Assembly: GCF_022846255.1 (NCBI RefSeq)
Contig: NZ_AP025682.1
Direction: 5' to 3' (one strand)
Source of the DNA: Escherichia coli
Lineage (GTDB): Bacteria; Pseudomonadota; Gammaproteobacteria; Enterobacterales; Enterobacteriaceae
DNA: 64,000 nt
Shown here: positions 1 through 64,000 of the stretch, one piece after another
Position numbering within the stretch: position 1 is the stretch's first letter
How the letters are laid out: every line of letters starts with the position of its first letter
Made by a program: the position numbers and the translations under genes
Notes under the pieces: model-generated
The model's database searches: none
The model's input: only the letters and a program-made list of their open reading frames with translations
What the model was told of the DNA's origin: nothing

Positions 1-651
1 GTTGTCCTGCAAGGTGCCAAGCCCATCTTCGCCCGGCACGCCTTCGGTCGGCTGACCGCTGGCGGCGGTTTCCAGATAGAGGTTGTCGCCCTCGGCGGAA
101 AGCCCCGCCGGGTTGGCGAAGTTCACCAGCGTCAGTTGCCCTAACTCGGTCACGTCGCTGTCGCCGGGTAAGATCGCCGTCACCGTACCGTCCTCACCAA
201 ACGCGACGTTGGTCGCCCCCGCCGGAACGTCGATTTCCGGCTGCAACGGCAAGCCCTGCGAGTTGGTCAGTACGCCGTCAGCGTTCACCTGCAAGTTGCC
301 GTCGCGGGTATAAGCGATATCGCCGTTGGCCTTTTGCACCTGCAAAAATCCCAGCCCCATAATGGCGACATTCATCGCGTTGTCGGTGGTTTCGACGTTG
401 CCTTCGGTGAAGGTTTTCTGAGTGCCGACAATGCGTACGCCGCTACCGAATTGCAGCCCGGTCGGCATAATGTTGTTCTGATCGAGCATCGCGCCCGGCG
501 CTTCCTGGGTCTGGTAAAACAGATCCTGAAACATCACCCGGTCGCGCTTAAAGCCTGTGGTGTTAACGTTGGCGATGTTGTTGGCAATCGCGCTCATTTC
601 AGCATCCTGCGCTGAGAGGCCGGTTTTGCTGATCCATAGTGCTGCGTTCAT
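1..651 (-). CDS. lfgG: Flagellar distal rod protein FlgG (Flag-2 lateral system), 3' end beyond window
   Basis: Reverse-strand ATG at 649-651 translates MNAALWISKTGLSAQDA..., a typical FlgG/rod N-terminus; open to window edge; not in ORF track because truncated. Confidence 0.8.
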   Translation of the reverse strand, partial: MNAALWISKTGLSAQDAEMSAIANNIANVNTTGFKRDRVMFQDLFYQTQEAPGAMLDQNNIMPTGLQFGSGVRIVGTQKTFTEGNVETTDNAMNVAIMGLGFLQVQKANGDIAYTRDGNLQVNADGVLTNSQGLPLQPEIDVPAGATNVAFGEDGTVTAILPGDSDVTELGQLTLVNFANPAGLSAEGDNLYLETAASGQPTEGVPGEDGLGTLQDN

Positions 652-686
652 GGTGGTAAATTCCGTGTTATTTTTTGGCCGCGGTT

Positions 687-721
<35 letters not shown>

Positions 722-729
722 ATGTGCGG

Positions 730-1467
730 TTACGAGCCGCGCAATAAGCGGTTGCCCGCGTCGCTGATATCTTCGGCGGTTTTCATCATCTTGATCTGCG
801 CTTCGAACTGGCGGTTCATGGCGATGGACGACATCATCTCACTCACCGCCGAGACGTTGCTGCCCTCGAGAAAACCGCCGCTGACTTTGATGTTTTCATC
901 GCGCTGGGCCGGAACGCCGTCGGCAGTCACCAGCATCCCTTCAGGATTTTTCGCCAGGTTAGCGACCGGAATATCCACCAGCTTCAGGCGGTCGATATCC
1001 ATCGTCGCGGTCACGTCGCCGTCATCGGGCGTCACCGACAGCGTGCCGTCGCTGCCAAAAGAGGCGATGGCGTTCGGCGGCAGAATAATCGGCCCGTTAT
1101 CCCCCAGCACCAGATTGCCGTCGATGGTCAGTTGCCCCTGGTCGTCCTGCTGAATGTTGCCGTTGCGGGTATAGACTTCGTTGCCGTTTTTATCCTGCAC
1201 CGCAATGTAACCCGCGCCCTGAATCGCCACGTCCAGCGGGCGTTCGGTTTTCTCCGCCACACCCGTGCTGTCGTTCACGCCGCTGGCCCCTTCCTGCGCC
1301 ATATAGCGAGTGTCGAAGCCGCCGCCTTTCACCTTGTCATTGGTCGCCATTGCCATATCGGCGCGAAAACCGTTGGTGTTGACGTTCGCCAGGTTGTTGG
1401 CGCTAATCTGCTGCTCATACAACGTCTGAGAAGCCCCGCTCAGGGCGGTATAAATCAAGCGATCCAT
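730..1467 (-). CDS. lfgF: Flagellar proximal rod protein FlgF
   Basis: 245 aa; MDRLIYTALSGASQTL...NNLANVNTNGFRAD rod N-terminal motif and conserved C-terminus; 1-nt overlap with upstream flgE stop. Confidence 0.85.
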   Translation of the reverse strand: MDRLIYTALSGASQTLYEQQISANNLANVNTNGFRADMAMATNDKVKGGGFDTRYMAQEGASGVNDSTGVAEKTERPLDVAIQGAGYIAVQDKNGNEVYTRNGNIQQDDQGQLTIDGNLVLGDNGPIILPPNAIASFGSDGTLSVTPDDGDVTATMDIDRLKLVDIPVANLAKNPEGMLVTADGVPAQRDENIKVSGGFLEGSNVSAVSEMMSSIAMNRQFEAQIKMMKTAEDISDAGNRLLRGS

Positions 1468-2669
1468 TACATTGCCTGGAACAGCGCGTCATCGAGCTGC
1501 GTGCTGGTGGCGATCACTTTGGTGTTGGCCTGATAGTTACGCTGGGCGGTCATCAGGTTAACCAGTTCGCTGGTAATATCGACGTTAGAGCTCTCAAGCG
1601 CTCCCGACGTGAGCGTGCCGCAGGTTCCGGAACCGGGAACACCAATCAGTGGCGTGCCGGATTCCCCGGTTTGTACCCACGCGGTACCGCTTACGGCTTG
1701 CAGGCCGTCGTCGTTAGGGAAAGTCGCCAGCACCACCTGGCCCTGCAACATGCGCTCGCCGTTGCTGTAGGTGGCGTAAACTTTGCCATCGTCATCGACC
1801 TGCACACCGTTCTGAGTCGCGGAGGCGTAGCCGTCGGCGGCGTTGGTGGTGACAGAAAATTCAGAACCGTATTGCGTACAGGTGGAGTAATCGACGGTCA
1901 AATCGATGGGCGCGGCGGCGTCGGTCTGAAACTCAATGGTCTGCGGCGTGGTTGGCGAAGTCAGCTTCCCGGTGTTCGGGTCGAAGGTTAACGTCGTCGC
2001 CGGAACGCCGGTCTGCTGCTGACCGTCGAAGGTGTACTGCACTTCCCAGGTGTTGTCGCTGGTTTTGGTGAAGTACTGGCATACCGAGTGTTCGTTACCT
2101 AATGAGTCGTACACCGTGGTGGTGTAGCTGTCGGTGTACGAGCTGCTGTTGGTCGCGTCGAACGGTACGGTAGTGCGGTCGATAGCGTCGTCGCTGGCAT
2201 CGAAGTTGGCGGTAAAGGTCAGGCTGCTACTGGCCTGCGCCGGAATATTGCCAGTTTTGATCTGGATATCGGTGACTGTACCGGTTTGCAGAGTGCCCGT
2301 GTCATCGACCGGATAGCCCTGCAAATAAGCGCCCGAGGCGTTGACGATATAGCCGTTTTTGTCGGTTTCAAACGATCCAGCGCGGGTATAAGAAATGTTG
2401 CCCGCGCTGTCGCAGGTAACAAAAAAACCGTCGTCGTTAATCGCCAGATCCAGCGCGTTACCAGTGGAGACCAGCGAACCGCCGCGCGAAATACTTTGCG
2501 CGGTGCCCGCCACGCTGACGCCCATCGCCTGGCTTCCGGCATACATGGCGGAAAACTGGGTGGTCATCGACTTATAGCCCACCGTTCCGGCGTTAGCGAT
2601 GTTGTTACTGATCCCGTCGAGCTGTTCGTTAACGGCATTCAGCCCCGTTGCGGCAATTTCATAACTCAT
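1467..2669 (-). CDS. lfgE: Flagellar hook protein FlgE
   Basis: 400 aa; N-terminus GLNAVNEQLDGISNNIANAGTVGYK and C-terminal NVDITSELVNLMTAQRNYQANTK hook/rod signature. Confidence 0.85.
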   Translation of the reverse strand: MSYEIAATGLNAVNEQLDGISNNIANAGTVGYKSMTTQFSAMYAGSQAMGVSVAGTAQSISRGGSLVSTGNALDLAINDDGFFVTCDSAGNISYTRAGSFETDKNGYIVNASGAYLQGYPVDDTGTLQTGTVTDIQIKTGNIPAQASSSLTFTANFDASDDAIDRTTVPFDATNSSSYTDSYTTTVYDSLGNEHSVCQYFTKTSDNTWEVQYTFDGQQQTGVPATTLTFDPNTGKLTSPTTPQTIEFQTDAAAPIDLTVDYSTCTQYGSEFSVTTNAADGYASATQNGVQVDDDGKVYATYSNGERMLQGQVVLATFPNDDGLQAVSGTAWVQTGESGTPLIGVPGSGTCGTLTSGALESSNVDITSELVNLMTAQRNYQANTKVIATSTQLDDALFQAM

Positions 2670-2692
2670 TGTTTCTTCCTGTTAATTGATTC

Positions 2693-3406
2693 TTACGCCA
2701 CATCACTGTCGGCATCGGGTACGCCAAACTGGCTAATCATGGTGAACGGCACTTCACCTACACCTGCAACGTTAAGTACCGGGGAGCTGCCGTCGAGCGG
2801 GATGCGCACATCTTCCACTTCGCCGGAGACTTCAATCGGTACCTCTTCTTCCCCGGTGTTGGTCACCACCGAGACGTCGTAATCGCCCGGCGGGATGCCG
2901 TAATCCGCCGGATTAATCGAGAAATCGACCTGGCCTGGCCCAACCGACGAACTCCCTTCCGGGATCAGCGAGACGGTGTAGTCATCGCCCGCAGCATCGG
3001 TAAAGTGGAGATCGGCGGTGGTACAGGCGTCATCCAGCGTGGCGCGACCGTTAATGGTCTGATCACTCACCTGCAAGGCGGTGGTCTGCACCATAATGTC
3101 GTCGCCCACCAGATTGCCGAGCGCCATCACCTGAATGTTGCTCATCAGCACCGCGTTGGTGTTGGCCTGCACGCTCATCTCTTCCATCATCGCCACCTGC
3201 GCCATCGAAGAAAGCTGGTCGATATATTCGGTGGCGTCAGTCGGGTCGGTCGGGTCCTGGTTTTGGATCTCAGCGACAAACAGCGTCAGGAAGGTATCGA
3301 CGGGCGAGCTATCGCTGCTACTTTGCGTGTCGCTGGCCGCCACGTTGTTGCTTTCCGCCGTGGCGGTCGGCTGCGGCGATTGCGCATTCAGCGCCAGGGT
3401 ATTCAT
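2693..3406 (-). CDS. lfgD: Hook capping/assembly protein FlgD
   Basis: 237 aa; FLTLFVAEIQNQDPTDPTD motif characteristic of FlgD. Confidence 0.8.
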   Translation of the reverse strand: MNTLALNAQSPQPTATAESNNVAASDTQSSSDSSPVDTFLTLFVAEIQNQDPTDPTDATEYIDQLSSMAQVAMMEEMSVQANTNAVLMSNIQVMALGNLVGDDIMVQTTALQVSDQTINGRATLDDACTTADLHFTDAAGDDYTVSLIPEGSSSVGPGQVDFSINPADYGIPPGDYDVSVVTNTGEEEVPIEVSGEVEDVRIPLDGSSPVLNVAGVGEVPFTMISQFGVPDADSDVA

Positions 3407-3837
3407 CAGGCTTCTCCCAGTTTCAGCAGGCTTTGCTGCATACTTTTCACGTTGTTGAGCACATCGACATTGGTTTCAAAATCGCGCGAGGCCGACATCA
3501 TGTCCGCCATCTGTTCCACCACGTTGACGTCGGGATACCAGACATCCCCGTTAGCATCGGCGAGCGGCGAATGTGGTTCATAGCGTTTCACCGCCCCGCC
3601 GGTTTGCAGCACGTCCTGCACCTGCACGCTGGCACCGTCAATGGCGTGGCGATGCGTTCCCGCCAGCAAGCTGTTGTGATACACCGCCGCAAACACCGGG
3701 CTGCGCGCTTTATACGCCTGCGCCTCGCTGCTGGCGGGCGCATTGGCATTCGCCAGGTTACTGGCAACGGTATTCAGACGCAGCGTTTGCGCCGTCATCG
3801 CCGAGCCGGAAATCTGATAGATATCAGTAAATGACAT
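3406..3837 (-). CDS. lfgC: Flagellar basal-body rod protein FlgC
   Basis: 143 aa; LRLNTVASNLANANAP rod motif; position between flgB and flgD. Confidence 0.85.
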   Translation of the reverse strand: MSFTDIYQISGSAMTAQTLRLNTVASNLANANAPASSEAQAYKARSPVFAAVYHNSLLAGTHRHAIDGASVQVQDVLQTGGAVKRYEPHSPLADANGDVWYPDVNVVEQMADMMSASRDFETNVDVLNNVKSMQQSLLKLGEA

Positions 3838-3839
3838 GC

Positions 3840-4205
3840 TTATTTCCCTTCAATGGCCTCTCTGATGCCGCTGATTTGCAGATTCAGAAAGGTCAGACTG
3901 CTTTGATAATCCATACTATTTTGTGAAAACCGCGCCTGTTCGCTGTTCAGTTCCACGGTGTTGCCATCTTCCGACGGCTGCATCGGCACGCGGTACTGGA
4001 CATCCACCGCCGCGTTATTTGCCCGTTGCATCTCCCTGGCAAAATCAATATCTTTAGCCTTGAAATTTGGCGTATCGACGTTCGCCAGATTCGCAGTCAG
4101 TAGCTCGGTCCTCTCAAGACGTAACTTCACTGCCTGCGGATGCACTCCCAATGCCTGTTGAAAACTGATCCCCATTTCTTGCGTCACTCCTGCTTCAATC
4201 CGCAT
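3840..4205 (-). CDS. lfgB: Flagellar basal-body rod protein FlgB (true start probably the internal ATG at 4175)
   Basis: ANLANVDTPNFKAKDIDF rod motif; the sigma-54 promoter at 4212-4227 leaves too little leader for the 4205 start; a GGAG RBS precedes the ATG at 4175. Confidence 0.8.
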   Translation of the reverse strand: MRIEAGVTQEMGISFQQALGVHPQAVKLRLERTELLTANLANVDTPNFKAKDIDFAREMQRANNAAVDVQYRVPMQPSEDGNTVELNSEQARFSQNSMDYQSSLTFLNLQISGIREAIEGK

Positions 4206-4211
4206 ACGCTA

Positions 4212-4227
4212 AGCAATCGCCGTGCCA
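4212..4227 (-). promoter_or_regulatory. Sigma-54 (RpoN) -24/-12 promoter for the lfgBCDEFG operon
   Basis: Reverse complement reads TGGCACggcgaTTGCT, a perfect TGGCAC-N5-TTGCW match; a sigma-54 activator (lafK) is encoded in the same locus. Confidence 0.6.
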
Positions 4228-4256
4228 TTTTTTAAGTGACTGATGAGAAAAGGTTT

Positions 4257-4994
4257 ATGAGTTTTCAATTTTGCAGGCGGAAGTTTTATTTCCTCCTGGC
4301 GCTGGCCTTACCGGGCTACGCCGCCGTCCATCCCGTGCAACATAGCGCGCGGGAACAAGTCAACGCCCAGGTGCTGAATGCCGCCAGCCAGCAGATTGAA
4401 TCGCTAGCGCAGCAGCGGCAGTGGCATGACTATCGCTACACCTTTAAGGTCTACATTCCCTCGCAGATTTCGACTGCCGCGCCCTGCGCTACGGCCCCCG
4501 GCGTCACGCTGACTTCGCCTGCGGAAATCGCTCTCAACCGGATGAACTTCACCGTCAGTTGCCCGCAAAGCTGGCAGATGAACGTCGCGGTGCGCCCGGA
4601 TGTTCTGGTACCGGTGGTGATGGCAAAGTCACTGGTTGCCCGCGATACGCCGCTCACGGCAAATGATGTGGAGCTGAAGCCCTACAACGTCAGCGCCCAG
4701 CGTCGCGATGTGTTGATGGAGCTTGATGACGCGATTGGTTTCAGCAGTAAACACGCGTTGCAGCCGGGCAGGCCAATCACCAAAGAAGAACTGATATCTC
4801 CGGTGCTGGTCGAGCGCGATCAACCGGTGATGATTGTTTACCAGAGCGCGGGGATCAGCGCCTCGCTGCCCGGCGTGGCGCTGAAAAATGGTCGTAAGGG
4901 CGAGATGGTGAAAGTGCGTAACGCCAGCAGCCAGCGGGTCATCAGCGCGATGGTGGCAGAAAGCGGCGTGGTGACGACGGTAAGCGCGGAGTAA
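4257..4994 (+). CDS. lfgA: Flagellar P-ring assembly chaperone FlgA
   Basis: ORF from 4236 (GTG) with likely ATG start at 4257; signal-peptide-like N-terminus; divergent from flgB as in flg loci; C-terminal SAF-like region. Confidence 0.75.
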   Translation: MSFQFCRRKFYFLLALALPGYAAVHPVQHSAREQVNAQVLNAASQQIESLAQQRQWHDYRYTFKVYIPSQISTAAPCATAPGVTLTSPAEIALNRMNFTVSCPQSWQMNVAVRPDVLVPVVMAKSLVARDTPLTANDVELKPYNVSAQRRDVLMELDDAIGFSSKHALQPGRPITKEELISPVLVERDQPVMIVYQSAGISASLPGVALKNGRKGEMVKVRNASSQRVISAMVAESGVVTTVSAE

Positions 4995-5074
4995 TTTGCG
5001 CAGGCGATTAAAGTTTTGCCGCCTGTTAACCGCTTTACTGGAGTAACCCACCTAAATACCGAGACGAGGTTGCG

Positions 5075-5353
5075 ATGAAAATCACCCCGACTATGCCAGG
5101 CAATCGCCCGACAGCCACAACGGCTGGCTCCAGCCAGCCACGCAAAAGCACGGCGACCACCACCACGACGCAGAGCGCAGACGACATTACCCAGGCGGGA
5201 TTGCAGTCTGCCCAGCAAACGCTGAACGACCAGCAAGAGAGCGATATCGACAGCGATAAAGTGGCGCAAATGCAGGCGATGCTGGCGTCCGGCAGCCTGC
5301 AAGTGGACACCGAACAGTTAGCCAGCGACATGCTGAGTTTTTTCCAGAACTAA
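5075..5353 (+). CDS. lfgM: Anti-sigma-28 factor FlgM
   Basis: 92 aa; C-terminal DSDKVAQMQAMLASGSLQVDTEQLASDML is the FlgM sigma-28 binding region. Confidence 0.8.
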   Translation: MKITPTMPGNRPTATTAGSSQPRKSTATTTTTQSADDITQAGLQSAQQTLNDQQESDIDSDKVAQMQAMLASGSLQVDTEQLASDMLSFFQN

Positions 5354-5365
5354 GAGGCCGATGAA

Positions 5366-5794
5366 GTGAGTATCCGGTTACAACAGGTGAAGGCGTTGTT
5401 GCAGGGCATTCGTGACGACGACGCACTGTACGATTCCCTGCGCGAACTTCTCCAGCGTCAGCGGATCTGCATGATTCGCCGCGCCAGCGAAGATCTGCTG
5501 GCGGTAAACGACGAGATAACGCAGCACTATGAACAGTTGCATGGGCATAGCCATCAGCGGCACAGCCTGCTGAAAATGCTTAATGTCAGTGTAAATCGTG
5601 ACGGTCTGGCGCAGGTTTTTGCCTGGCTTCCGGCTGTGCAAAAAGCAGCAGCACAACAGTTGTGGCAACGCCTTGAGCAAAAAGCGGAACGCTGCAAAGC
5701 CTACAACGACAAAAACGGCGAGCTGTTGATTCGCCAGTATGAATTTATTCAGTCTTTTTTAGGCGGCGAAACAGATTTTCTGTACCAGGAATAA
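5366..5794 (+). CDS. lfgN: Flagellar export chaperone FlgN (GTG start)
   Basis: 142 aa helical protein directly after flgM; size and position typical of FlgN. Confidence 0.65.
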   Translation: MSIRLQQVKALLQGIRDDDALYDSLRELLQRQRICMIRRASEDLLAVNDEITQHYEQLHGHSHQRHSLLKMLNVSVNRDGLAQVFAWLPAVQKAAAQQLWQRLEQKAERCKAYNDKNGELLIRQYEFIQSFLGGETDFLYQE

Positions 5795-5882
5795 CGACAA
5801 TTCCTTCCGCCATCGCGGAAACGGATTTTCCGCCTGATTCTCAATCCCTTGTTTTTGATTACAAAAATTCCCGGCACGCTTA

Positions 5883-6851
5883 TTGCACATTCCGCAAAGT
5901 AATAAAGACTGGAAGCCACCTATGAGTTTTATTGAATGTTACGAACCGGAATACGTGCGCAATTTTATGACGCAATATCCCGATTCGCCTTTGTACGTCC
6001 GCAAGGTCTGGAAGAATGAGATTCGCCAGAGCCTGGCATTGACCGATATTGAAAGTTGCAAAGCGGTGCTCAACGATGCCAGGGCCTTTGATTTACAGCT
6101 CACCTACCGCCCTGTGGAAGACAATGCCGCCGAGCTATCCGCGCGCGATGCGATAGTAAACCAGGCCATTTTGAGCACCCTTACGCTCCCCGATTTAACC
6201 CCGGAGCTTTCCCTGTATGCCGTCGGGATTTTGCTCTCCCGCGCCAGTAAAATGCCGGGCAGAGACGGAGATATTCTTGCCCGCTTGACGACGCTGCCAC
6301 AGGCGCTGGGGGATCATGCACAAAAAGGCACGCTACAGGCACAGTTCGCCCAACTCCCACCCGTGCCACAACTGGCGCGCCAACTGGTGACGCTGCTCGG
6401 GAGTTTTGCGTTTGACTGGTCGATTTTGCCGGAAAGCCCGCGCAAAGCCTCGCTACCGTTGCAGGTGACTTTGCTGACGTTGCATGACGCCAACAGCGAA
6501 GCTTTGTTGCAACAGCAGCTTAAGGTGCAGTGGCAAACCACCTGGCAACAGCATTTTGCCGCCGCGCCGTGGATGATGCGCAACTGGCTGATTTACCGAG
6601 TTTATCACGACGTGATTGGGCAGGCAGACGGAGCAGATTATTGCCCGCTGGTGTGTGATTTTTATCTCATCCGCACGTTAATCAGTTTATGGACGCTGGA
6701 TGGTTCTGCGCTGCGGCAGGAGGATATTTTCGCCCTCTTTGCCATGTTTGAACGCTGGCGGACCAGTGAAAATGCGCTGTTTATTCGCCAGCAAATTCAG
6801 TCGTTATGTGCCGCAGAGCCGCTGCTGTCAGCGTTTTCGCTGCTGACGTGA
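5883..6851 (+). CDS. Hypothetical protein in the Flag-2 variable region
   Basis: 322-aa ORF with no recognisable motif; located between lfgN and the glycosyltransferase gene. Confidence 0.5.
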   Translation: MHIPQSNKDWKPPMSFIECYEPEYVRNFMTQYPDSPLYVRKVWKNEIRQSLALTDIESCKAVLNDARAFDLQLTYRPVEDNAAELSARDAIVNQAILSTLTLPDLTPELSLYAVGILLSRASKMPGRDGDILARLTTLPQALGDHAQKGTLQAQFAQLPPVPQLARQLVTLLGSFAFDWSILPESPRKASLPLQVTLLTLHDANSEALLQQQLKVQWQTTWQQHFAAAPWMMRNWLIYRVYHDVIGQADGADYCPLVCDFYLIRTLISLWTLDGSALRQEDIFALFAMFERWRTSENALFIRQQIQSLCAAEPLLSAFSLLT

Positions 6852-6870
6852 GTCGCTCTGTGCGCGCTTT

Positions 6871-6980
6871 GCCCCTCACCCTAACCCTCTCCCCAAAGGG
6901 GCGAGGGGACCGATCGAGCACGGTGTTAAAATCGGCGCTGGTTTTCTCCCTCTCCCTGTGGGAGGGGGTCGGGGTGAGGG
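6871..6980. repeat. Intergenic palindromic repeat (CCCTCTCCC...GGGAGGGGG family), two inverted units
   Basis: gcccctcaccctaaccctctccccaaaggggcgagggg and ctccctctccctgtgggagggggtcggggtgaggg form nested inverted repeats; related copies at 23085-23140 and 25741-25824. Confidence 0.6.
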
Positions 6981-7029
6981 CATCAGCGCGCACATTCATC
7001 ACATTCACCCATTAACTCACCCAGACACC

Positions 7030-9474
7030 ATGCCAACACCGACCATCATCAAAACACTCGCCACCCACCGCGAAAAACCGTTCGTCAGCGTCGTCACGCC
7101 AACCTGGAACCGCGGCGCATTCCTGCCGTACCTGCTTTATATGTACCGCTATCAGGACTACCCGGCAGACCGCCGCGAACTGGTCATCCTCGACGATTCC
7201 CCGCAAAGCCATCAACACATCATCGACCGCCTGACCAATGGCACGCCGGAGTCCTTCAACATCCGCTACATCCATCACCCGGAAAAACTGCCGCTGGGCA
7301 AAAAACGCAACATGCTCAACGAACTGGCGCGCGGCGAATACATCCTCTGCATGGACGATGACGACTACTACCCGGCAGATAAAATCTCTTACACCATCGC
7401 TATGATGCAAAAAAACCGGGCGCTCATCTCCGGTTCCGACCAGATCCCCATCTGGTACAGCCACATCAATCGCATCTTTCAAAGCCGCAGCTTCGGCCCG
7501 CATAACATCCTCAACGGCACCTTTTGCTATCACCGTAACTACCTGAAAAAGCACCGCTACGATGACGATTGCAATTTAGGCGAAGAGAAAAGTTTCACCG
7601 ACAATTTCAGCGCTAACCCGCTACAACTGCCCGGCGAGCGCACGATTTTGTGTATCTCGCACAGCCACAACACCTTTGATAAAGACTTTATCCTCGGGGC
7701 CAGCACGCCTGTAAACGCGGCGCTTACGGATATCGTCAGCGATCCGCTGCTACGCAACGCTTATCTGGGTCTGCATAACGCCACTCATTATCAGGCGATC
7801 CAGCATCAGGCGATCGATCAGATCGTTCTGCTGAATCTGGATAAACGCCCGGATCGCTTACAGCAGATCCGTGAAGAACTGACATTGCTGCATATTCCGC
7901 CTGAGAAGATCACCCGCCTTGCCGCCAGTGAAAATGAAAACGGTCAACGGGGCCGCCAGCAATCACACTTGCAGGCGCTGCATCTGGCGCAACAGCACGG
8001 CTGGCAAAACTATCTGCTGCTGGAAGATGACGCGGTTATTCTCAAACAGGAGAAACATATTCAGGTGCTGAACGCGCTGCTGGCGAGCCTGGCGAAAATT
8101 CCCTGGCAGGTGATGATCCTCGGCGGCGAAATTTCGCAGGGAACGATGCTAAAAAGTTTGCCTGGGCTGGTGCACGCGCGGGACTGCCGCAAAGTGTGCG
8201 CTTATCTGGTGAACAGCCGCTACTACCTGCAGCTGGCGCAGCAGATGAACAACGATGAGCATTCGCTGGAAGGCGGCTGGCAGCCGCTGCTGCGCACCGA
8301 CAAATGGCTGGCCTGTTACCCGAGCCTTTGTTATCAGCGACCGGGCTTTAGTGATATCGAGAAAAAAGCGACTGATAACATTAACCACTACTTCAATAAG
8401 TTACCCGTAGCCACCAAGCCATCTACATTACCTATCGCCGATACCATCGGCTTTTTTATGGAAACCTCATTCCACTACGCGCTCTACCGCCCAATCATCA
8501 CTGCCCTACAGGCGCAAGGACAAAGCTGCACGCTGGTGATCAACGACCGCGTGTTTAAACCGTTTCTGGATGAAATGCTGAATACGTTAAAAAGCATCGA
8601 CGATCCACAGCTCAAAGGAATGCGCTTATCGGAAATGCAGGCACACGGTCAGCGAGTAAAATGCCTGGTCAGCCCCTATCACACGCCTGCGCTCAGTGGC
8701 CTTTCCCCCCTGAACATTCGCGCCATGTACGGCTTAGCCAAAGAAACGTGGAACCACGCCGACTGGAACCGTTTTTATCAGCGCATTTTGTGTTACAGCC
8801 ACTACAGTCAGCGGGCGCTGGCACATTTCGGCAGCGCAAAAGTGGTCGGCAACCCACGCTTCGACGCCTGGCATAACGGCACGTTCGACCGCGCTCTGCC
8901 GGAAAATATCCAACCCGATTCCCGTAAACCTACGGTGCTCTATGCCCCCACGTTTGGCGCATTAAGCTCCCTGCTCCACTGGGCAGAAAAATTGGGGCGT
9001 TTGAGCGGCGATGTGAACCTGATTTGCAAACTGCACCACGGCACCTGCTCGCGCCCGGAAGAAGCCGCATCGCTGGCACTGGCGCGCAGGCATTTAAAAC
9101 AGCGCACCGACTCTGCCCGCCACACGCTGGCGCTACTGGCAAAGGCCGATTACGTGCTCACCGATAACAGCGGGTTTATTTTCGATGCTATCCACGTTGA
9201 TAAACGGGTGATCCTGCTCGACTTTCCGGGCATGACGGAACTGCTCGACGGTGAGAAAAGCTACTCCACGGCAGAGAGCGCCGACCAGCGAATCCGCGAA
9301 ATATTGCCGGTGGCTCATGATGTTGCGGAACTGCGTTACTTATTGTCAGAGGTATTTGACTGGGGGGCGGTTCAGACGCGGCTTACGGAAATTCGCCATC
9401 ACTATTGCGATGCGTTTATGGATGGCAAGGCGGGAGAACGAGCGGCGTTGGTGATTGTGGAGGCGTTGGGGTAA
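7030..9474 (+). CDS. Multidomain glycosyltransferase: N-terminal GT2-like, central GT25-like, C-terminal CDP-glycerol glycerophosphotransferase (TagB/TagF)-like
   Basis: N-terminus VSVVTPTWNR...LDDS and ILCMDDDDYY (GT-A/GT2 signatures); C-terminus VLYAPTF and VLTDNSGFIFDAIHVDKRVILL resemble TagF-family motifs; ORF from 6958, likely ATG at 7030. Confidence 0.6.
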   Translation: MPTPTIIKTLATHREKPFVSVVTPTWNRGAFLPYLLYMYRYQDYPADRRELVILDDSPQSHQHIIDRLTNGTPESFNIRYIHHPEKLPLGKKRNMLNELARGEYILCMDDDDYYPADKISYTIAMMQKNRALISGSDQIPIWYSHINRIFQSRSFGPHNILNGTFCYHRNYLKKHRYDDDCNLGEEKSFTDNFSANPLQLPGERTILCISHSHNTFDKDFILGASTPVNAALTDIVSDPLLRNAYLGLHNATHYQAIQHQAIDQIVLLNLDKRPDRLQQIREELTLLHIPPEKITRLAASENENGQRGRQQSHLQALHLAQQHGWQNYLLLEDDAVILKQEKHIQVLNALLASLAKIPWQVMILGGEISQGTMLKSLPGLVHARDCRKVCAYLVNSRYYLQLAQQMNNDEHSLEGGWQPLLRTDKWLACYPSLCYQRPGFSDIEKKATDNINHYFNKLPVATKPSTLPIADTIGFFMETSFHYALYRPIITALQAQGQSCTLVINDRVFKPFLDEMLNTLKSIDDPQLKGMRLSEMQAHGQRVKCLVSPYHTPALSGLSPLNIRAMYGLAKETWNHADWNRFYQRILCYSHYSQRALAHFGSAKVVGNPRFDAWHNGTFDRALPENIQPDSRKPTVLYAPTFGALSSLLHWAEKLGRLSGDVNLICKLHHGTCSRPEEAASLALARRHLKQRTDSARHTLALLAKADYVLTDNSGFIFDAIHVDKRVILLDFPGMTELLDGEKSYSTAESADQRIREILPVAHDVAELRYLLSEVFDWGAVQTRLTEIRHHYCDAFMDGKAGERAALVIVEALG

Positions 9475-9484
9475 ACCGCGCAAG

Positions 9485-9561
9485 TGCCTGATGCGCTTCG
9501 CTTATCAGGCCTACGGATCGATCACGTCTTGTAGGCAGATAAGGCGTTTACGCCGCATCCG
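9485..9561. repeat. REP elements (two inverted units)
   Basis: tgcctgatgcgcttcgcttatcaggcctac and gtaggcagataaggcgtttacgccgcatccgg match the REP consensus. Confidence 0.7.
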
Positions 9562-9583
9562 GAAAGAAACAAACATCTCTGTG

Positions 9584-9988
9584 TTAGTACTTTATATAAT
9601 TCCCCCTAATCACCTCAATGATCCCCGTCGTCGATACCGACGGCGTACGGGGAAAATAGACCACCTCACAGATACACGAGAAATCGTCAAACTTCCCTGC
9701 CCAGTCATCACCCATCACCAAAATATCCGCACTGTACCCCCACAGATATTCCGCTTTCTGCGCCAGCGACTCCTCCAGAAATACGCCATCCACGCACGCC
9801 AGCCCGGCGATGATCGACATGCGGTCATCCTGATGGTAAACCGGTGCTCTGCCCTTTTTGGCGATATTTAAGGCGTCGGACGATACGCCGACCAGCAGCC
9901 GTTCGCCCAGCGTGCGGGCGCGTTGTAAAAGGCGCAGATGACCGACATGAAACACATCGAAGGTGCCGAAGGTGATGACCGTTTTCAT
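9584..9988 (-). CDS. Glycerol-3-phosphate cytidylyltransferase (TagD-like)
   Basis: MKTVITFGTFDVFHVGHLRLL contains the HxGH nucleotidyltransferase motif, ~135 aa like TagD; start overlaps the lfiJ stop (ORF track start 10021 is upstream of the likely ATG at 9988). Confidence 0.75.
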   Translation of the reverse strand: MKTVITFGTFDVFHVGHLRLLQRARTLGERLLVGVSSDALNIAKKGRAPVYHQDDRMSIIAGLACVDGVFLEESLAQKAEYLWGYSADILVMGDDWAGKFDDFSCICEVVYFPRTPSVSTTGIIEVIRGNYIKY

Positions 9989-9990
9989 GG

Positions 9991-10425
9991 CTACTCCGCT
10001 AATTTGTGCCGTAGCCAGCACTGAACGGCGATATCATCCACCGCTTTTTGCGCTTTCGCCGTGGCACTTTCATGCTGCTCGCGGCGTTTGTCATCCAGCG
10101 TCAGGGCCACCACTTTCTCTTCGCACGCCGCCGCCGTCAGGTTTTTCTGCATTCGCGTAGCCTTGATGTTAGCCAGCGTTTTTTCCTGCTCCTGCCAGGC
10201 GATCACCTTGCGTAAGGTGCCTTTGTAGCCGCTGACGTTTTTCAGCGATTCCACCGACGCCGCCGCGTCCGCAGACGTTTTCTCCACCAGGTAGCCTAAC
10301 GCTTTGATATTGTTGTCATAGCCCGCGCAGATCTGTTTTTGCTTTGCCAGTTCGACGGTTTTGTCTTTGACCGATTTATCCCGCAGGCGCTGCAACTGCG
10401 CCAGAGTGTCGATGATTTGTCGCAT
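9991..10425 (-). CDS. lfiJ: Flagellar export chaperone FliJ
   Basis: 144-aa coiled-coil-type protein immediately downstream of fliI. Confidence 0.7.
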   Translation of the reverse strand: MRQIIDTLAQLQRLRDKSVKDKTVELAKQKQICAGYDNNIKALGYLVEKTSADAAASVESLKNVSGYKGTLRKVIAWQEQEKTLANIKATRMQKNLTAAACEEKVVALTLDDKRREQHESATAKAQKAVDDIAVQCWLRHKLAE

Positions 10426-10427
10426 GG

Positions 10428-11768
10428 TTATTGCCCTTCTGCCTTTTTGCCGTTGGGAAAGAGGATTTGCAGGCGGCTTTGCACCAGTTCGAGGGAAGCG
10501 GGTTCGTGCATCTCCTGGCGCAAAAATCGCTCGATAGCCGGGAACATTTTCACCGCTTTGTCGACGCTGGCGTCGGCACCTGCCACGTAGCCCCCGAGCG
10601 GGATCAGCGGTTTGATCTCCATATAGGCGGCGTAGTTTTGTTTCATCGCACGGGCGGATTGCTGATGTTCCGGGCTGGTGACCTGGTTCATGCAGCGGCT
10701 GATCGACTGGCCGATATCAATAGCCGGATAGTGCCCCGCTTCCGCCAGTTTGCGGGTTAATACGATATGTCCGTCCAGCACTGCGCGGGCGCAGTCGACT
10801 ATTGGATCTTGCTGGTCGTCGCCTTCCGCCAGCACGGTGTAGATGGCGGTCATCGATCCTGCGCTTTCGCTGTTGCCTGCGCTCTCGACCAGTTTGGGGA
10901 TCATGCCGAATGCCGATGGCGGATAGCCTTTGGTGGCGGGCGGTTCGCCGAGTGAAAGAGCAATTTCCCGCTGAGCCATGGCGTAGCGGGTCAGGGAATC
11001 CACCAGCAGTAAAACGTGATGCCCGCGGTCGCGAAACCAGGCGGCGATGGAGTGGCACAGTTCGGTGGCTTTCAGGCGCATCAGCGGCGATTCATCGGCA
11101 GGCGCGACAACAACGATAGACTTTGCCAGCCCGTCCGCGCCCAGCGAATGGTCAATAAACTCTTTCACTTCGCGCCCGCGTTCGCCAATCAACCCGACCA
11201 CCACAATGTCGGCTTTGGTCTGGCGGGTGATCATCCCCAGCAGCACGCTTTTCCCGACGCCGCTGCCCGCCATCAGCCCGACACGCTGGCCTTTGCCGAT
11301 GGTCAGCAGGCCGTTAATCGCTTTCACGCCCACGTCCAGCGGTTCGTCCACTGAACGGCGGGTTAAGGGATTGACCGAGGGTGGCAGCGGCGGCAGAAGG
11401 TCGTTGCCGTTCAGGCGGCCTTTGCCATCCAGCGGTTCGCCGAGACCGTTAACCACGCGGCCTAACCAGCTTTCGCCAATCAGGATGTCGTGGGCTTTTT
11501 CTTCCGGGAAGACGCGTGCGCCTGCCATCAGGCCGACCGGCTGTTTAAACGGCATTAAGTAGGTGATGTCGCGATTAAAGCCCACGGCCTGCGCGTCGAT
11601 CAGCGTGTGATTGGCGCTTTCGATGCGGCACAGTTGCCCGGTCATTAGCGGGCAGCCGACGCTCTCCAGCAGAATGCCGTTCAGGCGCACCAGCCGCCCG
11701 GCGACGCGGGCCAGCGGGATCGACTCCAGCGAGCGCAGGGCGTTATCGAAAGCAGAAAAATCACTCAC
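10428..11768 (-). CDS. lfiI: Flagellum-specific ATPase FliI
   Basis: 446 aa; Walker A GSGVGKS, F1/T3SS ATPase layout. Confidence 0.9.
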   Translation of the reverse strand: MSDFSAFDNALRSLESIPLARVAGRLVRLNGILLESVGCPLMTGQLCRIESANHTLIDAQAVGFNRDITYLMPFKQPVGLMAGARVFPEEKAHDILIGESWLGRVVNGLGEPLDGKGRLNGNDLLPPLPPSVNPLTRRSVDEPLDVGVKAINGLLTIGKGQRVGLMAGSGVGKSVLLGMITRQTKADIVVVGLIGERGREVKEFIDHSLGADGLAKSIVVVAPADESPLMRLKATELCHSIAAWFRDRGHHVLLLVDSLTRYAMAQREIALSLGEPPATKGYPPSAFGMIPKLVESAGNSESAGSMTAIYTVLAEGDDQQDPIVDCARAVLDGHIVLTRKLAEAGHYPAIDIGQSISRCMNQVTSPEHQQSARAMKQNYAAYMEIKPLIPLGGYVAGADASVDKAVKMFPAIERFLRQEMHEPASLELVQSRLQILFPNGKKAEGQ

Positions 11769-12471
11769 CCTGTGACTCCGGCGTCAGCGTCTCTTGCAGC
11801 GCGGTCATGCATTGTTCAAGGCGATGCTCACAGCCGATATCCAGTTCAGATTTGTCGGTAATCACTCGGCATTCGCCTGGCGGCAGATCCGGCGAAGGCG
11901 TCAGCCCCCATTCGCTGACTTTTTCCGGCACCGCGTCGCGCAGGCGGTTAAACTCTTCTGTACTCAGCATCACTTGCAGGGTCTCCGGCATCGCCGGGAA
12001 GGCCGCCAGCGCCTCTTCCACCAGCGCCAGTAACTGCGTCGGTTGCAGCGCCAGTTCGCAGCGGATCACCTGGCGGGTGACTTTTTCCACCAGTTGCAGC
12101 AAATCTTCCCGCTGTTTGCGTTCGATATGGGCGAGAAAGTCGTTCACTTTTCCGCTGATGGCTTCCAGCGGCTGCGCCGCCTCAACAAACTGTTTGCGTC
12201 CTTCCTGCTGCCCGGCGAGGCTGCCTTCGGTGTAGCCCTGACGTCGCCCCTCGACAAAACCTTGTTGATGACCTTCGCTAAAGCCCTGCTCCTGACCTTC
12301 GGTCATTCCCTGAGCAAACCCTTTTTGCAGCCCTTCCTGAAAACCGTCCATCAACTGACGCTGGTAATCGGCGGCGCTGATACTGGCAGTAAGCGGTTCT
12401 CCGGTCACCGCACGCTGGCGCGGCGGGAAGCGGTGCAGGCGATAGCGCCCGCGCAGTGTTTCAATGGTCAT
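11761..12471 (-). CDS. lfiH: Flagellar assembly protein FliH
   Basis: 236 aa; position between fliG and fliI; Gly/Glu-rich repeat region typical of FliH. Confidence 0.75.
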   Translation of the reverse strand: MTIETLRGRYRLHRFPPRQRAVTGEPLTASISAADYQRQLMDGFQEGLQKGFAQGMTEGQEQGFSEGHQQGFVEGRRQGYTEGSLAGQQEGRKQFVEAAQPLEAISGKVNDFLAHIERKQREDLLQLVEKVTRQVIRCELALQPTQLLALVEEALAAFPAMPETLQVMLSTEEFNRLRDAVPEKVSEWGLTPSPDLPPGECRVITDKSELDIGCEHRLEQCMTALQETLTPESQGE

Positions 12472-12474
12472 GGG

Positions 12475-13485
12475 TTACTCCGCCGTCTGTTCCGCAAAGA
12501 GCTGTAGCTGAATTTCGCCCGCTTCTTCCAGCTCACGGGCGATGCCCATGATTTCGCGGCGGATCTGTTCGATACGGCTAACCGGCACCGGACCCAGACG
12601 CGCGGTGATCGCTTCCAGTTGCTGCGCCTGACGTTTTGGCATTACCGCGTAAATCGAGCGGCGCAGCAGGGCTTCGGTGCCTTTCAGCGCCACCGCCCAG
12701 TCTTCCATCGGCACTTCGTCAAGCAGACGCCGACGCACTTCTTCGTTCTGGCGGCTGAGGATAAAGAAGTCGTACATCTCATCCTGGATCTGCCCCAACA
12801 CCTCTTCGTCGCGTTCGCGCATCTGGTCGAGGATCACCTGCTGATTGCCCTGGAAGCGGTTGACGATATCCGCCGCCTGTTTGATGCCTTTTACCTTCGA
12901 GCCATGTTCCGAAAGTACCGACAGGCCACGTTCAATCAGGCGGTCCAGCTCATCCACCACGTCGCGGTTGACGTCGTTGAGTTTCGCCACCCGATAGAGT
13001 ATTTCGTTTTGCACCGATTCGTTGAGATAAGAGAGCACCGCTGCCGAGATTTCCGGCGTCAGAAACGCGAGGAACACCGCCTGCAATTGCAGATGTTCTT
13101 CGGAAATCAGCATCGCCAGCTGGCGTGGTTCTACCCATTGCAGGCGCGCCATCCGCGAGCGGATCTCATCGCCATAGATGCCGTTGATCACGCTGCTGGC
13201 GATCTCGGTGCCCAGCGCCTTGTTAAGAATGCCCTGCAACATGGAGCGCGATGCGCCGTTGATCCCGCTCTGTTCGCGGAACTCATCAAAGAAGTTATTG
13301 ATCACCTTGCGCGCCATGCTGGTTTTGACGCCGGAAAGCCGCGCCATGTTTTCGCTCAGGCGCACCACTTCTTCGCGGCTGAGTTTTTGCATCACCGTCG
13401 CCGCCGCCTCTTCGCCCAGACACAGCAACAGGATCGCCGCCTGTTCCAGGTAGCTGTTGCTCTTATTTGTTGTCAATTCGCTCAT
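12475..13485 (-). CDS. lfiG: Flagellar motor switch protein FliG
   Basis: 336 aa; size, helical composition and position between fliF and fliH. Confidence 0.85.
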   Translation of the reverse strand: MSELTTNKSNSYLEQAAILLLCLGEEAAATVMQKLSREEVVRLSENMARLSGVKTSMARKVINNFFDEFREQSGINGASRSMLQGILNKALGTEIASSVINGIYGDEIRSRMARLQWVEPRQLAMLISEEHLQLQAVFLAFLTPEISAAVLSYLNESVQNEILYRVAKLNDVNRDVVDELDRLIERGLSVLSEHGSKVKGIKQAADIVNRFQGNQQVILDQMRERDEEVLGQIQDEMYDFFILSRQNEEVRRRLLDEVPMEDWAVALKGTEALLRRSIYAVMPKRQAQQLEAITARLGPVPVSRIEQIRREIMGIARELEEAGEIQLQLFAEQTAE

Positions 13486-15109
13486 TGCTGGTGATCCATT
13501 GTCTGAGAACTTCGGCTACGCGATCGGTGTCGCTCATGGCCAGTTTTTGCAGGAACTCGAGTTTCACTTCGAGGCCAGAACTTTGTGACGGCAGGCTGTC
13601 ATCGCCGGGTAGCGACGGCAGGTCGACGTTTTTGCGCTCTTCTTCCGGCATGGCAATCCACGGTTCGCTGACGGCTTCCGGTTCTGGTGTGATAACCGGC
13701 GCACGTACCGCCGTCAGCCGTTTCATCAACGGACGCACCACGAAAAACAGCAGCAACAGCGCCAGCAGGCCGCAGCCAATCAGCCGCACCCAGGCCAGTA
13801 CGCTGTCATCTTTCCACAGTGGAATAACCGGTCCGACAGGCACCGCCTGCGGTACAAAGTTGAGTAACGATAAGGAGAGATTGTCACCACGCTGGGCGTC
13901 GATCCCGGCGGCATTGTTCAGCAGTGCGGTCAGTTGCGCAGTCTGCTCCGGCTTCCAGTTTTTCAGCACCGGGGCGTTTTGATTGAGCACCACCGCCACG
14001 TTGAGGCGTTTCACCGCAAAACCAGGATGCTGAATATGCTGGACGCTGCGGTCGTAAGAGTAATCGCGCTTGCTTTCGCTGTGTTTGGATAACGCTTCCG
14101 GCGAGCGATTTTCTTCCGTACCGTTGGTCATCTGATTCGCCGCAACCGGCGGGCGGTTGCTGAGCGAACCGGGCACGCCCATCGCCACCTGATTGGTGTC
14201 GCTGTCCAGCACGCTCTCTTCGCGGTTGATTTTCGGCGAGTCGCCGTAGTGTTCCTGGGTTTCGTCAATGGTGCTGAGATCGAGATCCGGCATCACGCTG
14301 ACGCGGTAATTCCCGCTGCCGACCAGCGAATCCAGCACGTTCGCCACGCTGGCGCGGGTTTTGTCCTGGATGTCTTTAAGGATCTGATCGCGTTTACGCG
14401 TTGCGGCAGAAACCGCCTCGCCCGCGCCGATGTCGTCGGTCAGCAGATTTCCCGCCTGATCGACGACGCTGACTTTGCTGGCGTGCAGCCCCGGAATACT
14501 ACCGGAAACCAGATGCACGATGGCGTTCACCTGGTCCATATTCAGCTTCGCGCCGTAGTGCAGGCGCACCACCACCGAGGCGCTGTTTTGCGGCTCATCG
14601 CTGACCACAAACGAACTTTCTTCGTTAAGCGCCAGATGCACCCGCGCACTCTCCACCGCGTCCAGCGACATAATGCTCTGCGCCAGCTCCCCTTCGAGGC
14701 TGCGTTTGTAGCGCACGTTCTGCACGAACTGGCTGCTGCCGAGCACTTCGTCTTTGTCCATCAGCTCGTAGCCGCTGGGCAATATCGCCTGCACGCCTTT
14801 GGCGGCAAGGGTCATGCGCGTTTTCGACAGTTCATCTTCCGGCACCAGTATCTGCCCGCTTTGCGGGTCGATGCGGTAGCTGAGCTTTTCGCCATCCAGC
14901 ACGGTGACAATCTGCGACACGGGCAGATTTTCCTGGCGTCCGTAGAGCGAAACGTAGCCGCGATTACCGGTCCACAGCACGCTGACGATAATCGCCGTCA
15001 CCGCCACGGCAAGCCCCACTCCCGCCATCAACGCCCAGCGTTTGTTATCTACGAGACGCAGTCGAAACGCCGGAAACGCCTGGGTTAACTTCTTTATTTG
15101 TGCATTCAT
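13463..15109 (-). CDS. lfiF: Flagellar MS-ring protein FliF
   Basis: 548 aa; N-terminal TM helix and overall FliF/YscJ layout. Confidence 0.85.
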   Translation of the reverse strand: MNAQIKKLTQAFPAFRLRLVDNKRWALMAGVGLAVAVTAIIVSVLWTGNRGYVSLYGRQENLPVSQIVTVLDGEKLSYRIDPQSGQILVPEDELSKTRMTLAAKGVQAILPSGYELMDKDEVLGSSQFVQNVRYKRSLEGELAQSIMSLDAVESARVHLALNEESSFVVSDEPQNSASVVVRLHYGAKLNMDQVNAIVHLVSGSIPGLHASKVSVVDQAGNLLTDDIGAGEAVSAATRKRDQILKDIQDKTRASVANVLDSLVGSGNYRVSVMPDLDLSTIDETQEHYGDSPKINREESVLDSDTNQVAMGVPGSLSNRPPVAANQMTNGTEENRSPEALSKHSESKRDYSYDRSVQHIQHPGFAVKRLNVAVVLNQNAPVLKNWKPEQTAQLTALLNNAAGIDAQRGDNLSLSLLNFVPQAVPVGPVIPLWKDDSVLAWVRLIGCGLLALLLLFFVVRPLMKRLTAVRAPVITPEPEAVSEPWIAMPEEERKNVDLPSLPGDDSLPSQSSGLEVKLEFLQKLAMSDTDRVAEVLRQWITSNERIDNK

Positions 15110-15113
15110 AGGG

Positions 15114-15455
15114 TTATATCGACATACTCATCAGGTCGTTAAACCCGGTGGCGATTTTATTGCGCACCTGCACCAGCGCGGAGAAAGAGAGCGACGCCTG
15201 CTGGCTGGCGATCATCGCACCTGCTAAATCATCACTTTTGCCCGTGTCGATAGCTGTTTGCTGCTGCTCCGCCACCTGCTGGAACTGGTCAACGTGACCG
15301 AGCGCGCCGGACATAATGCGGTTAAACGAAACGTCCGGGTCGGTGGAACTGAAGGTCATGGCGGGCAGCACCGGTGCCTGGGCGTTGGCCTGCATCCGCT
15401 GCACGTCCTGCATGATTTGCGCCTGCATGGTGCTGTTGATTGTGGTAATGCTCAT
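15114..15455 (-). CDS. lfiE: Flagellar hook-basal body protein FliE
   Basis: 113 aa; position upstream of fliF; C-terminal FNDLMSMSI-type ending. Confidence 0.75.
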   Translation of the reverse strand: MSITTINSTMQAQIMQDVQRMQANAQAPVLPAMTFSSTDPDVSFNRIMSGALGHVDQFQQVAEQQQTAIDTGKSDDLAGAMIASQQASLSFSALVQVRNKIATGFNDLMSMSI

Positions 15456-15469
15456 TTTTAACTTCCGGG

Positions 15470-16456
15470 TCAGGAGAAAACTTCGATACCGTGCTTGCGC
15501 ATGGAGGCCAGTCGATAGCGCAGTGCGCGCGGGGTAATGCCTAACAGGTCGGCAATTTTGCTGCGGTTGCCCTGATATTTACGCATCAGGTCGGCGATAT
15601 ATTGATACTGCGCACTTCGTCCGGCCTGGCCTAAATCGCTGGTTTCCGCAACAGATACGGAGGGCTGAACAGGCCATTGCAGTTCACTGTGATCGGCAAC
15701 GTCTATTTCCGGCAGGCCTAAGGCATCCGGGAAAATCACGCCGTCGCGGTTTAAAATCATTCCCCGCTGAATGGCGTTCTCCAGCTGACGCACGTTGCCG
15801 GGCCAGCGGTAATTGAGCAGCGCCCGGCGGGTAGATTCTGAAAGGGTGATATTTTTCACCAGCACCGTGGAGTATTTTTTAATAAATGACTCTGCCAATG
15901 GAATAATATCGTTCAGACGTTCACGCAGCGGCGGCATGGTAATAGGAATTACCGCCAGACGATAATAGAGATCTTCACGAAAACGCCCGGCGGCAACTTC
16001 CTGTTCAAGGTTTTTATTGGTACAGGCAATCAGGCGAAAATTGAGTTTAATTTGTCGGTTGCTGCCTAATCGCTCAACCTGTTGTTCCTGCAACACGCGT
16101 AATATTTTGGCCTGAAGCGCCAGCGGCATATCGCCAATTTCATCGAGTAATAAGGTGCCGTTATTCGCCAGTTCCATTTTTCCTGGCACGCTGGCAATTG
16201 CGCCGGTAAATGCACCTTTGTCGTAGCCAAATAAGGTAGATTCCAGCATATTTTCCGGGATCGCCGCGCAGTTCACGCCGACATAGGGTGCGCTTTCATT
16301 TTCACCAAAGGCTACGGTGTGAATATATTTTGCCACGCACTCTTTGCCCGCGCCGGTTTCGCCCTGAATGAGCACCGGCACGTTAAATGCGGCGACACGC
16401 TTTGCCAGAGTAAAAGCGTTAATGCTGGAAGCGGCAGTTGCAATAAGTTCAGACAT
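15470..16456 (-). CDS. lafK: Sigma-54-dependent transcriptional activator (LafK-like), AAA+ plus HTH only, no receiver domain
   Basis: Walker A GETGAGKE, GAFTGA sigma-54 contact motif, C-terminal HTH; only 328 aa and begins directly at the AAA+ domain. Confidence 0.8.
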   Translation of the reverse strand: MSELIATAASSINAFTLAKRVAAFNVPVLIQGETGAGKECVAKYIHTVAFGENESAPYVGVNCAAIPENMLESTLFGYDKGAFTGAIASVPGKMELANNGTLLLDEIGDMPLALQAKILRVLQEQQVERLGSNRQIKLNFRLIACTNKNLEQEVAAGRFREDLYYRLAVIPITMPPLRERLNDIIPLAESFIKKYSTVLVKNITLSESTRRALLNYRWPGNVRQLENAIQRGMILNRDGVIFPDALGLPEIDVADHSELQWPVQPSVSVAETSDLGQAGRSAQYQYIADLMRKYQGNRSKIADLLGITPRALRYRLASMRKHGIEVFS

Positions 16457-16584
16457 AGGGTGAACGATATAAGTAGCGACATTAATCAGGATGTTCTGAA
16501 GCGTATCACCGGTGGGATTAACAAGTTCGAATTAAACGATAATAAAAATATTATTTGTTTATAAACAATGAGTTATAACCGCAG

Positions 16585-16663
16585 GCCGGATAAAGCGTTT
16601 ACGCCGCATCCGGCAATCGTGCACCGGTGCCTGATGCGACGCTGCGCGTCTTATCAGGCCTAC
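16585..16663. repeat. REP elements (two units)
   Basis: gccggataaagcgtttacgccgcatccggc and gtgcctgatgcgacgctgcgcgtcttatcaggcctac. Confidence 0.7.
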
Positions 16664-16842
16664 AGTTCGTGCAATGTTTTATGACGATGCCCTATATCTC
16701 GCCCGTTAATAATTTAATTATTTTTTCACCCTATTAATAATTTGCCCCTTTCACTCCCCCTCTATTTAATACCTCACCTTGTGTCACTGCCGGATTTGCG
16801 TGCACAAAATCGCCCATACCATTACAGCAGAGAAAGTAAGCC

Positions 16843-17694
16843 ATGCTGAAGTACAGTAAAACGCCAGGCATCTTTAAATTAGAAGGTAATCGGCTCGGAC
16901 GCCCCTACCATCGCCTGCCGACCCTGTTTACGGGGAATTTTGACGTGATTGATTCGCATCTGGGCAGCTACTTTCTCAAAAAGCATCGCAGCAATATCAC
17001 CTTAAAAAAGATTGGCTGCGAAATGGATATTATTAATAAAAACGCCGAACTGATGGTTTCCCAGGTCGGGCATCTGGCGTTTGATATTGATCGCTCCTTA
17101 TTGTTAATGCTGCTGGGCAATTTTTATGGTCTGGAGTCCTCTCTCGAAGAGGCGAAAGACCATAATGGCCTGCCGACCAAAACCGAAACGCGGTTAAAAA
17201 ACCGCCTCGCGCTGGATATCTGCACGCTGATTTTTAATCTGCAAACCTCCGGTATTGCGCTGAAATTAAAGATGGACAGCAGCACGGTAATTACCCACTG
17301 GGCGTATCAATTAACCTTTACCCTTGCGGGCGATGAAGAGAGCAGCTTTCGTATTTTGCTCGACGACGCCCACACCGATTTTATTTTAAATCTGATCCGC
17401 CACAGCGAGCACAGTAAACCGCAGCAGGTGGCGAAATCGGTCAATAAACCGGCCCTGATTAAAGAAATCATCCGCTCCCTGCCGTTGACTCTGAACGTCA
17501 AAATCGCCGAGCTATCGATGAATGTCGCCGATCTGGCGCAGATAAAAGCCGGGGATATTTTACCCATTTCGCTGGGAGAAACGTTCCCGGTGGCGATTGG
17601 GCAATCTGAATTATTTAGCGCCCTGATTGTGGAAGACAAAGACAAACTGTTTTTGTCGGAGCTGGCGGGCAAGAATGAGAATAGCCATGAGTAA
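16843..17694 (+). CDS. lfiM: Flagellar motor switch protein FliM-like
   Basis: 283 aa; C-terminal SpoA-like segment GDILPISLGETFPVAIG; precedes fliN. Confidence 0.7.
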   Translation: MLKYSKTPGIFKLEGNRLGRPYHRLPTLFTGNFDVIDSHLGSYFLKKHRSNITLKKIGCEMDIINKNAELMVSQVGHLAFDIDRSLLLMLLGNFYGLESSLEEAKDHNGLPTKTETRLKNRLALDICTLIFNLQTSGIALKLKMDSSTVITHWAYQLTFTLAGDEESSFRILLDDAHTDFILNLIRHSEHSKPQQVAKSVNKPALIKEIIRSLPLTLNVKIAELSMNVADLAQIKAGDILPISLGETFPVAIGQSELFSALIVEDKDKLFLSELAGKNENSHE

Positions 17695-18058
17695 GCAAGA
17701 AGATATTTTAGCCGGGGATTTTGGCCTCACCGATGAAGTTGCGCCTGTCGCCAAATCCGCCGACGCCGAAACGCTGGTCACCCGCCTGGAAGACCGATTT
17801 TCCGACTCGATGACGCTACTGAAACGCATTCCGGTGACCTTAACGCTGGAAGTGTCGTCGGTGGAAATCATGTTAGCCGACCTGCTTAACATCGACGACG
17901 ACACGGTGATTGAACTGGATAAACTCGCCGGGGAGCCGCTGGATATTAAAGTGAACAATATCCTGCTGGGCAAAGCGGAAGTGGTGGTGGTCAACGAGAA
18001 GTACGGCCTGCGCGTGCTGGAATTTAACACCCGCGATATCAACGACCTGGCACCATGA
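17687..18058 (+). CDS. lfiN: Flagellar motor switch protein FliN
   Basis: SpoA domain (DIKVNNILLGKAEVVVVNEKYGLRVLEF); ATG at 17687 overlaps the fliM stop (ORF track starts at 17627). Confidence 0.8.
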   Translation: MSKQEDILAGDFGLTDEVAPVAKSADAETLVTRLEDRFSDSMTLLKRIPVTLTLEVSSVEIMLADLLNIDDDTVIELDKLAGEPLDIKVNNILLGKAEVVVVNEKYGLRVLEFNTRDINDLAP

Positions 18059-18807
18059 AACGCCGTACTCAACTGACGCTGGGCCTGGCGCTGCTGGCGC
18101 TCGCCCCGCTGGCGCTCGCCCAGGGCGGCGATATCGCGCTGCTTAACGTGGTGACCCACGGCAACACTCAGGAGTACAGCGTCAAAATTCAGGTACTGAT
18201 TCTGATGACCCTCGTCGGTTTGCTGCCGACGATGGTGCTGATGATGACCTGCTTTACGCGCTTTATTATCGTGCTGTCGCTGCTGCGCCAGGCGCTGGGG
18301 CTGCAACAAACGCCGCCGAACCGCATTCTGATTGGTATTGCGCTCTCACTCACCCTGCTGGTAATGCGCCCCATCTGGCTCAATATTTACGACCACGCGG
18401 TAGTGCCGTTTGAAAACGATCAGATTACCCTGACAGATGCGTTAAGCACCGCCGCGACGCCGCTGAAACGCTTTATGCTGGCGCAGACCGACAAAAAAGC
18501 GATGGCGCAAATCATGACCATCGGCGGCGCGAAGGGCAATGCCGCCGACCAGGATCTCTCCATCGTGGTGCCCGCCTATGTACTGAGCGAGCTGAAAACC
18601 GCCTTCCAGATTGGCTTTATGATTTACATCCCGTTTCTGGTTATCGACCTGATTGTCGCCAGCGTATTGATGGCGATGGGGATGATGATGCTGTCGCCGC
18701 TGATTGTTTCGCTACCCTTTAAACTGATGCTGTTTGTGCTGATTGACGGCTGGTCGCTGACCATCGGCACGCTCACCACCAGCATTCGCGGGCTGGGGCT
18801 GGGCTGA
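18055..18807 (+). CDS. lfiP: Flagellar export apparatus protein FliP
   Basis: 250 aa; signal peptide plus polytopic membrane profile of FliP. Confidence 0.85.
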   Translation: MKRRTQLTLGLALLALAPLALAQGGDIALLNVVTHGNTQEYSVKIQVLILMTLVGLLPTMVLMMTCFTRFIIVLSLLRQALGLQQTPPNRILIGIALSLTLLVMRPIWLNIYDHAVVPFENDQITLTDALSTAATPLKRFMLAQTDKKAMAQIMTIGGAKGNAADQDLSIVVPAYVLSELKTAFQIGFMIYIPFLVIDLIVASVLMAMGMMMLSPLIVSLPFKLMLFVLIDGWSLTIGTLTTSIRGLGLG

Positions 18808-18809
18808 TT

Positions 18810-19082
18810 ATGTTGACCGTAGACGTAGCCGCCGACATTGTCGCCAGCGGCATTAAAGTAGTGATTTTGCTGGTTTCGGTACTGGTGGTGCCAAGCCTGC
18901 TGGTCGGCCTGCTGGTGAGCGTGTTCCAGGCGGTGACGCAGATTAACGAACAGACCCTGAGCTTTTTGCCAAGGCTGATTGTCACGCTGGTGGTGCTGGG
19001 CATGTGCGGCAAATGGATGATTATCCAGTTGCATGATCTCTGCATTCACCTGTTTACCCAGGCCGCGTTGCTGGTTCATTGA
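18810..19082 (+). CDS. lfiQ: Flagellar export apparatus protein FliQ
   Basis: 90-aa two-helix membrane protein between fliP and fliR. Confidence 0.85.
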   Translation: MLTVDVAADIVASGIKVVILLVSVLVVPSLLVGLLVSVFQAVTQINEQTLSFLPRLIVTLVVLGMCGKWMIIQLHDLCIHLFTQAALLVH

Positions 19083-19083
19083 G

Positions 19084-19866
19084 ATGCGCACAAGCGACGT
19101 TACGCAACTGATGGATCTGGCGCTGGGGCTGTGGTTTCCCTTCGTGCGCATTATGGCGTTTCTGCGCTATATGCCGGTGCTGGATAACAGCGCCCTGACC
19201 GCGCGCGTGCGGATTATTTTGTCGCTGGCGCTGGCGATCATCATCACGCCGTTGATCCCCCATCCCATTCCCCACGACCTGCTTTCGCTCAATAGCCTGA
19301 TCCTGACGGTAGAGCAAATTTTATGGGGCATGTTGTTCGGGCTGATGTTTCAGTTTCTGTTTCTGGCGCTGCAACTGGCCGGGCAAATTCTCTCGTTCAA
19401 TATGGGGATGAGCATGGCGGTGATGAACGACCCGAGCAGCGGCGCATCGACCACTGTGCTGGCAGAGTTAATTAACGTTTACGCGATCCTGCTGTTTTTT
19501 GCCATGGACGGGCATCTGCTGCTGGTAAGCGTGCTGTATAAGGGTTTCACCTACTGGCCGATTGGCAACGCCCTGCATCCGCAAACCCTGCGCACCATCG
19601 CGCTGGCCTTTAGCTGGGTGCTGGCGTCGGCATCGCTGCTGGCGCTGCCGACCACTTTTATCATGCTGATTGTGCAGGGCTGCTTTGGCCTGCTCAACCG
19701 CATTGCGCCGCCGCTGAACCTTTTTTCTCTTGGCTTTCCTATCAACATGCTGGCGGGGCTGGTCTGCTTCGCCACCCTGCTCTACAACCTGCCGGATCAC
19801 TATCTGCATCTGGCGAATTTTGTGTTGCAGCAACTCGACGCGCTGAAAGGTCACTATGGCGGATAG
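19084..19866 (+). CDS. lfiR: Flagellar export apparatus protein FliR
   Basis: Polytopic membrane protein; likely ATG at 19084 immediately after the fliQ stop (ORF track starts at 19033). Confidence 0.8.
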   Translation: MRTSDVTQLMDLALGLWFPFVRIMAFLRYMPVLDNSALTARVRIILSLALAIIITPLIPHPIPHDLLSLNSLILTVEQILWGMLFGLMFQFLFLALQLAGQILSFNMGMSMAVMNDPSSGASTTVLAELINVYAILLFFAMDGHLLLVSVLYKGFTYWPIGNALHPQTLRTIALAFSWVLASASLLALPTTFIMLIVQGCFGLLNRIAPPLNLFSLGFPINMLAGLVCFATLLYNLPDHYLHLANFVLQQLDALKGHYGG

Positions 19867-20995
19867 CAGCAGCGAAGAAAAAACAGAGAAACCCTCGGCG
19901 CAAAAGCTGCGTAAAGCGCGTGAAGAGGGGCAGCTACCGCGCTCGAAGGATATGGGGCTGGCGGCGAGCCTGTTTGCAGCGTTTGTGGTGATCTCCAGTA
20001 GTTTTCCGTGGTATGCCGATTTTGTGCGCGAGAGTTTTATCAGCGTGCATCAGTACGCACAGGAGATTAATAACCCGCAGGTGATCGGTCAGTTTCTGCG
20101 CCATCACCTGTTAATTCTCGGCAAGTTTATCCTTACGTTGCTGCCGATGCCCGCCGCCGCACTGCTCTCCTCACTGGTGCCCGGCGGCTGGCTGTTTCTG
20201 CCGAAAAAAATCCTCCCGGATTTCAGCAAAATCAGCCCGTTAAAAGGCATTGGGCGACTGTTTTCCAGCGAACATCTGGCGGAAACGGGGAAGATGACAG
20301 TGAAGTCGGTGGTGGTGCTGGTAATGCTGTGGGTAAGCCTGCGCAATAACTTTGCCGCCTTTCTCGGCCTGCAGGCGCTGCCGTTCAAACTGGCGATGAA
20401 TGATGGATTATCGCTCTACGCCAGCGTGATGCGCAACTTTGTCATCCTGTTTATCTTCTTTGCGTTAATCGACGTGCCGCTGGCGAAAGCCCTGTTCACC
20501 AAAGGGCTGAAGATGACCAAGCAGGAGCTGAAAGAAGAGTACAAAAATCAGGAAGGCAAGCCGGAAGTGAAGGCGCGCGTGCGGCGGCTGCAACGGCAAC
20601 TGGCGATGGGGCAAATTCGCAAAGTGGTGCCGAAAGCCAACGTGGTGATCACCAACCCGACCCACTACGCCGTGGCGTTACAGTATGACTCATCACGTGC
20701 CGCCGCACCGTTTGTGGTGGCGAAAGGCACCGATGAAATCGCCCTCTATATTCGCCAGGTCGCCACTGAAAATCAGGTGGAAGTGGTGGAGTTCCCGCGA
20801 CTCGCGCGCTCGGTTTACTACACCACCCAGGTGAACCAGCAAATTCCGTTTCAGCTTTACCGGGCCATCGCCCACGTTCTGACCTACATCCTGCAAATGA
20901 AACACTGGCGCGAGGGCGCACAGCCGCGCCCGGCCCTGAACAGACATATTTCCATTCCCAAAGAGGTACTTAAACTGGATGGCGAAAACAACTAA
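19856..20995 (+). CDS. lfhB: Flagellar export switch protein FlhB
   Basis: 379 aa; N-terminus EKTEKPSAQKLRKAREEGQLPRSKD and the NPTH autocleavage motif (VVITNPTHYAVAL). Confidence 0.9.
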   Translation: MADSSSEEKTEKPSAQKLRKAREEGQLPRSKDMGLAASLFAAFVVISSSFPWYADFVRESFISVHQYAQEINNPQVIGQFLRHHLLILGKFILTLLPMPAAALLSSLVPGGWLFLPKKILPDFSKISPLKGIGRLFSSEHLAETGKMTVKSVVVLVMLWVSLRNNFAAFLGLQALPFKLAMNDGLSLYASVMRNFVILFIFFALIDVPLAKALFTKGLKMTKQELKEEYKNQEGKPEVKARVRRLQRQLAMGQIRKVVPKANVVITNPTHYAVALQYDSSRAAAPFVVAKGTDEIALYIRQVATENQVEVVEFPRLARSVYYTTQVNQQIPFQLYRAIAHVLTYILQMKHWREGAQPRPALNRHISIPKEVLKLDGENN

Positions 20996-23072
20996 ATCGT
21001 TCCTCGCGCCGCTGCGCGGCGGCAATCTCGGCGTGCCGTTGGTGATCCTGTGTATTCTGGCGATGGTTATTCTGCCGCTGCCGCCTGCGCTGCTGGATAT
21101 TCTGTTCACCTTCAACATTGTGCTGGCGGTGATGGTGCTGCTGGTGGCCGTGTCGGCGAAAAGGCCGCTGGAATTCAGCCTGTTCCCGACCATTTTGCTG
21201 ATCACCACCTTAATGCGTCTGACGCTTAACGTTGCTTCTACGCGCGTGGTGCTGCTACACGGGCATCTCGGCGCGGGCGCGGCGGGTAAGGTGATTGAGT
21301 CGTTTGGTCAGGTGGTGATTGGCGGCAACTTTGTCGTCGGTTTCGTGGTATTTATCATCCTGATGATCATCAACTTTATCGTCGTAACCAAGGGGGCCGA
21401 GCGTATTTCCGAGGTTTCTGCCCGCTTTACCCTGGACGCGATGCCCGGCAAACAGATGGCGATTGACGCCGATCTTAACGCCGGGTTGATCAACCAGACG
21501 CAGGCGCAAACCCGGCGTAAAGATGTCGCCAGCGAGGCCGATTTCTACGGCGCAATGGACGGGGCATCAAAATTTGTGCGCGGGGACGCCATCGCCGGGA
21601 TGATGATTCTGGCGATCAACCTGATCGGCGGCGTCTGTATCGGCATCTTCAAATACAACCTGAGCGCCGACGCCGCCTTCCAGCAATATGTGCTGATGAC
21701 TATCGGCGATGGGCTGGTGGCGCAAATCCCTTCCCTGCTGCTCTCCACCGCGGCGGCGATTATCGTCACCCGCGTCAGCGATAACGGTGATATCGCCCAT
21801 GACGTGCGTAATCAGTTGCTGGCAAGCCCGTCGGTTCTCTACACCGCCACTGGAATTATGTTCGTGCTGGCGGTGGTGCCGGGAATGCCGCATTTCCCGT
21901 TCCTGATGTTCAGCGCCCTGCTTGGTTTTACCGGCTGGCGGATGAGCAAGCGCCCGCAAGCGGCGGAGGCGGAAGAGAAAAGCCTCGAAACGCTAACCCG
22001 TACGATGACAGAAACCAGCGAGCAACAGGTCAGTTGGGAAACTATTCCGCTGATCGAACCTATCAGTTTAAGCCTCGGCTACAAACTGGTGGCGCTGGTG
22101 GATAAAGCGCAGGGCAACCCGCTCACCCAGCGTATTCGCGGCGTACGTCAGGTGATTTCCGACGGCAACGGCGTGCTGCTGCCGGAGATCCGTATTCGGG
22201 AAAACTTCCGTCTCAAGCCCAGCCAGTACGCCATTTTCATCAACGGCATTAAGGCTGATGAAGCGGATATTCCGGCGGATAAACTGATGGCCCTGCCCTC
22301 CAGCGAAACCTACGGCGAGATTGACGGCGTACTGGGGAATGACCCGGCATATGGGATGCCGGTCACCTGGATTCAGCCTGCGCAGAAAGCGAAGGCGCTG
22401 AATATGGGGTATCAGGTGATCGACAGCGCCAGCGTGATTGCCACCCATGTGAACAAGATTGTGCGCAGCTATATTCCTGACCTCTTTAACTATGACGATA
22501 TTACGCAGTTGCATAACCGCCTGTCGTCGATGGCACCGCGACTGGCGGAAGATTTGAGCGCGGCACTCAATTACAGCCAATTGCTGAAAGTGTACCGGGC
22601 GCTGCTGACCGAAGGCGTTTCCCTGCGCGATATCGTCACCATCGCCACCGTGCTGGTCGCCAGTAGTGCGGTGACCAAAGATCATATTCTGCTGGCGGCA
22701 GATGTGCGCCTGGCGCTGCGGCGCAGCATTACCCATCCGTTCGTTCGCAAGCAGGAGCTGACGGTGTATACGCTGAATAATGAGCTGGAAAATCTGCTGA
22801 CCAACGTGGTGAATCAGGCGCAACAGGCCGGCAAAGTGATGCTCGACAGCGTGCCAGTGGACCCGAATATGCTCAACCAGTTCCAGAGTACGATGCCGCA
22901 GGTAAAAGAGCAGATGAAAGCGGCGGGGAAAGATCCGGTGCTGCTGGTGCCTCCGCAGCTGCGCCCTTTGCTGGCGCGCTATGCAAGGTTGTTTGCGCCG
23001 GGGCTGCATGTGCTGTCGTATAACGAAGTGCCGGATGAGTTGGAGTTGAAGATAATGGGGGCGTTGAGTTGA
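20979..23072 (+). CDS. lfhA: Flagellar export gate protein FlhA
   Basis: 697 aa; FHxxK-type N-terminal TM region and large cytoplasmic domain. Confidence 0.9.
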   Translation: MAKTTKSFLAPLRGGNLGVPLVILCILAMVILPLPPALLDILFTFNIVLAVMVLLVAVSAKRPLEFSLFPTILLITTLMRLTLNVASTRVVLLHGHLGAGAAGKVIESFGQVVIGGNFVVGFVVFIILMIINFIVVTKGAERISEVSARFTLDAMPGKQMAIDADLNAGLINQTQAQTRRKDVASEADFYGAMDGASKFVRGDAIAGMMILAINLIGGVCIGIFKYNLSADAAFQQYVLMTIGDGLVAQIPSLLLSTAAAIIVTRVSDNGDIAHDVRNQLLASPSVLYTATGIMFVLAVVPGMPHFPFLMFSALLGFTGWRMSKRPQAAEAEEKSLETLTRTMTETSEQQVSWETIPLIEPISLSLGYKLVALVDKAQGNPLTQRIRGVRQVISDGNGVLLPEIRIRENFRLKPSQYAIFINGIKADEADIPADKLMALPSSETYGEIDGVLGNDPAYGMPVTWIQPAQKAKALNMGYQVIDSASVIATHVNKIVRSYIPDLFNYDDITQLHNRLSSMAPRLAEDLSAALNYSQLLKVYRALLTEGVSLRDIVTIATVLVASSAVTKDHILLAADVRLALRRSITHPFVRKQELTVYTLNNELENLLTNVVNQAQQAGKVMLDSVPVDPNMLNQFQSTMPQVKEQMKAAGKDPVLLVPPQLRPLLARYARLFAPGLHVLSYNEVPDELELKIMGALS

Positions 23073-23084
23073 TGGGGGAGACTA

Positions 23085-23140
23085 TATAAGGTCTCGGACT
23101 GTCCCCTCGCCCCTTTGGGGCGAGGGAGAAAAACGTGTAC
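23085..23140. repeat. Palindromic repeat (CCCCTCGCCCC...GGGGCGAGGG)
   Basis: gtcccctcgcccctttggggcgagggag perfect hairpin between convergent lfhA and yafL; same family as 6871-6980; could also act as a terminator. Confidence 0.6.
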
Positions 23141-23169
23141 GACTTTAACTTTTTCGCAGTATTGCCGTC

Positions 23170-23928
23170 CTACAAAATCGTCTCTTCCGTCAAAATCCGC
23201 CGCGCGCCTAAAAAATGATCCTGCCAGAAAGGTTCAGCTAACCGGCTTATCCGAATGGTTTCGCCGGTACGTGGTGACTCGATAAACTGACCGTCTCCCA
23301 GATACACCCCCATATGATCGGCTATCTCGCGGCTGTGAATATGGAAAAACAGCAAATCTCCCCGGCGCAGGTCGTTATTCGCCACAATCGTTGCCCGACG
23401 GTAGTGGTACATCTCATTGGCCGTGCGCGGGAGCTTAGCCTCAAGGATCTTGTTGTAGGCATAAAAAACCAACCCGCTACAGTCGAAGCCTTTATCAGGC
23501 CGCGTGCCCCCCCAGATATAAGGCTTACCTAGCTGCTGCTCCAGGCGGTGAATCGCCACTTCGGTGATGTTATGTAGATGGTCGCTGCTTAAGAAATGAT
23601 TATTCTCCACCAACGCCTGCCAGCGTCTGTCACTCGCCTTGAGCGGCGCAGGAAACCATTCTGGATGCTGTTTTATCTGCTCCCGATTATGCTGGCGCAG
23701 CGCCCTTCTGCTTTTGGCATTGCCTTCCACAATATAGCTGGCCTGCTTTTTCAGATGGGTTTGGTACTGTTTTAATAAACGCGCACGGTTTTGCATCCGC
23801 TGGCGGGCGGCGTAGCTAAAAGAGATATGTGATGTGGTGGCGCTGGCGAGTAAAGGGAGCAAAACGCATAACGAAAACACGCCTGGATGCAGAAATCTGC
23901 CGTGCAAGAACGAAGACATGAAGGACAT
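23170..23928 (-). CDS. yafL: NlpC/P60-family lipoprotein peptidase YafL
   Basis: DCSGLVFYAYN catalytic Cys motif and later His; signal peptide. Confidence 0.8.
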   Translation of the reverse strand: MSFMSSFLHGRFLHPGVFSLCVLLPLLASATTSHISFSYAARQRMQNRARLLKQYQTHLKKQASYIVEGNAKSRRALRQHNREQIKQHPEWFPAPLKASDRRWQALVENNHFLSSDHLHNITEVAIHRLEQQLGKPYIWGGTRPDKGFDCSGLVFYAYNKILEAKLPRTANEMYHYRRATIVANNDLRRGDLLFFHIHSREIADHMGVYLGDGQFIESPRTGETIRISRLAEPFWQDHFLGARRILTEETIL

Positions 23929-24230
23929 AAACCAGCTGAATGAAGGTGAGAATTTTAAAAGACCGGAGGAGTAAACGGGATTATTAATTGCTTATTTGCA
24001 TATTACTATTGCGGTTTCATAATCTTAGGAAATAAGAAATAAATCTACAATCCATGCGCTTTTCGGACTCTTGAAAACTGCCCCTGTGCTAAATTTGTAA
24101 ACCCTGCGCCGACAGGCTTGCGTAAAACTCTTTTGGTGATAATGTGAGCCTTCCAAATCCAGACTATTCCGATTTGGGATTCATTTTGCCGTCCTGGCGT
24201 GTGTAACCGTTTTATCAAGGAATAAGCAGT

Positions 24231-24971
24231 ATGCGTAAAATCGCATTAATTCTTGCGATGTTGTTGATCCCGTGCGTTTCGTTTGCCGGTTTGCTGGGCA
24301 GCAGTAGCTCGACCACGCCAGTGAGCAAAGAGTATAAGCAGCAGTTGATGGGATCCCCTGTCTACATCCAGATCTTCAAGGAAGAACATACGCTCGATCT
24401 CTACGTCAAAATGGGCGAGCAATATCAACTGCTCGACAGCTATAAAATCTGTAAATATTCCGGCGGCTTAGGGCCAAAACAGCGTCAGGGCGATTTCAAA
24501 AGCCCGGAAGGGTTTTATAGCGTCCAGCGTAATCAGTTAAAACCAGACAGCCGTTACTACAAAGCGATTAATATTGGATTCCCAAACGCCTATGACCGTG
24601 CGCATGGTTATGAAGGGAAATACCTGATGATTCACGGCGATTGTGTTTCCATCGGCTGCTACGCGATGACCAATCAGGGTATTGATGAGATCTTCCAGTT
24701 CGTTACTGGTGCGCTGGTGTTTGGTCAGCCGAGCGTGCAAGTGAGTATTTATCCGTTCCGCATGACCGACGCCAATATGAAGCGCCATAAATATTCCAAC
24801 TTTAAGGACTTCTGGGAGCAACTGAAGCCGGGCTACGACTACTTTGAGCAAACCCGTAAGCCACCGACCGTTTCTGTGGTCAATGGCCGTTACGTGGTCA
24901 GCAAGCCGTTAAGCCACGAAGTTGTGCAGCCACAACTGGCATCAAACTACACGCTCCCCGAGGCAAAATAA
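24231..24971 (+). CDS. yafK: L,D-transpeptidase-like protein YafK
   Basis: YkuD-like [12 protein letters not shown] motif; signal peptide. Confidence 0.8.
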
Positions 24972-25709
24972 GCGCCATTCACCTGGCATAATCTTTTGCC
25001 AGGTTTCATTGCCCGTCAGCGGCTGTGTCGCAATCACCGTGACCACATCATTCGGTGTGGTCTGCGAGCTGAAGTCGATTTCCACATCCTGATCCAGCAA
25101 CGTTGCCACGCCAAACGGCGCGCGGCGGGTGATCCAGTGTAAATTAGTCGAGCAATACGCCATTACATAGCGCCCATCCGAAAGTAGCATGTTGAAAACG
25201 CCCTTCTGCCGCAGTTCATCCGCCAGTGAGGCGATATATTTAAACACTGCCGCCATGTTGCCCGGTGTGCGCGGGTAACGCTGCGTTAATTTATGCAGGA
25301 GCCAGCAAAAGGCTTTTTCGCTATCGGTTTCACCGACCGGGCGGAAGTTGCCGGTTTCCAGTGATTTGTAGCCCGTCAGTTGTCCATTATGGGCATAAGT
25401 CCAGTTACGCCCCCATAACTCGCGGGTAAACGGGTGAGTATTTTCCAGCGCCACCTCGCCCCGATTAGCCTGGCGAATATGAGCCACCACCGAACAGGAT
25501 TTTATCGGGTAGTCCTGGACAAGTTTGGCGATGGGGGAATTAAAGCTGGGTTGCGGATCTTTAAATGTGCGACAGCCTTTACCTTCGTAAAAGGTAATGC
25601 CCCAGCCATCTTTATGTGGCCCGGTTCCACCACCACGCTGTACAAGTCCGGTGAAACTAAAGCAGATATCGGTAGGGACATTGGCGCTCATCCCGAGCAA
25701 TTCGCACAT
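24942..25709 (-). CDS. yafJ: Class II glutamine amidotransferase-like protein YafJ
   Basis: [11 protein letters not shown]-terminal nucleophile Cys right after Met; ORF track starts 15 nt upstream at 25724. Confidence 0.8.
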
Positions 25710-25740
25710 GGGTAACCTCCACAACAGCGGGAGCGCATGG

Positions 25741-25824
25741 CCCCCGGCGAAGATTGATTAAAAAGTAAAAAGGTGCAGGCTGTTACCCTCACCCCGGCCC
25801 TCTCCCTGAAAGGGAGAAAAGACC
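25741..25824. repeat. Palindromic repeat (CCCTCTCCCtgaaaGGGAGAAAAG)
   Basis: ccctcaccccggccctctccctgaaagggag; same repeat family as 6871-6980. Confidence 0.55.
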
Positions 25825-26403
25825 TTACTTAACCATCTCTTTTTCAATTAACTGGATCAGGATATGGATCACTTTAATGTGGATCTCCTGAATGCGGTCG
25901 GCATAACCAAAGTGCGGAACGCGAATTTCAATATCCGCCGTGCCAGCCATTTTGCCGCCGTCTTTACCGGTCAGGGTGATCACTTTCATCCCCTTCTCAC
26001 GCGCCGCCGCGATCGCTTTGATCACGTTTGCAGAGTTACCGGAAGTGGAGATCCCCAGCAGTACATCGCCTTCGCGACCTACCGCTTCAACGTAACGGGA
26101 GAAAATATCATTGAAACCAAAATCATTACCGACGCAGGAAATATGGCTGACGTCAGAAATGGCAATCGCCGGGTAGCCCGGACGGTTTTCACGGTAGCGA
26201 CCGGTCAACTCTTCGGCAAAGTGCATGGCGTCGCAATGGGAGCCGCCGTTGCCACAGGAAAGCACTTTGCCACCGGCTTTAAAGCTGTCTGCTAACAGGA
26301 CCGCCGCGCGCTGAATGGCGTGAATATTGGCGTCATCTTTTAAAAAGTTAGCCAGCGTTTCCGCCGCTTCGTTCAGTTCATTACGAATAAGATCCTGGTA
26401 CAT
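25825..26403 (-). CDS. gmhA: Phosphoheptose isomerase GmhA
   Basis: [17 protein letters not shown]... SIS domain, 192 aa; the ORF track's extended start at 26565 is upstream of the real ATG. Confidence 0.9.
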
Positions 26404-26642
26404 GAGGATATCCTTCAGCATAAATGTAATAGACAAAATGCAGTGTACCGGATACCGCCAAAAGCGAGAAGTACGGGCAGGTGCTATGACCAGGACTTTT
26501 TGACCTGAAGTGCGGATAAAAACAGCAACAATGTGAGCTTTGTTGTAATTATATTGTAAACACATTGCTAAATATTTTCACATCCACTACAACCATATCA
26601 TCACAAGTGGTCAGACCTCCTACAAGTAAGGGGCTTTTCGTT

Positions 26643-29087
26643 ATGATGATTTTGAGTATTCTCGCTACGGTTGTCCTGCTCGGCGCATTGTTCTATCACC
26701 GCGTGAGCTTATTTATCAGCAGTCTGATTTTGCTCGCCTGGACAGCCGTCCTCGGCGTTGCTGGTCTGTGGTCGGCGTGGGTACTAGTGCCTCTGGCCAT
26801 TATCCTCGTGCCATTTAACTTTGCGCCTATGCGTAAGTCGATGATTTCCGCACCGGTATTTCGCGGTTTCCGTAAGGTGATGCCGCCGATGTCGCGCACT
26901 GAGAAAGAAGCGATTGATGCGGGCACCACCTGGTGGGAGGGCGACTTGTTCCAGGGCAAGCCGGACTGGAAAAAGCTGCATAACTATCCGCAGCCGCGCC
27001 TGACCGCTGAAGAACAAGCGTTTCTCGACGGCCCGGTAGAAGAAGCCTGCCGGATGGCGAATGATTTCCAGATTACTCATGAGCTGGCGGACCTGCCGCC
27101 GGAGTTGTGGGCGTACCTTAAAGAGCATCGTTTCTTCGCGATGATCATCAAAAAAGAGTACGGTGGGCTGGAGTTCTCGGCTTATGCCCAATCTCGTGTG
27201 CTGCAAAAACTCTCCGGCGTGAGCGGGATCCTGGCAATTACCGTCGGCGTGCCGAACTCATTAGGCCCGGGCGAGCTGCTGCAACATTACGGCACTGACG
27301 AGCAGAAAAATCACTATCTGCCGCGTCTGGCGCGTGGTCAGGAGATCCCTTGCTTTGCACTGACCAGCCCCGAAGCGGGTTCCGATGCGGGCGCGATTCC
27401 GGATACCGGGATTGTCTGCATGGGCGAATGGCAGGGCCAGCAGGTGCTGGGGATGCGTCTGACCTGGAACAAACGCTACATTACGCTGGCACCGATTGCG
27501 ACCGTGCTTGGTCTGGCGTTTAAACTCTCCGACCCGGAGAAATTACTCGGCGGTGCAGAAGATTTAGGTATTACCTGTGCGCTGATCCCGACCACCACGC
27601 CGGGCGTGGAAATTGGTCGTCGCCACTTCCCGCTGAACGTACCGTTCCAGAACGGACCGACGCGCGGTAAAGATGTGTTCGTGCCGATCGATTACATCAT
27701 CGGCGGGCCGAAAATGGCCGGGCAAGGCTGGCGGATGCTGGTGGAGTGCCTCTCGGTAGGCCGCGGCATCACCCTGCCTTCCAACTCAACCGGCGGCGTG
27801 AAATCGGTAGCGCTGGCAACGGGTGCGTATGCGCACATTCGCCGTCAGTTCAAAATTTCTATTGGTAAGATGGAAGGGATTGAAGAGCCGCTGGCGCGTA
27901 TTGCCGGTAATGCCTATGTAATGGATGCTGCGGCATCGCTGATTACCTACGGCATTATGCTCGGTGAAAAACCCGCCGTGCTGTCGGCTATCGTTAAGTA
28001 TCACTGTACCCACCGCGGGCAGCAGTCGATTATTGATGCGATGGATATCACTGGTGGCAAAGGCATTATGCTCGGGCAGAGCAACTTCCTGGCCCGTGCT
28101 TACCAGGGGGCACCGATTGCCATCACCGTTGAAGGGGCAAATATTCTGACCCGTAGCATGATGATCTTCGGTCAGGGGGCGATTCGTTGCCATCCGTACG
28201 TGCTGGAAGAGATGGAAGCGGCGAAGAACAATGACGTTAACGCGTTCGATAAACTGCTGTTCAAACATATCGGTCACGTCGGTAGCAACAAAGTTCGCAG
28301 CTTCTGGCTGGGCCTGACGCGCGGTTTAACCAGCAGCACGCCAACCGGCGACGCCACTAAACGCTACTATCAGCATCTGAACCGCCTGAGTGCCAACCTC
28401 GCCCTGCTTTCTGATGTCTCGATGGCGGTGCTGGGCGGCAGCCTGAAACGTCGTGAGCGCATCTCGGCCCGTCTGGGGGATATTTTAAGCCAGCTTTACC
28501 TCGCCTCTGCCGTTCTGAAGCGTTATGACGACGAAGGCCGTAATGAAGCCGATCTGCCGCTGGTGCACTGGGGCGTACAGGATGCGCTGTATCAGGCAGA
28601 ACAGGCGATGGACGATTTACTGCAAAACTTCCCGAACCGTGTGGTTGCCGGGCTGCTGAATGTGGTGATCTTCCCGACCGGACGTCATTACCTGGCACCG
28701 TCTGACAAGCTGGATCATAAAGTGGCGAAGATTTTACAAGTACCGAACGCCACTCGTTCACGTATTGGTCGCGGTCAGTACCTGACGCCGAGCGAGCATA
28801 ACCCGGTTGGTTTACTGGAAGAGGCGCTGGTGGATGTGATTGCCGCCGACCCGATTCATCAGCGGATCTGTAAAGAGTTGGGTAAAAACCTGCCGTTTAC
28901 CCGTCTGGATGAACTGGCGCACAACGCGCTGGCGAAGGGGCTGATTGATAAAGATGAAGCCGCTATTCTGGTGAAAGCTGAAGAAAGCCGTCTGCGTAGT
29001 ATTAACGTTGATGACTTTGATCCAGAAGAGCTGGCGACGAAGCCGGTAAAGTTGCCGGAGAAAGTGCGGAAAGTTGAAGCCGCGTAA
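26643..29087 (+). CDS. fadE: Acyl-CoA dehydrogenase FadE
   Basis: 814 aa from [11 protein letters not shown]; N-terminal membrane segment plus acyl-CoA dehydrogenase domains. Confidence 0.9.
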
Positions 29088-29095
29088 TTGAATAA

Positions 29096-29120
29096 CGGAG
29101 CCTTTCGGCTCCGTTTTTTT
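29096..29120 (+). terminator. Rho-independent terminator between convergent fadE and ivy
   Basis: cggagcc-tttc-ggctccg stem-loop followed by TTTTTTT. Confidence 0.7.
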
Positions 29121-29129
29121 ATCGGCTAA

Positions 29130-29603
29130 TTATTTAAAATTAAAGCCATCCGGATGGTTTTCCAGGCTGCCGGTCAACGCCGCGAACAGCACCGTTTTAC
29201 CATCAATAGAAAGCGCATCGTTCACATTCAACCAGGTGAGTTTCTCTTGCGACGTTTTCTCATCAATGGTCGAGAACAGCCCCGTCATCTGATTAGATTT
29301 CTCGGACCACATCACAGCGATACGTTGCGAGCCACAGTCATGCGGTTTGCACGCGCTCATCACCTGATACGTCTCATCTCCCAACGTTACGGTTTGTGCA
29401 GGGGTATAAGTACCGCCTTTCATCACCCAGGCCGGCAGCTTATGCCCTTGCACCATCTGATTAAACGCCGCTTTGGTGGTTTCGCCCTTTGCAAGACTGC
29501 TAATGGTTAAATCATCCTGCGCCATTGCACTGGTGGCGATGACCAGAGCGGCGACTGTCGTTATTGCCTTAAACATCATTCCTCCCGGGCTTATCCTGCC
29601 CAT
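29130..29603 (-). CDS. ivy: Inhibitor of vertebrate lysozyme Ivy
   Basis: 157-aa periplasmic protein with the CKPHDCG motif typical of Ivy. Confidence 0.85.
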   Translation of the reverse strand: MGRISPGGMMFKAITTVAALVIATSAMAQDDLTISSLAKGETTKAAFNQMVQGHKLPAWVMKGGTYTPAQTVTLGDETYQVMSACKPHDCGSQRIAVMWSEKSNQMTGLFSTIDEKTSQEKLTWLNVNDALSIDGKTVLFAALTGSLENHPDGFNFK

Positions 29604-29756
29604 GTGATTAACTCCCTAAAGCCTGGCGATAACACGATAATTTGCAAATCAGATATTTCCAATATCAGCATTTGTTATCAATTTATTCTGCGCTAAGGCA
29701 ACTGCCTGATAAGGTGTTAGAGTTATAAAACCCTTCGCATAAAGGAGTTGTACACC

Positions 29757-30527
29757 GTGCCTGGTTTGAAGATTACGCTTTTGCAGCAACCACTGGTGTG
29801 GATGGATGGTCCTGCCAACCTGCGCCATTTTGATCGTCAACTGGAAGGTATTACCGGGCGCGATGTGATCGTTCTACCGGAGATGTTTACCAGCGGCTTT
29901 GCCATGGAAGCGGCAGCTTCGTCGCTAGCACAAGATGACGTAGTGAACTGGATGACAGTCAAAGCGCAGCAGTGCAATGCGCTGATTGCAGGCAGTGTTG
30001 CATTACAAACGGAGTCTGGTTCGGTTAACCGCTTTTTGCTGGTTGAGCCGGGCGGCACGGTACATTTTTATGATAAGCGTCATCTGTTCCGCATGGCAGA
30101 TGAGCATCTACATTATAAAGCGGGCAATGCGCGAGTGATTGTGGAATGGCGCGGCTGGCGTATTTTGCCGCTGGTGTGCTACGACTTACGTTTTCCGGTG
30201 TGGTCGCGCAATCTCAACGATTATGACCTCGCCCTGTACGTCGCCAACTGGCCTGCTCCGCGCTCTCTACACTGGCAGGCATTGCTGACAGCCCGCGCGA
30301 TTGAGAATCAGGCGTATGTGGCGGGATGCAATCGCGTCGGCAGCGATGGCAACGGCTGCCATTATCGTGGTGACAGCCGGGTGATTAATCCGCAAGGCGA
30401 GATTATCGCTACTGCCGACGCGCATCAGGCAACGCGCATTGATGCGGAGCTGTCGATGATGGCATTGCGGGAATATAGAGAAAAGTTTCCGGCATGGCGG
30501 GATGCGGATGAGTTTAGGTTGTGGTGA
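29757..30527 (+). CDS. yafV: Nitrilase-family omega-amidase YafV
   Basis: CN-hydrolase family (LPEMF, CYDLRFP motifs); GTG start at 29757. Confidence 0.85.
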   Translation: MPGLKITLLQQPLVWMDGPANLRHFDRQLEGITGRDVIVLPEMFTSGFAMEAAASSLAQDDVVNWMTVKAQQCNALIAGSVALQTESGSVNRFLLVEPGGTVHFYDKRHLFRMADEHLHYKAGNARVIVEWRGWRILPLVCYDLRFPVWSRNLNDYDLALYVANWPAPRSLHWQALLTARAIENQAYVAGCNRVGSDGNGCHYRGDSRVINPQGEIIATADAHQATRIDAELSMMALREYREKFPAWRDADEFRLW

Positions 30528-30552
30528 GTGGGTGTTGTGTTTAGGGCCGGGG

Positions 30553-31770
30553 AGAGTCAGGGTAAGACTACGAAAGCCCGCTCCCAGCAAGGACTGACGC
30601 CAGGTAGTTTCTGTCCATGGCTGCTTTTCGCATCTTACGTCTTAACCCTGCCTTGAATACATTATCATTCGTTAAAATATTAATAGCGATGTGCCGTATC
30701 CCTGAAAATAATTCTGCTGCATTTCCTCTTCTTATTTTGCAGTCGTCTTCATTCATTACCACGTCCAGACGCCAGTGCAGCTTATTCTCCACGTGCCAGT
30801 GGTTTCGGATTGCTGTGGCGAACTTCTCTGCGGTTAAATCAGCAGAACTGATATAATATCTGACCGTCATTTCTGGCTCTTTCTTTTGTTCTGCTATTAT
30901 TGACCGAAAGGAGACTGCCACGCATAATTTCTTCAGACCTTTCCATTCAAACATGAAATCAATAAGTTCATCAGGGACATCGCAAACAATGTGAAGACGG
31001 ATTTCTTCTCTGCCGTGACTTTTTTCACTAATTGCGTAACTGTCATGCTCTGGATTATTTAATTCTTTCAGTGGGAATTTTTCCTCAAAGGCTTTATTAA
31101 GCCGCCCCTGATTTCCTTTTACAGCGAATAAATAATCACCGCCCTGTTTTTGTATCTTCTCTGCGATATCTTTCTGGCAACCCATCGCATCAGTTGTGAT
31201 AATTTTTCCTTTAATATCCAACATGTTAAGAAGTTCATGGATAGCTGTGATCTCATTGGATTTCTCATCCGTCCTGATCTGTCCGATGACCAGACTGTGC
31301 ATTGTTGAGAACGCACTAATGACATGAATCGCTCCCCTGCGGCGACTCTTGTCATAAGAATGCCGGAGCGTTTTTCCATCAATTGCAATAACGTCTTTAT
31401 CATCTGAAGAATGGCAGTCACGCATCCAGTTAATAAAGCACTCGTGAAATTTTGCAGGACTGATACAGGATACAACTCTGGCAATGGTATCGTGAACAGG
31501 AATACCATTTTCAAAATCACCATATTGCTTCAAAAAATCGAGATGTGTTTCCCCAAAATCCTCTATATCTTCCCAGCCTTCTGCACCAGAAATAACGGCA
31601 CAAATAGTCAACAGTAGAATACCCGATAATTTATGTTCCACTTTCCAGGCTTGTCTGTAATCGGGGATAATAGAAATATGTTCCATCAATTTTTTAAGTT
31701 CCATTTTGTTCTACTTAATTATGTAAGGAGTATTTGATCATGTATACGCAATAAAAAACAGCTTCAGGTA
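30553..31770 (-). mobile_element. H-repeat (H-rpt) element, ISAs1-family, copy A (intact)
   Basis: 1214-bp unit directly repeated at 31767-32985; encodes a 378-aa DDE transposase-like H-repeat-associated protein. Confidence 0.8.
30568..31704 (-). CDS. H-repeat-associated protein / ISAs1-family transposase
   Basis: 378 aa, [27 protein letters not shown]..., resembles the YhhI/YdcC H-rpt protein family. Confidence 0.85.
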
Positions 31771-32985
31771 ACAGGGCAAGATTACGAAAGCCCGCTCCCC
31801 GCAAGGACTGACGCCAGATAGTTTCTGTCCATGGCTGCTTTTCGCATCTTACGTCTTAACCCTGCCTTGAATACCTTATCATTCGTCAAAATATTAATAG
31901 CGATGTGCCGTATCCCTGAAAATAATTCTGCTGCATTTCCTCTTCTTATTTTGCAGTCGTCTTCATTCATTACCACGTCCAGACGCCAGTGCAGCTTATT
32001 CTCCACGTGCCAGTGGTTTCGGATTGCTGTGGCGAACTTCTCTGCGGTTAAATCAGCAGAACTGATATAATATCTGACCGTCATTTCTGGCTATTTCTTT
32101 TGTTCTGCTATTATGGACCGAAAGGAGACTGCCACGCATAATTTCTTCAGTCCTTTCCATTCAAACGTGAAATCAATAAGTTCATCAGGGACATCGCAAA
32201 CAATATGAAGACGGATTTCTTCTCTGCCGTGACTTTTTTCACTAATTGCGTAACTGTCATGCTCTGGATTATTCAATTCTTTCAGCGGAAATTTTTCCTC
32301 GAAGGCTTTATTTAGCCGCCCCTGGTTTCCTTTTACAGCGAATAAATAATCACCTCCCTGTTTTTGTATCTTCTCTGCAATATCTTTCTGGCAACCCATC
32401 GCATCAGTTGTGATGATTTTTCCTTTAATATCCAGCATGTTAAGAAGTTCAGGGATAGCTGTAATTTCATTGGATTTCTCATCCGTCCTGATCTGTCCGA
32501 TGACCAGACTGTGCATTGTTGAGAACGCACTAATGACATGAATCGCTCCCCTGCGGCGACTCTTGTCATAAGAATGTCGGAGCGTTTTTCCATCAATTGC
32601 AATAACGTCTTTATCATCTGAAGAATGGCAGTCACGCATCCAGTTAATAAAGCACTCGTGAAATTTTGCAGGACTGATACAGGATACAACTCTGGCAATG
32701 GTATCGTGAACAGGAATACCATTTTCAAAATCACCATATTGCTTCAAAAAATCGAGATGTGTTTCCCCAAAATCCTCTATATCTTCCCAGCCTTCTGCAC
32801 CAGAAATAACGGCACAAATAGTCAACAGTAGAATATCCGATAATTTATGTTCCACTTTCCAGGCTTGTCTGTAATCGGGGATAATAGAAATATGTTCCAT
32901 CAATTTTTTAAGTACCATTTTGTTCTCCTTAATTATGTAAGGAGTATTTGATCATGTATAAGCAATAAAAAACAGCTTCAGGTAA
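31767..32985 (-). mobile_element. H-repeat element copy B (tandem direct repeat of copy A)
   Basis: Near-identical to copy A with a 1214-bp offset, flanking sequence included. Confidence 0.8.
31782..32918 (-). pseudogene. H-repeat-associated transposase gene disrupted by a nonsense mutation
   Basis: GAG to TAG change at 32091-32093 relative to copy A splits the ORF into 275-aa and 100-aa pieces. Confidence 0.8.
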
Positions 32986-33147
32986 TGAGGAATATCTCAA
33001 TTTTTAAACATAAAATGCGAATTATTTAGTACAAAAAAGCAGCGTTACGTGATCTTTCCCTGACTGTGTAGGAAAACAGGTTTCCAAGCCCTTCCGAACC
33101 ATTCATGCCTGCAAACAAAAGCAGCTGCGGCGGCACCGCACTACCAC

Positions 33148-33468
33148 TTACTGTGACGTTATGCGCCCCGGACCACCGGCAGCAAGCGACGCCGCCGCAT
33201 CCTGAACTGCACCAGCCATATCCGAGATCCCTGCTGCTGCAGCGGCAGCCTGCGCAGCAGCTACTGCTGCTTTAACCAGACCTGACGGTTCCGGCAACGC
33301 ACCAAACAGGTCCGCCGCTGCCTGTTCTGCCATCTCCTCGGCGGCACCAGATACATCGGTTACGGCTGAACCTGTGCTCATACCGCCACTTTCGCCAGCT
33401 ATTGGTGGTGTGGTGATGACGGGTCCACCGTTTCCAGCTGGTTTGTTACCCGTAGATACAAAACTCAT
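33148..33468 (-). CDS. Hypothetical Ala/Gly-rich small protein
   Basis: 106-aa ORF, low-complexity composition; coding status uncertain. Confidence 0.3.
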
Positions 33469-33492
33469 GATATTTATTCCTTTAATATCGGA

Positions 33493-33864
33493 TTAGAATT
33501 TAGCGCCCGGCTGCCAGAAAAAATAAGAAATAACCCGCCACTGTCCATCTTTATAATGAAAAAAACATGTCAGATTTAAATCCCCCCGCAAATGCCAAAA
33601 CATTTCTTTGATGGGAATATTTCTGAATTCAGTATTCGTTGAGCGATAGGTGTTTTCAATTTCTATATAATACTCACCGACAAATTTATAACGAGGCTTT
33701 ATAAATTCATACGCTGGCTGACCATAGTTATTTAATAGAACATTCTCTTCAACTCCATTATACACACCACTCGCATTCAGATAAGCATGCCCAGGAATAT
33801 CAGACATGCTATTTTTCGCCCCACCCACTATCAAAAAAATTATCACAGCGTATATTAGTTTCAT
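33493..33864 (-). CDS. Small secreted protein, candidate immunity protein for the upstream zincin-like protein
   Basis: N-terminal signal peptide (MKLIYAVIIFLIVGGA); 4-nt overlap with the upstream gene. Confidence 0.5.
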   Translation of the reverse strand: MKLIYAVIIFLIVGGAKNSMSDIPGHAYLNASGVYNGVEENVLLNNYGQPAYEFIKPRYKFVGEYYIEIENTYRSTNTEFRNIPIKEMFWHLRGDLNLTCFFHYKDGQWRVISYFFWQPGAKF

Positions 33865-34601
33865 TTTTTTACGCTTTTCACAAAAAAATTAGAACCCGGA
33901 ACCATTCTATTTAACCGCTCAATGACATTTCTCATATAACGAGAGCGCAGTTCCATACCAATATTCATTAACGCACTGGCGTCCCCGGAGAATGGTGTAG
34001 TTGCTTTATCTGCATCATCACTATAGTATTCATCAGCAAGATATCCAATAATATGCCCAAGCTCGTGAGACAGCCCTATTTGCTCATGGCAAACTTTTGA
34101 TGAGCCAAGACATTTAGCTGCTGCAACTATATCTTTAGAGTCAAGTTCAACGTATCGACTATTCCAGACAATGGAACTCTGTCGAAAACTATTTGGATCA
34201 TCATTATCAATTTTAAACACCACCACATCCCAATACCCATGACGATCAGTCTGAATTATTTCTATTGAGAAAGATAAATCCTTACCATTAAACTTACTGG
34301 CAAACTCAGACTTCCCAGAAACGGATAAAAAAATCTTATTATTCCATGTTTGATTAATGACAAAAATAACTTTCCCATGAAAGGCATTTTTCTCCAAATC
34401 TGTCCAGTCAGTTTTTGCATCCCATCTTTTTATCCAATTATATTTCCATCTCAGCAACAATGAGATTGCACCATTTTCACGGTCAATTCTTAAATCTCCC
34501 CAGGCATCATTGTCCCTGATATATCGTTTATCCAGCATTAAGTCGTCATAAGCATCGTATGCCTGCTGAATAGCTTCATCATGAGAGTCACCCATGTTCA
34601 C
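33861..34601 (-). CDS. Putative zinc metallopeptidase (HExxH zincin), candidate T6SS effector
   Basis: HELGHIIGYLADEY motif; located in the T6SS effector array and paired with a signal-peptide protein. Confidence 0.5.
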   Translation of the reverse strand: MNMGDSHDEAIQQAYDAYDDLMLDKRYIRDNDAWGDLRIDRENGAISLLLRWKYNWIKRWDAKTDWTDLEKNAFHGKVIFVINQTWNNKIFLSVSGKSEFASKFNGKDLSFSIEIIQTDRHGYWDVVVFKIDNDDPNSFRQSSIVWNSRYVELDSKDIVAAAKCLGSSKVCHEQIGLSHELGHIIGYLADEYYSDDADKATTPFSGDASALMNIGMELRSRYMRNVIERLNRMVPGSNFFVKSVKK

Positions 34602-34802
34602 CTCCTTATATTGCTATATATCCAATAAACCTGAAGATGCTTGCTTACCCACCAACGCAGACGGGACCAAGGGTAGCCTGAAGTCAACAGATAGCAGTCA
34701 ACTTGAAGTTCATGGGGATATTTGTTTCCCCATCTACACGTTTATCGTCATATTTTTGTATAGCTATTCTCAGCATTCGTGGGTAGATTATTTTTTTCCA
34801 AC

Positions 34803-34915
34803 CGCAGCGCATCCACATACCGCCCCTCGCTGTTCTGCTGCCACAACCAGCCCTGCCCCTGCTGCGCCTGCGTTAACATTTTTGCTAGCCAGCACGGTCA
34901 CGGCAGGCAATTCCA
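34803..34915 (-). repeat. Degenerate duplicate of the 3' end of tagF
   Basis: ~76 bp near-identical to 35897-35972, then a diverged related stretch; direct orientation. Confidence 0.75.
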
Positions 34916-34924
34916 TGACAGGTA

Positions 34925-35398
34925 CTACTCATCCGTACAACCCAGCCCCCGGCGCTGAACCACTTCACTGGCAAACGTAGCTCCGGTTTTTTTCATTATT
35001 CCTTTTTGTATTTTTTGCAGCGCGGGAAATGAGATTCTCCTGCATGAATCCTCTTCCCATATATCACCAGTTACAGGACTAACTGAAAATAGTCCCCACA
35101 CATCTGTCGCTCCGGCGGAAGGAGAATCATAACCTACCCCAAAACTAAAATACCCAGGATGATACAGGTTACCTTTTTTATCTTTCAGAGAACCGTCAAG
35201 AAAAAACCCAGACAATTCCACATTATATTTTTCATTTTTTAGTGAAAAAACCAATAATGCCTGCGCCTGTATTTCAGTAAGACCTGACTGGTTAACAGTC
35301 GTTAGATCAAACCGCGGCACATTCCTGATAAGAATTTCAGCACAACAATTCACGGACACGACCATGAAAAGCAATACTGATATTAATTTACAGGACAT
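34925..35398 (-). CDS. Secreted protein, candidate immunity protein for the GH73-like effector
   Basis: Signal peptide (MSCKLISVLLFMVVSVNC); overlaps the upstream effector-like gene. Confidence 0.5.
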   Translation of the reverse strand: MSCKLISVLLFMVVSVNCCAEILIRNVPRFDLTTVNQSGLTEIQAQALLVFSLKNEKYNVELSGFFLDGSLKDKKGNLYHPGYFSFGVGYDSPSAGATDVWGLFSVSPVTGDIWEEDSCRRISFPALQKIQKGIMKKTGATFASEVVQRRGLGCTDE

Positions 35399-35853
35399 GT
35401 TATTCTCCGCTTAACCATATTAATCACCCACACTAACTCACTAGCATAACCGGTATGGCCGCCATTACTGTTTTTACCTGAATTAAAACCAGAATCAATC
35501 AATGCCTGCGCAAATTGCTCCGGAGATTTTTTATTTCTGACCGCATTACCAAATCGGATTGCAAAGGACTTTCCGCTAGTTGAAAAAAAGGTATAAGTGG
35601 CAACCCACACTTGATTACTCCCCAGCGGGTGAACCTGTCCTGACTGTAAAGGTGCCGGACCATGCATGGAAAAGTAGTTATTGTATTCTGTCGCGATTCT
35701 ACCCTGCCCGTAAAAGGACTCCTTTGCAGCAAGCCCCAGGATATTTTCCACAGGCACATCAAGTTGCTTAGCGATTAATTCACATTCTTTCAGATATTGC
35801 TGTACAAACCTGACTGCACCAGTGTTATTACAGGCTTTATCATAAGACCCCAT
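35383..35853 (-). CDS. Glucosaminidase (GH73/FlgJ-like) domain protein, candidate T6SS peptidoglycan glycoside hydrolase effector
   Basis: LGLAAKESFYGQGRIATEYNNYFSMHG resembles the FlgJ/GH73 catalytic region; no signal peptide; small (156 aa). Confidence 0.55.
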   Translation of the reverse strand: MGSYDKACNNTGAVRFVQQYLKECELIAKQLDVPVENILGLAAKESFYGQGRIATEYNNYFSMHGPAPLQSGQVHPLGSNQVWVATYTFFSTSGKSFAIRFGNAVRNKKSPEQFAQALIDSGFNSGKNSNGGHTGYASELVWVINMVKRRITCPVN

Positions 35854-35880
35854 GATTCACTACTCCTTGTCTGATTATTT

Positions 35881-36651
35881 TTAATGCGGCCGGATATCCA
35901 GCCGCAACGCATCCACATACCGCCCCTCGCTGTTCTGCTGCCAGAACCAGCCCTGCCCCTGCTGCGCCTGCGTCAGCATTTTGTCCGGCCAGCCCGGCCA
36001 CGGCAGGTGGCGCACACCGGGCAGTTCCACTACCGGCACGTCCGGCAGGCCGGTGAGTTCCCGGCTACGCTGCGGTACACGTCGTAAGCCGCGTAGCCAC
36101 TGCGCCCAGCGCGGCCCCGGTCGCCACATCGCCCAGAGCTGGTCTGTCTGCTCCGCCAGTCGACCGCAGCGTTCTGTCTGTGGTGAGACATGAGCTGCCG
36201 TCAACTGCGCCAGCCAGTACAGCCAGCCCTGTGTGTCATCCAGGCTCTCTTCCAGCCATTCCCGCCCGACACGCTGGTAAATCACCAGTGGCCACGGCCT
36301 GCCCGTACTGTCACGCGAGGCGGTCAGGACCCCGGTCAGCCACTCATCGCGCCCGCCAATGGGGAGAAATCCCGGCGACAGCACAAAACTCCACGGCAAT
36401 GGGTGGTGCTCCGGTAGTGCCGTTTTCTCACGTGGTGACAGGTGCATCCAGCCGTCATTTGTTCCGGCCTTCGCAGCATCCGTTCCTTCCGGCAGAACAA
36501 TATGCCGTCCCTGTCCCAGCCACGTTTGCTGGTTCAGCCACGCCTGCCACACCTGCCCTTCGTTCGCGCTCACTCGCCAGCGCACATAGTCCCGCTGGTC
36601 CGGCAGTCTGCCGAACATCGCCGGGGCCGATATCTCTGCCCGGCGCATCAC
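35881..36651 (-). CDS. tagF: T6SS-associated protein TagF (DUF2094 family)
   Basis: N-terminal FGRLPDQRDYVRWR resembles the TagF GKLPxxGDFVxR signature; Trp-rich; follows tssM as in SPI-6-type clusters. Confidence 0.6.
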   Translation of the reverse strand: MMRRAEISAPAMFGRLPDQRDYVRWRVSANEGQVWQAWLNQQTWLGQGRHIVLPEGTDAAKAGTNDGWMHLSPREKTALPEHHPLPWSFVLSPGFLPIGGRDEWLTGVLTASRDSTGRPWPLVIYQRVGREWLEESLDDTQGWLYWLAQLTAAHVSPQTERCGRLAEQTDQLWAMWRPGPRWAQWLRGLRRVPQRSRELTGLPDVPVVELPGVRHLPWPGWPDKMLTQAQQGQGWFWQQNSEGRYVDALRLDIRPH

Positions 36652-36836
36652 AACGTCCTTACCGGACAGGTGAAGTTTTTCAGCAATTCCCGGTAATACA
36701 GAACATAATTCTTCATTTCAATAATAAAGTCAGATATCAGGATTAATTTTCTTCCACAGGAATCAGAGCATTTATAATAAAATCGCTCAGGCATCCCCCC
36801 AACAAAGAGAACAGGAATCAGCTTCCAATAAAATTG

Positions 36837-37313
36837 TTAATTCAGTTCCCAGAACCAGATTTCCTTGCAGCTAAAATAGCAATGTGAATGACATATAGCA
36901 CCTGTGGTAGAAGGCTCAATAAGATCTATATGACCGCCACCGTAACCCGTAATTTTCCAGAAAAAGACCACTCCTCTTTTATTACTGGTGTCTGTTTTAA
37001 ATTTTTCTGAGTCACACCAGATAACTGGTCTTCCAAAAACATCAGCTCGGGAAAGCTGATCTGCCAGTAATTTCGCACCGGTTTCTATTTTCTTCCCTTT
37101 CCAGTCACCACTTTTGATCGTCAGTCGCCCGTTAAAGCTGACGCCTGATTTAATCAGCGCCAGACTCATACGTGTGGCACAGGTATTTACATAACCAGCA
37201 TTTTGCTGTTGCAGTGCTTCATAGTTATAACCCACTTCACTGTACAAAACATCACCATCAATCTGAACTGATGAGTAATGGTTTTTTTTAAGTGTGAAAA
37301 ATGAAGGTTTCAT
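36837..37313 (-). CDS. Tae4-like type VI amidase effector (papain-like Cys/His peptidoglycan amidase)
   Basis: AGYVNTCATRMSLAL (Cys) and GGGHIDLIEP (His) resemble the Tae4 catalytic motifs as I recall them; 158 aa, no signal peptide. Confidence 0.55.
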   Translation of the reverse strand: MKPSFFTLKKNHYSSVQIDGDVLYSEVGYNYEALQQQNAGYVNTCATRMSLALIKSGVSFNGRLTIKSGDWKGKKIETGAKLLADQLSRADVFGRPVIWCDSEKFKTDTSNKRGVVFFWKITGYGGGHIDLIEPSTTGAICHSHCYFSCKEIWFWELN

Positions 37314-38005
37314 TTATTATTTCCTTTATCACAGGAGTGTTTACTTAGTGCCTCAATAATAATATTTGCAGCCCGTTCATTCAGTTTATCTGACGTTTTT
37401 TTTCTGAAATACCAGTAAATAATCTCATCCAGTGTAACTGTTTTAATCGTTTTATAATCGCACCATGTTTTTCTTTCCGTGGCATCTTCTATACCCAAAA
37501 GATAGATTTTCGCATTAAGCCTATCCTGCCTGTTATCTGACTGCCAGAAGCGGAAAAAATCATCTCCGTTCAGATCGAACGCGCCAGAGGTCAGGTGTGA
37601 AACAGATGAATGCCGGGGAGATTTTTTTTCCGGTGATGCCATATCCGGGCAGGGAAACAGCCTGACCATCGCTTGTTCAATCAGAGTTGAAGCTCGCATA
37701 TTCATATCGTTAACCGACTGCTGATTAAGATATGTCAGTACCGATGAATAAAGTTCTATTTCATTAATCTTATTATATCCACACCAGGTTTTACTTTCTG
37801 TCGCATCACTCACACCAAGGACATACATCAGAACATTTTCTTTTTCCTGTGACGTTCCACGAGCATAAAATGACAAAAATTCCTGCGCACTGAGATTAAT
37901 ATAATCGGGGTCAATAGTTCCTGTGTTTTTTCTGATATCAGCAAAAACATTTCCTGACATGGCATATAACAAAAAAATAATAAAAAAACGCGTATATTGT
38001 TGCAT
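37310..38005 (-). CDS. Secreted tandem-repeat protein, candidate immunity protein (two ~100-aa repeats each with paired Cys)
   Basis: Signal peptide; internal duplication (VLGVSDATESKTWCGYNKI... / LLGIEDATERKTWCDYKTI...). Confidence 0.5.
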   Translation of the reverse strand: MQQYTRFFIIFLLYAMSGNVFADIRKNTGTIDPDYINLSAQEFLSFYARGTSQEKENVLMYVLGVSDATESKTWCGYNKINEIELYSSVLTYLNQQSVNDMNMRASTLIEQAMVRLFPCPDMASPEKKSPRHSSVSHLTSGAFDLNGDDFFRFWQSDNRQDRLNAKIYLLGIEDATERKTWCDYKTIKTVTLDEIIYWYFRKKTSDKLNERAANIIIEALSKHSCDKGNNK

Positions 38006-38251
38006 ATCATGCTTCCTGAATCACGGTAGTAGGATGGTCGCTATAACGTCGGTTTAAGAAAGTTTATAGTTTTGTTGCGTCGTTGCCCTGCCATCTCAGT
38101 ATATAAGTGACATTAATGGTGCCTTTTTGCTCACCTGGTGTAACGGCCTGTTTTAGCATACAACTCCACGTCAAGACATCCGTGAATGCAGCCTTTAGCA
38201 TAGTCACATGGGTCCGGTAGTCTGCCAACGATACTGCCGCCGCCCGGCGTA

Positions 38252-41200
38252 TCACAGCGCTCGCTCCGGGCAGGCGAAGCGTTGTAATAGTCCGCGATCC
38301 ACTGGGTCAAAATCCCGTCCGGCGGTGATTTCCAGTATCACCCGCCGCCCGTCAAAGCTGTACTCCACCTGCTGTGTTCCCCGTACCGCCGTTTCTTGCG
38401 CTTTTCCCGCATCCAGCAGGTGAAACAGCGCCCACGGTCCATTAGTCAGCAGCGTCGAGGTGTCCTGGCGGATGCGCGGGCTGGCGGTTATTTCCGCCAT
38501 TGAGCCGTTGCGCGGACCCGGCCAGTTCACTTTCAGCGGCCTGACCGGGCCGTGAGCGTAACGCAGTACCTGGCCGTCAATGTCAATCACCAGTTCGGTG
38601 ATGGCCGGGTCCATATCCACGACGCGGACCTGCATCGCCCATGAGAACTTTTTCCCTCCGTCGCCGTTAAAAAACACGCTGCGGATCTGTTTCGCCTCCT
38701 GAAACGGCGTCAGGTCTGGACCCTGTAAGGTCATGTTGCCTTCGGTCGGTTTGTAGCGCCACGGGTTGCTGGCGGTATCCGCCAGTGGGGCCAGTTGCTT
38801 CGTCCAGAAGGCATCCAGCACGCCGCCGCTGGCAAAGATACGGTTAAAATCGTCCGCGCTGACCTCCTGCGGGCTGTCGGTGAAGGGGTAGCGCCCGTCG
38901 ATGGCGTCGCGGCACTCATCACCGATCACCGCCTCCATCTGCGCGTTCAGCACTTCACCGGTGCCGGCGTTGATTTTTCGCGTTCCCTGCTGCGTGAGAT
39001 CCAGCAGAATATTTTTCAGCGGCGCGGGCAGTTTTGCCGCCTCCAGTTGCAGTTTATCCGCCGCAGAAATGCGCCCCGGCAGAGTGCTCGCAGCCAGCGC
39101 ACTGTCGGCAATGGTGAGCTGGGTGTAGTACTCATTGAGCATCGTCAGCAGCGAATTTAATTGCGGCACGCCGCCGCCCTGCCCGCTGTCCGTCTGCCCG
39201 GAAACCACTTCCCGCAGGGCGGCGAAACGGTCATCCACCAGTGATTTTTCCAGCCGCTCTTCCGGGTGAATGTCCTGCAACAGCTTCGCCGTCTGCACCG
39301 CTTTTCCCGCATTGCCGGAGAGCCGGTCCTGCGCGCGCTGGGCCATCTGCTTTTGTCTGGCCTGCGCATTCAGCGGCGGCACCAGCGTGGTCTGCTCCAC
39401 CACCGCTTTACTCAGGCGCATCAGCGGGGAATCCGGCGAGGCCAGAGTACGCAGCACCTGAAGGTCATACGCTAGTCCAGGGCTACCGTCCTCCCCGGCG
39501 CTGTTGATGCTGTGAATGCTTGCCAGAAAATCCTGCCATCGGCGAGCATATTCAGCCAGGTACAGACGACGTACCTCACGGGTAACCGGGAGTTCCTGCC
39601 CCGGCAACTGGCTCATCACAATATCAGTCGTTTTTTTTTGCGCACTTTCCCGGCCCATCACCCAGGCGTCGTCCGCTGATGCGGCGGCGACAAACTCCGA
39701 CAGCCGTTTGTCGAACAGTTCCCGGTAGCCTTCGCGGGTGAAGATGCCGGGCACGCCCCTGTCCAGCGGCGCGCCATCCGTGCGGACAAAAACTGTTCCC
39801 GCATCCGCGCCCACAGCGCGAACCAGCGAAAACTCCTGCGGTGCTTCGCTCTCCATGGAAGCCAGGGCTCGAGTGTAGATACGCTCAGTGCTGGTATGGC
39901 CGTCAAGGAAGGCCCGCGCCTGGCGGATCAGCCCCTCATCTTTTTCCCAGGGCGAATGCACCACGCGGCTGCCGTCAAACAGGGCGTCAATATGCTCCAG
40001 CACGGCTGCGCGACCGCCAAACTCCGCTACGCTGTCGCGGTTGTCCAGATCGTTCAGCACCCAGGCGTGGATCTCCGCCGCGTTGTATTTGTCCTCGTGG
40101 TCCTTATCGAGGTTCAGCAGCAGATAAACATGCAGGGCGTCATAGGCGGCTTTGCTGTCCTGACGCGCAATCGCATCTGAAAGCACGTATTCCATTCGTT
40201 TCACCAGCGGAGGGAGCAGTAGCTGGTCCAGCAGGCGGTCATACAGGGATGCGACACTCTCCATCACCGGCGGGACGCTGTAAAGACCATAACGCCAGGC
40301 CAGCGGCGGCGAGTCCGGGTCCAGCCCCGGCCAGGCAGAGAGCGCCCGCGCCTGGTTCAGCAGGGCCGGAACAGGCTGCATAGCAGGTTTTCCGGTATAG
40401 GCTTTGACATCACCATCCAGTTGGGTCGTCCGGCTGGCGATTTCATTCAGATAACCGCTGTTACCCTGCTGGCTACCCTGCATTCCCTGCCACAACCAGA
40501 AAGCCAGCGCCAATACCAGCAGATGCCCGCCGGTACGCAGCAGGCGATAACGCCAGGCCCATTGAAGATTCGGCTCCACCAGGTGCGCTTCGCGGAAGAT
40601 AAACTGCGTCAGTAGATCGTGCAGGAAATAGCTGCGGTTGCCGTCCGGCAGGGTATGGGATGGGGAATCCGCCTTCCCTTTGATCGCCCGGACAAAACGC
40701 TGCCAGATGCCCGTCTGATCGGCCACCGCGTCTGCCTGCGCCTGCGCGGCACTGGTGAAAAATACGCCGCGCAGGGTGTTGTTAAGCTGGGTAGCATCAA
40801 ATTTTGAATCGAGGAAAATCTGTTCAATAGCTTCCAGCAGCGGCGCACCCAGCGCGGCAAATTCACGCGGGAAGCGGTAGAGCCGCTGACGGCTTTTAAG
40901 GTCATATTCTTCCTGCAACCGGGTATCCAGCCCCTGATCCAGCCGCTGTGTCAGGTTTGCCAGTTCCCGGCCACAGAGCGCATGCAGCGACTGCGGATCG
41001 CTGGCGTGACGCCTGCGGCTGTAAGGCAGGGTGAAGCCCCAGACCTGGGCTCGCAGGTGACTGGTCAACCCACGGAAATACTCCGTAAAGCCCGGCAGCA
41101 GATCCATCTTGGTGACAACCAGATAGACCGGAAAACGAATGCCCAGCGTCTCCCGCAGTTCCGCCAGCCGCGCACGCAGAGCTGCACAGGCAGCCAGCCG

Positions 41201-42118
41201 TTCCGCCGGGGACTGCGCGGTCAGATCCGCCACGTTCAGCGTCAGGATCACGCCGTTGAGCGGTGCGCCGGGGCGGTGTTTACGCAGCAGTCCCAGAAAC
41301 CCCTGCCACTCCCCGGCGTTGCGCTGGGTCGCGCTGATTTCGCCACCGTCATCGTGGCGAGCATAGCGCCCGGCGGTGTCAATAAGCACTGCTTCGTTGG
41401 TAAACCACCAGTCGCAGTGCAGCGTGCCGCCGCCCGGCACGGTGAGAATATGCGCGGTTTGCTCCATCTGCTCCGCCAGCGGAAACTGTAGCCCGGTGTT
41501 AAGCAGCGCGGTGGTTTTACCATCGCCGGGGCTGCCGATAACCATAAACCACGGCAGCTCGTACAGAAAACGCTTTCCTTCCAGGACTTTTCGCCAGCCA
41601 GGAAGATCCACACGCAGTTGTTTCAGTTGCCGGATGGCGCGGTTGACAATATGGCTGACGGTACGCAGGTCGGCTTTAATTTCCCCCTCCACCGGTACGT
41701 CTTCCCCACGCGGATGCAGGAAACGGCGCAGCAGTTGTTCATCCAGACGCAGCGCCCGCCACAGCCGGTACAGGCCATACAGCGCATAAGTCAGCAGGAT
41801 CAGACCGATAAGCGTCAGACGCAGCCACAGCGGCGCAAATGGATGAACATCACCGAGGGACAGCAGGGGTGAAACAAAACCGATGACCAGGCACAGAACC
41901 GTCACGCCAATGATGCTCATCGACCAGTTAACCAGCCACAGTGCGAGGAACATCAGTAACAGAACGATGGTGACTACCCGACTTCCCACAGACGCGAGCG
42001 GATGCACGGTGTCAAACGCCACCAGCGGCCCGATAAACCAGACCAGCAGCGCCAGTACCGCCACGCCGACAACAGCCAGCGCGCGGCGGGAAAACAGCAG
42101 ACTGAGAAATTTTTGCAT
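38252..42118 (-). CDS. tssM: T6SS membrane complex protein TssM (IcmF family)
   Basis: 1288 aa; three N-terminal TM helices, Walker A GSPGDGKTT, IcmF-like periplasmic region. Confidence 0.9.
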   Translation of the reverse strand: MQKFLSLLFSRRALAVVGVAVLALLVWFIGPLVAFDTVHPLASVGSRVVTIVLLLMFLALWLVNWSMSIIGVTVLCLVIGFVSPLLSLGDVHPFAPLWLRLTLIGLILLTYALYGLYRLWRALRLDEQLLRRFLHPRGEDVPVEGEIKADLRTVSHIVNRAIRQLKQLRVDLPGWRKVLEGKRFLYELPWFMVIGSPGDGKTTALLNTGLQFPLAEQMEQTAHILTVPGGGTLHCDWWFTNEAVLIDTAGRYARHDDGGEISATQRNAGEWQGFLGLLRKHRPGAPLNGVILTLNVADLTAQSPAERLAACAALRARLAELRETLGIRFPVYLVVTKMDLLPGFTEYFRGLTSHLRAQVWGFTLPYSRRRHASDPQSLHALCGRELANLTQRLDQGLDTRLQEEYDLKSRQRLYRFPREFAALGAPLLEAIEQIFLDSKFDATQLNNTLRGVFFTSAAQAQADAVADQTGIWQRFVRAIKGKADSPSHTLPDGNRSYFLHDLLTQFIFREAHLVEPNLQWAWRYRLLRTGGHLLVLALAFWLWQGMQGSQQGNSGYLNEIASRTTQLDGDVKAYTGKPAMQPVPALLNQARALSAWPGLDPDSPPLAWRYGLYSVPPVMESVASLYDRLLDQLLLPPLVKRMEYVLSDAIARQDSKAAYDALHVYLLLNLDKDHEDKYNAAEIHAWVLNDLDNRDSVAEFGGRAAVLEHIDALFDGSRVVHSPWEKDEGLIRQARAFLDGHTSTERIYTRALASMESEAPQEFSLVRAVGADAGTVFVRTDGAPLDRGVPGIFTREGYRELFDKRLSEFVAAASADDAWVMGRESAQKKTTDIVMSQLPGQELPVTREVRRLYLAEYARRWQDFLASIHSINSAGEDGSPGLAYDLQVLRTLASPDSPLMRLSKAVVEQTTLVPPLNAQARQKQMAQRAQDRLSGNAGKAVQTAKLLQDIHPEERLEKSLVDDRFAALREVVSGQTDSGQGGGVPQLNSLLTMLNEYYTQLTIADSALAASTLPGRISAADKLQLEAAKLPAPLKNILLDLTQQGTRKINAGTGEVLNAQMEAVIGDECRDAIDGRYPFTDSPQEVSADDFNRIFASGGVLDAFWTKQLAPLADTASNPWRYKPTEGNMTLQGPDLTPFQEAKQIRSVFFNGDGGKKFSWAMQVRVVDMDPAITELVIDIDGQVLRYAHGPVRPLKVNWPGPRNGSMAEITASPRIRQDTSTLLTNGPWALFHLLDAGKAQETAVRGTQQVEYSFDGRRVILEITAGRDFDPVDRGLLQRFACPERAL

Positions 42119-42445
42119 TATTGTTCAGAACTCCACATTGTAATCATCAACAATAAAAGGCCACAAGCTGAAAATGTTTTCCCGATTCAGCACAAAAAAA
42201 TAGATGGCGATCCGAAACATCACTAAACCTGAAAAATAAAATTTCGCAGCATCATTTTATTTACATCATCACGCAACAACGTTGTCATTATAAGGTTTAT
42301 GCTCAATATTTTAATTTATATACAAAATCATTCGAGTTGCATCAAGGCGGCAAGCGAGAGGATCCCGAATCATTTATTCCGGTAAGTGACTCGGGTGAAC
42401 GAGTGCAGTCAACGCAGAGGCAACCTGAAGGATAAGGTGTATACA

Positions 42446-42901
42446 TCAAAATTCTCTGGATAGAATAATATAGCCATTGAATCTTACGGAACACTCATTT
42501 TCATTAATAAGGCCGGATGCAATAAAAACATCTTTCCCTCTGTCATTGTTAATATAGGTATATTTTGCCACAATAGACTTGGCATGATTTTCATAGTAGC
42601 TATCAAAATACGATTTTTCATCTAACATTGCCTTCTTATTTCTGGCTTTGTCCTTCTCATAATCAATCTTAGCCAGAGACTCTGCATAAAACTTAGACAC
42701 AGGAGAAACATCAAGAACTTCTACCCTTGTTTTATCTCTTAAAATAGTAGAAGAATTTATATTCAAATCACTTTTCATTGCATCAAATAACGACAACTCT
42801 ATTGAGGCTCCAACCGTAGCGCAACCATCATTTTGTGCATATGAAATTGCAGGTATGCCAGCTAACAGGCAGATTATTACCTTGAACATATTAGTCCTCA
42901 A
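42446..42901 (-). CDS. Secreted protein, candidate immunity protein for the L,D-transpeptidase-like effector
   Basis: Signal peptide (MFKVIICLLAGIPAISYA); overlaps the upstream effector gene. Confidence 0.5.
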   Translation of the reverse strand: MRTNMFKVIICLLAGIPAISYAQNDGCATVGASIELSLFDAMKSDLNINSSTILRDKTRVEVLDVSPVSKFYAESLAKIDYEKDKARNKKAMLDEKSYFDSYYENHAKSIVAKYTYINNDRGKDVFIASGLINENECSVRFNGYIILSREF

Positions 42902-43259
42902 CCACTAATATTTTATCAGTACTGGCAGCAATAACCTTGCGATAAGGTAAATCCAGAATTATACAGCCATCAGAGGCTTCTCCTGGATGGGCTGAACTCT
43001 CTCCGTGTATCATGAAACCGTCACGCCCGCACATTTGATTTTCGGGGTAAGGCGTGAGCCTCATCGTCCATGCTCTTGTTCTGGCATGAAAAAATGCAAG
43101 TCCAATTGTATATGTACCTCTTGGCAATGGTCCCTTATCTCTTACACACTCATTAACAGAGTCATCTTTAAAACCCGGTCTGCCAGAATATCTGGCATTG
43201 AACTGATAGCTACCATTTAAATAAAATGAACGTGCATTAATTTTGTATACCCAAGGCAT
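42891..43259 (-). CDS. YkuD/L,D-transpeptidase-fold protein, Tlde1-like candidate T6SS effector
   Basis: FMIHGESSAHPGEASDGCIIL matches the YkuD catalytic H...SxGC motif; between tssL and tssM. Confidence 0.6.
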   Translation of the reverse strand: MPWVYKINARSFYLNGSYQFNARYSGRPGFKDDSVNECVRDKGPLPRGTYTIGLAFFHARTRAWTMRLTPYPENQMCGRDGFMIHGESSAHPGEASDGCIILDLPYRKVIAASTDKILVVED

Positions 43260-43350
43260 TACACAATCTCCTTTTTGTTAAAAAATAATAGTCAGATCAG
43301 AACACCATATTTTATTGTTAGTTTTCTGACCTAACCATAGTCATATTAAT

Positions 43351-44667
43351 TCACTCCACCACCAGAATTTCCACCCGACGGTTCTGCGCCCGTCCGGTTT
43401 TAGTGCGGTTATCGGTCACCGGTACGGTATCTCCTTTCCCGACAACCCGGATCCGGCGGGCCGGAATACCATCGGACGTCAGCAGTGAAGCCACTTCCGC
43501 CGCCCGTTTTTCCGACAATACCTGGTTGGACGGGAATTCAGCGGAGTGGATCGGCTGGCTGTCCGTGTGGCCGGTCACCGTCACCGCGCCCCCCACACGC
43601 GCAATCTCACGCGCGGCCTTGTCAATCACCGGGCGCAGCGCATCATTCACGGTTTTCTGCCCCGGTATAAACATCGTATCGCCACGAAAAATTACACGGC
43701 TGTGATGGTCATCTTCCTCCACCGTCAGCAGGCCACGGGCGATTTCGTTCGCCAGCAGGATTTTCAACCGCAGTTTATGCACCGGAACGGGTGGCGGAGG
43801 AAGATTTTTACCAATGGCGTCGATACGCTGTTGTACGGTTTCGGTGGCGAGGTTCATCCGGTGGCTGTAAAGGCCAAACAGCGTCAGCATCACCAGCAGG
43901 GCGATTCCGGCGCTCAGCCAGACCGGCACCCGGCGCATCCGCCGCATTCGCCCACTGACGGCACCGGCAAAACCCGGCGAGAGCGTCGGCGTGATCGGAT
44001 CGCGACGCTGGACCAGTTGAGTCAGCAGTTGCTGGCGGATATCGTCCAGTTGTTTACGCCCGTCAGGCCGTACACTGTAGCGGCCTTCAAAACCCAGTCC
44101 CAGAATGTGGTAAATGATTTCCAGTACATCGCTGTGCTCCTGGAAGCTGGCGGCCAGACGCCCGATTATCTGAAACAGCTTGATGCCGCCTTCACTTTCG
44201 CCATGAAAAGTCACCAGCAGGCTCTTCCCGGCCCAGACACCGCGTCGCCCCCAGACGGTGTTGTTGGCAGCTTCATCCAGCGCCGTGCACACGCAGTAAC
44301 GTACCGCCAGCACATGTTCGCGGCGCAGGTTTGCCTGGTCGCACAGCGTCTGATACCGGCGGACTTCACGCTCCAGTAGGGCGCGATAATGTTCGACAAA
44401 ACCAGGGGAAAGTTCACGGGGCATTTGCGCCAGCGCGCATAACAGAGGGCTGGCCGCCGCCAGAAGAGGATTCACAGCAGCAGTGATCTCAGCCAAGCGG
44501 AGCTTCAAATCTGGCCCGTCTTCAACCACCATTTTTATATCTTCCCTGCGAAGGCTGTCCTGGACGAGCGTATCGTAACCGTCATTATCAGGCGACCTTG
44601 TTCCCCTCATTGAAGGCTGTAATTGCAGGGTATTCACCGCAGGTTGCGTCAGAATATCGTCGGTCAT
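43351..44667 (-). CDS. tssL: T6SS membrane complex protein TssL (DotU) with C-terminal OmpA-like peptidoglycan-binding domain
   Basis: 438 aa; DotU-like N-terminal domain, TM helix, OmpA-like C-terminus (TDSQP...NRRVEI). Confidence 0.85.
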   Translation of the reverse strand: MTDDILTQPAVNTLQLQPSMRGTRSPDNDGYDTLVQDSLRREDIKMVVEDGPDLKLRLAEITAAVNPLLAAASPLLCALAQMPRELSPGFVEHYRALLEREVRRYQTLCDQANLRREHVLAVRYCVCTALDEAANNTVWGRRGVWAGKSLLVTFHGESEGGIKLFQIIGRLAASFQEHSDVLEIIYHILGLGFEGRYSVRPDGRKQLDDIRQQLLTQLVQRRDPITPTLSPGFAGAVSGRMRRMRRVPVWLSAGIALLVMLTLFGLYSHRMNLATETVQQRIDAIGKNLPPPPVPVHKLRLKILLANEIARGLLTVEEDDHHSRVIFRGDTMFIPGQKTVNDALRPVIDKAAREIARVGGAVTVTGHTDSQPIHSAEFPSNQVLSEKRAAEVASLLTSDGIPARRIRVVGKGDTVPVTDNRTKTGRAQNRRVEILVVE

Positions 44668-46007
44668 TTATCGCGAACTCCCCACAGCTCCAGCTCCAGC
44701 CCTGGAAACTCTCCGGCGGTATGCATTGCCATGCCACCATAGCGGGCGATATGTTCCCACAACACGCCGTCGCGGCGGATGTCGTAATAGATGTAACCGG
44801 ACTGGAACGGGATCTGACGCGGTGGCACTGGCAGCACCTGTAGAACAAGACCAGGAAGGTGCGAGCGAATCAGTTCCGGCAGGCGTTCTGATGGCCCTAT
44901 TTTGGTCTGAGCCGAAAAATGTTGTAGTAAGGTGTCGGCGGACATCTGTGCCTTCACCGCCAATACTAACGAGCTGAAATCTGACAGTTCGGTAGGTTCA
45001 ACCACCGCATTGAGAATACCGTAAGTTCCCTCTTCCAGAGGGATTCGCTGCGCCCCACGTATTAGCACAGCATTCAGCAGATACTGAACCTCGTCCACCA
45101 CCGATTTCAGCCCGGCATAGGGCGTCAGGTGCTTATATTCTTTATATTCTTCCGGACGACGTGTTTGCGGACGCACGTAGGTAGAGAGTTCTCCGGCCAG
45201 TGCGCAGAGGTTACGATAGAGTACTTCAGGCGATAGCGGCGTTTTCGACATATGGATCAATAAGGGGCCGAAACGATTAAGAACTTGCAGAAGCAGGTAA
45301 TCCGACACTTCCGCCGCTTCATGACCGTGTTTGTCGCTCCCCGTCAATCGTTCCGCCAGCGAATCTGCACGCATTTTTATCAGATCGTTAATCCACGACA
45401 GCCAGGTACATATCAGCGTACTGGCCTGGTAGTTCGCCACTGGCGGGATCAACTCTTTGTCTATATCGACCCGACCATCGGGATGCAGCGCCGTGATGCG
45501 CGTCAGCGGCAGGCCGATCCACGCGTCTGTCACCGCCTTTTCCGGTAACAGTCGCAAGCGCAGGTGGCTAAGTTGCAGCAGTTGCGCGCCTCGCCCCAGC
45601 GAATTGGCATCACGGATTTCACTTTCATGTACCGAAAAACGTGCCAGTGATTCAGGGTTATTGTCGAAACTGGTTTCTTCACTGTTCGGCGTACGTATTG
45701 GCACAGCCAGATAAATCAACTGGTTAAGATGTTCTGGAAGGATGGTCAGAGGCGGCGGGAGTGGTGTATGACCCGGCGCATTAAAAGGTGTACCGTCAGC
45801 AAATACCCCGGAAGCCTTCGTAAGTACCAGTTTTCCGATGTTCAGCGCCTCACTACCAATACCATACTCATTGAAGCCCCAGTAAAAAGGTGAAAGAGGC
45901 AAACTGCGATAATGAATGACATGTTCCAGATAGCGTTCCTGCTGCTGAAACATCTGTGGCAACAAAAATTGTCCTTCACTCCAGACCACCCGGTTATTCC
46001 AACTCAT
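44664..46007 (-). CDS. tssK: T6SS baseplate protein TssK
   Basis: 447 aa; N-terminus MSWNNRVVWSEGQFLLPQMFQQQERY typical of TssK. Confidence 0.9.
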   Translation of the reverse strand: MSWNNRVVWSEGQFLLPQMFQQQERYLEHVIHYRSLPLSPFYWGFNEYGIGSEALNIGKLVLTKASGVFADGTPFNAPGHTPLPPPLTILPEHLNQLIYLAVPIRTPNSEETSFDNNPESLARFSVHESEIRDANSLGRGAQLLQLSHLRLRLLPEKAVTDAWIGLPLTRITALHPDGRVDIDKELIPPVANYQASTLICTWLSWINDLIKMRADSLAERLTGSDKHGHEAAEVSDYLLLQVLNRFGPLLIHMSKTPLSPEVLYRNLCALAGELSTYVRPQTRRPEEYKEYKHLTPYAGLKSVVDEVQYLLNAVLIRGAQRIPLEEGTYGILNAVVEPTELSDFSSLVLAVKAQMSADTLLQHFSAQTKIGPSERLPELIRSHLPGLVLQVLPVPPRQIPFQSGYIYYDIRRDGVLWEHIARYGGMAMHTAGEFPGLELELWGVRDK

Positions 46008-46010
46008 AAT

Positions 46011-46565
46011 TTACTCATCCCGTTCTTTAATCACTATGGCGCTTTGCTCTATGCCAGCATCCAGTTCGACTTTTTTCTTTGGCATAAAGCGGCTGTACCA
46101 ACTTTTTTCCGGTGGATCAGGAATTTTATATGTAGCCCGCCAGACCGATTTTCCCAGATTGCGGTATCCGGCGAGGATCCCCAGCGTGGTAGTTTCCTTA
46201 TTGAGGGCGCGGCGTAATTTTTTCTCCTCGCCCGGACGCAGGATAAAGCTGTCGCGGTGGAGTAAATCATCGGCAAGAACAGCCTTGTCATTGTCCTGAA
46301 GGGACCACCAGTCCGCCGCCGTGAAAGCTGCATCAATTTTCAGTTCATAAACGCGTATCTCTATGGGCGCGGCTTTTTTCTGATTGTCAGGATTCACCTT
46401 ATCGGAAGCCTTAATCACCAGATCGAGTCTTTGTGACATCAGGTCCGGCACGTCGTCGCTGTCAATGCTGCACCCGGAAAGCAGGAAGACAAAAGACAAA
46501 GCTACCGCACATAACCACCCACCGGGGTTACGCCATTTATTCACTGTAATTTCCTTTAAAATCAA
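46011..46565 (-). CDS. tssJ: T6SS outer-membrane lipoprotein TssJ
   Basis: Lipobox LLSGC; size and position between hcp and tssK. Confidence 0.8.
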   Translation of the reverse strand: MILKEITVNKWRNPGGWLCAVALSFVFLLSGCSIDSDDVPDLMSQRLDLVIKASDKVNPDNQKKAAPIEIRVYELKIDAAFTAADWWSLQDNDKAVLADDLLHRDSFILRPGEEKKLRRALNKETTTLGILAGYRNLGKSVWRATYKIPDPPEKSWYSRFMPKKKVELDAGIEQSAIVIKERDE

Positions 46566-46611
46566 ATAATAAAAACCGGCCAGGCTATATACCTGGCCGG
46601 GAAAATGTTGC

Positions 46612-47103
46612 TTAAATTTCTTTGTTAGCTTTGAAATCGTAACCTGCCGTGATAGTGCCGCCGCTGCCGCCCTGCTGGTTCTGCACCACGTATTCCTGCT
46701 TCACGGTGCTGAAAGATAGTTCGACTCTCTCGCGGGAGGCGATCTCACCCTCCTTACTACCACTGGGGGAAACAACAGCCACAATCAGGTCAGTGAAGGT
46801 ATATTTGAGGTATTCCAGCGGATTGCCGCCTGCTTTGCGCATGACAAGGATGGACTTCGGAATATGCTTACCAGAGGCGCAGTATTTGAACAGGTTCGGG
46901 CTAGCGCGATCGATGTAATGTTCAAACTCCAGGTTAGTCACGGAGACTTTGCCGGATCCCAGACCGCTACCTGCGTGCATGGTGGACTCCTGGTGGATAT
47001 TCCAGCGCCAGCTCAGCACCTCAATTTCATTTTTATGTTTGTCATCCATTGACTCGCCGTCAATGCCGTCAATTTTCAGAAAAATGTCATAAGCCATTTT
47101 CAT
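46612..47103 (-). CDS. hcp: T6SS tube protein Hcp (TssD)
   Basis: 163 aa; N-terminus MAYDIFLKIDGIDGES... and overall Hcp pattern. Confidence 0.9.
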   Translation of the reverse strand: MKMAYDIFLKIDGIDGESMDDKHKNEIEVLSWRWNIHQESTMHAGSGLGSGKVSVTNLEFEHYIDRASPNLFKYCASGKHIPKSILVMRKAGGNPLEYLKYTFTDLIVAVVSPSGSKEGEIASRERVELSFSTVKQEYVVQNQQGGSGGTITAGYDFKANKEI

Positions 47104-47276
47104 TTCCTTATTAAGAATTACTTAAAATAATCCCTGGTTTATCTTCGCATATGAATTCAGGTAAACCATGGCCGTACAGAACCCCCTCTCCTTAATTTCA
47201 GAAGAATAGAAGGCTGTATAATTTCCGGTAATGAGATACCGGCACGTCATTAATTCACAAAATGAATGTATTACCT

Positions 47277-47729
47277 CTATTTACATGTCACAGATACCGA
47301 TGACTCTCCTGGTACCCGCTGCCCCGGCAAAGAAGATGCCTGGCACTGTGTCGCCAATGCAGGGACCGGTTGTGATAACCAAACCTGTCCATGGTTATAA
47401 ATACAGGAAACCCAGTAACGTTCACTATTCTGATTACTGGCCATTGTGGTATCCCATATTTGCCTGGTTTCACCCTTTATTGTCTCTGTCTCTGGTTTTA
47501 GATCCACCCGATTTTCAGGTTTTCCCTGCGACATCCCTACCCCGTCCAACCACAGACGGGGTTCATAGCGGGAAGATCTCTGCCACGATGCAGATATATC
47601 TGGCTCCAGTACTGTTGTTGAGGATTTTATATTGATAAACACGGGGCAACTGACTTCCCACGCAGTAACAAATTGTGAATAAAACAACATAAAACCCAAC
47701 AACAGAGAAAAAATAAAACGTGTCCCCAT
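47277..47729 (-). CDS. Secreted Cys-containing protein, candidate immunity protein
   Basis: Signal peptide (MGTRFIFSLLLGFMLFYSQFVTA); follows a small effector-like ORF. Confidence 0.45.
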   Translation of the reverse strand: MGTRFIFSLLLGFMLFYSQFVTAWEVSCPVFINIKSSTTVLEPDISASWQRSSRYEPRLWLDGVGMSQGKPENRVDLKPETETIKGETRQIWDTTMASNQNSERYWVSCIYNHGQVWLSQPVPALATQCQASSLPGQRVPGESSVSVTCK

Positions 47730-47741
47730 TGAATCTATCCT

Positions 47742-48149
47742 CTACTCAATAATATAAAAAGCTTCCGCATTATTACTGGCATCAGGATATGTTCCATCGC
47801 TGCGCATTCCACCTTTTCGGGAAATAGGGCGTGCAGAGACTTTCGTGGTTTTACCTGTCCACTGGTCCATAACATAAATATACTGACTATCCTGTTCCAG
47901 ATAGAAAGCGGCATGCTTATGCTCATTCTGCCTCGAGGGATACTTTCCGTTAACAAAAGTGGCAATTGCTGTTCCTCTGGGGATCGATTTATCCCCAAAA
48001 ACCTTTCGCCCCTGCTTCCAGGCTCCAGTATTCCCCACATGTGCATATACCTGAACTAAGAACACACATTCCTTTCTGTCTCCTGCCCCCGCCATTCCCA
48101 CCATGTCAGTGCCCTGCAATGAATCTACCAGTCCATAAACATATGCCAT
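47742..48149 (-). CDS. Small putative T6SS effector (unassigned family) between tssC and hcp
   Basis: 135 aa, no signal peptide, single Cys (ECVFLV) and His cluster (NEHKH); sits where SPI-6-type clusters carry tae/tai cassettes. Confidence 0.4.
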   Translation of the reverse strand: MAYVYGLVDSLQGTDMVGMAGAGDRKECVFLVQVYAHVGNTGAWKQGRKVFGDKSIPRGTAIATFVNGKYPSRQNEHKHAAFYLEQDSQYIYVMDQWTGKTTKVSARPISRKGGMRSDGTYPDASNNAEAFYIIE

Positions 48150-48199
48150 ATATCCCCCAGAGTATTACCCGGCATCATTCATTAAAATATTCATAAAAA

Positions 48200-49714
48200 T
48201 CAGGCATTACCCTGTTTTACTGACGGCAGTTTTGTCACCAGACGCAGTGATCCTGTTAACCCTTCAAGCTGAAAATGCGGGCGCAGGAAGAATTTGGCGT
48301 CGTAATAGCCCGGATTCCCCTCCACCTCTTCCACCACCACTTCAGCAGCTGCCAGCGGGCGACGAGCTTTGGTTTCCTGTGAGGAGTTCACCGGATCGGC
48401 ATCGACGTAGTTCATGATCCACTCATTGAGCCAGCGCTGCATATCTTCGCGCTCTTTGAACGAGCCGATCTTGTCGCGCACGATACATTTGAGGAAGTGC
48501 GCAAACCGTGAGCAGGCGAAAAGATATGGCAAACGAGCTGAGAGATTGGCGTTGGCCGTAGCATCCGGATCGTAATACTCCTGCGGTTTTTGTAGAGACT
48601 GCGCGCCAATAAAGGCGGCGTAATCAGAGTTTTTGCGGTGGATAAGTGGGATAAAACCATTTTTCGCCAGTTCAGCTTCACGACGGTCAGAGATGGCAAT
48701 TTCTGTCGGGCATTTCATATCCACGCCGCCGTCATCGGTCGGGAAGGTATGACAGGGCAGATTTTCCACCGCGCCACCAGATTCAACACCGCGGATCAAC
48801 GTACACCAACCGTAATGTTTGAAAGAGCGGTTGATATTTACACCCATTGCATAGGCGGCATTGCTCCAGACATATTTGCTGTGATCTGCGCCATCCGCAT
48901 CTTCTTCAAAATCAAACTCATCGACAGGGTTTGTTTTCGCACCATAAGGCAAACGGGAGAGAAAACGTGGCATCGTCAGGCCAATGTAGCGAGAATCCTC
49001 ACTTTTTCGCAGCGAGTTCCACGGTGCGTATTCGAGGTTTTGGGTCACAATTTTGGTCAGATCACGCGGGTTAGCCAGTTCCTGCCAGGAATCCATCTGC
49101 AACACTGATGGAGAGGCCCCAGCAATAAACGGCGCATGGGCTGAGGCTGCCACTTTGGCAATGGAGCCGAGCAGATCCACATCCGGTGGCGTGTGATCAA
49201 AATAATAATCCGCAATAATACAACCGTAAGGTTCTCCGCCTAACTGCCCATATTCGGCTTCATACAGCTTTTTGAACATGGGGCTTTGATCCCACGCGAT
49301 CCCTTTGTAACGCTTCATATTTTTCCGCAATTCATCCTTCGAAAGGTTCATAAAGCGGATTTTTAATTTTTCATCGGTTTCGGTGTTGTAAACCAAATGT
49401 TCCATCCCACGCCAGGAGGACTCCAGTTTCTGAAATTCCGGATGATTCAGGATTAGTTTGATCTGCTCAGTTAATTTGAAATCGATCTGCTCAATAATTG
49501 CAGCAATACTTTTATAAGCATCATCACTAACAGTGATCGTATTTGTCAGAGCCTGTTGGGCCAGCGTCTGAACTGCCGCCTCAACAGCCTTTGCAGCCTG
49601 AGGAGTCTTGGGACGGAAAGCTTTATCCAGCAGCGAATCAAATTCCGTTTCCTGATAGGCAGTGGTTTGCGCAGCAGAGAGGTCGCCAGTCGCCAGAAGA
49701 GTATCGTTTACCAT
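48200..49714 (-). CDS. tssC: T6SS contractile sheath large subunit TssC (VipB)
   Basis: 504 aa; conserved TssC layout downstream of tssB. Confidence 0.9.
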   Translation of the reverse strand: MVNDTLLATGDLSAAQTTAYQETEFDSLLDKAFRPKTPQAAKAVEAAVQTLAQQALTNTITVSDDAYKSIAAIIEQIDFKLTEQIKLILNHPEFQKLESSWRGMEHLVYNTETDEKLKIRFMNLSKDELRKNMKRYKGIAWDQSPMFKKLYEAEYGQLGGEPYGCIIADYYFDHTPPDVDLLGSIAKVAASAHAPFIAGASPSVLQMDSWQELANPRDLTKIVTQNLEYAPWNSLRKSEDSRYIGLTMPRFLSRLPYGAKTNPVDEFDFEEDADGADHSKYVWSNAAYAMGVNINRSFKHYGWCTLIRGVESGGAVENLPCHTFPTDDGGVDMKCPTEIAISDRREAELAKNGFIPLIHRKNSDYAAFIGAQSLQKPQEYYDPDATANANLSARLPYLFACSRFAHFLKCIVRDKIGSFKEREDMQRWLNEWIMNYVDADPVNSSQETKARRPLAAAEVVVEEVEGNPGYYDAKFFLRPHFQLEGLTGSLRLVTKLPSVKQGNA

Positions 49715-49738
49715 GAAAGTTCCTTAATAAAATCGCAG

Positions 49739-50284
49739 TTAGTCTGCTGTTCCCGTTTCACCTGATAAGACACTTTCCTGTTGAGCGACAGGTTTTGGCG
49801 CGCTGGCCAGAGCTTTCAGTAACGTCGGGTCTTGTAATAGTTTGTTGATCAGATTTTCTGCTCCCGCTTTACCATCCATGTAGGTTTGCAGGTTGGCAAG
49901 CTGAGTACGTGCTTCCAGCAGCTGGTTCAGGGCATCCACCTTACGGGCAATCTGCGCAGGCGAGAAATCGTCCATATTCTCCAGCGTGATATCGACCATC
50001 AACTGCCCTTCGCCCGTCAGCGTATTGGGGACAGCAAACGCCACGCGCGGCGCAATGGCTTTCATCCTCTCGTTGAAGTTATCGATATCAATATCAAGGA
50101 ATTTACGATCGGTGACCGGCGGCAGCTCTTCACGCGGTTTACCCGCCAGGTCGGCCAGCACCGCCATGACAAACGGCAGTTCGATTTTTTTCTCGGAGCC
50201 GTAAATCTCAACGTCATACTCAATCTGCACGCGGGGCGCGCGGTTGCGGGCAATAAACTTCTGCGCGCTGTTGTTGATAGCCAT
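49739..50284 (-). CDS. tssB: T6SS contractile sheath small subunit TssB (VipA)
   Basis: 181 aa; PRVQIEYDVEIYGSEKKIELPFVMAVLADL is the canonical TssB core. Confidence 0.9.
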   Translation of the reverse strand: MAINNSAQKFIARNRAPRVQIEYDVEIYGSEKKIELPFVMAVLADLAGKPREELPPVTDRKFLDIDIDNFNERMKAIAPRVAFAVPNTLTGEGQLMVDITLENMDDFSPAQIARKVDALNQLLEARTQLANLQTYMDGKAGAENLINKLLQDPTLLKALASAPKPVAQQESVLSGETGTAD

Positions 50285-50345
50285 AATCCTTCATTTCCTT
50301 ATCAGTGAGCCGACGACCACCAGGGGAGCGGTTCGACGGTACAGT

Positions 50346-50636
50346 TTAAAAATCATACGCAGAGAGTATTTTTATAATCTCTTTGTTTTCTTTGTACTTT
50401 TCCCGCAGCACAGGGAGTGATTTCTTTGCCGGAGGACACCAGGTATCAACCCCCTTTTCGATGTCTCTTTTATCCTTCTCTGGTAAAGAACTGTCCCATT
50501 CACCAGCAAGATGCTGGCACATTTCCGCATTACTCAGAAAATGCTGCACATCCTGTGGTAAAGGCGGTTCCCCCTGAACACAGAAAGCGAAAATCATTAA
50601 CAGGAATGTCAACAACATCGGATAACGAAATGCCAT
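50346..50636 (-). CDS. Small secreted protein, candidate immunity protein for the M15-like peptidase
   Basis: Signal peptide (MAFRYPMLLTFLLMIFAFCVQG); directly follows the peptidase gene. Confidence 0.5.
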   Translation of the reverse strand: MAFRYPMLLTFLLMIFAFCVQGEPPLPQDVQHFLSNAEMCQHLAGEWDSSLPEKDKRDIEKGVDTWCPPAKKSLPVLREKYKENKEIIKILSAYDF

Positions 50637-50638
50637 AC

Positions 50639-51202
50639 TTAATGTCCATCAATTGACCAGTGAGGTATATCTGTATTGCCGCCAACAAATTTTCTGACGC
50701 CGTAACCCAGACCTACCGCCTGAAGCTGGGCATTCATTCCGGTTCGAGGTAGTGTATTAATTGCAACATTCTGACCATTGCTCCCCGCAATTGTTAATGT
50801 TCCGCTCCAACTGATATTCATATCTATCGCAGTACCGCGTGTATGGTTGGAGCTCAGTGCAGGCGCGACATTCAGATTATTCATACCATAGGCCGTAACC
50901 ATAGCCTGCGCCGCTTCAAGCGAGGCTTGCTCAGTCGGGTGAACCCACTCAATATCCACCCCCTCCATCGCCGGGACGTTTTTTGCCTGAACGATTTCAT
51001 GAGCAATCAACCATGACCAGTGCATGAGATATGCTCTGGCGGGAGGGCGATATGTTGCAGAAATACTGACCCTTGCGCGTGCATTACCAAGCGCTCGCAA
51101 AAAATTATCTACCGATGCACGAAAAGTCCCCTGCAAATCATTAGTGGAAGAACTTCCAGGAAAGCGACTGACCCACAGTGCGCCACTTAATTCTTTTGCC
51201 AT
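50639..51202 (-). CDS. Zinc peptidase M15 (VanY/hedgehog-type) fold protein, candidate peptidoglycan-peptidase T6SS effector
   Basis: SNHTRGTAID matches SxHxxGxAxD and a terminal His (DIPHWSIDGH) is present; no signal peptide; between clpV and tssB. Confidence 0.55.
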   Translation of the reverse strand: MAKELSGALWVSRFPGSSSTNDLQGTFRASVDNFLRALGNARARVSISATYRPPARAYLMHWSWLIAHEIVQAKNVPAMEGVDIEWVHPTEQASLEAAQAMVTAYGMNNLNVAPALSSNHTRGTAIDMNISWSGTLTIAGSNGQNVAINTLPRTGMNAQLQAVGLGYGVRKFVGGNTDIPHWSIDGH

Positions 51203-51214
51203 AAGGATGCTCCA

Positions 51215-53848
51215 TTAATCCGTGTCAAAAATAATCTGTTCATCCTCATCAACACGAATGCGGATTTGCGTGATGGCCGTTTTCTCTGTCATCGCCTGCA
51301 GCCAATAACGGGACAGTTGTGGGAGGATATGTTGTTCGATATAGCCGATGAGCAAACGAGCGCCGGTTTCGTGCATCGGGCAGCGCGACACAATATGCGT
51401 AATCAGTTCATCGCCATACACCAGTGAAACGCCATGCTGCTCCGCCATCCGATCCATCAATCTGCCAAGATGCAGGCGGGCAATAACACCACGCGCGGTC
51501 TCATCCAGCGGTAAATAAGGAATAACCGTCACACGCCCCAGGAAAGCCGCCGGGAAGTGTTTACGTAACTCCGGCATTAACGCCTCTTTTAACCCTGCCG
51601 AATCGGGCATCAGCGCCGGATCCTCACAGAGCTGGCTGATAAGTTCCGCCCCCGCGTTAGTCGTCAACAACAGCGTGGTATTTTTGAAATCGATGTGGAC
51701 ACCTTCGCCATCTTCCATCGCCCCCTTATCAAACACCTGGAAGAACAGCTCGTGGACGTCGTGATGGGCTTTTTCAATTTCATCCAGCAATACCACGCTC
51801 CAGGGATGGCGGCGTACCGCTTCCGTCAACACGCCGCCTTCGCCATAGCCGACGTAGCCGGGCGGCGCGCCTTTCAGAGTGGAGACTGTGTGAGACTCTT
51901 GATACTCGCTCATGTTGATGGTGATCAGATTCTGTTCACCGCCATAGATTGCTTCTGCCAGTGCCAGCGCGGTCTCAGTCTTGCCTACTCCGGACGGCCC
52001 GGCCAGCAAAAAGACACCCACTGGCTTACGCGGGTCACCTAAACCCGCCCGCGCGGTCTGGATACGCTCGCCAATCTGCGCCAACGCATCCATCTGCCCG
52101 GTAACACGCTGCGCCAAACGGGTGGGCAATTCCAGTATCTGACTGGCTTCATCTTTCACCATCCGTCCGGCGGGAATACCGGTCCAGTCGGAGACAATCT
52201 CTGCCACCACGGTTGCACTGACTTCCGGGTACACGACGGGGTTTTCACCCTGCCAGCCTCTTAATGCCGTTTCTGCCTGTTGTAGAGTGATTTCGTCGCG
52301 CTCGCCAGGCGCTGCGCCGCGTTGCTCCTGTAAACTGCGAACCAACTCCAGTTCCTGCTGCCACCGCGCTTCGGTGTCAGAAAGATCGGCATTAAGCGAT
52401 ATAATCCGCGCCGTCAGTACATCGCCCCGCTCCGAGCGGATACCCATTTTTTCCTGCTTTAATAACAACTCCTGCTCCAGTTCGGCAGCGTTGAGCTGCT
52501 GGCGCAGATACTGGACTCTCGCAGGCGGGGTATGCAGCGACAGCGCTACACGGGCCGCCGCCGTATCCAGCAGGCTGATGGCCTTATCCGGTAGTTGCCG
52601 GGCCGGAATGTAACGGTGAGAAAGCTGTACAGCGGCGCGCACGGCCTCATCAAGAATCAGGACATCATGGTGTTCTTCAAGCGTGGTGACTAATCCGCGC
52701 ACCATCTCAACAGCCGCAACCTCTTCCGGCTCAGCAACCTGCAATACCTGAAAACGCCGGGTCAGCGCCGGATCCTTTTCGATATGGCGTTTGTACTCGC
52801 TCCAGGTGGTTGCGCCGATGGTGCGCAGAGTGCCACGCGCCAGCGCCGGTTTCAGCAGGTTGGCAGCATCCCCCGTACCGGATGTACCACCAGCGCCCAC
52901 CAGGGTGTGAACTTCATCAACAAAAAGTATCACCGGCTGCGCCGAGCGCGCGGCCTCTTCCAGCAAAGCTTTCAGGCGGGATTCAAATTCACCCTTCATG
53001 GACGCCCCAGCCAGCAGCGCTCCAACATCCAGTGACAGCAACCGCACGTTACGCAGTGAAGGCGGCACTTCCCCCCCGGCAATCGCCAGCGCGAATCCTT
53101 CCACCACTGCCGTTTTCCCGACCCCCGCCTCGCCGGTCAGCAGCGGATTGTTCTGGCGACGGCGCAGCAGAATATCCGTCATAGTACGGATCTCGTGTTC
53201 GCGTCCGGTGACCGGATCGATATTGCCTTCACGGGCCAGCGCAGTCATGTCCTGGCAGTATTTCGCCAGCGCGGATTTACTTCCGGTTGATTCGCCGGCA
53301 AAGACCTGGCTAGCTTCCCCCGGTACTGCAAAATTTAAATCCGAGCCGTCATAAGGTATTTCTGTTAATTCAGGAGATGAAGCGATTAAAGACGGAAGAA
53401 TATCTAATAGTTCATCTACCGGTAGCCCTGCCAATGGCGCACAGATATTTTTTAACACCCGATACAATTCTGGCGTGGTTAACCAGGCAAGTAATAACCA
53501 TCCACTACGAATTTTTTGATCACCAAAGCGGATACTTGCCAACATCCAGGCTTTTTCAACAGAAAGATCGATATGATGGGAAAAATCGTTAATTACACTC
53601 GCTCCGGCAGGCAATATATTCAATTGCTGAATTAACGCCTTCTCAACATCAGCAGATGTTATTTGATAATGTCGAAGCACATTGTGAATGTCATTCTCTG
53701 GTTGTTGTATTAACTGATGCAACCAATGCGTCAGTTCGACATAAGGATTAGCGCGTAATTTACAGAACGTCGTCGCAGATTCCAAAGATCTAAACAAAGA
53801 TTTGGTTAGCTTTCCATACAGTGCACTGCGCGAAACAGGAGTGTCCAT
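51215..53848 (-). CDS. clpV: T6SS AAA+ ATPase ClpV (TssH)
   Basis: 877 aa; two AAA+ modules with Walker A motifs GEAGVGKT and GPSGVGKT; ClpB-like without middle-domain expansion. Confidence 0.9.
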   Translation of the reverse strand: MDTPVSRSALYGKLTKSLFRSLESATTFCKLRANPYVELTHWLHQLIQQPENDIHNVLRHYQITSADVEKALIQQLNILPAGASVINDFSHHIDLSVEKAWMLASIRFGDQKIRSGWLLLAWLTTPELYRVLKNICAPLAGLPVDELLDILPSLIASSPELTEIPYDGSDLNFAVPGEASQVFAGESTGSKSALAKYCQDMTALAREGNIDPVTGREHEIRTMTDILLRRRQNNPLLTGEAGVGKTAVVEGFALAIAGGEVPPSLRNVRLLSLDVGALLAGASMKGEFESRLKALLEEAARSAQPVILFVDEVHTLVGAGGTSGTGDAANLLKPALARGTLRTIGATTWSEYKRHIEKDPALTRRFQVLQVAEPEEVAAVEMVRGLVTTLEEHHDVLILDEAVRAAVQLSHRYIPARQLPDKAISLLDTAAARVALSLHTPPARVQYLRQQLNAAELEQELLLKQEKMGIRSERGDVLTARIISLNADLSDTEARWQQELELVRSLQEQRGAAPGERDEITLQQAETALRGWQGENPVVYPEVSATVVAEIVSDWTGIPAGRMVKDEASQILELPTRLAQRVTGQMDALAQIGERIQTARAGLGDPRKPVGVFLLAGPSGVGKTETALALAEAIYGGEQNLITINMSEYQESHTVSTLKGAPPGYVGYGEGGVLTEAVRRHPWSVVLLDEIEKAHHDVHELFFQVFDKGAMEDGEGVHIDFKNTTLLLTTNAGAELISQLCEDPALMPDSAGLKEALMPELRKHFPAAFLGRVTVIPYLPLDETARGVIARLHLGRLMDRMAEQHGVSLVYGDELITHIVSRCPMHETGARLLIGYIEQHILPQLSRYWLQAMTEKTAITQIRIRVDEDEQIIFDTD

Positions 53849-54180
53849 CTGTTACACCTAATGATGTAAGAACATATAAATGATACATAAACATAACTGT
53901 ACCGATTAAAACTTCTAATTAATAGAATTATCAAAAAGGCCGAATGAAACAATGATGCATATCACAGAACACAATGTAATATAGCAGGTAGTATCTTTTT
54001 CATGGTGATATTCAATAGAGCAAGCCAATTTCATACATACAATGAATATATTAAATTAAAAATCGCCACTATATATTTCCGCGAAAACTTATATTGATAA
54101 AGTAAATTGATCAGCATTGCTTATCTAAAAATTTAGAAAACTTATTCTTTTGAAATAAACATTCTACACAGTGATACACA
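53849..54180. promoter_or_regulatory. AT-rich divergent promoter region between clpV and fha operons
   Basis: ~330-bp intergenic region, strongly AT-rich relative to flanking coding sequence, between the two divergent T6SS operons. Confidence 0.5.
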
Positions 54181-55095
54181 ATGAAACCAAATATTACGTG
54201 GGGACTCCAAAAAATACAGGCGCACGGGATCGCCGATAACACAATTTACGCGACTGAAGGAACCCAAATTATCTTCACCGTTACCTCACCCTGGATTCCT
54301 GTTTTTGAGGTGAATGATGATGTAAAGATTGCCCTCAGTCTGACCCGCCACGAAGAAGCATGGTGGATTATCAATCAGTCTACCGAATATTGCTGTACGG
54401 TAAACGACCAGATTGTGGAACCTCATCACCGTATGCGTCTGAATGAAGGCGACCTGATAGAATGGGGGTTATCTTCATGGTGCCTTGTGCACGGCAATCC
54501 ATCATCTCCGGACCTGAGCGCAGTAAAAACGACATCGCAGACTGCCACCATGTCGGAAACAATAACCGAATATCTGGATCTGGATTGGTTCAGGCAGCAG
54601 CATCTGACATCACAAAATCCATTCGATATCATTCCTGTTCATGGAGCCTCCTCCACTGGAGAAGATGCTAAAAAAGAAAATGCCCTGACTCGACTTTATC
54701 AGGAATACCGCGAGGCGTTGTTATCTCCTGAACAAGATCTTCATCGCCATGCTGATCCTTTTCCTTTTAACGAAGAGCCCTCCTCACAGGATCTGGATTC
54801 ATTGCGTGATCTGGTCACTGAAGCCGAGACATTGCAGGATATGGTCACTGGCGGGTTAAGCATTGACGCTATTCTCGATGTCCTGGACGCCACCGGCGAA
54901 GGGGAAACCGCCTGGCCTGCCGAAAAGACACCCCCAGATATCCTGCACCTGCTATCCCCGGAATGCGCACCGGAAACAGCGCATAACACCGTTCTACCCG
55001 ACCTGACACGCAAAGAGCATCGCATCATTGGCATTGACAGCCATTATCGGATAAACCCGGCACAACACGGAGAGATATCTCATGACAAACAATAA
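54181..55095 (+). CDS. FHA-domain T6SS accessory protein (Fha/TagH-like)
   Basis: 304 aa; first gene of the + operon; N-terminal region consistent with an FHA fold; assignment by position and composition. Confidence 0.55.
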   Translation: MKPNITWGLQKIQAHGIADNTIYATEGTQIIFTVTSPWIPVFEVNDDVKIALSLTRHEEAWWIINQSTEYCCTVNDQIVEPHHRMRLNEGDLIEWGLSSWCLVHGNPSSPDLSAVKTTSQTATMSETITEYLDLDWFRQQHLTSQNPFDIIPVHGASSTGEDAKKENALTRLYQEYREALLSPEQDLHRHADPFPFNEEPSSQDLDSLRDLVTEAETLQDMVTGGLSIDAILDVLDATGEGETAWPAEKTPPDILHLLSPECAPETAHNTVLPDLTRKEHRIIGIDSHYRINPAQHGEISHDKQ

Positions 55096-55912
55096 CGAGC
55101 TACCGGCTACCCTGTCGGCGCTGCTGCGGGATTATTCCGTGGCGGAGGGCATTCAAATGGCAGAGCAGCAGGTCAGGATGTACCCGGCGCAGGCCTCCCG
55201 CCGCCACAGCCTATTTCAGTTATTGTGCGTGGCAGGCTACTGGTCGCGGGCACTGCAACAGATCCAGCTATGCGCCCGGATGGACGCAAATTATACCCGC
55301 GAAGCGCAGGTATTTGGCGAGCTGATACGCTGTGAGATATACCGCCACGCCTGCTTTCAGGGAGAACAGCGGCCCGATTTTATTCTCCCGCCGCCCGCCT
55401 GGATGGAGGATCTGCTGACCGCCCTCGCCTGTAACGCTCGTGGTGAAGCGCAGGAAGCTGACGCCCACCGCAGCCGCGCACTTGAGGCCATAACAGATAC
55501 TGCAGGGCAGTGGAATGGCGGCGCATTTGACTGGATTAGCGACAGCGACTCCCGTACCGGTCCGGTACTCGAACTCATCGCGGGCGGAGTATATATCTGG
55601 CTGCCGTTTTCACAAATCTGTTCGCTAAAATCGCCGCGGCCTGCGCATCTGACCGATTTGATCTGGAAACCCGTCAACGTCACACTGAATAATGGCGACA
55701 CACACAGTGCCTGGCTGTTTTCCCGCTACAGCGGCTCTGAAAAGGCTGCCGACTCCCTGCGTCTGTGCCGGGAAACGGTCTGGCAGGACGGGCCGGGAGA
55801 GACTCTGGTACAGGCGCTGGGTCAGAGGGTGTGGCTCACCGGTCACGGCGATATCAGCCTGCTGGATTTGTCCACCTGTACCTTTAACACCGCTGAAGGA
55901 AGCGACGCGTGA
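55082..55912 (+). CDS. tagJ: T6SS accessory protein TagJ (ImpE/SciE family)
   Basis: 276 aa, immediately upstream of tssE as sciE is in SPI-6-type clusters. Confidence 0.55.
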   Translation: MTNNNELPATLSALLRDYSVAEGIQMAEQQVRMYPAQASRRHSLFQLLCVAGYWSRALQQIQLCARMDANYTREAQVFGELIRCEIYRHACFQGEQRPDFILPPPAWMEDLLTALACNARGEAQEADAHRSRALEAITDTAGQWNGGAFDWISDSDSRTGPVLELIAGGVYIWLPFSQICSLKSPRPAHLTDLIWKPVNVTLNNGDTHSAWLFSRYSGSEKAADSLRLCRETVWQDGPGETLVQALGQRVWLTGHGDISLLDLSTCTFNTAEGSDA

Positions 55913-56403
55913 GCGCTTCCCGCCAGCGTCCGGGCAATCACCTGCTGCCCACGCTGTTTGACCGCCTGTGTGATGATGCCCCAAACCAGAAACGCGACCA
56001 CGATATCAGCGTCAGCCCGGTTCAGCTTAAGGAGATCATTCGCCGGGATTTGTCATTTCTGCTCAACACCGTCAGCCATGAAGATGATATTGATGCTGCA
56101 CGTTATCCGGACGCGGCAGCGTCCGTACTGAACTACGGCCTGCCGCCACTGGCGGGCAGCTTTCTGTATGAACACAAGTGGGACGATATTCGCAGGGCCA
56201 TTTTGCGTACCATCATCCGGTTTGAACCCCGGCTGAAAGCGTCCACCCTGCAAATCATCCCACTTCAGGATGAGCGCCACCAGAGCGGCCATAACACATT
56301 ACAGTTTGAAATTCGCGGCGAGATCCTCACGCAGCCCTACCCGATGGCATTCCGGGTACGCAGCGCGCTGGATATGGAACAGAGCCGCATTACGTTTTTT
56401 TAA
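55909..56403 (+). CDS. tssE: T6SS baseplate protein TssE (gp25-like)
   Basis: 164 aa; LFDRLCDD... gp25-like signature. Confidence 0.85.
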   Translation: MSASRQRPGNHLLPTLFDRLCDDAPNQKRDHDISVSPVQLKEIIRRDLSFLLNTVSHEDDIDAARYPDAAASVLNYGLPPLAGSFLYEHKWDDIRRAILRTIIRFEPRLKASTLQIIPLQDERHQSGHNTLQFEIRGEILTQPYPMAFRVRSALDMEQSRITFF

Positions 56404-56418
56404 TTCAGAGAGAAACCG

Positions 56419-58302
56419 ATGGATCCACGGCTACTGGAATACTACAACCGCGAACTGAGCTATCTGCGGGAAACGGGAGCCGAATTTGCCGCCCGTCATC
56501 CTAAAGTCGCCGCCCGACTGGGTATGCAGGGAACGGATATTGCCGATCCGTATGTGGAGCGAATGGTCGAGGCCTTCAGCTTCCTGACCGCCCGCACGCA
56601 GCTAAAAATTGACGCTGAATTCCCCCGTTTCACCCAGCGTCTGCTGGAAGTGGTCAGCCCCAATTACGTCACACCCACGCCCTCAATGAGCGTGGCGCAG
56701 CTTCATCCCGATCCGGAAGAAGGCGATCTGGCGAAGGGATTCACCGTCCCGCGCAACACGGCCTTTTTTTCCGCCATTCCGGAAGGCGAAAGTACCGCCT
56801 GCCAGTTTCGTAGCAGCCAGAATGTGACGCTGTGGCCGCTTGCCATCGAAGAGGTGCGGCTGACCGCCGCGCCGCCGGATATGCCTGCCCTGCACCGCTA
56901 CCTGCCAGCCAACATTCACGTCGCTGGTGCGCTGCGTATTACCCTGCGCACCTTTGGTGAACTGACGTTCAGTCAGCTTGCAGGGCTGAACAAGCTGCCA
57001 TTTTATCTCTGCGGCGAGGAGCGCACGGCCTCACACCTGTTCGAACTACTGCATACCAGCGCCATCGCGAGCCTGGCTGGCATTCCGGGGCATTTTGACG
57101 GCGCACTGGATGTGAATCTGAAACAGCCCGTTATGTACGAAGGCCTGGATCCGGATCAGGGACTGTTGCCGCTGGCGTGGAATGTGTTTCACGGCCATAA
57201 CCTGCTACATGAATATTTTACCTGTCCGGAACGCTTCTTTTTTTTCACCCCGACAGGCCTGTCTGACGGGTTACAGAAAATTAACGGCGGCGTGGCGGAG
57301 ATTGTTATCCTGCTGAACCGCCTGCCGCCGGACTGGCTGATCCACCAGACAAACGCGGCACAGTTCAGCCTGTTCTGTACCCCGGTTATCAACCTGTTTC
57401 CCCGCGTCGCCGCCCGGATCGATGTCACGCACAGCACGACGGAACAGCATCTGGTGGTGGACAGAACCCATCCGCTGGATTATGAGGTGTTCTCGGTCCA
57501 AGAAGTGGAAGGGCTGGAAACTGACACCACACGGAAGATGGCCTTTCGCCCGCTCTACCACACCCGCAATAATGATGAAGGCAATCACGGACGTTATTTT
57601 TCCCTGCGCCGGGAGCCGCGCCGGTTGTCGGAAAATGCCCGCCGCTATGGCACCCGCACCTCCTATACAGGATCAGAAGTGTTCCTGTCGCTGGTTGACC
57701 AGTATGAAGCGCCGTACCCGGAAAATCTGCGCCATATCACCATCACGGCTATGGTCACCAACCGCGATCTGCCCTGTCTTATTGCCCGCAATGGACGGGA
57801 CGATCTGACCGTGGATGCGGCCATCCCGGTGGCGGGTGTGGGGCTTATCCGTCCGCCGCGTCCGCCGCAGCCTCCGCTGGCTGAACGTGAAATGGCCTGG
57901 CGGTTGATCCGCCAGTTATCCTTTAACTATCTGCCGCTGGCCGATCTGGATCACCGTACCGGTGGTCAGGCGCTGCGCGATCTGCTTAACCTGTTTATTC
58001 CGGCGCATGACAGTCCGCAGTCGCGCCAGGTGCGCAGCCTGATTGGCTGCAACACCACCCCGGTCACCCGCCGTCTGCCCGGTTCCGGGCTGCTGGTCTA
58101 TGGGCGCGGCGTCAGTTGTGAACTGACCGTGGATGAGGAGGGGTTCTCCGGTATCAGTCCGTATCTGTTCGGTCTGGTGTTGGAGCACTATATCGCCCGT
58201 CATGTTTCCATTAATACCTTCTCGCAGATGACGCTGCACAGCATGCAGCGCGGCAAAATTATGACCTGGCCTGCCAGGACGGGACAGCGGGGAAGCGTAT
58301 GA
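56419..58302 (+). CDS. tssF: T6SS baseplate protein TssF
   Basis: 627 aa; N-terminus MDPRLLEYYNRELSYLRETGAEFAARHPKVAARL typical of TssF. Confidence 0.9.
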   Translation: MDPRLLEYYNRELSYLRETGAEFAARHPKVAARLGMQGTDIADPYVERMVEAFSFLTARTQLKIDAEFPRFTQRLLEVVSPNYVTPTPSMSVAQLHPDPEEGDLAKGFTVPRNTAFFSAIPEGESTACQFRSSQNVTLWPLAIEEVRLTAAPPDMPALHRYLPANIHVAGALRITLRTFGELTFSQLAGLNKLPFYLCGEERTASHLFELLHTSAIASLAGIPGHFDGALDVNLKQPVMYEGLDPDQGLLPLAWNVFHGHNLLHEYFTCPERFFFFTPTGLSDGLQKINGGVAEIVILLNRLPPDWLIHQTNAAQFSLFCTPVINLFPRVAARIDVTHSTTEQHLVVDRTHPLDYEVFSVQEVEGLETDTTRKMAFRPLYHTRNNDEGNHGRYFSLRREPRRLSENARRYGTRTSYTGSEVFLSLVDQYEAPYPENLRHITITAMVTNRDLPCLIARNGRDDLTVDAAIPVAGVGLIRPPRPPQPPLAEREMAWRLIRQLSFNYLPLADLDHRTGGQALRDLLNLFIPAHDSPQSRQVRSLIGCNTTPVTRRLPGSGLLVYGRGVSCELTVDEEGFSGISPYLFGLVLEHYIARHVSINTFSQMTLHSMQRGKIMTWPARTGQRGSV

Positions 58303-59294
58303 GCGACGATTTCACTCAGGCGCAGGAACCCCCCTGGCGTTACGGTTTTCTGAACCTGATGCGCCGCGTGGATGTGCAGTTGTGTACTGTTCCGGCAGGC
58401 AACACCTGGCAACCACGGATGGAAAAATTTCGCCTCGGACAAACTCCCGCGCTGACCTTTGCGCCACGGGAAATCGCCAGTGTGAGCTGGCAGGAAGAGC
58501 GGCTGCACATCAGTTTGTACAGTCTCGGGCTGTGGGGGCCGAACGGTCCACTGCCGCTGCACTACACCGAACTGGCGCGCAACCGGACTGAAAGCCGAAG
58601 AGACCCGACGCTAACCCGTTTTTCTGATCTTTTTCATCACCGCTGGCTGACGCAGTTTTACCAGGCATGGCGCAGCGCCCAGTCCGCTGGGGGCGGTCTG
58701 GATAAACCACAACATGACCGTTTTGCCTTTTATATCGCCAGCCTCAGCGGGCAGGATTTGCGGGAGAGCGCCGACAGCCCGTTGCCGGATCACGCTCGCC
58801 TGGCGGCATCGGCCCATCTGGTGCGTGAGTCCCGCAATCCGGACGGTCTGGCCACCACGCTGGCGCACTATTTCGGTGTACCTTTCCGGATACAGGAGTA
58901 TGTCCTGCACTGGATAGCCGTGGCGGACGATGAGATCACCCGGCTGGGGATGCCAGCCCCCTCTTCCGTTATTGGCAACGGTGCACTCATCGGCCAGGCC
59001 GTGCCGGACATGCAGTATAAGTTCCGGCTGGTTATCGGCCCGCTGACGCTGGAGGATTACCGACGTTTTCTGCCTGGCGGCAATAACCTGCCAGTCCTGA
59101 CAGAACTGGTCCGCGCCTTTAGCGGTTTTGAATACTGCTGGGAAATTGAGCTACAGCTAAAGCCCCACGCCGCCCCTCCGGCTGTTACCGGTGGTTCGTA
59201 CCAACTGGGCTGGACCGCATGGGCGGGTAAAGCCATGCACGAAAACCCGGTGACGGGCATGATTTTCGAACCAGAACACTACCTGGCGCACTGA
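58299..59294 (+). CDS. tssG: T6SS baseplate protein TssG
   Basis: 331 aa; overlaps the tssF stop; TssG-like N-terminus. Confidence 0.85.
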   Translation: MSDDFTQAQEPPWRYGFLNLMRRVDVQLCTVPAGNTWQPRMEKFRLGQTPALTFAPREIASVSWQEERLHISLYSLGLWGPNGPLPLHYTELARNRTESRRDPTLTRFSDLFHHRWLTQFYQAWRSAQSAGGGLDKPQHDRFAFYIASLSGQDLRESADSPLPDHARLAASAHLVRESRNPDGLATTLAHYFGVPFRIQEYVLHWIAVADDEITRLGMPAPSSVIGNGALIGQAVPDMQYKFRLVIGPLTLEDYRRFLPGGNNLPVLTELVRAFSGFEYCWEIELQLKPHAAPPAVTGGSYQLGWTAWAGKAMHENPVTGMIFEPEHYLAH

Positions 59295-59304
59295 GGATAA
59301 TTTA

Positions 59305-60351
59305 ATGGATACATCCCTGTCTGACCCAATTTCGGAAGAATGCCCCTGCGGCCCGGATCTGGAGTACGATCCGGAATACCTGCTACTGTTCACGCGCGCC
59401 GCACAGCGTGAAGAAGCGCAATACGGCGATTTTGTCAGTACGCCGGAAACCATTAACTGGGCGGAGCTTGAGCGGGATGCCTGCCGCCTACTGACGCGCA
59501 GCAAAGATATCCGCATTCTGGTTGTCCTGCTGCGCTGCCGTATCCAGCAGGCCGGTGTCAGGGGACTGGCGGAGGCGCTCGCGCTGCTGGAAACGTTGTG
59601 CGCTACGTACCCGAACGCCATCCACCCGCAACTGCTCGCGACTGAAGATATCACCGCCGAAGAGGCGGCAGTGGCACGTAGTAACGCCCTGGCGGCGTTG
59701 CTGGACCATGAAGGCGTAATAGCGGATATTCGTGGCATTACACTGTCAAACAATGCTGCCATACGCCTTCAGGTACGGGATGTGGAGCGTTCGCTGTCTG
59801 CATCACGCCCGGCGGATGCGCTGGCACCAGAATCGGTACGCCAGCAACTGGCCGACCTGGAGGCGCGCGGCACACTGCCGCTGGATGCCTTTCGCCAGGC
59901 CGCAGAGACCACTGAGCGGCTGCAACGCCATGCGCGTGAAACGCTGAATGACCAGGCACCGAACCTATCCCGTCTGACACAATTGCTGGCCCTGTTGCCG
60001 GGAGCGATACGGACCACCACGCCGGAGATCCTGCCACAACCAGTGGCTGAACAGGCGGAGAGCACCACCATCGTTCATACTGAACAGATATCATCAGAGC
60101 AGATTGCGCTACCGGTGCATATCGCGGAGGAAATATCACCGATGTCCGGCGCAGAACCCCGGCAGATCCGCGACCGGAACGACGCGCTGGAACGCCTGCG
60201 TGTCATCCGTCGCTGGTTTGAGCACAGCGAACCGAGCAGCCCGACCATTCCTTTGCTGCGCCAGGCAGAACGCCTGGTCGGAAAACGCTTCTCGGAGGTA
60301 ATAAATGAAATTCCAGTAGAACTGCTGGAAAAATGGGATGCGCTGGAGTAA
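59305..60351 (+). CDS. tssA: T6SS protein TssA (ImpA N-terminal domain)
   Basis: 348 aa; ImpA_N-like N-terminus (CPCGPDLEYDPEY...). Confidence 0.85.
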   Translation: MDTSLSDPISEECPCGPDLEYDPEYLLLFTRAAQREEAQYGDFVSTPETINWAELERDACRLLTRSKDIRILVVLLRCRIQQAGVRGLAEALALLETLCATYPNAIHPQLLATEDITAEEAAVARSNALAALLDHEGVIADIRGITLSNNAAIRLQVRDVERSLSASRPADALAPESVRQQLADLEARGTLPLDAFRQAAETTERLQRHARETLNDQAPNLSRLTQLLALLPGAIRTTTPEILPQPVAEQAESTTIVHTEQISSEQIALPVHIAEEISPMSGAEPRQIRDRNDALERLRVIRRWFEHSEPSSPTIPLLRQAERLVGKRFSEVINEIPVELLEKWDALE

Positions 60352-60357
60352 CAGAAG

Positions 60358-60389
60358 TGGCCAGAATTTATATTATCTGGCCATTTTTT
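60358..60389 (+). terminator. Rho-independent terminator after tssA
   Basis: tggccaga...tctggcca stem-loop followed by TTTTTT. Confidence 0.65.
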
Positions 60390-60435
60390 AAATCATATTC
60401 GTTTTACTTGCGGAGTGAAAAATTCTCGCTTCACC

Positions 60436-60468
60436 AAAACGACGAAAGCCCGAATCAGTAATGATTCG
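60436..60468 (-). terminator. Hairpin downstream of aspV (tRNA terminator)
   Basis: aaagcccgaatc-agtaat-gattcgggcttt perfect stem-loop just 3' of the tRNA on the minus strand. Confidence 0.6.
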
Positions 60469-60482
60469 GGCTTTCTGAATAT

Positions 60483-60559
60483 TGGCGGAACGGACGGGAC
60501 TCGAACCCGCGACCCCCTGCGTGACAGGCAGGTATTCTAACCGACTGAACTACCGCTCC
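60483..60559 (-). tRNA. aspV: tRNA-Asp (GUC anticodon)
   Basis: Reverse complement is GGAGCGGTAGTTCAGTCGGTTAGAATACCTGCCTGTCACGCAGGGGGTCGCGGGTTCGAGTCCCGTCCGTTCCGCCA, the E. coli tRNA-Asp sequence with CCA end. Confidence 0.95.
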
Positions 60560-60691
60560 GCGTTGTGTTCCGTTGGGAACGAGGCGAATATTACGGATTG
60601 CCTCACCCTTCGTCAACGGTTTTTCTCATCTTTTGAATCGTTTGCTGCAAAAATCGCCCAAGTCGCTAATTTTAGCGCCTTTTACAGGTAT

Positions 60692-61423
60692 TTATGCCCG
60701 CCAGAGGCAGCTTCCGCCCTTTTTCTGCACCAGATCGAGACGGGCTTCATGTGCTGCAAGCTCTTCATCTGTCGCAAAAACAACGCGTAACTTACTTGCC
60801 TGACGCACAATGCGCTGAATTGTTGTTTCACCTTGTTGCTGTTGTGTCTCTCCTTCCATCGCAAAAGCCATCGACGTTTGACCACCGGTCATCGCCAGAT
60901 AAACTTCCGCAAGGATCTGGGCATCGAGTAATGCCCCATGCAGCGTTCGTTTACTGTTATCTATTTCGTAGCGGGCACATAACGCATCGAGGCTGTTGCG
61001 TTTACCGGGAAACATTTTCCTCGCCACCGCAAGGCTATCGGTGACCTTACAGAAGGTATTGGTCTTCGGAATATCGCGCTTAAGCAACGAAAACTCGTAG
61101 TCCATAAAGCCGATATCGAACGTTGCGTTATGGATCACCAGCTCCGCGCCGCGGATATAGTCCATGAACTCATCGGCGACCTCGGCAAACGTGGGCTTAT
61201 CGAGCAAAAATTCATCGGCAATACCATGTACGCCAAAGGCTTCCGGATCCACCAGCCGATCGGGTTTGAGATAAACATGGAAGTTATTGCCCGTCAGGCG
61301 ACGGTTCACCACTTCAACGGCACCAATCTCAATGATCTTGTGGCCTTCATAGTGCGCACCAATCTGGTTCATACCGGTGGTTTCGGTATCGAGAACGATC
61401 TGGCGTGTAATTGCAGTGCTCAT
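60692..61423 (-). CDS. dnaQ: DNA polymerase III epsilon subunit (proofreading exonuclease)
   Basis: [17 protein letters not shown]... DEDDh exonuclease motifs; ORF track start at 61432 is 9 nt upstream. Confidence 0.9.
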
Positions 61424-61487
61424 AGCGGTCATTTATGTCAGACTTGTCGTTTTACAGTTCGATTCAATTACAGGAAGTCTACCAGAG

Positions 61488-61955
61488 ATGCTTAAACAGG
61501 TAGAAATTTTCACCGATGGTTCGTGTCTGGGTAATCCTGGACCTGGGGGTTACGGCGCTATTTTACGCTATCGCGGACACGAGAAAACCTTTAGCGCTGG
61601 CTACACCCGCACCACCAACAACCGTATGGAGTTGATGGCCGCTATTGTCGCGCTGGAGGCGTTAAAAGAACATTGCGAAGTCATTTTGAGTACCGACAGC
61701 CAGTATGTCCGCCAGGGTATCACCCAGTGGATCCATAACTGGAAAAAACGTGGCTGGAAAACAGCAGACAAAAAACCAGTAAAAAATGTCGATCTCTGGC
61801 AACGTCTTGATGCTGCGCTGGGGCAGCATCAAATCAAATGGGAATGGGTTAAAGGCCATGCCGGTCATCCAGAAAACGAACGTTGCGATGAACTGGCTCG
61901 TGCCGCAGCGATGAATCCCACACTGGAAGATACGGGCTATCAAGTCGAAGTTTAA
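61488..61955 (+). CDS. rnhA: Ribonuclease HI
   Basis: [23 protein letters not shown]... 155 aa; divergent from dnaQ; ORF track start at 61377 is upstream of the real ATG. Confidence 0.9.
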
Positions 61956-62674
61956 GCCTGTGGTTTACGACATTGCCGGGTGGCTCCAACCGCCTGGCGA
62001 ATTCGTGGCTTGTTTTTACTCTGTTTCATCGGATTTAGCGTTAAAGGAATAGTCCGTTTCCGGGCGACAATAAGTTGTAAGCAACCAAGCGCAGGAATAT
62101 GCGCATTCAATAGTTTTCCACCGTGTTTGTTCCACGGGAGAACGTGGAAACGGCTGGCGTGTAGCACTTCAAAATTCAACAAAGAGAGCCAGTCCAGCTG
62201 CCGCATCAGAGTAAACATCCGGCTGTTATAGGGCGATGTTTTGCGCAATACCGGCACAAGTTTGCGTAATCCCATTAAACTGATGGGATTGAAGCCACTA
62301 ATCACCAGCCAACCATCATCAATCAGTACCCGATCGGCTTCACGCAATAAACGATGCGGATCAGTGCACCACGGCAATGTATGTGCCAGTAGACAAACAT
62401 CAACGGATTTATCGGCAAAAGGAAGATGAAGTGGGTCCGCCTGCACCTGGACGGGCATTCCTTGCGCAGAAACATTCACTTGATGAGAAACCGCGCACGC
62501 TTCGCAATTGATTTCTGCGCTTAAATTGCCAATCTTAAGCAGATGAAAACCATACATTTTAGTGAACCACGGGTTGAGCTGACGCTCCAGCGCCTTGCGA
62601 TAAAGCTCTCCCCAGGGCAAATCGCCCCAGCAATCAGGAGCCACGACAGTTTGAGGGACTCTTGCCGGTTTCAT
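61952..62674 (-). CDS. yafS: SAM-dependent methyltransferase YafS
   Basis: 240 aa from [10 protein letters not shown]; class I methyltransferase-like. Confidence 0.8.
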
Positions 62675-62704
62675 CACAACCTTCCGTTTCACACTGAGAG
62701 GTAA

Positions 62705-63463
<759 letters not shown>

Positions 63464-63534
63464 TAAAACTTTCTTGTCATCGGCTCCGTTCGCCGTTATG
63501 ATCGGTCGTCTTTTAAGCAACTATTGACACACAC

Positions 63535-64000
63535 ATGAAGGCAAAAGCGATATTACTCGCCTCTGTCCTGCTCGTGGGTTGCCAGAGCACCGGCAACGTT
63601 CAACAGCACGCACAGAGCCTTTCTGCAGCTGGTCAAGGGGAAGCAGCAAAGTTTACAAGTCAGGCACGATGGATGGACGATGGGACGTCTATCGCGCCAG
63701 ATGGTGACTTGTGGGCTTTCATTGGCGACGAGCTAAAGATGGGAATTCCGGAAAACGACCGGATTCGCGAACAGAAACAGAAATATTTACGCAATAAGAG
63801 CTATCTCCACGATGTAACTTTACGGGCAGAGCCGTATATGTACTGGATAGCCGGGCAAGTTAAAAAACGTAACATGCCTATGGAACTGGTACTACTACCC
63901 ATAGTGGAGAGCGCTTTTGATCCTCACGCAACGTCTGGCGCCAATGCCGCAGGCATCTGGCAGATCATTCCGAGCACGGGGCGCAATTATGGTTTGAAAC
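63535..64000 (+). CDS. mltD: Membrane-bound lytic murein transglycosylase D, 3' end beyond window
   Basis: Lipoprotein signal LLVGCQS, followed by lytic transglycosylase N-terminal region; open to window end. Confidence 0.8.
   Translation, partial: MKAKAILLASVLLVGCQSTGNVQQHAQSLSAAGQGEAAKFTSQARWMDDGTSIAPDGDLWAFIGDELKMGIPENDRIREQKQKYLRNKSYLHDVTLRAEPYMYWIAGQVKKRNMPMELVLLPIVESAFDPHATSGANAAGIWQIIPSTGRNYGLK

Follow-up and report, generated by a model that had tools for sequence, protein, structure and literature searches.

The window analysed here, a 64-kb stretch of Escherichia coli DNA, contains a SPI-6-like type VI secretion system (T6SS) cluster on an aspV-yafV island, in which vgrG is cut short at the end of an insertion sequence. 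Judging from the sequence, the spike module of this cluster was very likely removed by a deletion associated with ISEc1 (an H-repeat of the ISAs1 family); this assessment does not extend to the functional outcome. The preliminary description had suggested that a vgrG-rhs module was lost through an H-repeat-mediated deletion, and this proposal is supported, as a vgrG stub is joined to an ISEc1 terminus at the place where E. coli E04 carries the module.

The island ends at yafV, the chromosomal boundary on one side, and at aspV on the other:

29757..30527, plus strand: yafV (2-oxoglutaramate amidase; NCBIfam PRK10438, 546 bits; yafV in the E04 annotation)
60483..60559, minus strand: tRNA-Asp gene, aspV (ARAGORN; E04 annotation)

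All the large ORFs between positions 1 and 24000 of the window are lateral-flagellar (Flag-2) genes. The cluster combines the aspV site, tagF, tagJ and tagK, and the Tae4/Tai4 and Tlde1 cargo effectors, which makes it SPI-6-like. The subclass label T6SS-i3 is our inference. Hcp matches solved Hcp1-family structures with E = 1e-102, and PA0085 from Pseudomonas aeruginosa (H1 system) with 1e-37; the latter likeness is the sole indirect pointer to the i3 placement.

The island of E. coli E04 is 99.8% identical over 17.4 kb. The core and accessory genes listed below were identified with NCBIfam, apart from two ORFs without a family. The proteins encoded from tssL to hcp are 100% identical to those of E04, those of tssC, tssB and clpV are 99.5–100% identical, and the tagK-tssA block (54181..60351), also identified from the E04 annotation, encodes proteins that are 98.5–100% identical to their E04 counterparts.

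35881..36648, minus strand: TagF, 255 aa (TIGR03373; 97.6% identical to E04 TagF over residues 1-251)
38252..42118, minus strand: tssM (TIGR03348, 1065 bits; 99.8% identical to E04)
43351-44667, minus strand: tssL
44664-46007, minus strand: tssK
46011-46544, minus strand: tssJ
46612-47097, minus strand: hcp
47277..48149, minus strand: STY0301-family and BPSL0067-family proteins
48200-49714, minus strand: tssC
49739-50284, minus strand: tssB
50346-50636 and 50639-51202, minus strand: two ORFs without a family, between tssB and clpV
51215-53848, minus strand: clpV/tssH
54181-55095, plus strand: tagK
55082-55912, plus strand: tagJ
55909-56403, plus strand: tssE
56419-58302, plus strand: tssF
58299-59294, plus strand: tssG
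59305-60351, plus strand: tssA

The twelve core components other than VgrG, namely TssA, B, C, D (Hcp), E, F, G, H (ClpV), J, K, L and M, had been described as intact. The NCBIfam equivalogs bear this out, and the proteins are full length, gap-free and 98.5–100% identical to the annotated E04 counterparts. TssA scores 149.5 bits, slightly below the curated cut-off of 160.85, and its E04 counterpart is annotated as TssA. An exact-protein look-up with TagF translated from a GTG start gave no match, and the annotated start, one codon later, gave one.

The spike gene is represented by a fragment, adjacent to two ISEc1 copies:

30558..31771, minus strand: ISEc1 copy A (H-repeat, ISAs1 family), 1,214 bp (NF033564, 413 bits; alignment of six copies)
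31772..33062, minus strand: ISEc1 copy B, complete, 1,291 bp (alignment of six copies; NF033564, 307 + 97 bits, split)
33063..33468, minus strand: vgrG 5' stub, nt 1-407 of the E04 vgrG (tblastn and nucleotide alignment)

A 106-aa ORF at 33148-33468 (minus strand) is the N-terminus of VgrG, and its residues 1-101 are 99% identical to E04 VgrG by tblastn. It results from a 1-nt frameshift (G5 to G4) near 33168, and the reading frame otherwise runs to 33063. Intact VgrG consists of a Phage_GPD domain (residues 126-434), an OB domain (489-556) and a gp5 C-terminal domain (573-680); the stub corresponds to residues 1-135, which include only the first 10 residues of Phage_GPD and nothing of the OB or gp5 C-terminal domains. 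The set of a gp27-like hub, an OB fold and a gp5 C-terminal domain that identifies TssI/VgrG is thus missing from the window. Searching the 64 kb in six frames by tblastn with five VgrG and five Rhs/PAAR proteins of relatives retrieved the stub and no intact VgrG, PAAR or Rhs. The earlier statement that no ORF of VgrG size or composition occurs is therefore correct as regards an intact gene, but it overlooked the 106-aa ORF. The reported lack of a PAAR gene stands: the PAAR-Rhs queries gave no tblastn match, and Pfam detected no PAAR spike tip among the small unassigned ORFs of the window. In the equivalent regions of the relatives, the Rhs gene is the only one named as PAAR.

In E04, a full vgrG (737 aa) occupies the position of the stub, and next to it come the DcrB-like eag, a gene for a prePAAR/PAAR-Rhs protein of 1,369 aa, rhsI, ISEc1 and finally yafV. 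The N-terminus of the E04 Rhs protein contains prePAAR_I, PAAR_motif and DUF6531. About 7.2 kb of this sequence are missing from the window: vgrG beyond the stub, orphan rhs pieces, and the genes for the Eag/DcrB-type chaperone, the prePAAR/PAAR-Rhs toxin and the immunity protein of that toxin. The intact module is also found in four other annotated relatives and in several draft genomes, so that the comparison suggested in the preliminary description does reveal vgrG-rhs retained after tagF. Among the best 25 relatives listed, the homologous vgrG 5' end is annotated as Vgr-family or phage late control D (VgrG-type) in all 25. The draft genomes L023-L030, which share the exact YafV protein, have another backbone (97–99.5% identical) and a divergent vgrG, in the order ISEc1, rhs array, PAAR-Rhs, Eag, VgrG. 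Since E04 and the other relatives keep vgrG-rhs at the same point, the vgrG-less layout is derived. The alternative, that it is ancestral for this type of T6SS, with vgrG always encoded in trans, is exceedingly improbable: no point in its support was found, and it is contradicted by the stub itself and by VgrG-Eag-PAAR-Rhs lying downstream of tagF in every relative examined.

The two H-repeat elements that had been noticed between the T6SS and yafV both belong to the ISAs1 family (ISEc1) according to NF033564 and the alignment of six copies, which was also used to set their boundaries. They have the features of ISAs1/ISEc1: an element of about 1.3 kb, inverted repeats starting with CAGGG and a single ISAs1-type DDE transposase. 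Copy A has an intact transposase gene (30568-31704, 378 aa) and its left inverted repeat, but is truncated by 77 bp at the other end, where the right inverted repeat is gone. It adjoins yafV at the same site as in the relatives and is 98.9% identical to the yafV-proximal copy of the draft genomes L023-L027. Copy B has both inverted repeats (CAGGG...CCCTG), which match at 13 of the first 15 positions. Its transposase gene is split by a nonsense codon, E276* (32091-32093), into ORFs of 275 and 100 aa. Copy B is bordered by CTTCAGGTAA on its left and ACTGTGTAGG on its right, with no target-site duplication, whereas copy b of L003, also of the ISAs1 family, shows one of 10 bp, TTGTTAAACC. The lack of a duplication is predicted if a deletion or a recombination took place after insertion; it bears on the history of the element and not on its identity as an IS.

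The vgrG sequence is interrupted after nt 407, base for base at the right terminal inverted repeat (...GATCTTTCCCTG) of copy B. At its other end, the left inverted repeat, copy B runs directly into the interior of copy A, 77 bp short of where a complete copy A would end. The vgrG-IS junction also occurs in 10 independent public contigs. All 5,426 complete E. coli genomes lack it, and a search of the GTDB species-representative genomes for its exact 42-mer was negative. For the joint of copy A with copy B, no second instance turned up in independent data (a look-up with the 275-aa ORF of copy B gave no match). The carriers of the vgrG-IS junction differ by 5 SNPs over 13 kb, and the G5/G4 run of the stub is polymorphic among them, as expected of a dead gene. 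In one metagenome contig (L004), copy B has a different left flank: the stub and copy B are followed by a 1.08-kb spacer with toxin-tip, immunity and symE-like sequences, and then by another IS. The complete-genome relatives contain nothing that matches the spacer, the draft genomes match it only over about 200 bp at 81%, and 22 clustered SNPs separate the IS of L004 from copy B. L004 may be an assembly chimera, and for these reasons it was not relied on as an intermediate form; it nevertheless counts against fixing the exact order of events.

The initial target of copy B could have been either vgrG or the end of copy A; an adjacent deletion at one end of copy B, or recombination between two ISEc1 copies, would then have removed the interval. 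To our knowledge, neither the transposition chemistry of the ISAs1 family nor its ability to produce adjacent deletions is established, and this counts against the deletion reading. According to one paper, moreover, H-repeats have not been seen to transpose (PMC3032704).

Two other explanations of the junction have to be weighed. The assembler might have switched from one IS copy to another and left out about 7 kb, in which case the chromosome would retain the module, with ISEc1 simply inserted into vgrG. IS repeats are indeed classic misjoin points, the junction between the two copies lacks independent confirmation, and L004 leaves copy B into different sequence. However, 29 positions distinguish copy A from copy B, and a collapse would not create the specific novel junction at which the interior of A meets B with its left inverted repeat intact. 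The vgrG-IS junction is moreover confirmed by the ten independent contigs, and vgrG would be interrupted at codon 136 even so. We therefore regard such an artefact as very unlikely. Still less probable is that homologous recombination between vgrG or rhs repeats made the deletion and that the IS is a bystander. This idea draws on relatives with swapped modules and vgrG stubs of 770 nt, which evidently arose by recombination inside vgrG, and on the similarity to VgrG that tblastn initially seemed to extend 30 nt beyond the junction, to 33032. The alignment of six copies identified these 30 nt as the terminal inverted repeat common to all ISEc1 copies, and the supposed vgrG-like fragment beside the IS was rejected. 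In addition, the breakpoint coincides with the IS terminus to the base, and the far side of the IS has no vgrG or rhs sequence. The ISEc1-associated deletion is thus the reading that we retain.

The locus encodes neither a baseplate hub or spike nor a PAAR tip, and by established T6SS biology it cannot assemble or fire by itself. The system works only if another part of the genome supplies a compatible VgrG (and PAAR). It is rather likely that the T6SS is inactive in this lineage. That it is functional, with a VgrG (and PAAR) from an orphan vgrG island or another T6SS cluster replacing the lost spike, is possible rather than probable. Neither the accessory genes nor the 12 core genes that remain have decayed, but this is uninformative because the event is recent, as indicated by the few SNPs among carriers and the 99.8% identity to an armed relative. 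Of the 5,426 complete E. coli genomes, 4,177 match the vgrG query at least weakly, at a median of 2 places each, the matches being mostly 60–80% identical over a short conserved segment. Against this, the other E. coli vgrG genes have only about 70% nucleotide identity over that segment, which implies that they belong to other T6SS classes, and spikes of different classes are generally not interchangeable. The stub is also accumulating a frameshift. In favor of a spike acting in trans, vgrG often sits in orphan regions in E. coli (bioRxiv 10.1101/2025.01.23.634537). It is doubtful that the lineage uses a VgrG/PAAR from another T6SS class or an orphan island to fire; if it did, this would be cross-class spike complementation occurring in nature, and the junction would be evidence that the supposedly immobile H-repeat still transposes and makes deletions.

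The island keeps five or six intact effector/immunity pairs, and its cargo includes the following features:

33493..33864, minus strand: 123-aa protein with a hydrophobic N-terminus (100% identical to an E04 protein)
33861..34595, minus strand: 244-aa protein with a HELGH motif (HExxH; 100% identical to an E04 protein)
34751..34906, minus strand: duplicated tagF 3' remnant, E04 TagF residues 215-266 (tblastn)
34925..35398, minus strand: Tgi2PP-family T6SS immunity protein, 157 aa (Pfam PF21576)
35383..35853, minus strand: glucosaminidase-domain T6SS effector, 156 aa (Pfam PF01832; weak FlgJ match)
36837-37313, minus strand: Tae4-family amidase effector (Pfam of identical L004 genes; PDB Ssp1/Tae4, E = 2e-54)
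37310-38005, minus strand: Rap1a/Tai4-type immunity protein (Pfam of identical L004 genes)
42446-42889, minus strand: 147-aa partner of the Tlde1-domain effector (E04 annotation)
42891-43259, minus strand: Tlde1-domain effector (PF10908; E04 annotation)

The small effector/immunity cassettes reported after tagF are those of the glucosaminidase with the Tgi2PP protein, and of the 244-aa HExxH protein with its 123-aa partner. The 244-aa protein, which has only a weak Pfam match to Peptidase_M64, is a putative VgrG-linked effector. The 123-aa protein has no Pfam or NCBIfam match; its gene has a conserved position directly upstream of vgrG, and it is probably an immunity protein. The tagF remnant forms a 111-bp repeat that is 90% identical, and it appears as a partial TagF in the annotation of relatives. 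The Tlde1 homologue has no relative of solved structure detectable by sequence. The immunity genes would still protect the bacteria against kin that carry the armed version.

The significance of these observations is modest: an IS-associated spike deletion is an ordinary event of familiar genome decay. It is a clean, datable disarming of a T6SS, in which the spike and the PAAR-Rhs toxin have gone in one step while immunity and apparatus stay. The fixed junction sequence marks a circulating E. coli lineage present in ten public data sets. The copy ending in vgrG and the 10-bp duplication at the L003 copy are footprints of real mobility, and they add evidence at the sequence level that ISEc1/H-repeats are mobile now or were so recently. 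Where the completeness of a T6SS is scored by gene presence, stubs should be looked for before an orphan vgrG is invoked.

The SPI-6 T6SS of Salmonella, whose location and variable regions have been described (PMC2907695), and its E. coli counterparts such as E04 share with the window the insertion at aspV, the core with TagF, TagJ and TagK, and the Tae4/Tai4 and Tlde1 pairs. Variable regions at two places, one after icmF/tssM and the other, with Rhs, after vgrG, are also common features (PMC2907695). The window differs in that its vgrG is reduced to 407 nt, that eag, PAAR-rhs and rhsI are gone, and that it has an extra glucosaminidase/Tgi2PP cassette after tagF. The version of the module in the relatives corresponds to the class I prePAAR effector modules, with VgrG, a DcrB/DUF1795-type chaperone, an Rhs protein (prePAAR_I and PAAR) and an immunity gene, whereas the window keeps only the first 135 codons of vgrG.

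The H-repeats of the E. coli Rhs loci are similarly 1,291 bp long, with CAGGG termini and an ISAs1-family transposase, and lie downstream of rhs among orphan C-terminal tips; the copy in the window differs in ending precisely inside vgrG, and near-identical relatives do not have that junction. Literature matches for ISEc1 and vgrG mostly concern ISEc12. In E. coli ST131 clade C, ISEc12 lies in tssM, and ST410 has deletions, and T6SS function is lost (PMC10711316). Those cases resemble the present one in the clonal lineage, the otherwise conserved locus, the single IS event and the fixed junction (PMC10711316). The window differs from them in the T6SS class, the IS (ISEc1, ISAs1 family) and the target (vgrG), and its event is the deletion of a spike/effector module rather than a simple insertion with target duplication.

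The window is a chromosome segment of Escherichia coli, in which the Flag-2 lateral-flagellar genes are followed by yafL to yafV, the T6SS island, aspV, and then dnaQ, rnhA, yafS and gloB. The island is up to 99.8% identical to E. coli genomes, and its T6SS is of an uncommon type: of 5,426 complete E. coli genomes, 112 have a full-length tssM of this sort. The T6SS genes were named by NCBIfam, except TagJ, whose name comes from a relative's annotation.

Features of the window
1-23072, Flag-2 lateral-flagellar genes
30558-31771, ISEc1 copy A, beside yafV at the same site as in relatives, transposase intact
31772-33062, ISEc1 copy B, exactly 1,291 bp with both inverted repeats, transposase with one nonsense codon
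33063-33468 (-), vgrG stub
35881-36648, TagF
38252-42118, TssM
43351-44667, TssL
44664-46007, TssK
46011-46544, TssJ
46612-47097, Hcp
48200-49714, TssC
49739-50284, TssB
51215-53848, ClpV
54181-55095, TagK
55082-55912, TagJ
55909-56403, TssE
56419-58302, TssF
58299-59294, TssG
59305-60351, TssA
60483-60559, tRNA-Asp (aspV), end of the T6SS island

The T6SS proteins align end to end and without gaps with their annotated counterparts in E04, an E. coli strain (98.5-100% identity), which confirms that the core is intact. A 94-nt tRNA-His predicted by ARAGORN at 58085-58178 is a false positive: it lies inside an intact tssF, whose product is 100% identical to that of E04. Between clpV and tssB, two conserved ORFs of 96 and 187 aa (50346-51202) have no significant family match. 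The Flag-2 cluster is also intact, from flgG to lfhA, but the closest match among complete E. coli genomes reaches only 96.7% identity, compared to 99.8% for the island with E04; island and backbone therefore differ in history.

A tblastn search with VgrG and Rhs/PAAR proteins of relatives, five of each, found no intact vgrG, PAAR or rhs gene within the window and matched a single locus, a vgrG remnant. The window's small unassigned ORFs have no Pfam match to PAAR, and its remaining large ORFs are flagellar or housekeeping genes. In the remnant, a 106-aa ORF (33148-33468, minus strand) matches residues 1-101 of E04 VgrG at 99% identity; one base is lost from a G5 run (~33168), and the vgrG frame then runs on to 33063, so that the stub corresponds to nucleotides 1-407 of vgrG. 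The intact VgrG (737 aa) comprises Phage_GPD (126-434), an OB domain (489-556) and a gp5 C-terminal domain (573-680); the stub keeps nothing functional. The preliminary description, which reported a complete core lacking both vgrG and PAAR, is thus right about the core, the missing PAAR gene and the missing intact vgrG, but it overlooked the stub. The G5/G4 run is polymorphic among contigs: contig L007 has the IS junction and keeps G5, with no frameshift, and in L015 (SRR7533023) the G4 frameshift lies in a vgrG that has not been cut short. This means that the run slips repeatedly or that vgrG had lost its function by the time the deletion occurred.

H-repeats are classical companions of Rhs, and the two such elements noticed earlier proved to be genuine ISAs1-family (ISEc1) copies. 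Their ends were defined by aligning six copies, from the window and two E. coli genomes; the termini are CAGGG(A/C/T)AAGA(T/C)TACG... and ...CGTGATCTTTCCCTG. The last 77 bp of copy A, among them the right inverted repeat, are missing. The right end of copy B is directly adjoined by ACTGTGTAGG..., which is vgrG sequence, while its left flank, ...CTTCAGGTAA, is the interior of copy A. Comparison of these two flanks therefore reveals no target-site duplication at copy B. In strain 2012C-4502, another ISAs1-family copy does have such a duplication, of 10 bp, TTGTTAAACC.

The armed relatives show what the locus has lost. The order in E04 is tssM, tai4, tae4, tagF, a 244-aa gene, a 123-aa gene, vgrG (737 aa), a DcrB-related Eag chaperone, Rhs (1,369 aa), an immunity gene, an rhs fragment, ISEc1 and yafV. 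The window and E04 share 99.8% of nucleotides between tagF and clpV, and 99.35% over the stretch that runs from the 244-aa gene into vgrG; homology ends at the IS terminus, and the loss relative to E04 is about 7.2 kb. The N-terminus of Rhs carries prePAAR_I, PAAR_motif and DUF6531, which indicates that the PAAR tip is fused to Rhs and was lost with it. An intact VgrG-Eag-PAAR-Rhs module is also present in AR_0077, 24A16CRGN010, R32_14_1F and draft genomes with the same YafV protein, and the homologous vgrG 5' end is annotated as Vgr-family or phage late control D (VgrG-type) in all of the best 25 relatives listed. The vgrG-less layout is therefore derived.

Other arrangements occur among the relatives. 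Three relatives (L002 8638-9411, L010 8999-9771 and L011 9018-9769) have a vgrG 5' stub of ~770 nt and, after it, another complete effector-vgrG-eag-rhs module; replacement of modules via recombination inside vgrG appears to be common at this locus. Among 144 complete E. coli genomes with tssM matches, 32 hold less than 80% of the gene, and the five of these that were listed keep only a 532-bp piece, between a vgrG fragment and tssA. These short-tssM genomes show the same island in other states of decay.

The ends of copy B join sequences which are more than 7 kb apart in relatives, and one of the breakpoints coincides exactly with the IS terminus. For these reasons, an IS-associated deletion most likely removed the spike module; the base-exact junction and the comparison with E04 support the H-repeat-mediated loss of vgrG-rhs suggested in the preliminary description. 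Copy B may have inserted into vgrG or the end of copy A, with an adjacent deletion afterwards, or two insertions may have been followed by recombination between them; the sequence fits both paths and we give no preference. The breakpoint is the inverted repeat itself, and beyond copy B there is neither vgrG nor rhs sequence, which excludes recombination between repeats of these genes as the cause. The metagenome contig L004 has the same stub-IS junction with a different left flank; it may be a chimera of the assembly or show an earlier state. Between its IS and copy B there are 22 SNPs, all within 565 bp (32093-32658), and both ends are identical; this block is either a metagenome-assembly chimera or the result of gene conversion among ISEc1 copies, and the nonsense codon of copy B (32091-32093) lies at its edge.

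Neither the 5,426 complete E. coli genomes nor the GTDB species representatives contain the junction. It was found in ten independent contigs, from one NCBI assembly (GCA_005387665.1), two Logan runs (DRR102846 and SRR7532986) and seven ENA metagenome assemblies; thus, it is real and marks a circulating lineage. The carriers are ~5 SNPs apart over 13 kb of island, which shows that the event is recent.

The island also carries effector cassettes. A ~990-bp cassette within 34797-36007 carries the genes of a glucosaminidase effector (35383-35853) and of a Tgi2PP immunity protein (34925-35398); among 5,426 complete E. coli genomes, only 8 share it. It is flanked by two 111-bp copies of the tagF 3' end, 90% identical, leaving a duplicated tagF remnant, and looks as if it was gained by recombination within tagF. 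Two proteins encoded at 33493-34595, one of 244 aa that has an HELGH motif and its 123-aa partner, whose N-terminus is hydrophobic, match no Pfam or NCBIfam family; the pair lies directly upstream of vgrG in all relatives and is probably an uncharacterised VgrG-linked effector/immunity pair.

VgrG belongs to the 13 core components and forms both the hub of the baseplate and the spike; PAAR, which sharpens the tip, is also required for efficient assembly in Rhs-type systems. Given these roles, the locus would be unable to fire on its own, and we lean towards a system that is inactive in this lineage. Complementation in trans by a VgrG from elsewhere in the genome is conceivable, if rather doubtful: most E. 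coli genomes have at least a weak match to this vgrG, at a median of two places per genome, but these matches are mostly ~70% identical in nucleotides over a short conserved segment only, and a spike of a different class would be needed. Because the event is recent, the intactness of the core genes is uninformative on function. The immunity genes that were kept (Tai4, Tgi2PP and others) would still serve against armed kin.

The cluster resembles Salmonella SPI-6 in its insertion at aspV, its cargo effectors (Tae4, Tlde1) and the variable regions that in SPI-6 follow icmF and, with Rhs elements, vgrG (PMC2907695); the T6SS is putatively of subclass i3. According to one paper, H-repeat transposition has not been observed (PMC3032704); the base-exact junction, together with the 10-bp duplication in 2012C-4502, is modest evidence of H-repeat mobility. 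Single IS events are known to inactivate E. coli T6SS loci, such as ISEc12 in tssM of ST131 (PMC10711316; bioRxiv 10.1101/2025.01.23.634537), and T6SS islands of Salmonella that carry pseudogenes or internal deletions have been described too (PMC2907695). The deletion is a new allele of a type of decay that is already well known.

Follow-up and report, generated by a model that had tools for sequence, protein, structure and literature searches.

A metzincin-like metallopeptidase and its exported partner as a candidate T6SS effector/immunity module in the tagF-vgrG slot of Escherichia coli

The window, a stretch of 64,000 nucleotides from an Escherichia coli contig (NZ_AP025682.1), contains T6SS core genes that all match their respective NCBIfam models, hcp included. 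Among them lie three minus-strand ORFs, confirmed here at the positions given in an earlier note on this DNA (33861-34601, 33493-33864 and 33148-33468). The first encodes a candidate T6SS cargo effector, a single-domain metzincin-like zinc metallopeptidase that we call the zincin, and the second a candidate immunity protein, its partner. The upstream boundary of this variable slot is tagF (35881-36651, minus strand; NCBIfam TIGR03373, E = 1.2e-10, above the curated cut-off). It is followed by a neighbouring effector/immunity cassette (34925-35853, minus strand) made of a Tge2-like glucosaminidase (35383-35853) and a Tgi2PP-family immunity protein (34925-35398), as annotated by RefSeq in homologous genes and further supported by a weak FlgJ match and by Pfam tags in related loci. 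Between the Tgi2 gene and the zincin gene, blastn revealed a 104-bp duplicate of the 3' end of tagF (34797-34900, minus strand; 89% identical). This piece is a recombination scar from cassette insertion, and its equivalent in strain VCSW7 is a partial TagF pseudogene in RefSeq. The zincin and partner genes have a foreign GC content of 36-38%, versus 61-65% for tssM and tagF, and both evolve under purifying selection (dN/dS of 0.07-0.32 over the two genes, 0.07-0.30 for the partner). Scans for promoters and terminators between 32900 and 36000 gave chance-level results (9 versus 7.9 expected, and 3 versus 2.4) and are thus uninformative as to transcription.

The third ORF, rich in Ala and Gly and 106 aa long, had been listed after the pair in the earlier note, but is not part of the module. 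When aligned with the vgrG of strain E04, which is intact and encodes 737 aa, it proves to be the frameshifted 5' end of a vgrG gene cut by ISAs1. The resulting pseudogene stub (33063-33468, minus strand) keeps the Ala/Gly-rich N-terminal extension and ~35 codons from the start of the gp27-like domain. A G-run at 33170 is one nucleotide short in it, and homology ends at 33063; an intact homologue is also present at locus L005. Two copies of ISAs1-family transposases (30568-32918, minus strand; NCBIfam NF033564, E = 5.4e-124), one intact (30568-31704) and the other split into 32091-32918 and 31782-32084, stand in place of the remainder of vgrG and of the DcrB/Rhs region, and directly beyond them lie the chromosomal backbone genes yafV, ivy and fadE. 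The module therefore appears terminal because ISAs1 removed the remaining vgrG, the DcrB adaptor and the Rhs genes. It does not stand at a natural distal end of the effector array, where the earlier note placed it, but occupies the normal tagF-vgrG slot (the 'VR2' of SPI-6).

The zincin ORF counts 246 aa from a GTG at 34601, the length originally reported. The product is nevertheless probably 244 aa long (33861-34595, minus strand), since a Shine-Dalgarno sequence, AAGGAGG (34601-34607, minus strand; read from the sequence), lies 5 nt upstream of the ATG at 34595 and overlaps the GTG; RefSeq also annotates 244 aa in other strains. The protein has no signal peptide, as had been noticed, and its N-terminus is not hydrophobic (maximum 12-residue Kyte-Doolittle hydropathy of 0.50). 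An N-terminal helix (residues 4-24; 34524-34586, minus strand), delineated from the secondary structure of the model and from alignments, is present, according to the latter, in the enterobacterial T6SS-cluster clades (the window protein and P0002-P0009). The main clade, of about 215 aa, has no such helix, and some of its members bear other N-terminal extensions. One may speculate that this clade-specific helix is a loading determinant. Two cysteines, Cys162 and Cys169 (34089-34112, minus strand), are invariant in the close clade and probably form a disulfide pair: among 120 members of the family, the segment has no cysteine in 80, two in 31 and a single one in only 9.

The HExxH motif, already spotted in the earlier note, is part of a predicted zinc-binding and catalytic motif, HELGHIIGYLADEY (H177-E178-L-G-H181-I-I-G184-Y-L-A-D188-E-Y190; 34026-34067, minus strand), delimited by conservation and with roles assigned by analogy. 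It is no chance occurrence, since H177, E178 and H181 are invariant in all 120 aligned homologues, which are 22-76% identical to the window protein. D188 (118 of 120) and Y190 (116 of 120) are nearly so. By analogy, we propose that His177, His181 and Asp188 are the zinc ligands, Glu178 the general base and Tyr190 a 'tyrosine switch'. Conservation also points to a probable Met-turn, A-L-M210-N (33963-33974, minus strand; family consensus S-I-M-N-x-G), which in the predicted structure comes after the zinc motif and before the C-terminal helix 218-231; within this block, S208 is found in 104 of the 120 members, M210 in 100, N211 in 99 and G213 in 118. The zinc motif of the window protein, HExxHxxGxxxD, is one residue longer than the canonical metzincin HExxHxxG/NxxH/D, and the spacing between histidine and aspartate varies across the family: 34 members have the canonical 5 residues and 19 have 6, while the others have 7-29. 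A word-indexed homologue search had yielded just 6 clusters, and a first AlphaFold model built on that shallow alignment (active-site pLDDT of 66) was replaced by one from the 120-sequence alignment (pLDDT 91.5, pTM 0.86). The structure prediction that had been recommended matches the catalytic-domain fold of metzincins, with a five-stranded sheet, a backing helix and an active-site helix. From conservation, predicted fold and analogy with igalysins, we infer that the zincin is a metzincin-type zinc endopeptidase.

The igalysins (MEROPS M64; for example the IgA protease of Thomasclavelia ramosa, PDB 3P1V and 4DF9) are the best, though insignificant, sequence matches of the zincin in PDB and Pfam. 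They are metzincins with an aspartate as third zinc ligand, the role proposed here for Asp188, and they share with the zincin six residues between the second histidine and the aspartate, a tyrosine two positions after it and, probably, a Met-turn; their published motif is HExxHxxxGxxD (PMC12237041). Membership of Pfam Peptidase_M64 was rejected, as the threshold of the family HMM was not reached: the match of the window protein is sub-threshold (i-E 0.016, 14.8 bits) and covers residues 176-203 only, and just one of the 120 homologues attains E <= 0.001. Pfam searches with a single sequence or with seven returned only M64 (i-E 0.016) and M57 (0.24), the NCBIfam search was empty, and phmmer against PDB gave no meaningful match. 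The zincin toxins fused to Rhs proteins in E. coli and Salmonella (Tox-MPTase4, Peptidase_M91/Tox-HopH1) are HExxH toxins of enterobacterial T6SS, each with a downstream immunity gene, but they are C-terminal domains of PAAR-Rhs proteins and have Pfam families of their own. The Pfam models of Tox-MPTase2-5, Peptidase_M91 and DUF4157 matched neither the query nor its 120 homologues, and membership of the Tox-MPTase and M91 families was rejected on this ground; DUF4157 proteins are only distant structural neighbours (14-25% identity, rank 36 down, TM 0.58-0.70). The zincin thus belongs to a distinct family of zinc proteases, with 334 representatives at 50% identity and sizes of about 215-244 aa, for which neither Pfam nor NCBIfam has a model. 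An assignment to a housekeeping protease family, which the earlier note held would speak against its reading, was looked for and not found.

The family is common in environmental bacteria, and its structural homologues extend to Planctomycetes, Myxococcota, Bacteroidota and one Firmicute. A few homologues carry wall-binding domains (LysM in three or four, best E = 6.5e-8; PG_binding_1 in one, 4e-13) that match those of endolysins. Some of them, where LysM or PG_binding_1 is joined to the catalytic domain and there is no signal peptide, are built as endolysins are, which could suggest a phage-type endolysin or lysis module, or else a housekeeping enzyme of cell-wall remodelling. We give almost no credence to either idea. 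The match to endolysins is limited to the wall-binding domains, whereas the catalytic domain has no PHROG family and a tblastn search of 50,697 phage genomes was empty, which largely refutes the endolysin. As for a housekeeping role, just 18 of the 5,426 complete E. coli genomes carry the full module, and this rarity, the foreign GC content and the cassette-like variation imply that it has no such function.

The partner gene (33493-33864, minus strand) encodes 123 aa, and its start overlaps the zincin stop by 4 nt (ATGA, 33861-33864). The N-terminal export segment is strongly hydrophobic (Kyte-Doolittle 3.07 at residues 3-14), so the signal peptide and the overlap that had been described for it both stand. 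The protein has no match in Pfam, PDB, NCBIfam or PADLOC. Homologues of the partner lie 3' of the zincin gene at L003-L009, L012, L014-L017, L019 and L021. Every locus with enough downstream sequence has a homologous partner, and the 4-nt overlap is kept in 8 of 10 gene-called pairs. On reading their sequences, these homologues bear AxA-type signal peptides or probable lipoboxes, whereas the zincin has none. At one Enterobacter locus (L015), a 64-aa zincin remnant without HExxH adjoins an intact 123-aa partner, as would fit an immunity gene retained after decay of the toxin, albeit in a single example.

The position of the pair is also conserved. In the window and at L001, L002, L003, L005, L006, L007/8, L015 and L016, it is flanked by tagF and vgrG, and at L009-11 it is found between VgrG fragments of a decayed island; tandem modules are separated by scars of the 3' end of tagF or the 5' end of vgrG. 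Overall, the pair stands exactly 5' of vgrG, or of a fragment of it, in nine arrangements found in Enterobacteria of at least four genera (Escherichia, Salmonella, Enterobacter and Superficieibacter). On a Sphingomonas plasmid, it is found about 5 kb away from genes for PAAR, a DUF4123 effector, and the SUFU and Tri1 immunity proteins. Two other non-enterobacterial modules (L012 and L014) have no T6SS gene within 8 kb; together with the structural homologues in phyla where T6SS are unexpected, this indicates that the family is not exclusively T6SS cargo. These same observations could be explained if the pair were a protease with a periplasmic inhibitor, similar to serralysin with Inh/AprI, that leaves the cell by another route or by lysis and that has hitch-hiked by chance into a recombination hotspot at the T6SS. 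Metzincins with dedicated periplasmic inhibitors have precedent. We nevertheless find this explanation unlikely, given the repeated location 5' of vgrG in the Enterobacteria, the PAAR/DUF4123 module adjoining the Sphingomonas copy, and the neighbouring cassettes, which belong to known or predicted families of T6SS effectors. Snapalysin (M7, a minimal metzincin with an aspartate ligand) and serralysin leave the cell through Sec or type I systems and do not serve as toxins between bacteria; the zincin lacks a signal peptide, its surroundings contain no type I secretion genes, and its partner shows no sequence relationship with inhibitors such as Inh/AprI. An anti-phage defence function was rejected as well: neither the zincin and its partner nor the L012 pair matched PADLOC, despite the NERD and PD-(D/E)xK neighbours at L012.

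Our results suggest that the 244-aa and 123-aa genes are likely to be an antibacterial T6SS cargo effector/immunity module, composed of a metallopeptidase that would act in the periplasm and of its inhibitor. The argument, which is drawn from sequence comparisons, combines the conserved catalytic residues, the metzincin fold, the co-inherited exported partner, the position between tagF and vgrG, and the orphan partner; it upholds, on comparative evidence, the earlier proposal of a toxin/immunity pair. Made in the cytoplasm without a signal peptide, the effector would be loaded onto the spike or tube encoded around it, as its fixed place 5' of vgrG suggests, perhaps through the N-terminal helix, although this is speculative. 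No adaptor or chaperone specific to the effector is evident, and at 28 kDa it is at the upper size for cargo of the Hcp lumen. The effector would then reach the periplasm of a nearby Gram-negative cell. There, Cys162 and Cys169 may become oxidised, and the protein would act as a zinc endopeptidase with Met210 as the Met-turn under the metal site. The partner would be exported by Sec to the periplasm of the producer, and would neutralise the incoming effector by binding to it. The substrate is probably in the cell envelope, either peptidoglycan peptides or a peptidoglycan-associated protein. This suggestion is weak: it follows from the LysM and PG_binding_1 fusions, and from the neighbouring cassettes, whose homologues are annotated or predicted to target peptidoglycan (Tae4 family, Tge2-like), and the peptidoglycan hypothesis itself depends on a handful of domain fusions. 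Against it, known peptidoglycan metallopeptidases belong to other clans (M15 and M23).

The best functional analogue of the proposed module is the C-terminal metallopeptidase of VgrG2b and its neighbour PA0261 in Pseudomonas aeruginosa (Wood et al. 2019, PMC6899460; PDB 6H56). A T6SS delivers this HExxH zinc peptidase, whose substrate is unknown and whose toxicity is confined to the periplasm, where the immunity protein encoded next to it neutralises it (PMC6899460). Neither sequence search matched 6H56, which is also absent among the fold matches listed, and the partner has no relative in PDB or Pfam, so that membership of the VgrG2b family was rejected. VgrG2b was initially described as host-directed, and many metzincins, such as IgA protease, fragilysin and karilysin, act on host proteins by cleaving them, which raises the question of whether the zincin could be a protease effector aimed at eukaryotic hosts, its partner being a chaperone or an unrelated gene. 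This seems very improbable. An exported, co-evolving partner is a hallmark of antibacterial effectors acting in the periplasm, a chaperone in that compartment could not meet an effector in the cytoplasm, the LysM and PG-binding fusions point to bacterial walls, and the zincin family is common in environmental bacteria.

If the pair is an effector/immunity module, as we favour, its state in this strain deserves separate consideration. Since its cognate vgrG has become a pseudogene, the effector would have to be delivered by another VgrG or Hcp, or the module may now be retained mainly for the immunity gene. The module could thus be stranded, with the effector undelivered and the pair retained mainly because the partner protects against kin that fire the toxin. 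The deletion at 33170, the truncation by ISAs1 at 33063 and the loss of the Rhs region fit this view, as do the pairs still retained in decayed islands of E. coli, the truncated zincin copies in Shigella flexneri records, and the L015 partner beside its toxin remnant. On the other hand, the effector ORF of the window is intact and 100% identical to the copy of strain E04, whose vgrG is intact, and the T6SS core genes, including hcp, still match their models. E. coli genomes commonly have further vgrG genes, located outside the window. A stranded module is therefore a serious possibility, if short of a probable one. It is a matter of the strain rather than of what the module is, and can hold alongside our main explanation. 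The exact arrangement of the window is reproduced by no complete E. coli genome of the collection.

The family is not wholly undescribed. The earlier note could assign the zincin to no described family of T6SS effectors, but probable Salmonella homologues were already predicted as candidate effectors (PMC10469887; probably also STox_19, PMC12994826). In VR2 of SPI-6, 'Peptidase_M64' (for example NCTC7411_03656) and 'Reprolysin_4' (for example SESEF3709_03438) were predicted to be cargo effectors with downstream immunity genes (Blondel et al. 2023, PMC10469887), and a 'STox_19, metallopeptidase' has EOV2532878.1 as representative (PMC12994826). The Salmonella candidates resemble the window module in size (243 versus 244 aa), in their slot downstream of tssM/tagF and adjoining Tge2/Tgi2, in weak Pfam matches to M64 or Reprolysin_4, and in being bicistronic with a partner that bears a signal peptide or a TM segment. 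The window family is probably the same as these published candidates and STox_19, the link being made by size, position, Pfam labels and citation rather than by sequence. The 'M64' and 'Reprolysin_4' labels would then both be sub-threshold matches of one unnamed family. In Salmonella Okatie (L007/8), tblastn gave 40-47% identity between the window protein and the full length of two 243-aa proteins, P0158 and P0007, and 59-61% for their partners, and the flanking genes are shared; the E. coli clade is a separate lineage, at about 40-47% identity to the Salmonella VR2 proteins. The label 'peptidoglycan hydrolase (amidase)' given to the Salmonella homologues is a prediction for which we found no direct support, and we found no experimental study of any member of the zincin family in the literature.

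In the gut, the outcome of competition between strains is determined by their repertoires of T6SS effectors. Few of these are metallopeptidases that act in the periplasm, and even for VgrG2b, the best studied of them, no substrate is known. Should peptidoglycan be the substrate of the zincin, this would be the first case of an HExxH metzincin that hydrolyses the cell wall and serves as a toxin between bacteria. A fuller version of the hypothesis can be put forward only tentatively, and we regard it as rather doubtful: the zincin would found a new metzincin family, without members in Pfam, NCBIfam or PDB and with an igalysin-like Asp/Tyr site, its substrate being peptidoglycan peptides or a single essential envelope protein, while the partner, of 90 residues, would have a new inhibitor fold and the helix would be a new loading signal. 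A compact and widespread family, with a confident model, mutable catalytic residues and a conserved partner, is tractable for studying both the substrate of a T6SS zincin and a metzincin-inhibitor pair. For annotation, two 'hypothetical proteins' of E. coli, Shigella, Salmonella and Enterobacter become a candidate effector/immunity pair; all zincin copies of E. coli currently carry that label.

The three open reading frames described in the earlier note were confirmed on the minus strand of this chromosomal segment of E. coli: a zincin (33861-34601, 246 aa from a GTG), its partner (33493-33864, 123 aa) and an Ala/Gly-rich frame (33148-33468, 106 aa). The zincin product most likely has 244 aa, because a strong Shine-Dalgarno sequence (AAGGAGG, 34601-34607, minus strand) lies 5 nt ahead of the ATG at 34595 and overlaps the GTG. 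The RefSeq annotation of the identical protein in strain E04 also has 244 aa, and residues are numbered on this form throughout. The HExxH motif is present as claimed, within residues 177-190 (HELGHIIGYLADEY). The zincin lacks a hydrophobic N-terminus, in agreement with the proposed absence of a signal peptide, and its gene shares an ATGA overlap with that of the partner, whose strongly hydrophobic N-terminus fits the signal-peptide protein that had been proposed.

The zincin belongs to an unnamed family of probable metzincins. By word-indexed search its homologues came to just six clusters at 90% identity; an exhaustive profile search retrieved 334 representatives at E <= 0.001 (147 at <= 1e-10), and family members are mostly stand-alone proteins of ~215 aa. 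An alignment of 120 sequences, 22-76% identical to the query, has H177, E178 and H181 in every member, along with D188 and E189 (118/120 each), Y190 (116/120), D205 (110/120), M210 (100/120, plus Leu in 13), G213 (118/120), R217 (109/120) and R219 (115/120) in most. Recent papers on IgA proteases define the zinc motif of igalysin (M64) as HExxHxxxGxxD, where the Asp is the third ligand, the Tyr two residues on is a 'tyrosine switch', and a Met-turn is also present (PMC12237041); the zincin has equal His-to-Asp spacing, the DxY, and a conserved S/A-[IL]-M-N block that precedes the C-terminal helix. No Pfam model covers the family in a scan of all 120 members, which gave only sub-threshold zincin matches around HExxH (Reprolysin_2/4, M6, M64, M10), and the catalytic domain had no match in NCBIfam, PADLOC or PHROGs. 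All entries of its AFDB50 fold family are labelled 'uncharacterized'; they include paralogues of E. coli, Salmonella and Shigella and members from Sphingomonas, Bacteroidota, Sorangium and Planctomycetes, and DUF4157 proteins are distant neighbours of the family. An N-terminal helix (residues 4-24) is found only in enterobacterial clades. Between residues 155 and 176, 80 of the 120 sequences have no cysteine, 31 have two and only 9 have one, as would be expected if two cysteines formed a disulfide and came and went together.

A small gene follows the zincin in every locus with enough downstream sequence, and all these genes are homologous to the partner in the window. Their products have 104-145 aa in Enterobacteria (loci L003-L009, L015, L016), and elsewhere 157 aa (L012), 125 aa (L014), 151 aa (L017), 109 aa (L019) and 147 aa (L021). 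Their homology is seen in blastp (E from 1.9e-58 to 2.9e-4), in hhalign for L017 (probability 95.5%), and in hmmsearch for L019 (1.8e-12), L017 (8.9e-9) and L021 (3.2e-7), none of these three being in the model. Nearly all start with a signal peptide or with what reads in the sequences as a probable lipobox, and the 4-nt overlap is kept in 8 of 10 gene-called pairs. The partner has no relative in Pfam, PDB, NCBIfam or PADLOC. Purifying selection acts on both genes (dN/dS 0.07-0.32 at amino-acid identities of 50-75%). In Enterobacter sp. ENT03 (L015, 7965-8527), only the last 64 zincin codons remain and HExxH is lost, and the partner is intact (123 aa) and retains its 4-nt overlap with the remnant. 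Immunity genes persist in this way beside toxin remnants, and this one is a candidate orphan immunity gene. A second, complete zincin pair and an unrelated candidate pair (315 aa and 90 aa) lie downstream of it.

The tabulation of locus context by tblastn over all loci showed vgrG, or a fragment of it, directly downstream of the pair in the window, E. coli E04 and VCSW7, three metagenomic enterobacterial contigs, Salmonella Okatie, Enterobacter sp. and Escherichia sp. E1V33. In a decayed E. coli island (L009-L011), the pair lies between TssM/VgrG and VgrG/Rhs fragments, and on a Sphingomonas plasmid it is ~5 kb from PAAR, a DUF4123-domain protein, a SUFU-like protein and Tri1. No T6SS genes were found within 8 kb of two metagenomic modules. 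The T6SS link is strong for the enterobacterial clades, has one support elsewhere, and is not universal. The full module is rare: among 5,426 complete E. coli genomes, a match to 80% or more of the 2-kb query occurs in only 18. Truncated zincin copies occur in Shigella flexneri records of the same 90% cluster. The Sphingomonas hankookensis region (L017/L018; 70.5-81.2 kb of the 114-kb plasmid NZ_CP117027.1, with a DUF4123-domain protein of 1,092 aa) looks like an auxiliary island of T6SS effectors carried on a plasmid. A distant pair (L012, 1200-8254) lies amid NERD, PD-(D/E)xK (REase-ARP) and DUF6933 genes, a defence-island-like neighbourhood; neither of its two proteins matched PADLOC models.

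Short duplicates of the tagF 3' and vgrG 5' ends separate neighbouring effector/immunity cassettes. They appear to be scars of homologous recombination, and they indicate cassette exchange via the conserved ends of the two genes. The window has one of 104 bp from the tagF 3' end (~34797-34900; compare 35897-36000; 89% identical), which separates the zincin from the Tge2/Tgi2 cassette. Tandem modules occur in L007/8, L015 and L016, with a vgrG-5' fragment between modules (L016, 8412-8510). The cause of variability in VR2, the name of this tagF-vgrG slot in Salmonella SPI-6, was considered unclear by Blondel et al. 2023 (PMC10469887). The cassettes (33493-37313) have 36-43% GC (GC3 32-39%), in sharp contrast to the 61-65% GC of the flanking tssM and tagF, which suggests a low-GC donor pool.

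Intact relatives show the order tssM - (Tai4/Tae4) - tagF - 244 aa - 123 aa - vgrG (737 aa) - DcrB-like adaptor - Rhs, and the VgrG of this lineage opens with the Ala/Gly-rich peptide of the third frame (MSFVSTGNK...), which continues in frame into the gp27-like domain. In the window vgrG is a pseudogene. A G-run at 33170 has lost 1 nt, which gives the stop that closes the 106-aa frame, and homology to vgrG stops at 33063. Hence, the third frame exists, but it is a frameshifted stub of the vgrG 5' part, outside the zincin-partner module. The pseudogene abuts two ISAs1 copies, one with an intact transposase (30568-31704) and one with a broken transposase (31782-32084 and 32091-32918). Directly past them lies the chromosomal backbone (yafV, ivy, fadE), and the DcrB adaptor and Rhs region is absent. 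An IS-associated deletion took most of vgrG and the adaptor and Rhs genes. This loss is the reason why the module only seems to stand at the distal end of the effector array. With its cognate spike gene dead in this strain, delivery of the zincin is uncertain. The VgrG extension of ~100 aa, rich in Ala/Gly/Ser and ahead of the gp27-like domain (window 33148-33468; L001 7440-9653; L005 1966-3441), has been conserved, and in frame, even between diverged copies. N-terminal extensions of VgrG are unusual, that end facing the Hcp tube; might this one dock cargo?

The zincin is predicted to act in the periplasm, given that its partner is exported, that it has paired cysteines and that VgrG2b with PA0261 (PMC6899460) sets a precedent. 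An N-terminal LysM in 3-4 homologues (best E = 6.5e-8) and a PG_binding_1 in one (4e-13) match endolysin wall-binding modules, and these fusions are the only direct hints to the substrate. Neighbouring cassettes of the slot belong to families with an annotated or predicted peptidoglycan target (Tae4 family, Tge2-like, Tlde1 domain). The substrate is likely to be in the cell envelope; that it is peptidoglycan itself is possible, if on balance improbable.

We found no paper citing the RefSeq accessions. Two proteins of 243 aa in SPI-6 VR2, labelled 'Reprolysin_4' and 'Peptidase_M64', were listed as candidate cargo effectors by Blondel et al. 2023, who noted for both a bicistronic partner bearing a signal peptide or TM segment and, purely from bioinformatics, called them putative peptidoglycan hydrolases (PMC10469887). 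The distribution of the 'Peptidase_M64' candidate was mapped by Amaya et al. 2024, and STox_19 ('Metallopeptidase'; 198 loci, 164 genomes, 0 fused, 163 cargo), whose entry cites Blondel 2023, is in a supplementary table of PMC12994826. The Salmonella Okatie locus has exactly the layout of these candidates, and its two 243-aa paralogues are 40-47% identical to the zincin, with the same sub-threshold M64 and Reprolysin_4 matches. The VR2 candidates are thus probably of the same family, a match made by layout, size and sub-threshold matches. We found no experimental test of family members in the literature. Hence, the candidate effector is experimentally uncharacterised, but not undescribed, since Salmonella homologues were already listed as candidates (PMC10469887). 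The earlier reading of an uncharacterised toxin/immunity pair was largely right, once corrected for the vgrG stub, the position in the cluster and the Salmonella listing: the pair is a candidate periplasm-acting T6SS metallopeptidase effector with its putative immunity protein, of a kind already known.

Elsewhere in the cluster, the Tae4-like gene (36837-37313) is preceded by a 231-aa frame (37310-38005, minus strand) in which two Rap1a/Tai4-like immunity domains are fused in tandem (repeat ...LG[VI]xDATExKTWC.Y...); two distinct Rap1a/Tai genes occupy this position in strain E04. Genes for a BPSL0067-family protein (135 aa) and a STY0301-family protein (150 aa) between hcp and tssC (47277-48149, minus strand) are probably the VR1 effector/immunity pair of the cluster, perhaps Tae2/Tai2-like. 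Finally, FlhB-like and FlhA-like genes adjoining yafK and gmhA (19856-23072, plus strand) are probably remnants of the E. coli Flag-2 lateral flagellar locus.

Follow-up and report, generated by a model that had tools for sequence, protein, structure and literature searches.

A Tge2-Tgi2 family gene pair bounded by tagF 3' repeats in an Escherichia coli type VI secretion cluster

Introduction

The Tge2 family was reportedly defined and structurally solved in 2013 by Whitney et al. (J Biol Chem 288:26616), in Pseudomonas protegens Pf-5, where Tgi2 is said to neutralise Tge2 by active-site occlusion. The complex of the P. protegens proteins, Tge2PP and Tgi2PP, is PDB entry 4KT3 and has a stoichiometry of one effector to one immunity protein (1E:1I; PMC4832377). 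As described in PMC11114119, which cites Whitney 2013, Tge2PP is exported in a T6SS-dependent manner, is inactivated by Tgi2 and confers an advantage in competition against P. putida. Tge2/Tgi2 has also been entered for variable region 2 (VR2) of Salmonella SPI-6, in 150-240 serotypes (PMC10469887; PMC12288458), as a predicted N-acetylglucosaminidase module (PMC10469887); the Tge families are all termed muramidases in the review PMC4832377. Variable regions VR1 and VR2 look like hot-spots yet are without mobile-element signatures (PMC10469887).

Here we describe a pair of small genes in a 64,000-nucleotide stretch of the E. coli chromosome, referred to below as the window. From the sequence alone the pair had been predicted to encode a peptidoglycan-targeting type VI secretion system (T6SS) effector and its immunity protein, Tge/Tgi-like. 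The analysis supports that reading, and the label turned out to be literally correct: both proteins are full-length homologues of the chains of 4KT3, and the partner matches the T6SS_Tgi2PP family. The pair is therefore an already known, textbook Tge2/Tgi2 member and not a new candidate. Since the family has been known since 2013, the SPI-6 pair is in PMC10469887 and RefSeq names are in place, the finding is not new; it has little weight as a discovery and is useful as annotation of the T6SS cluster. Only the repeat-bounded architecture of the cassette and the allele polymorphism are mildly new here.

Results

Two overlapping minus-strand genes

Positions 34925-35853 are filled exactly by two minus-strand ORFs, as originally predicted. 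The features of the pair are as follows.

35383..35853, minus strand: tge2, predicted T6SS peptidoglycan glycoside hydrolase effector, GH73-like, 156 aa, without a recognisable signal peptide
35719..35721, minus strand: codon of Glu45, predicted catalytic general acid, invariant in a 34-member alignment
34925..35398, minus strand: tgi2, predicted periplasmic immunity protein, 157 aa
35383-35398, minus strand: overlap of the tge2 stop and the tgi2 start, 16 nt, ATGTCCTGTAAATTAA, from coordinates and sequence
35339..35398, minus strand: predicted Tgi2 signal peptide, about residues 1-20, from Kyte-Doolittle hydropathy

Each gene has a Shine-Dalgarno sequence, AAGGAG located 9 nt 5' of the ATG for tge2 and GGAG located 6 nt 5' of the ATG for tgi2, and the 16-nt overlap may couple translation of tgi2 to that of tge2. 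The local G+C content is approximately 0.38-0.43 at the pair versus 0.60-0.66 in the flanking tagF and tssM genes, which points to accessory DNA. A promoter and terminator scan of positions 34500-38400 gave no excess over shuffled sequence (4 versus 5.5 and 3 versus 3.8, respectively), and an Rfam scan at the gathering threshold found no RNA family in 32500-38500. The pair therefore most likely lies on the tssM-tagF transcript, and tge2-tgi2 are probably co-transcribed with those genes. Two plus-strand ORFs that overlap the pair (34594..34980 and 35580..35771) were set aside as antisense artefacts, given the strong homologues of the ORFs on the minus strand.

Tge2 belongs to the GH73 glucosaminidases

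The Tge2 sequence includes LGLAAKESFYGQG and YNNYFSMHG, and it was this region that had first suggested a FlgJ-like catalytic domain. The suggestion was borne out by a match to the Pfam Glucosaminidase family PF01832 (GH73), with an i-Evalue of 2.2e-7 over model positions 7-121 (115/123), which is the sole Pfam domain found in the protein. In a phmmer search of all PDB sequences Tge2 matched 4KT3_A with E 3.1e-45, residues 6-153 of the query aligning on residues 30-177 of the chain with 53% identity over 148 aa, and a family profile built from 34 sequences matched the same chain at E 6e-73. A database search found 45 Tge2 homologues, around 150 aa in length, whose sources are E. coli, Salmonella, Enterobacter and metagenomes; PF01832 is present in 42 of these 45, which is all of the 42 that have precomputed Pfam domains. 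The protein is 98.7% identical to E. coli RefSeq WP_089522471.1, annotated as a "glucosaminidase domain-containing protein".

The fold agrees with this assignment. An AlphaFold2 model of Tge2 (pLDDT 93.9, pTM 0.89) was compared with the PDB by Foldseek, and the top match was again 4KT3_A (E 1e-14, TM 0.86/0.95), followed by FlgJ from Sphingomonas and from Salmonella (FlgJ 2ZYC has a TM of 0.72), Auto of Listeria, TM0633 of Thermotoga and AtlA of Enterococcus, so that the structural matches after 4KT3_A are all GH73 enzymes. The lysozyme-like fold expected of a GH73 protein is thus recovered by superposition of the model.

Glu45 is invariant in the alignment of 34 Tge2 homologues, as are E36, N58-N59 and other positions. 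The profile made from these 34 sequences reaches FlgJ and places Glu45 opposite the Glu of 2ZYC (aalETgwG) that is replaced by Ala in the mutant E185A (3K3T). Because Glu45 is both invariant and aligned to FlgJ Glu185, it is predicted to be the general acid, and the predicted activity of Tge2 is that of an N-acetylglucosaminidase, on the strength of the modelled fold and family.

No NCBIfam family was above threshold for either Tge2 or Tgi2; the below-threshold matches of Tge2 were FlgJ (19.7 bits) and GsmA. FlgJ (TIGR02541) was rejected as an identification, insofar as 19.7 bits compares with a cut-off of 193, the match covers residues 11-59 only, and the protein has 156 aa and no rod-binding N-domain.

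The N-terminus of Tge2 is hydrophilic, with a best Kyte-Doolittle 11-residue mean of 0.57 in the first 40 aa. As judged from this sequence Tge2 has neither a Sec nor a Tat signal, in agreement with the original prediction of an enzyme that lacks an export signal.

Tgi2 is a probably exported partner of the Tgi2PP family

The overlapping downstream gene had been expected to encode a protein with a signal peptide, and it does so by its hydropathy profile, which peaks at residues 6-16 with an 11-residue Kyte-Doolittle mean of 2.91. The N-terminus reads MSCKLISVLLFMVVSVNCCAEIL and has the n-h-c layout of a signal: Lys4, 12 hydrophobic residues and then C-C-A|E. Cleavage after CCA would be plausible for signal peptidase I under the -3/-1 rule, and a canonical lipobox is not present in the N-terminus as read from the sequence. 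Residues 39-143 of Tgi2 match the Pfam family T6SS_Tgi2PP (PF21576; positions 1-99/102, E 1.4e-13, 51.5 bits), and the protein matches PDB 4KT3_B over nearly its full length (E 4.7e-36, 47% identity). It is 100% identical to RefSeq WP_103253942.1, a "Tgi2PP family T6SS immunity protein", and its C-terminal 25 residues are identical across all of the alleles compared, Salmonella included.

The pair lies in a type VI secretion cluster

The window carries the E. coli chromosomal genes yafL-dpaA-yafJ-lpcA-fadE-ivy-yafV, followed by a T6SS cluster. NCBIfam equivalogs were found above cut-off for TssM, TssL, TssK, TssJ, TssC, TssB, TssH, TssE, TssF and TssG, and Hcp (by a subfamily model), TagK and TagF were also above their NCBIfam cut-offs. 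TssA scored under its NCBIfam cut-off, 149.5 versus 160.85. All T6SS core genes are thus detected in the cluster, with TssA below cut-off, and an intact vgrG is absent. The location of the pair within a T6SS locus is thereby confirmed. The principal genes are listed here.

35881..36651, minus strand: tagF, T6SS accessory gene (NCBIfam TIGR03373, E 1.2e-10, above cut-off)
38252..42118, minus strand: tssM, membrane complex, start of the operon segment that includes the pair (TIGR03348, 1064 bits)
46612..47103, minus strand: hcp/tssD (TIGR03344, E 1e-16)
43351..60351: rest of the core, tssL, tssK, tssJ, hcp, tssC, tssB, tssH, tagK, tagJ-like, tssE, tssF, tssG and tssA (NCBIfam)

The tge2-tgi2 pair begins 27 nt past the tagF stop, and tagF is annotated as TagF in the compared loci L001-L003. 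Taking the family assignment and the location together, we give a probability of about 0.9 that the two genes are an effector-immunity module of the Tge2-Tgi2 kind, belonging to a type VI cluster that is SPI-6-like (E. coli T6SS-1); nothing contradicts the family membership of the pair.

Four more cell-wall effector-immunity pairs are found in the cluster besides Tge2-Tgi2.

47742..48149: Tae2 family protein (6WIN_A, E 4e-32)
47277..47729: partner of the Tae2 family protein, with a signal peptide
42891..43259: Tlde1-domain protein, 122 aa (Pfam PF10908, E 2e-12)
42446..42901: partner of the Tlde1-domain protein
36837..37313: Ssp1/Tae4.1-like amidase (4BI3, E 2e-57)
37310..38005: double Rap1a/Tai4 protein, partner of the Tae4.1-like amidase
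33861..34601: HExxH candidate effector, 246 aa (weak M64/M57 matches in Pfam, nothing else)
33493..33864: partner of the HExxH candidate

A PDB sequence search with the 122-aa Tlde1-domain protein gave no match. The HExxH protein resembles the 243-aa "M64/Reprolysin_4" candidates of Salmonella VR2 in its size, its position and its weak M64 match. PADLOC had no match among six neighbouring small proteins, and no link to phage defence is therefore indicated. For annotation of the cluster the gain is five cell-wall-targeting pairs (Tae2, Tlde1-domain, Tae4.1/Ssp1-like amidase, Tge2 and the HExxH candidate), among which Tge2 alone would target the glycan backbone.

The cassette is flanked by duplicated tagF 3' ends

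A repeat search found that the 1.1-kb tge2-tgi2 cassette is flanked by two copies of the 3' end of tagF, identical at 100 of 111 positions.

35897..36007: direct repeat copy 1, the 3' end of the intact tagF
34797..34907: direct repeat copy 2, an orphan tagF 3' remnant right after tgi2

Copy 2 carries a partial TagF pseudogene annotation in locus L001. E. coli AR_0077 shares this backbone (99.6% identity) and lacks exactly the 1100-bp cassette. The empty-site allele (AR_0077; L003) has a single tagF 3' end, which is an exact chimera of both window copies: its stop-proximal half is that of the remnant in the window and its upstream half is that of the intact tagF copy. Such an exact chimera at the empty site is the signature of a cassette gained or lost when the two repeats recombine. 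Further copies occur in related loci; Salmonella has three tagF 3' copies, at the end of tagF, after tgi2 and after the next pair, and E. coli loci have a third short tagF 3' copy farther downstream.

From these observations we propose, at what we would call even odds, that in E. coli and Salmonella the VR2 of SPI-6-type clusters expands and contracts by recombination at duplicated tagF 3' ends, each incoming module of tagF 3' end, effector and immunity gene displacing older ones downstream and leaving one decaying remnant per pair, and that the window is a unique mosaic with one of at least two Tge2/Tgi2 types that do not cross-protect. If this is true, recombination at tagF 3' ends would be the missing mechanism for the VR2 hot-spot.

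The cassette is rare and polymorphic in E. coli

Of 5426 complete E. coli genomes, 8 carry the full tge2-tgi2 cassette, and it is missing from most E. coli genomes that have the same T6SS cluster, including the one with the 99.6%-identical backbone; it is an accessory element. The combination of Tae4 and Tge2 pairs seen in the window was found in no complete E. coli genome. E. coli has two or more allele types: between the window and GF4-3, Tge2 is 61% identical and Tgi2 57%, versus 94% for TagF. Patchy presence, an empty site and divergent alleles are typical of polymorphic toxin-immunity pairs.

Loss of the spike genes and present-day use of the pair

An ISEc1 insertion has cost the cluster of this strain its vgrG, its dcrB and its PAAR-Rhs region. 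What survives of VgrG is a fragment of aa 1-146, at 33032-33468, which abuts ISEc1; tblastn across the 64 kb found no PAAR, Rhs or DcrB. The junction between the VgrG fragment and ISEc1 was found in 0 of 5426 complete E. coli genomes. Since the window has no intact vgrG, PAAR or Rhs gene, firing needs a spike that is encoded elsewhere in the genome, and the weapon may be idle or may rely on such a spike. Private changes are also seen in the pair itself. Compared with otherwise 99.6%-identical E. coli alleles, Tge2 has two non-synonymous changes, S89F and G142W, the first at a Ser conserved at 90% or more in the Tge2 family, and Tgi2 has a single synonymous change.

These observations bear on the one rival reading that has weight, which concerns the present-day use of the pair and not its identity: Tge2 and Tgi2 would be genuine and unused, the cluster having been disarmed, with the pair either a relic or one in which Tgi2 is retained only as a defence against neighbours armed with Tge2 while Tge2 decays. 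The truncation of vgrG to a 146-aa fragment at ISEc1 together with the missing PAAR, Rhs and DcrB, the private junction, and the distribution of changes between Tge2 (two non-synonymous, one of them at a nearly invariant Ser) and Tgi2 (one synonymous) all favour it. Against this, the tge2 and tgi2 ORFs are intact and have good ribosome-binding sites, the remaining core genes are intact and accompanied by the four other effector-immunity pairs, and three substitutions are too few for a statistical claim of relaxed selection. Moreover, extra vgrG islands outside the main T6SS cluster are common in E. coli, and these would escape a 64-kb window. We consider disarmament unlikely on balance, at a level that still deserves to be kept in mind.

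Discussion

Tge2, a cell-wall hydrolase by family whose gene adjoins tssM and tagF, could be read as a self-directed enzyme that opens the producer's own wall for assembly of the T6SS membrane complex rather than as a toxin. Yet a protein without a signal peptide could not reach its own periplasm by Sec, its partner is homologous to an immunity protein that blocks the active site, the cassette is dispensable, being missing from most E. coli genomes with the same cluster, and the pair is highly polymorphic; we judge a self-directed role very improbable. That a flagellar FlgJ-type, phage or autolysin glucosaminidase lies here by chance is barely credible: the sub-threshold FlgJ and GsmA matches in NCBIfam, the rank of FlgJ as nearest non-T6SS structure and a Flag-2-type flhA homologue at 20979..23072 speak for it, against an identity of 53% to Tge2PP versus about 21% to FlgJ and no flanking phage genes.

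What was observed for the allele of the window is the layout of the genes, their homology, the fold, the conserved Glu, the signal peptide and the link to a T6SS; how the effector-immunity module would work can be outlined from the characterised family member and general T6SS knowledge. [quoted passage not shown] Once injected into the periplasm of a Gram-negative neighbour, the GH73-type lysozyme-like domain would cut the glycan strands of peptidoglycan with Glu45 as general acid, weakening the sacculus so that the target is lysed or arrested. Tgi2 would be exported by Sec into the periplasm of the producer, where it would bind Tge2 arriving from sister cells 1:1 and block the active site.

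Comparison with known systems

The closest characterised system is Tge2PP-Tgi2PP of P. protegens Pf-5, with homology along the whole of both proteins (53% and 47% identity). The two systems have in common their size, fold and catalytic Glu, a signal-less effector with an exported immunity protein, adjacent genes and linkage to a T6SS. They differ in that the pair of the window is from another genus and another type of T6SS cluster and is known from sequence and a model; in addition, the signal of the window Tgi2 appears to be of the signal-peptidase-I type, whereas the 4KT3 immunity chain is titled "putative lipoprotein".

The genomic organization is most similar to that of Salmonella enterica SPI-6 (locus L004), which has the same order tssM-tagF-tge2-tgi2, followed by the 243-aa protein and its partner and then by vgrG-dcrB-PAAR-Rhs. 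Both loci have tge2-tgi2 followed by the HExxH candidate pair (243 aa in Salmonella, 246 aa in the window), and both have tagF 3' repeats after the cassettes. The window departs from Salmonella SPI-6 in the Tae4.1/Rap1a pair that separates tssM from tagF and in its lack of the vgrG-Rhs region. The window allele is 61% (Tge2) and 57% (Tgi2) identical to that of L004, and the E. coli GF4-3 allele is nearer to it, at 77% and 78%, respectively.

With the GH73 N-acetylglucosaminidases (FlgJ C-domain 2ZYC/5DN4, Auto 3FI7, TM0633 4QDN and AtlA 7QFU) Tge2 shares the lysozyme-like fold, at TM 0.6-0.72, the ES-x-G and NN-x-F motifs and the position of the catalytic Glu. Identity to these enzymes is only about 15-23%, and Tge2 differs from them in having no carrier or targeting domains and, by analogy with its family, in its probable delivery by the T6SS into other cells and its dedicated immunity protein. 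The P. aeruginosa system Tge1 (Tse3)-Tgi1 (Tsi3) follows the same plan, a glycoside hydrolase toxin of the T6SS matched by an immunity protein in the periplasm; Tge1, a muramidase, belongs to another sequence family, and it gave no match in the PDB sequence, Foldseek or profile searches made with Tge2.

The arrangement of the cassette is like the sequential displacement described for Vibrio cholerae (PMC5361080), in that new modules appear to come in beside a conserved anchor gene and remnants to be pushed downstream. In the window the remnants are decayed tagF 3' ends, and what is duplicated as the anchor is one end of tagF, an accessory structural gene, instead of an effector or immunity gene. 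Unlike the orphan immunity genes reported for V. cholerae, the modules of the window are kept as whole effector-immunity pairs.

Repeats of the tagF 3’ end flank the Tge2/Tgi2 cassette

The T6SS toxin and immunity genes tge2 and tgi2 are bracketed by two copies of the 3’ end of tagF, the accessory gene immediately upstream of tge2, which match each other at 100 of 111 positions. In the empty-site allele of E. coli AR_0077 precisely the 1100-bp cassette unit is missing, and the tagF end that is left is an exact chimera of both window copies. More copies, decayed, lie behind successive effector-immunity pairs in Salmonella and in other E. coli loci.

Copies of the tagF 3’ end
34797-34907 and 35897-36007 (window): copies bracketing the Tge2/Tgi2 cassette
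4740-4850 (L003, E. coli AR_0077): the one tagF 3’ end of the empty-site allele
5818-5947, 6956-7014 and 8689-8719 (L004, Salmonella enterica SPI-6 locus): Salmonella copies

Together, the flanking copies, the chimeric empty site and the decayed copies elsewhere suggest that recombination at the tagF 3’ repeats leads to both gain and loss of the cassette.

Allelic variation in Tge2 and Tgi2

At one E. coli site Tge2/Tgi2 occurs as at least two divergent allele types (L007, the locus with the GF4-3 type, 2630-3546, versus window 34925-35853), with amino acid identities of 61% for Tge2 and 57% for Tgi2 in a backbone with 94% identity in TagF. The last 25 residues of Tgi2 (the GIMKKTGATFASEVVQRRGLGCTDE region) are the same in every allele compared, Salmonella included; this tail is either conserved for its function or serves as an anchor for recombination.

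Compared with E. coli alleles that are otherwise 99.6% identical, tge2 carries two private non-synonymous changes, S89F (codon 89, window 35588) and G142W (codon 142, window 35430); conservation at Ser89 in the Tge2 family is at least 90%. The single change in tgi2 (window 35078) is synonymous. Possible explanations for this pattern are relaxed selection and a toxin that has become inactive.

Loss of spike genes

No intact vgrG, PAAR-Rhs or dcrB is present in the window’s T6SS cluster. All that remains of vgrG encodes the N-terminal part of VgrG (aa 1-146, window 33032-33468), with a frameshift, and is cut off by ISEc1 (ISAs1 family, window 30558-33075), which lies adjacent to yafV. This junction was found in 0 of 5426 complete E. 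coli genomes.

ISEc1 copies in the window
30568..31704: intact, 378 aa
31782..32918: disrupted

Upstream of yafL, window 20979-23072 encodes a 697-aa FlhA-type export-gate protein. Judging by its translation, the gene appears to belong to a second (Flag-2-type) flagellar locus; it has no relation to the Tge2/Tgi2 pair.

Other predicted effector-immunity pairs in the cluster

Predicted pairs in the window
33493-34601: HELGH protein and partner; weak Pfam M64/M57 matches
36837-38005: Ssp1/Tae4.1-like amidase and partner, between tssM and tagF
42446-43259: Tlde1-domain protein and partner, in a low-GC island between tssL and tssM
47277-48149: Tae2-family amidase and partner, between tssC and hcp

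The Ssp1/Tae4.1-like amidase (158 aa; 4BI3 match, E 2e-57) follows a 231-aa protein with a signal peptide, in which a PDB search matched residues 60-121 to Tai4 and 132-228 to Rap1a, consistent with a partner built of two Rap1a/Tai4-type domains. This pair is missing in the Tge2-cassette E. coli strains L001 and L002 and found in AR_0077-type strains. The Tlde1-domain protein (122 aa; PF10908, E 2e-12; motif HGES...SDGC) and its 151-aa signal-peptide partner are probably an L,D-transpeptidase-type effector-immunity pair.

The Tae2-family amidase (135 aa; 6WIN_A match, E 4e-32) and its partner, a 150-aa protein with a signal peptide, occupy the tssC/hcp gap, which in Salmonella is variable region 1 (VR1). 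The gene for the 246-aa HELGH protein overlaps that of its 123-aa signal-peptide partner, and the two form a putative effector pair that resembles the 243-aa ‘M64 peptidase/Reprolysin_4’ candidate pairs described from Salmonella SPI-6 variable region 2 (VR2): size and position are comparable, and so is the weak similarity to M64.

Follow-up and report, generated by a model that had tools for sequence, protein, structure and literature searches.

A two-domain Rap1a immunity protein encoded ahead of a Tae4-family amidase in a type VI secretion cluster of Escherichia coli

Does an immunity protein that carries its domain twice widen protection against diverged toxins, or does it bring onto one chain the two halves of what is elsewhere a homodimer? 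The question is raised by two adjacent genes in a window of 64,000 nucleotides of Escherichia coli DNA (contig NZ_AP025682.1; the window is the whole stretch that was analysed). The locus is a known kind of effector-immunity pair and is already annotated, RefSeq naming the products 'Rap1a/Tai family immunity protein' and 'T6SS effector amidase Tae4 family protein'; NCBIfam yielded no family for either protein, although PGAP names both. As the family is well characterised and both genes carry names, the locus itself adds little. The point of interest is its architecture, in which an immunity protein known as an obligate homodimer has become a single chain of two domains, a change made several times independently. 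The genes are read from the minus strand in the order tssM, the 231-aa ORF, the 158-aa ORF and tagF, as follows:

42118..38252, minus strand: tssM, 1288 aa (ORF list)
38012..38017, minus strand: AGGAAG, a putative Shine-Dalgarno-like motif, 6 nt ahead of the start codon of the immunity gene (read from the sequence)
37310..38005, minus strand: immunity gene, 231 aa, two Rap1a domains (ORF; Pfam PF18602 found twice; RefSeq annotation of 99.8%-identical DNA)
36837..37313, minus strand: effector gene, predicted 158-aa Tae4-family (Ssp1-type) peptidoglycan amidase (ORF, Pfam, Ssp1 alignment)
36651..35881, minus strand: tagF (ORF list)

The 231-aa ORF ends in AAATGA, which contains the ATG of the next gene, and the resulting ATGA overlap of 4 nt is of a kind typical of translational coupling, which it suggests for this pair. 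A promoter and terminator scan of positions 36500-38400 returned sites no more numerous than in shuffles. The 1.4-kb segment occurs in 10 of 5426 complete E. coli genomes at 95-99.9% identity and is chromosomal in all of them. In strain 2014C-3338 the segment lies within the T6SS-1 locus, which is located beside yafV, ivy and fadE and contains tssB/C/E/F/H/J/K/L/M, hcp, tagF/J/K, vgrG and rhs. In the window, vgrG breaks off after about 146 codons, and vgrG-dcrB-rhs is replaced by two copies of ISAs1.

The amidase and its immunity protein

From its Cys and His motifs, the 158-aa ORF had been taken for a Tae4-like amidase in a sequence-only reading of this DNA, and profile and structure-database matches bear this out. 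Specifically, the protein is matched by the full-length Pfam model of Tae4 (PF14113; positions 1-125 of 125, E 1.1e-15), which assigns it to the Tae4 family and not to a non-Tae family, and it aligns over residues 1-157 with Serratia marcescens Ssp1 (PDB 4BI3; E 1.7e-57), 91 of the 157 aligned residues being identical (58%). The alignment keeps the papain/CHAP-like catalytic triad, with Cys45, His128 and Asp130 of the amidase at the positions of Ssp1 Cys50, His133 and Asp135. Moreover, Cys141 and Cys145 fall on Ssp1 Cys146 and Cys150, whose disulfide shapes the active site, a correspondence that concerns conservation of the cysteines only. The N-terminus (MKPSFFTLKKNHYSS) has no hydrophobic stretch and no signal peptide; the amidase is a small predicted cytoplasmic protein, encoded within a T6SS cluster and adjoining the gene of a predicted periplasmic immunity protein. 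Ssp1 and the Tae4 enzymes are DL-endopeptidases that cleave the gamma-D-Glu-mDAP bond (PMC3852654), and by homology the 158-aa protein should be a cysteine amidase acting on this bond of peptidoglycan.

The same reading had noted, in the protein encoded upstream, two internal repeats with conserved Cys pairs, and the repeat indeed stands far above background. The two halves are 32% identical over 77 aa (BLASTP E 1e-17), and their Smith-Waterman score is 142 against 25.3 +/- 4.5 in 2000 shuffles (maximum 49, z = 26). When searched by profile against immunity families, both repeats fall in Rap1a (PF18602), at residues 49-119 (E 1e-10) and 154-223 (E 3e-9). The Cys pairs C75/C119 and C182/C225 align with the Cys78-Cys122 disulfide of Rap1a (PMC3852654), with W181 and C182 almost unchanged across the family alignment. 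The parts of the protein are encoded as follows:

37940..38005, minus strand: Sec-type signal peptide, codons 1-22 (MQQYTRFFIIFLLYAMSGNVFA), by inspection, with putative cleavage after VFA
37643..37939, minus strand: N-terminal Rap1a domain, aa 23-121, with Cys75 and Cys119 (Pfam, alignment)
37607..37642, minus strand: inter-domain linker, aa 122-133 (DMASPEKKSPRH), pLDDT 71, 37% mean identity among orthologues
37313..37606, minus strand: C-terminal Rap1a domain, aa 134-231, with Cys182 and Cys225 (PDB match, model superposition)

By eye, residues 1-22 display the n, h and c regions of a signal peptide, with an Asp following VFA, and the AlphaFold pLDDT there is about 60. As that reading had it, the protein with the putative signal peptide is encoded upstream of the amidase, its gene (38005..37310) being read before that of the amidase (37313..36837). 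One putative signal peptide serves both Rap1a domains, and the second domain lacks its own: the linker stands where the signal peptide of a second copy would be, and residues 134-145 (SVSHLTSGAFDL) match the mature N-terminus of Rap1a. Taken together, the 231-aa protein is supported by its sequence as a tandem-duplicated, putatively periplasmic immunity-type protein made of two Rap1a units.

Of the two domains, the C-terminal one is the closest relative of Serratia Rap1a, with about 47% identity (PDB 3ZFI/4BI8, E 2e-25), and the best PDB sequence match of the N-terminal one is Agrobacterium Tai4 (E 2e-7). Neither domain returned a PDB sequence match to canonical Tai4 (EcTai4, STTai4, Rap2a) at E <= 10. 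An AlphaFold2 model of the whole protein, built on a 134-sequence alignment, has a mean pLDDT of 88.4 and a pTM of 0.83, with both halves predicted as all-helical at pLDDT above 90. The modelled C domain superposes on 4BI8_A with a TM of 0.95 (rmsd 0.9 A, 94 columns) in the five-helix Rap1a fold, and the significant Foldseek matches of the model are Rap1a and Agrobacterium Tai4 only.

The closest known system is therefore the Ssp1-Rap1a pair of Serratia marcescens (Tae4 effector, Tai4a-type immunity protein; PDB 4BI3, 3ZFI, 4BI8), reportedly the subject of work by English in 2012 and by Srikannathasan in 2013. The two systems share the effector family, with the same triad and disulfide cysteines, the fold and Cys pair of the immunity domain, an immunity protein that is a periplasmic Sec substrate in Serratia and putatively so here, and an immunity gene placed directly upstream of the effector gene in a T6SS cluster. 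They differ in that the Serratia protein is a homodimer of a subunit of about 100 aa, a symmetric, non-covalent form that is the rule in the Rap1a family, whereas here one chain of 231 aa joins two diverged domains only 32% identical to each other. In addition, no rap1b-like gene lies downstream, the E. coli effector is without five residues of the alpha1-alpha2 loop of Ssp1, including Asp16, Tyr17 and Ser18 that contact Rap1a, and several contact residues are changed, namely Gln84 to Lys, Glu94 to Trp and Arg119 to His. The canonical Tae4-Tai4 pairs of Enterobacter cloacae and S. Typhimurium, reportedly described by Zhang in 2013 and Benz in 2013, have an effector of the same superfamily and bond specificity and an immunity dimer within a heterotetramer; their immunity protein differs in having the Rap2a/Tai4-type fold and in that both Tai4 subunits contact one effector. 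Agrobacterium tumefaciens Tae4-Tai4 (PDB 6IJE/6IJF) shares the Rap1a-type fold (TM 0.71-0.75, normalised to target), but its Tai4 is a single-domain homodimer and only about 22-24% identical. On these grounds the 231-aa and 158-aa genes are almost certainly an effector-immunity pair of the Ssp1/Rap1a family, and the fused double domain is the sole non-standard feature of the locus.

Could the double domain be a product of sequencing? The ORF might stem from two adjacent immunity genes that a frameshift error of sequencing or assembly has run together, or be a pseudogene, and the assembly of strain E04 does annotate two shorter Rap1a CDSs. However, the other nine of the ten complete E. coli genomes with the region carry one Rap1a CDS of 231 aa (eight of them at >=99% identity), tandem homologues exist in Enterobacter, Citrobacter, Salmonella and metagenomic contigs, the second domain has no signal peptide, and both domains are under purifying selection. 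Such an artefact is hence exceedingly improbable, and an origin of the 231-aa ORF as a frameshift fusion or pseudogene was ruled out by the conserved fused frame.

Asymmetry of the two Rap1a domains

Two subunits of Rap1a pair into a stable, symmetric dimer. In the 2:2 heterotetramer made with Ssp1, each flank of this dimer takes one effector, and the active site of Ssp1 is blocked by helix alpha4 and the alpha4-alpha5 loop of Rap1a (PMC3852654). The published interface and contact residues of Rap1a were mapped by alignment onto both domains of the E. coli protein. Of nine dimer-interface residues, the N domain keeps eight and the C domain six, and in the N domain this retention exceeds that of the remaining positions (26/88; Fisher p = 0.0008). 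The residues corresponding to Rap1a E59 and E113 are Glu in the N domain and Leu and Ile in the C domain, a pattern which, as aligned, would make the interface asymmetric. The effector-facing surface is asymmetric as well. Among the 12 residues that contact Ssp1, the C domain keeps four (Thr-Val-Thr and Glu194) with three further conservative changes, and the N domain keeps two. The two faces differ from each other at 11 of the 12 contact-equivalent positions (NK.NEIE..S...T in the N domain against KT.KTVT..E...W in the C domain).

The same contrast is found among seven orthologues. Nine positions of the N face have a mean pairwise identity of 20%, against 57% for the domain, and none of 20,000 random sets was as low. 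The face that corresponds in the N domain to the effector-blocking one is hypervariable, more so than any other patch of the protein. The nine positions of the C face, instead, average 63% against 59% for their domain. Between two E. coli alleles the dN/dS values of the two domains are 0.06 and 0.12, indicative of purifying selection, and the linker reaches about 2 on small counts. In this two-allele comparison the N domain has one non-synonymous and four synonymous changes, a strong constraint which argues that it is no decaying spacer.

How the two domains are placed with respect to each other is suggested by the models. The pTM of 0.83, obtained despite about 30 disordered residues and a floppy signal peptide, means that both domains are predicted as one rigid body. 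Moreover, independent AFDB models of tandem Rap1a homologues from Salmonella, with about 49% identity, pack their two domains in the same way. Superposed over the pair of domains, they reach a TM of 0.84-0.88, or an rmsd of 1.6 A across 171 columns; for very distant tandem proteins the TM is about 0.56-0.63 over about 216 columns. On the basis of the pTM, the conserved interface residues and the agreement of the models, the two Rap1a domains probably form an intramolecular pseudo-dimer. The obligate Rap1a homodimer recast as one chain would fit the sequence evidence at least as well as the broadened protection that the sequence-only reading had proposed.

A pseudo-dimer might still bind two effectors, each domain taking one cognate Tae4 in a 1:2 complex like Rap1a2-Ssp1_2, with fusion merely guaranteeing stoichiometry. 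In the prototype one effector is taken per Rap1a subunit (PMC3852654), and recent tandem proteins such as P0010, with N and C domains 65% identical, probably still function in this way. In the E. coli protein, however, the symmetric complex is less likely because its two faces differ at nearly every contact position, and only the C face is conserved among orthologues; we consider it rather improbable here. By a small margin of probability, the evidence favours the view that the cognate effector is blocked by the C domain only.

The reading that we prefer is that of an acquired Ssp1/Rap1a cassette encoding an asymmetric pseudo-dimer, with the cognate amidase blocked by the C domain; as a whole this reading appears reasonably likely. 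In this model the T6SS would inject the amidase into the periplasm of a rival, where the gamma-D-Glu-mDAP bond of peptidoglycan would be cut. In the producing cell the immunity protein would be translated first, in coupling with translation of the toxin, and exported by Sec. Its two diverged Rap1a domains would then pack together into an asymmetric pseudo-dimer within one chain, in which the C domain would plug the active site of the amidase with its retained Rap1a surface and thus act as the cognate blocker. The main role of the N domain would be to complete the dimer, and the corresponding face of this domain would have drifted or diversified. Some observations weigh against this preferred reading. 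The truncated vgrG makes delivery of the toxin by the present strain uncertain, even though the strain would still benefit from immunity. In addition, the N domain is constrained in the sole recent comparison, and the hypervariability of its face fits diversifying selection for a second specificity equally well as loss of binding.

The latter point leads to a bispecific protein, in which the C face would serve the cognate Tae4 and the N face another Ssp1-type allele, from non-kin or from a second E. coli module, with broader protection as a result. A variable N face inside a constrained domain is indeed the pattern expected of an arms-race surface. Conversely, the residues that block the Ssp1 active site are lost from the N face, and a six-frame HMM scan of the window for a second Tae4 or Rap1a gene, as a possible partner of the N domain, found none. 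Bispecific immunity is at present unlikely, and the distribution of the family provides further arguments on both sides, which are considered below together with the history of the fusion.

Gene order and origin of the cassette

In canonical Tae4-Tai4 pairs the effector gene comes before the immunity gene (STM0277, then STM0278). The order at the present locus had been called unusual and inverted. To place it in the family, one genome per species was surveyed with the Rap1a motif LGV[LME]D[AT]TEG, derived from an 18-domain alignment, which yielded 34 loci; the pattern is biased to single-domain genes, and the survey thus shows gene order and not the frequency of tandem proteins. In 23 of the 34 loci the Rap1a gene or genes are followed directly, and usually with an overlap, by an Ssp1-type Tae4 gene; in none is such a gene upstream. 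The remaining 11 have no full-length Tae4 gene and are apparently orphan immunity genes, two of which, in Rheinheimera, retain just the first 14-15 codons of tae4. As for tandem homologues with a linked Tae4 gene, this gene is immediately downstream in every one examined. In Serratia the genes are ordered rap1a (SMA2260), ssp1 (SMA2261) and rap1b (SMA2262) (PMC3533786), and the order of the locus tags implies that immunity comes first there too. The claim of an inverted order finds no support in any of the 23 effector-linked loci or in the Serratia genes: immunity first is the norm of the Ssp1/Rap1a subclass, and 'inverted' holds only in comparison with canonical Tae4-Tai4 pairs.

The setting of the pair bears on how it came to lie between tssM and tagF. 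The GC content of the cassette is 0.37-0.42, against about 0.6 in the tssM and tagF flanks. In 104 other E. coli genomes, with flanks about 91% identical, the matches to tssM and tagF are directly adjacent with no module between them, and in VCSW5, the one module-free strain inspected, the two genes overlap by 4 nt. Comparison with this strain uncovers two copies of the junction in the window:

38199..38289, no strand assigned: degenerate tssM-end/tagF-start junction, tssM-side copy (blastn against module-free VCSW5, alignment)
36585..36675, no strand assigned: the same tssM-end/tagF-start junction, tagF-side copy (blastn against VCSW5, alignment)

The cassette is bracketed by these degenerate junction copies of about 90 bp, which suggests that recombination with a related cluster brought it in. 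It is probably a horizontally acquired insertion between tssM and tagF of the E. coli T6SS-1.

Spread of the fused double domain

When 1.84 billion cluster representatives were scanned in full, 143 relatives (50%-identity clusters) turned up, of which 12 (about 8%) have two Rap1a domains and the others are single-domain proteins of roughly 120-145 aa. The fusion is found in at least three or four separate lineages. In the enterobacterial clade (E. coli, Enterobacter, Citrobacter and Salmonella) each N domain is nearest to other N domains and each C domain to other C domains, with N and C 28-38% identical, which points to one old fusion. Proteins of 229-232 aa with 47-58% identity occur in Enterobacter and metagenomic contigs, and E. 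coli, Citrobacter and Salmonella have homologues with longer annotations (260-305 aa). The two domains of P0010 are mutual nearest neighbours, and those of P0024, 52% identical to each other, are each nearest to single-domain proteins; judged from these similarities, both lineages appear to have fused separately from the enterobacterial clade. In three tandem lineages an Ssp1-type tae4 gene directly follows the tandem gene. A search of the searchable literature found no description of a tandem or fused Rap1a or T6SS immunity protein.

This distribution bears on bispecific immunity in opposite ways. Some E. coli strains carry in the same cluster, between tssL and tssM, a second, diverged module made of a tandem-Rap1a protein (261 aa) and a Tae4 protein (164 aa), which speaks for this reading. 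Yet with N domains clustering with N and C with C, no N domain resembles the C domain of another module. Duplicated Rap1a genes occur also unfused: Affinibrenneria salicis has two adjacent Rap1a genes, 59% identical and each with its own signal peptide, followed by tae4. Such a pair is in favour of a second specificity and stands against the preferred reading of an asymmetric pseudo-dimer, since it indicates that selection also favours unfused duplicates, for which a rationale based purely on a single-chain dimer does not account.

Should the bispecific reading be true, the constant face would neutralise the cell's own amidase and the fast-diversifying N face would capture Ssp1-type effectors of non-kin, and repeated Rap1a fusion would represent a general route to an evolvable spare binding site with self-protection kept. 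In the enterobacterial lineage the roles appear to be split between the halves, one face being conserved and the other hypervariable. These proteins offer a natural and simple test case for the effect that a change from homodimer to fused heterodimer has on the stoichiometry and specificity of toxin neutralisation.

The last argument for a second specificity comes from an orphan. L044, the sole examined tandem locus without a Tae4 gene, carries its tandem Rap1a gene in the tssL-tssM slot beside Tlde1, and it matches the orphan of Salmonella SPI-6. In S. Typhimurium 14028s, STM14_0331 is described as an orphan Rap1a-like Tai4 immunity gene in SPI-6, proposed to act against foreign effectors (Sibinelli-Sousa et al., bioRxiv 10.1101/2020.02.18.954545); the likeness is to the published description of the orphan, and the paper makes no mention of a double domain. 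The Salmonella-type copy differs from the present one in lacking a Tae4 gene and in occupying that different slot, and the tandem architecture may explain why orphan tandem Rap1a genes persist in SPI-6.

Cargo downstream of tagF

Two gene pairs lie downstream of tagF in the window, all on the minus strand:

35383-35853 (-), glucosaminidase-domain protein with weak similarity to FlgJ
34925-35398 (-), 157-aa secreted protein, after the glucosaminidase-domain protein
33861-34601 (-), 246-aa HExxH protein (motif HELGHIIG), 'hypothetical' in RefSeq
33493-33864 (-), 123-aa signal-peptide protein, 'hypothetical' in RefSeq

In strain VCSW5, the 157-aa protein bears the RefSeq name 'Tgi2PP family T6SS immunity protein'. 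The glucosaminidase/157-aa pair is missing in strain 2014C-3338, and therefore a variable cargo slot exists downstream of tagF too. As for the second pair, the gene of the 123-aa protein lies downstream of, and overlaps, that of the HExxH protein, for which neither Pfam nor NCBIfam returned a significant match (top, Peptidase_M64, E 0.016). Because they are located between tagF and vgrG, these two proteins look like a putative, uncharacterised metallopeptidase effector-immunity pair.

Elsewhere in the T6SS cluster of the window, two more putative effector/immunity pairs, one with a Tlde1 domain and one of the BPSL0067 family, are encoded on the same strand:

42891-43259 and 42446-42901 (-), Tlde1-domain protein and the partner downstream of it, in the tssL-tssM interval
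47742-48149 and 47277-47729 (-), BPSL0067-family and STY0301-family proteins, between tssC and hcp

The vgrG end of the cluster

Of vgrG, only a remnant is left, its reading frame broken at around codon 100; past it come two transposase copies, and then yafV and ivy:

33032-33468 (-), truncated vgrG, about 146 initial codons left
32091-32918 and 30568-31704 (-), ISAs1/ISEc1 transposase copies, one of them truncated

At the equivalent site, strain 2014C-3338 has vgrG and a DcrB-like gene, together with the genes for an Rhs toxin and its immunity protein. The T6SS-1 of the window strain may be incapable of firing, barring a vgrG encoded elsewhere.

The Rap1a-Tae4 cassette and its relatives

Degenerate copies of a junction of about 90 bp, joining the end of tssM to the start of tagF, are found on either side of the Rap1a-Tae4 cassette (window 36585-36675 and 38199-38289); cassette-free strains have a single copy. 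In some E. coli, a single T6SS-1 cluster holds two tandem-Rap1a/Tae4 modules, whose immunity proteins are about 52% identical to each other, as on contigs L041-L043 (own coordinates):

6001-7277, module 1, 261-aa immunity protein and 164-aa Tae4, between tssL and tssM
11548-12716, module 2, of the window's 231-aa/158-aa kind, after tssM

At two Rheinheimera loci (L023 and L027, about 4261-4305), all that remains of tae4 after an orphan Rap1a gene is its first 14-15 codons, a clear case of effector deletion with retention of the immunity gene. In a single assembly, that of E. coli E04 (locus L006, 2110-2804), the annotation splits the tandem immunity gene into two short Rap1a CDSs, one of 189 nt and one of 414 nt, and has tae4 shortened to 411 nt; frameshifts, arising from sequencing error or pseudogenisation, are probably the cause.
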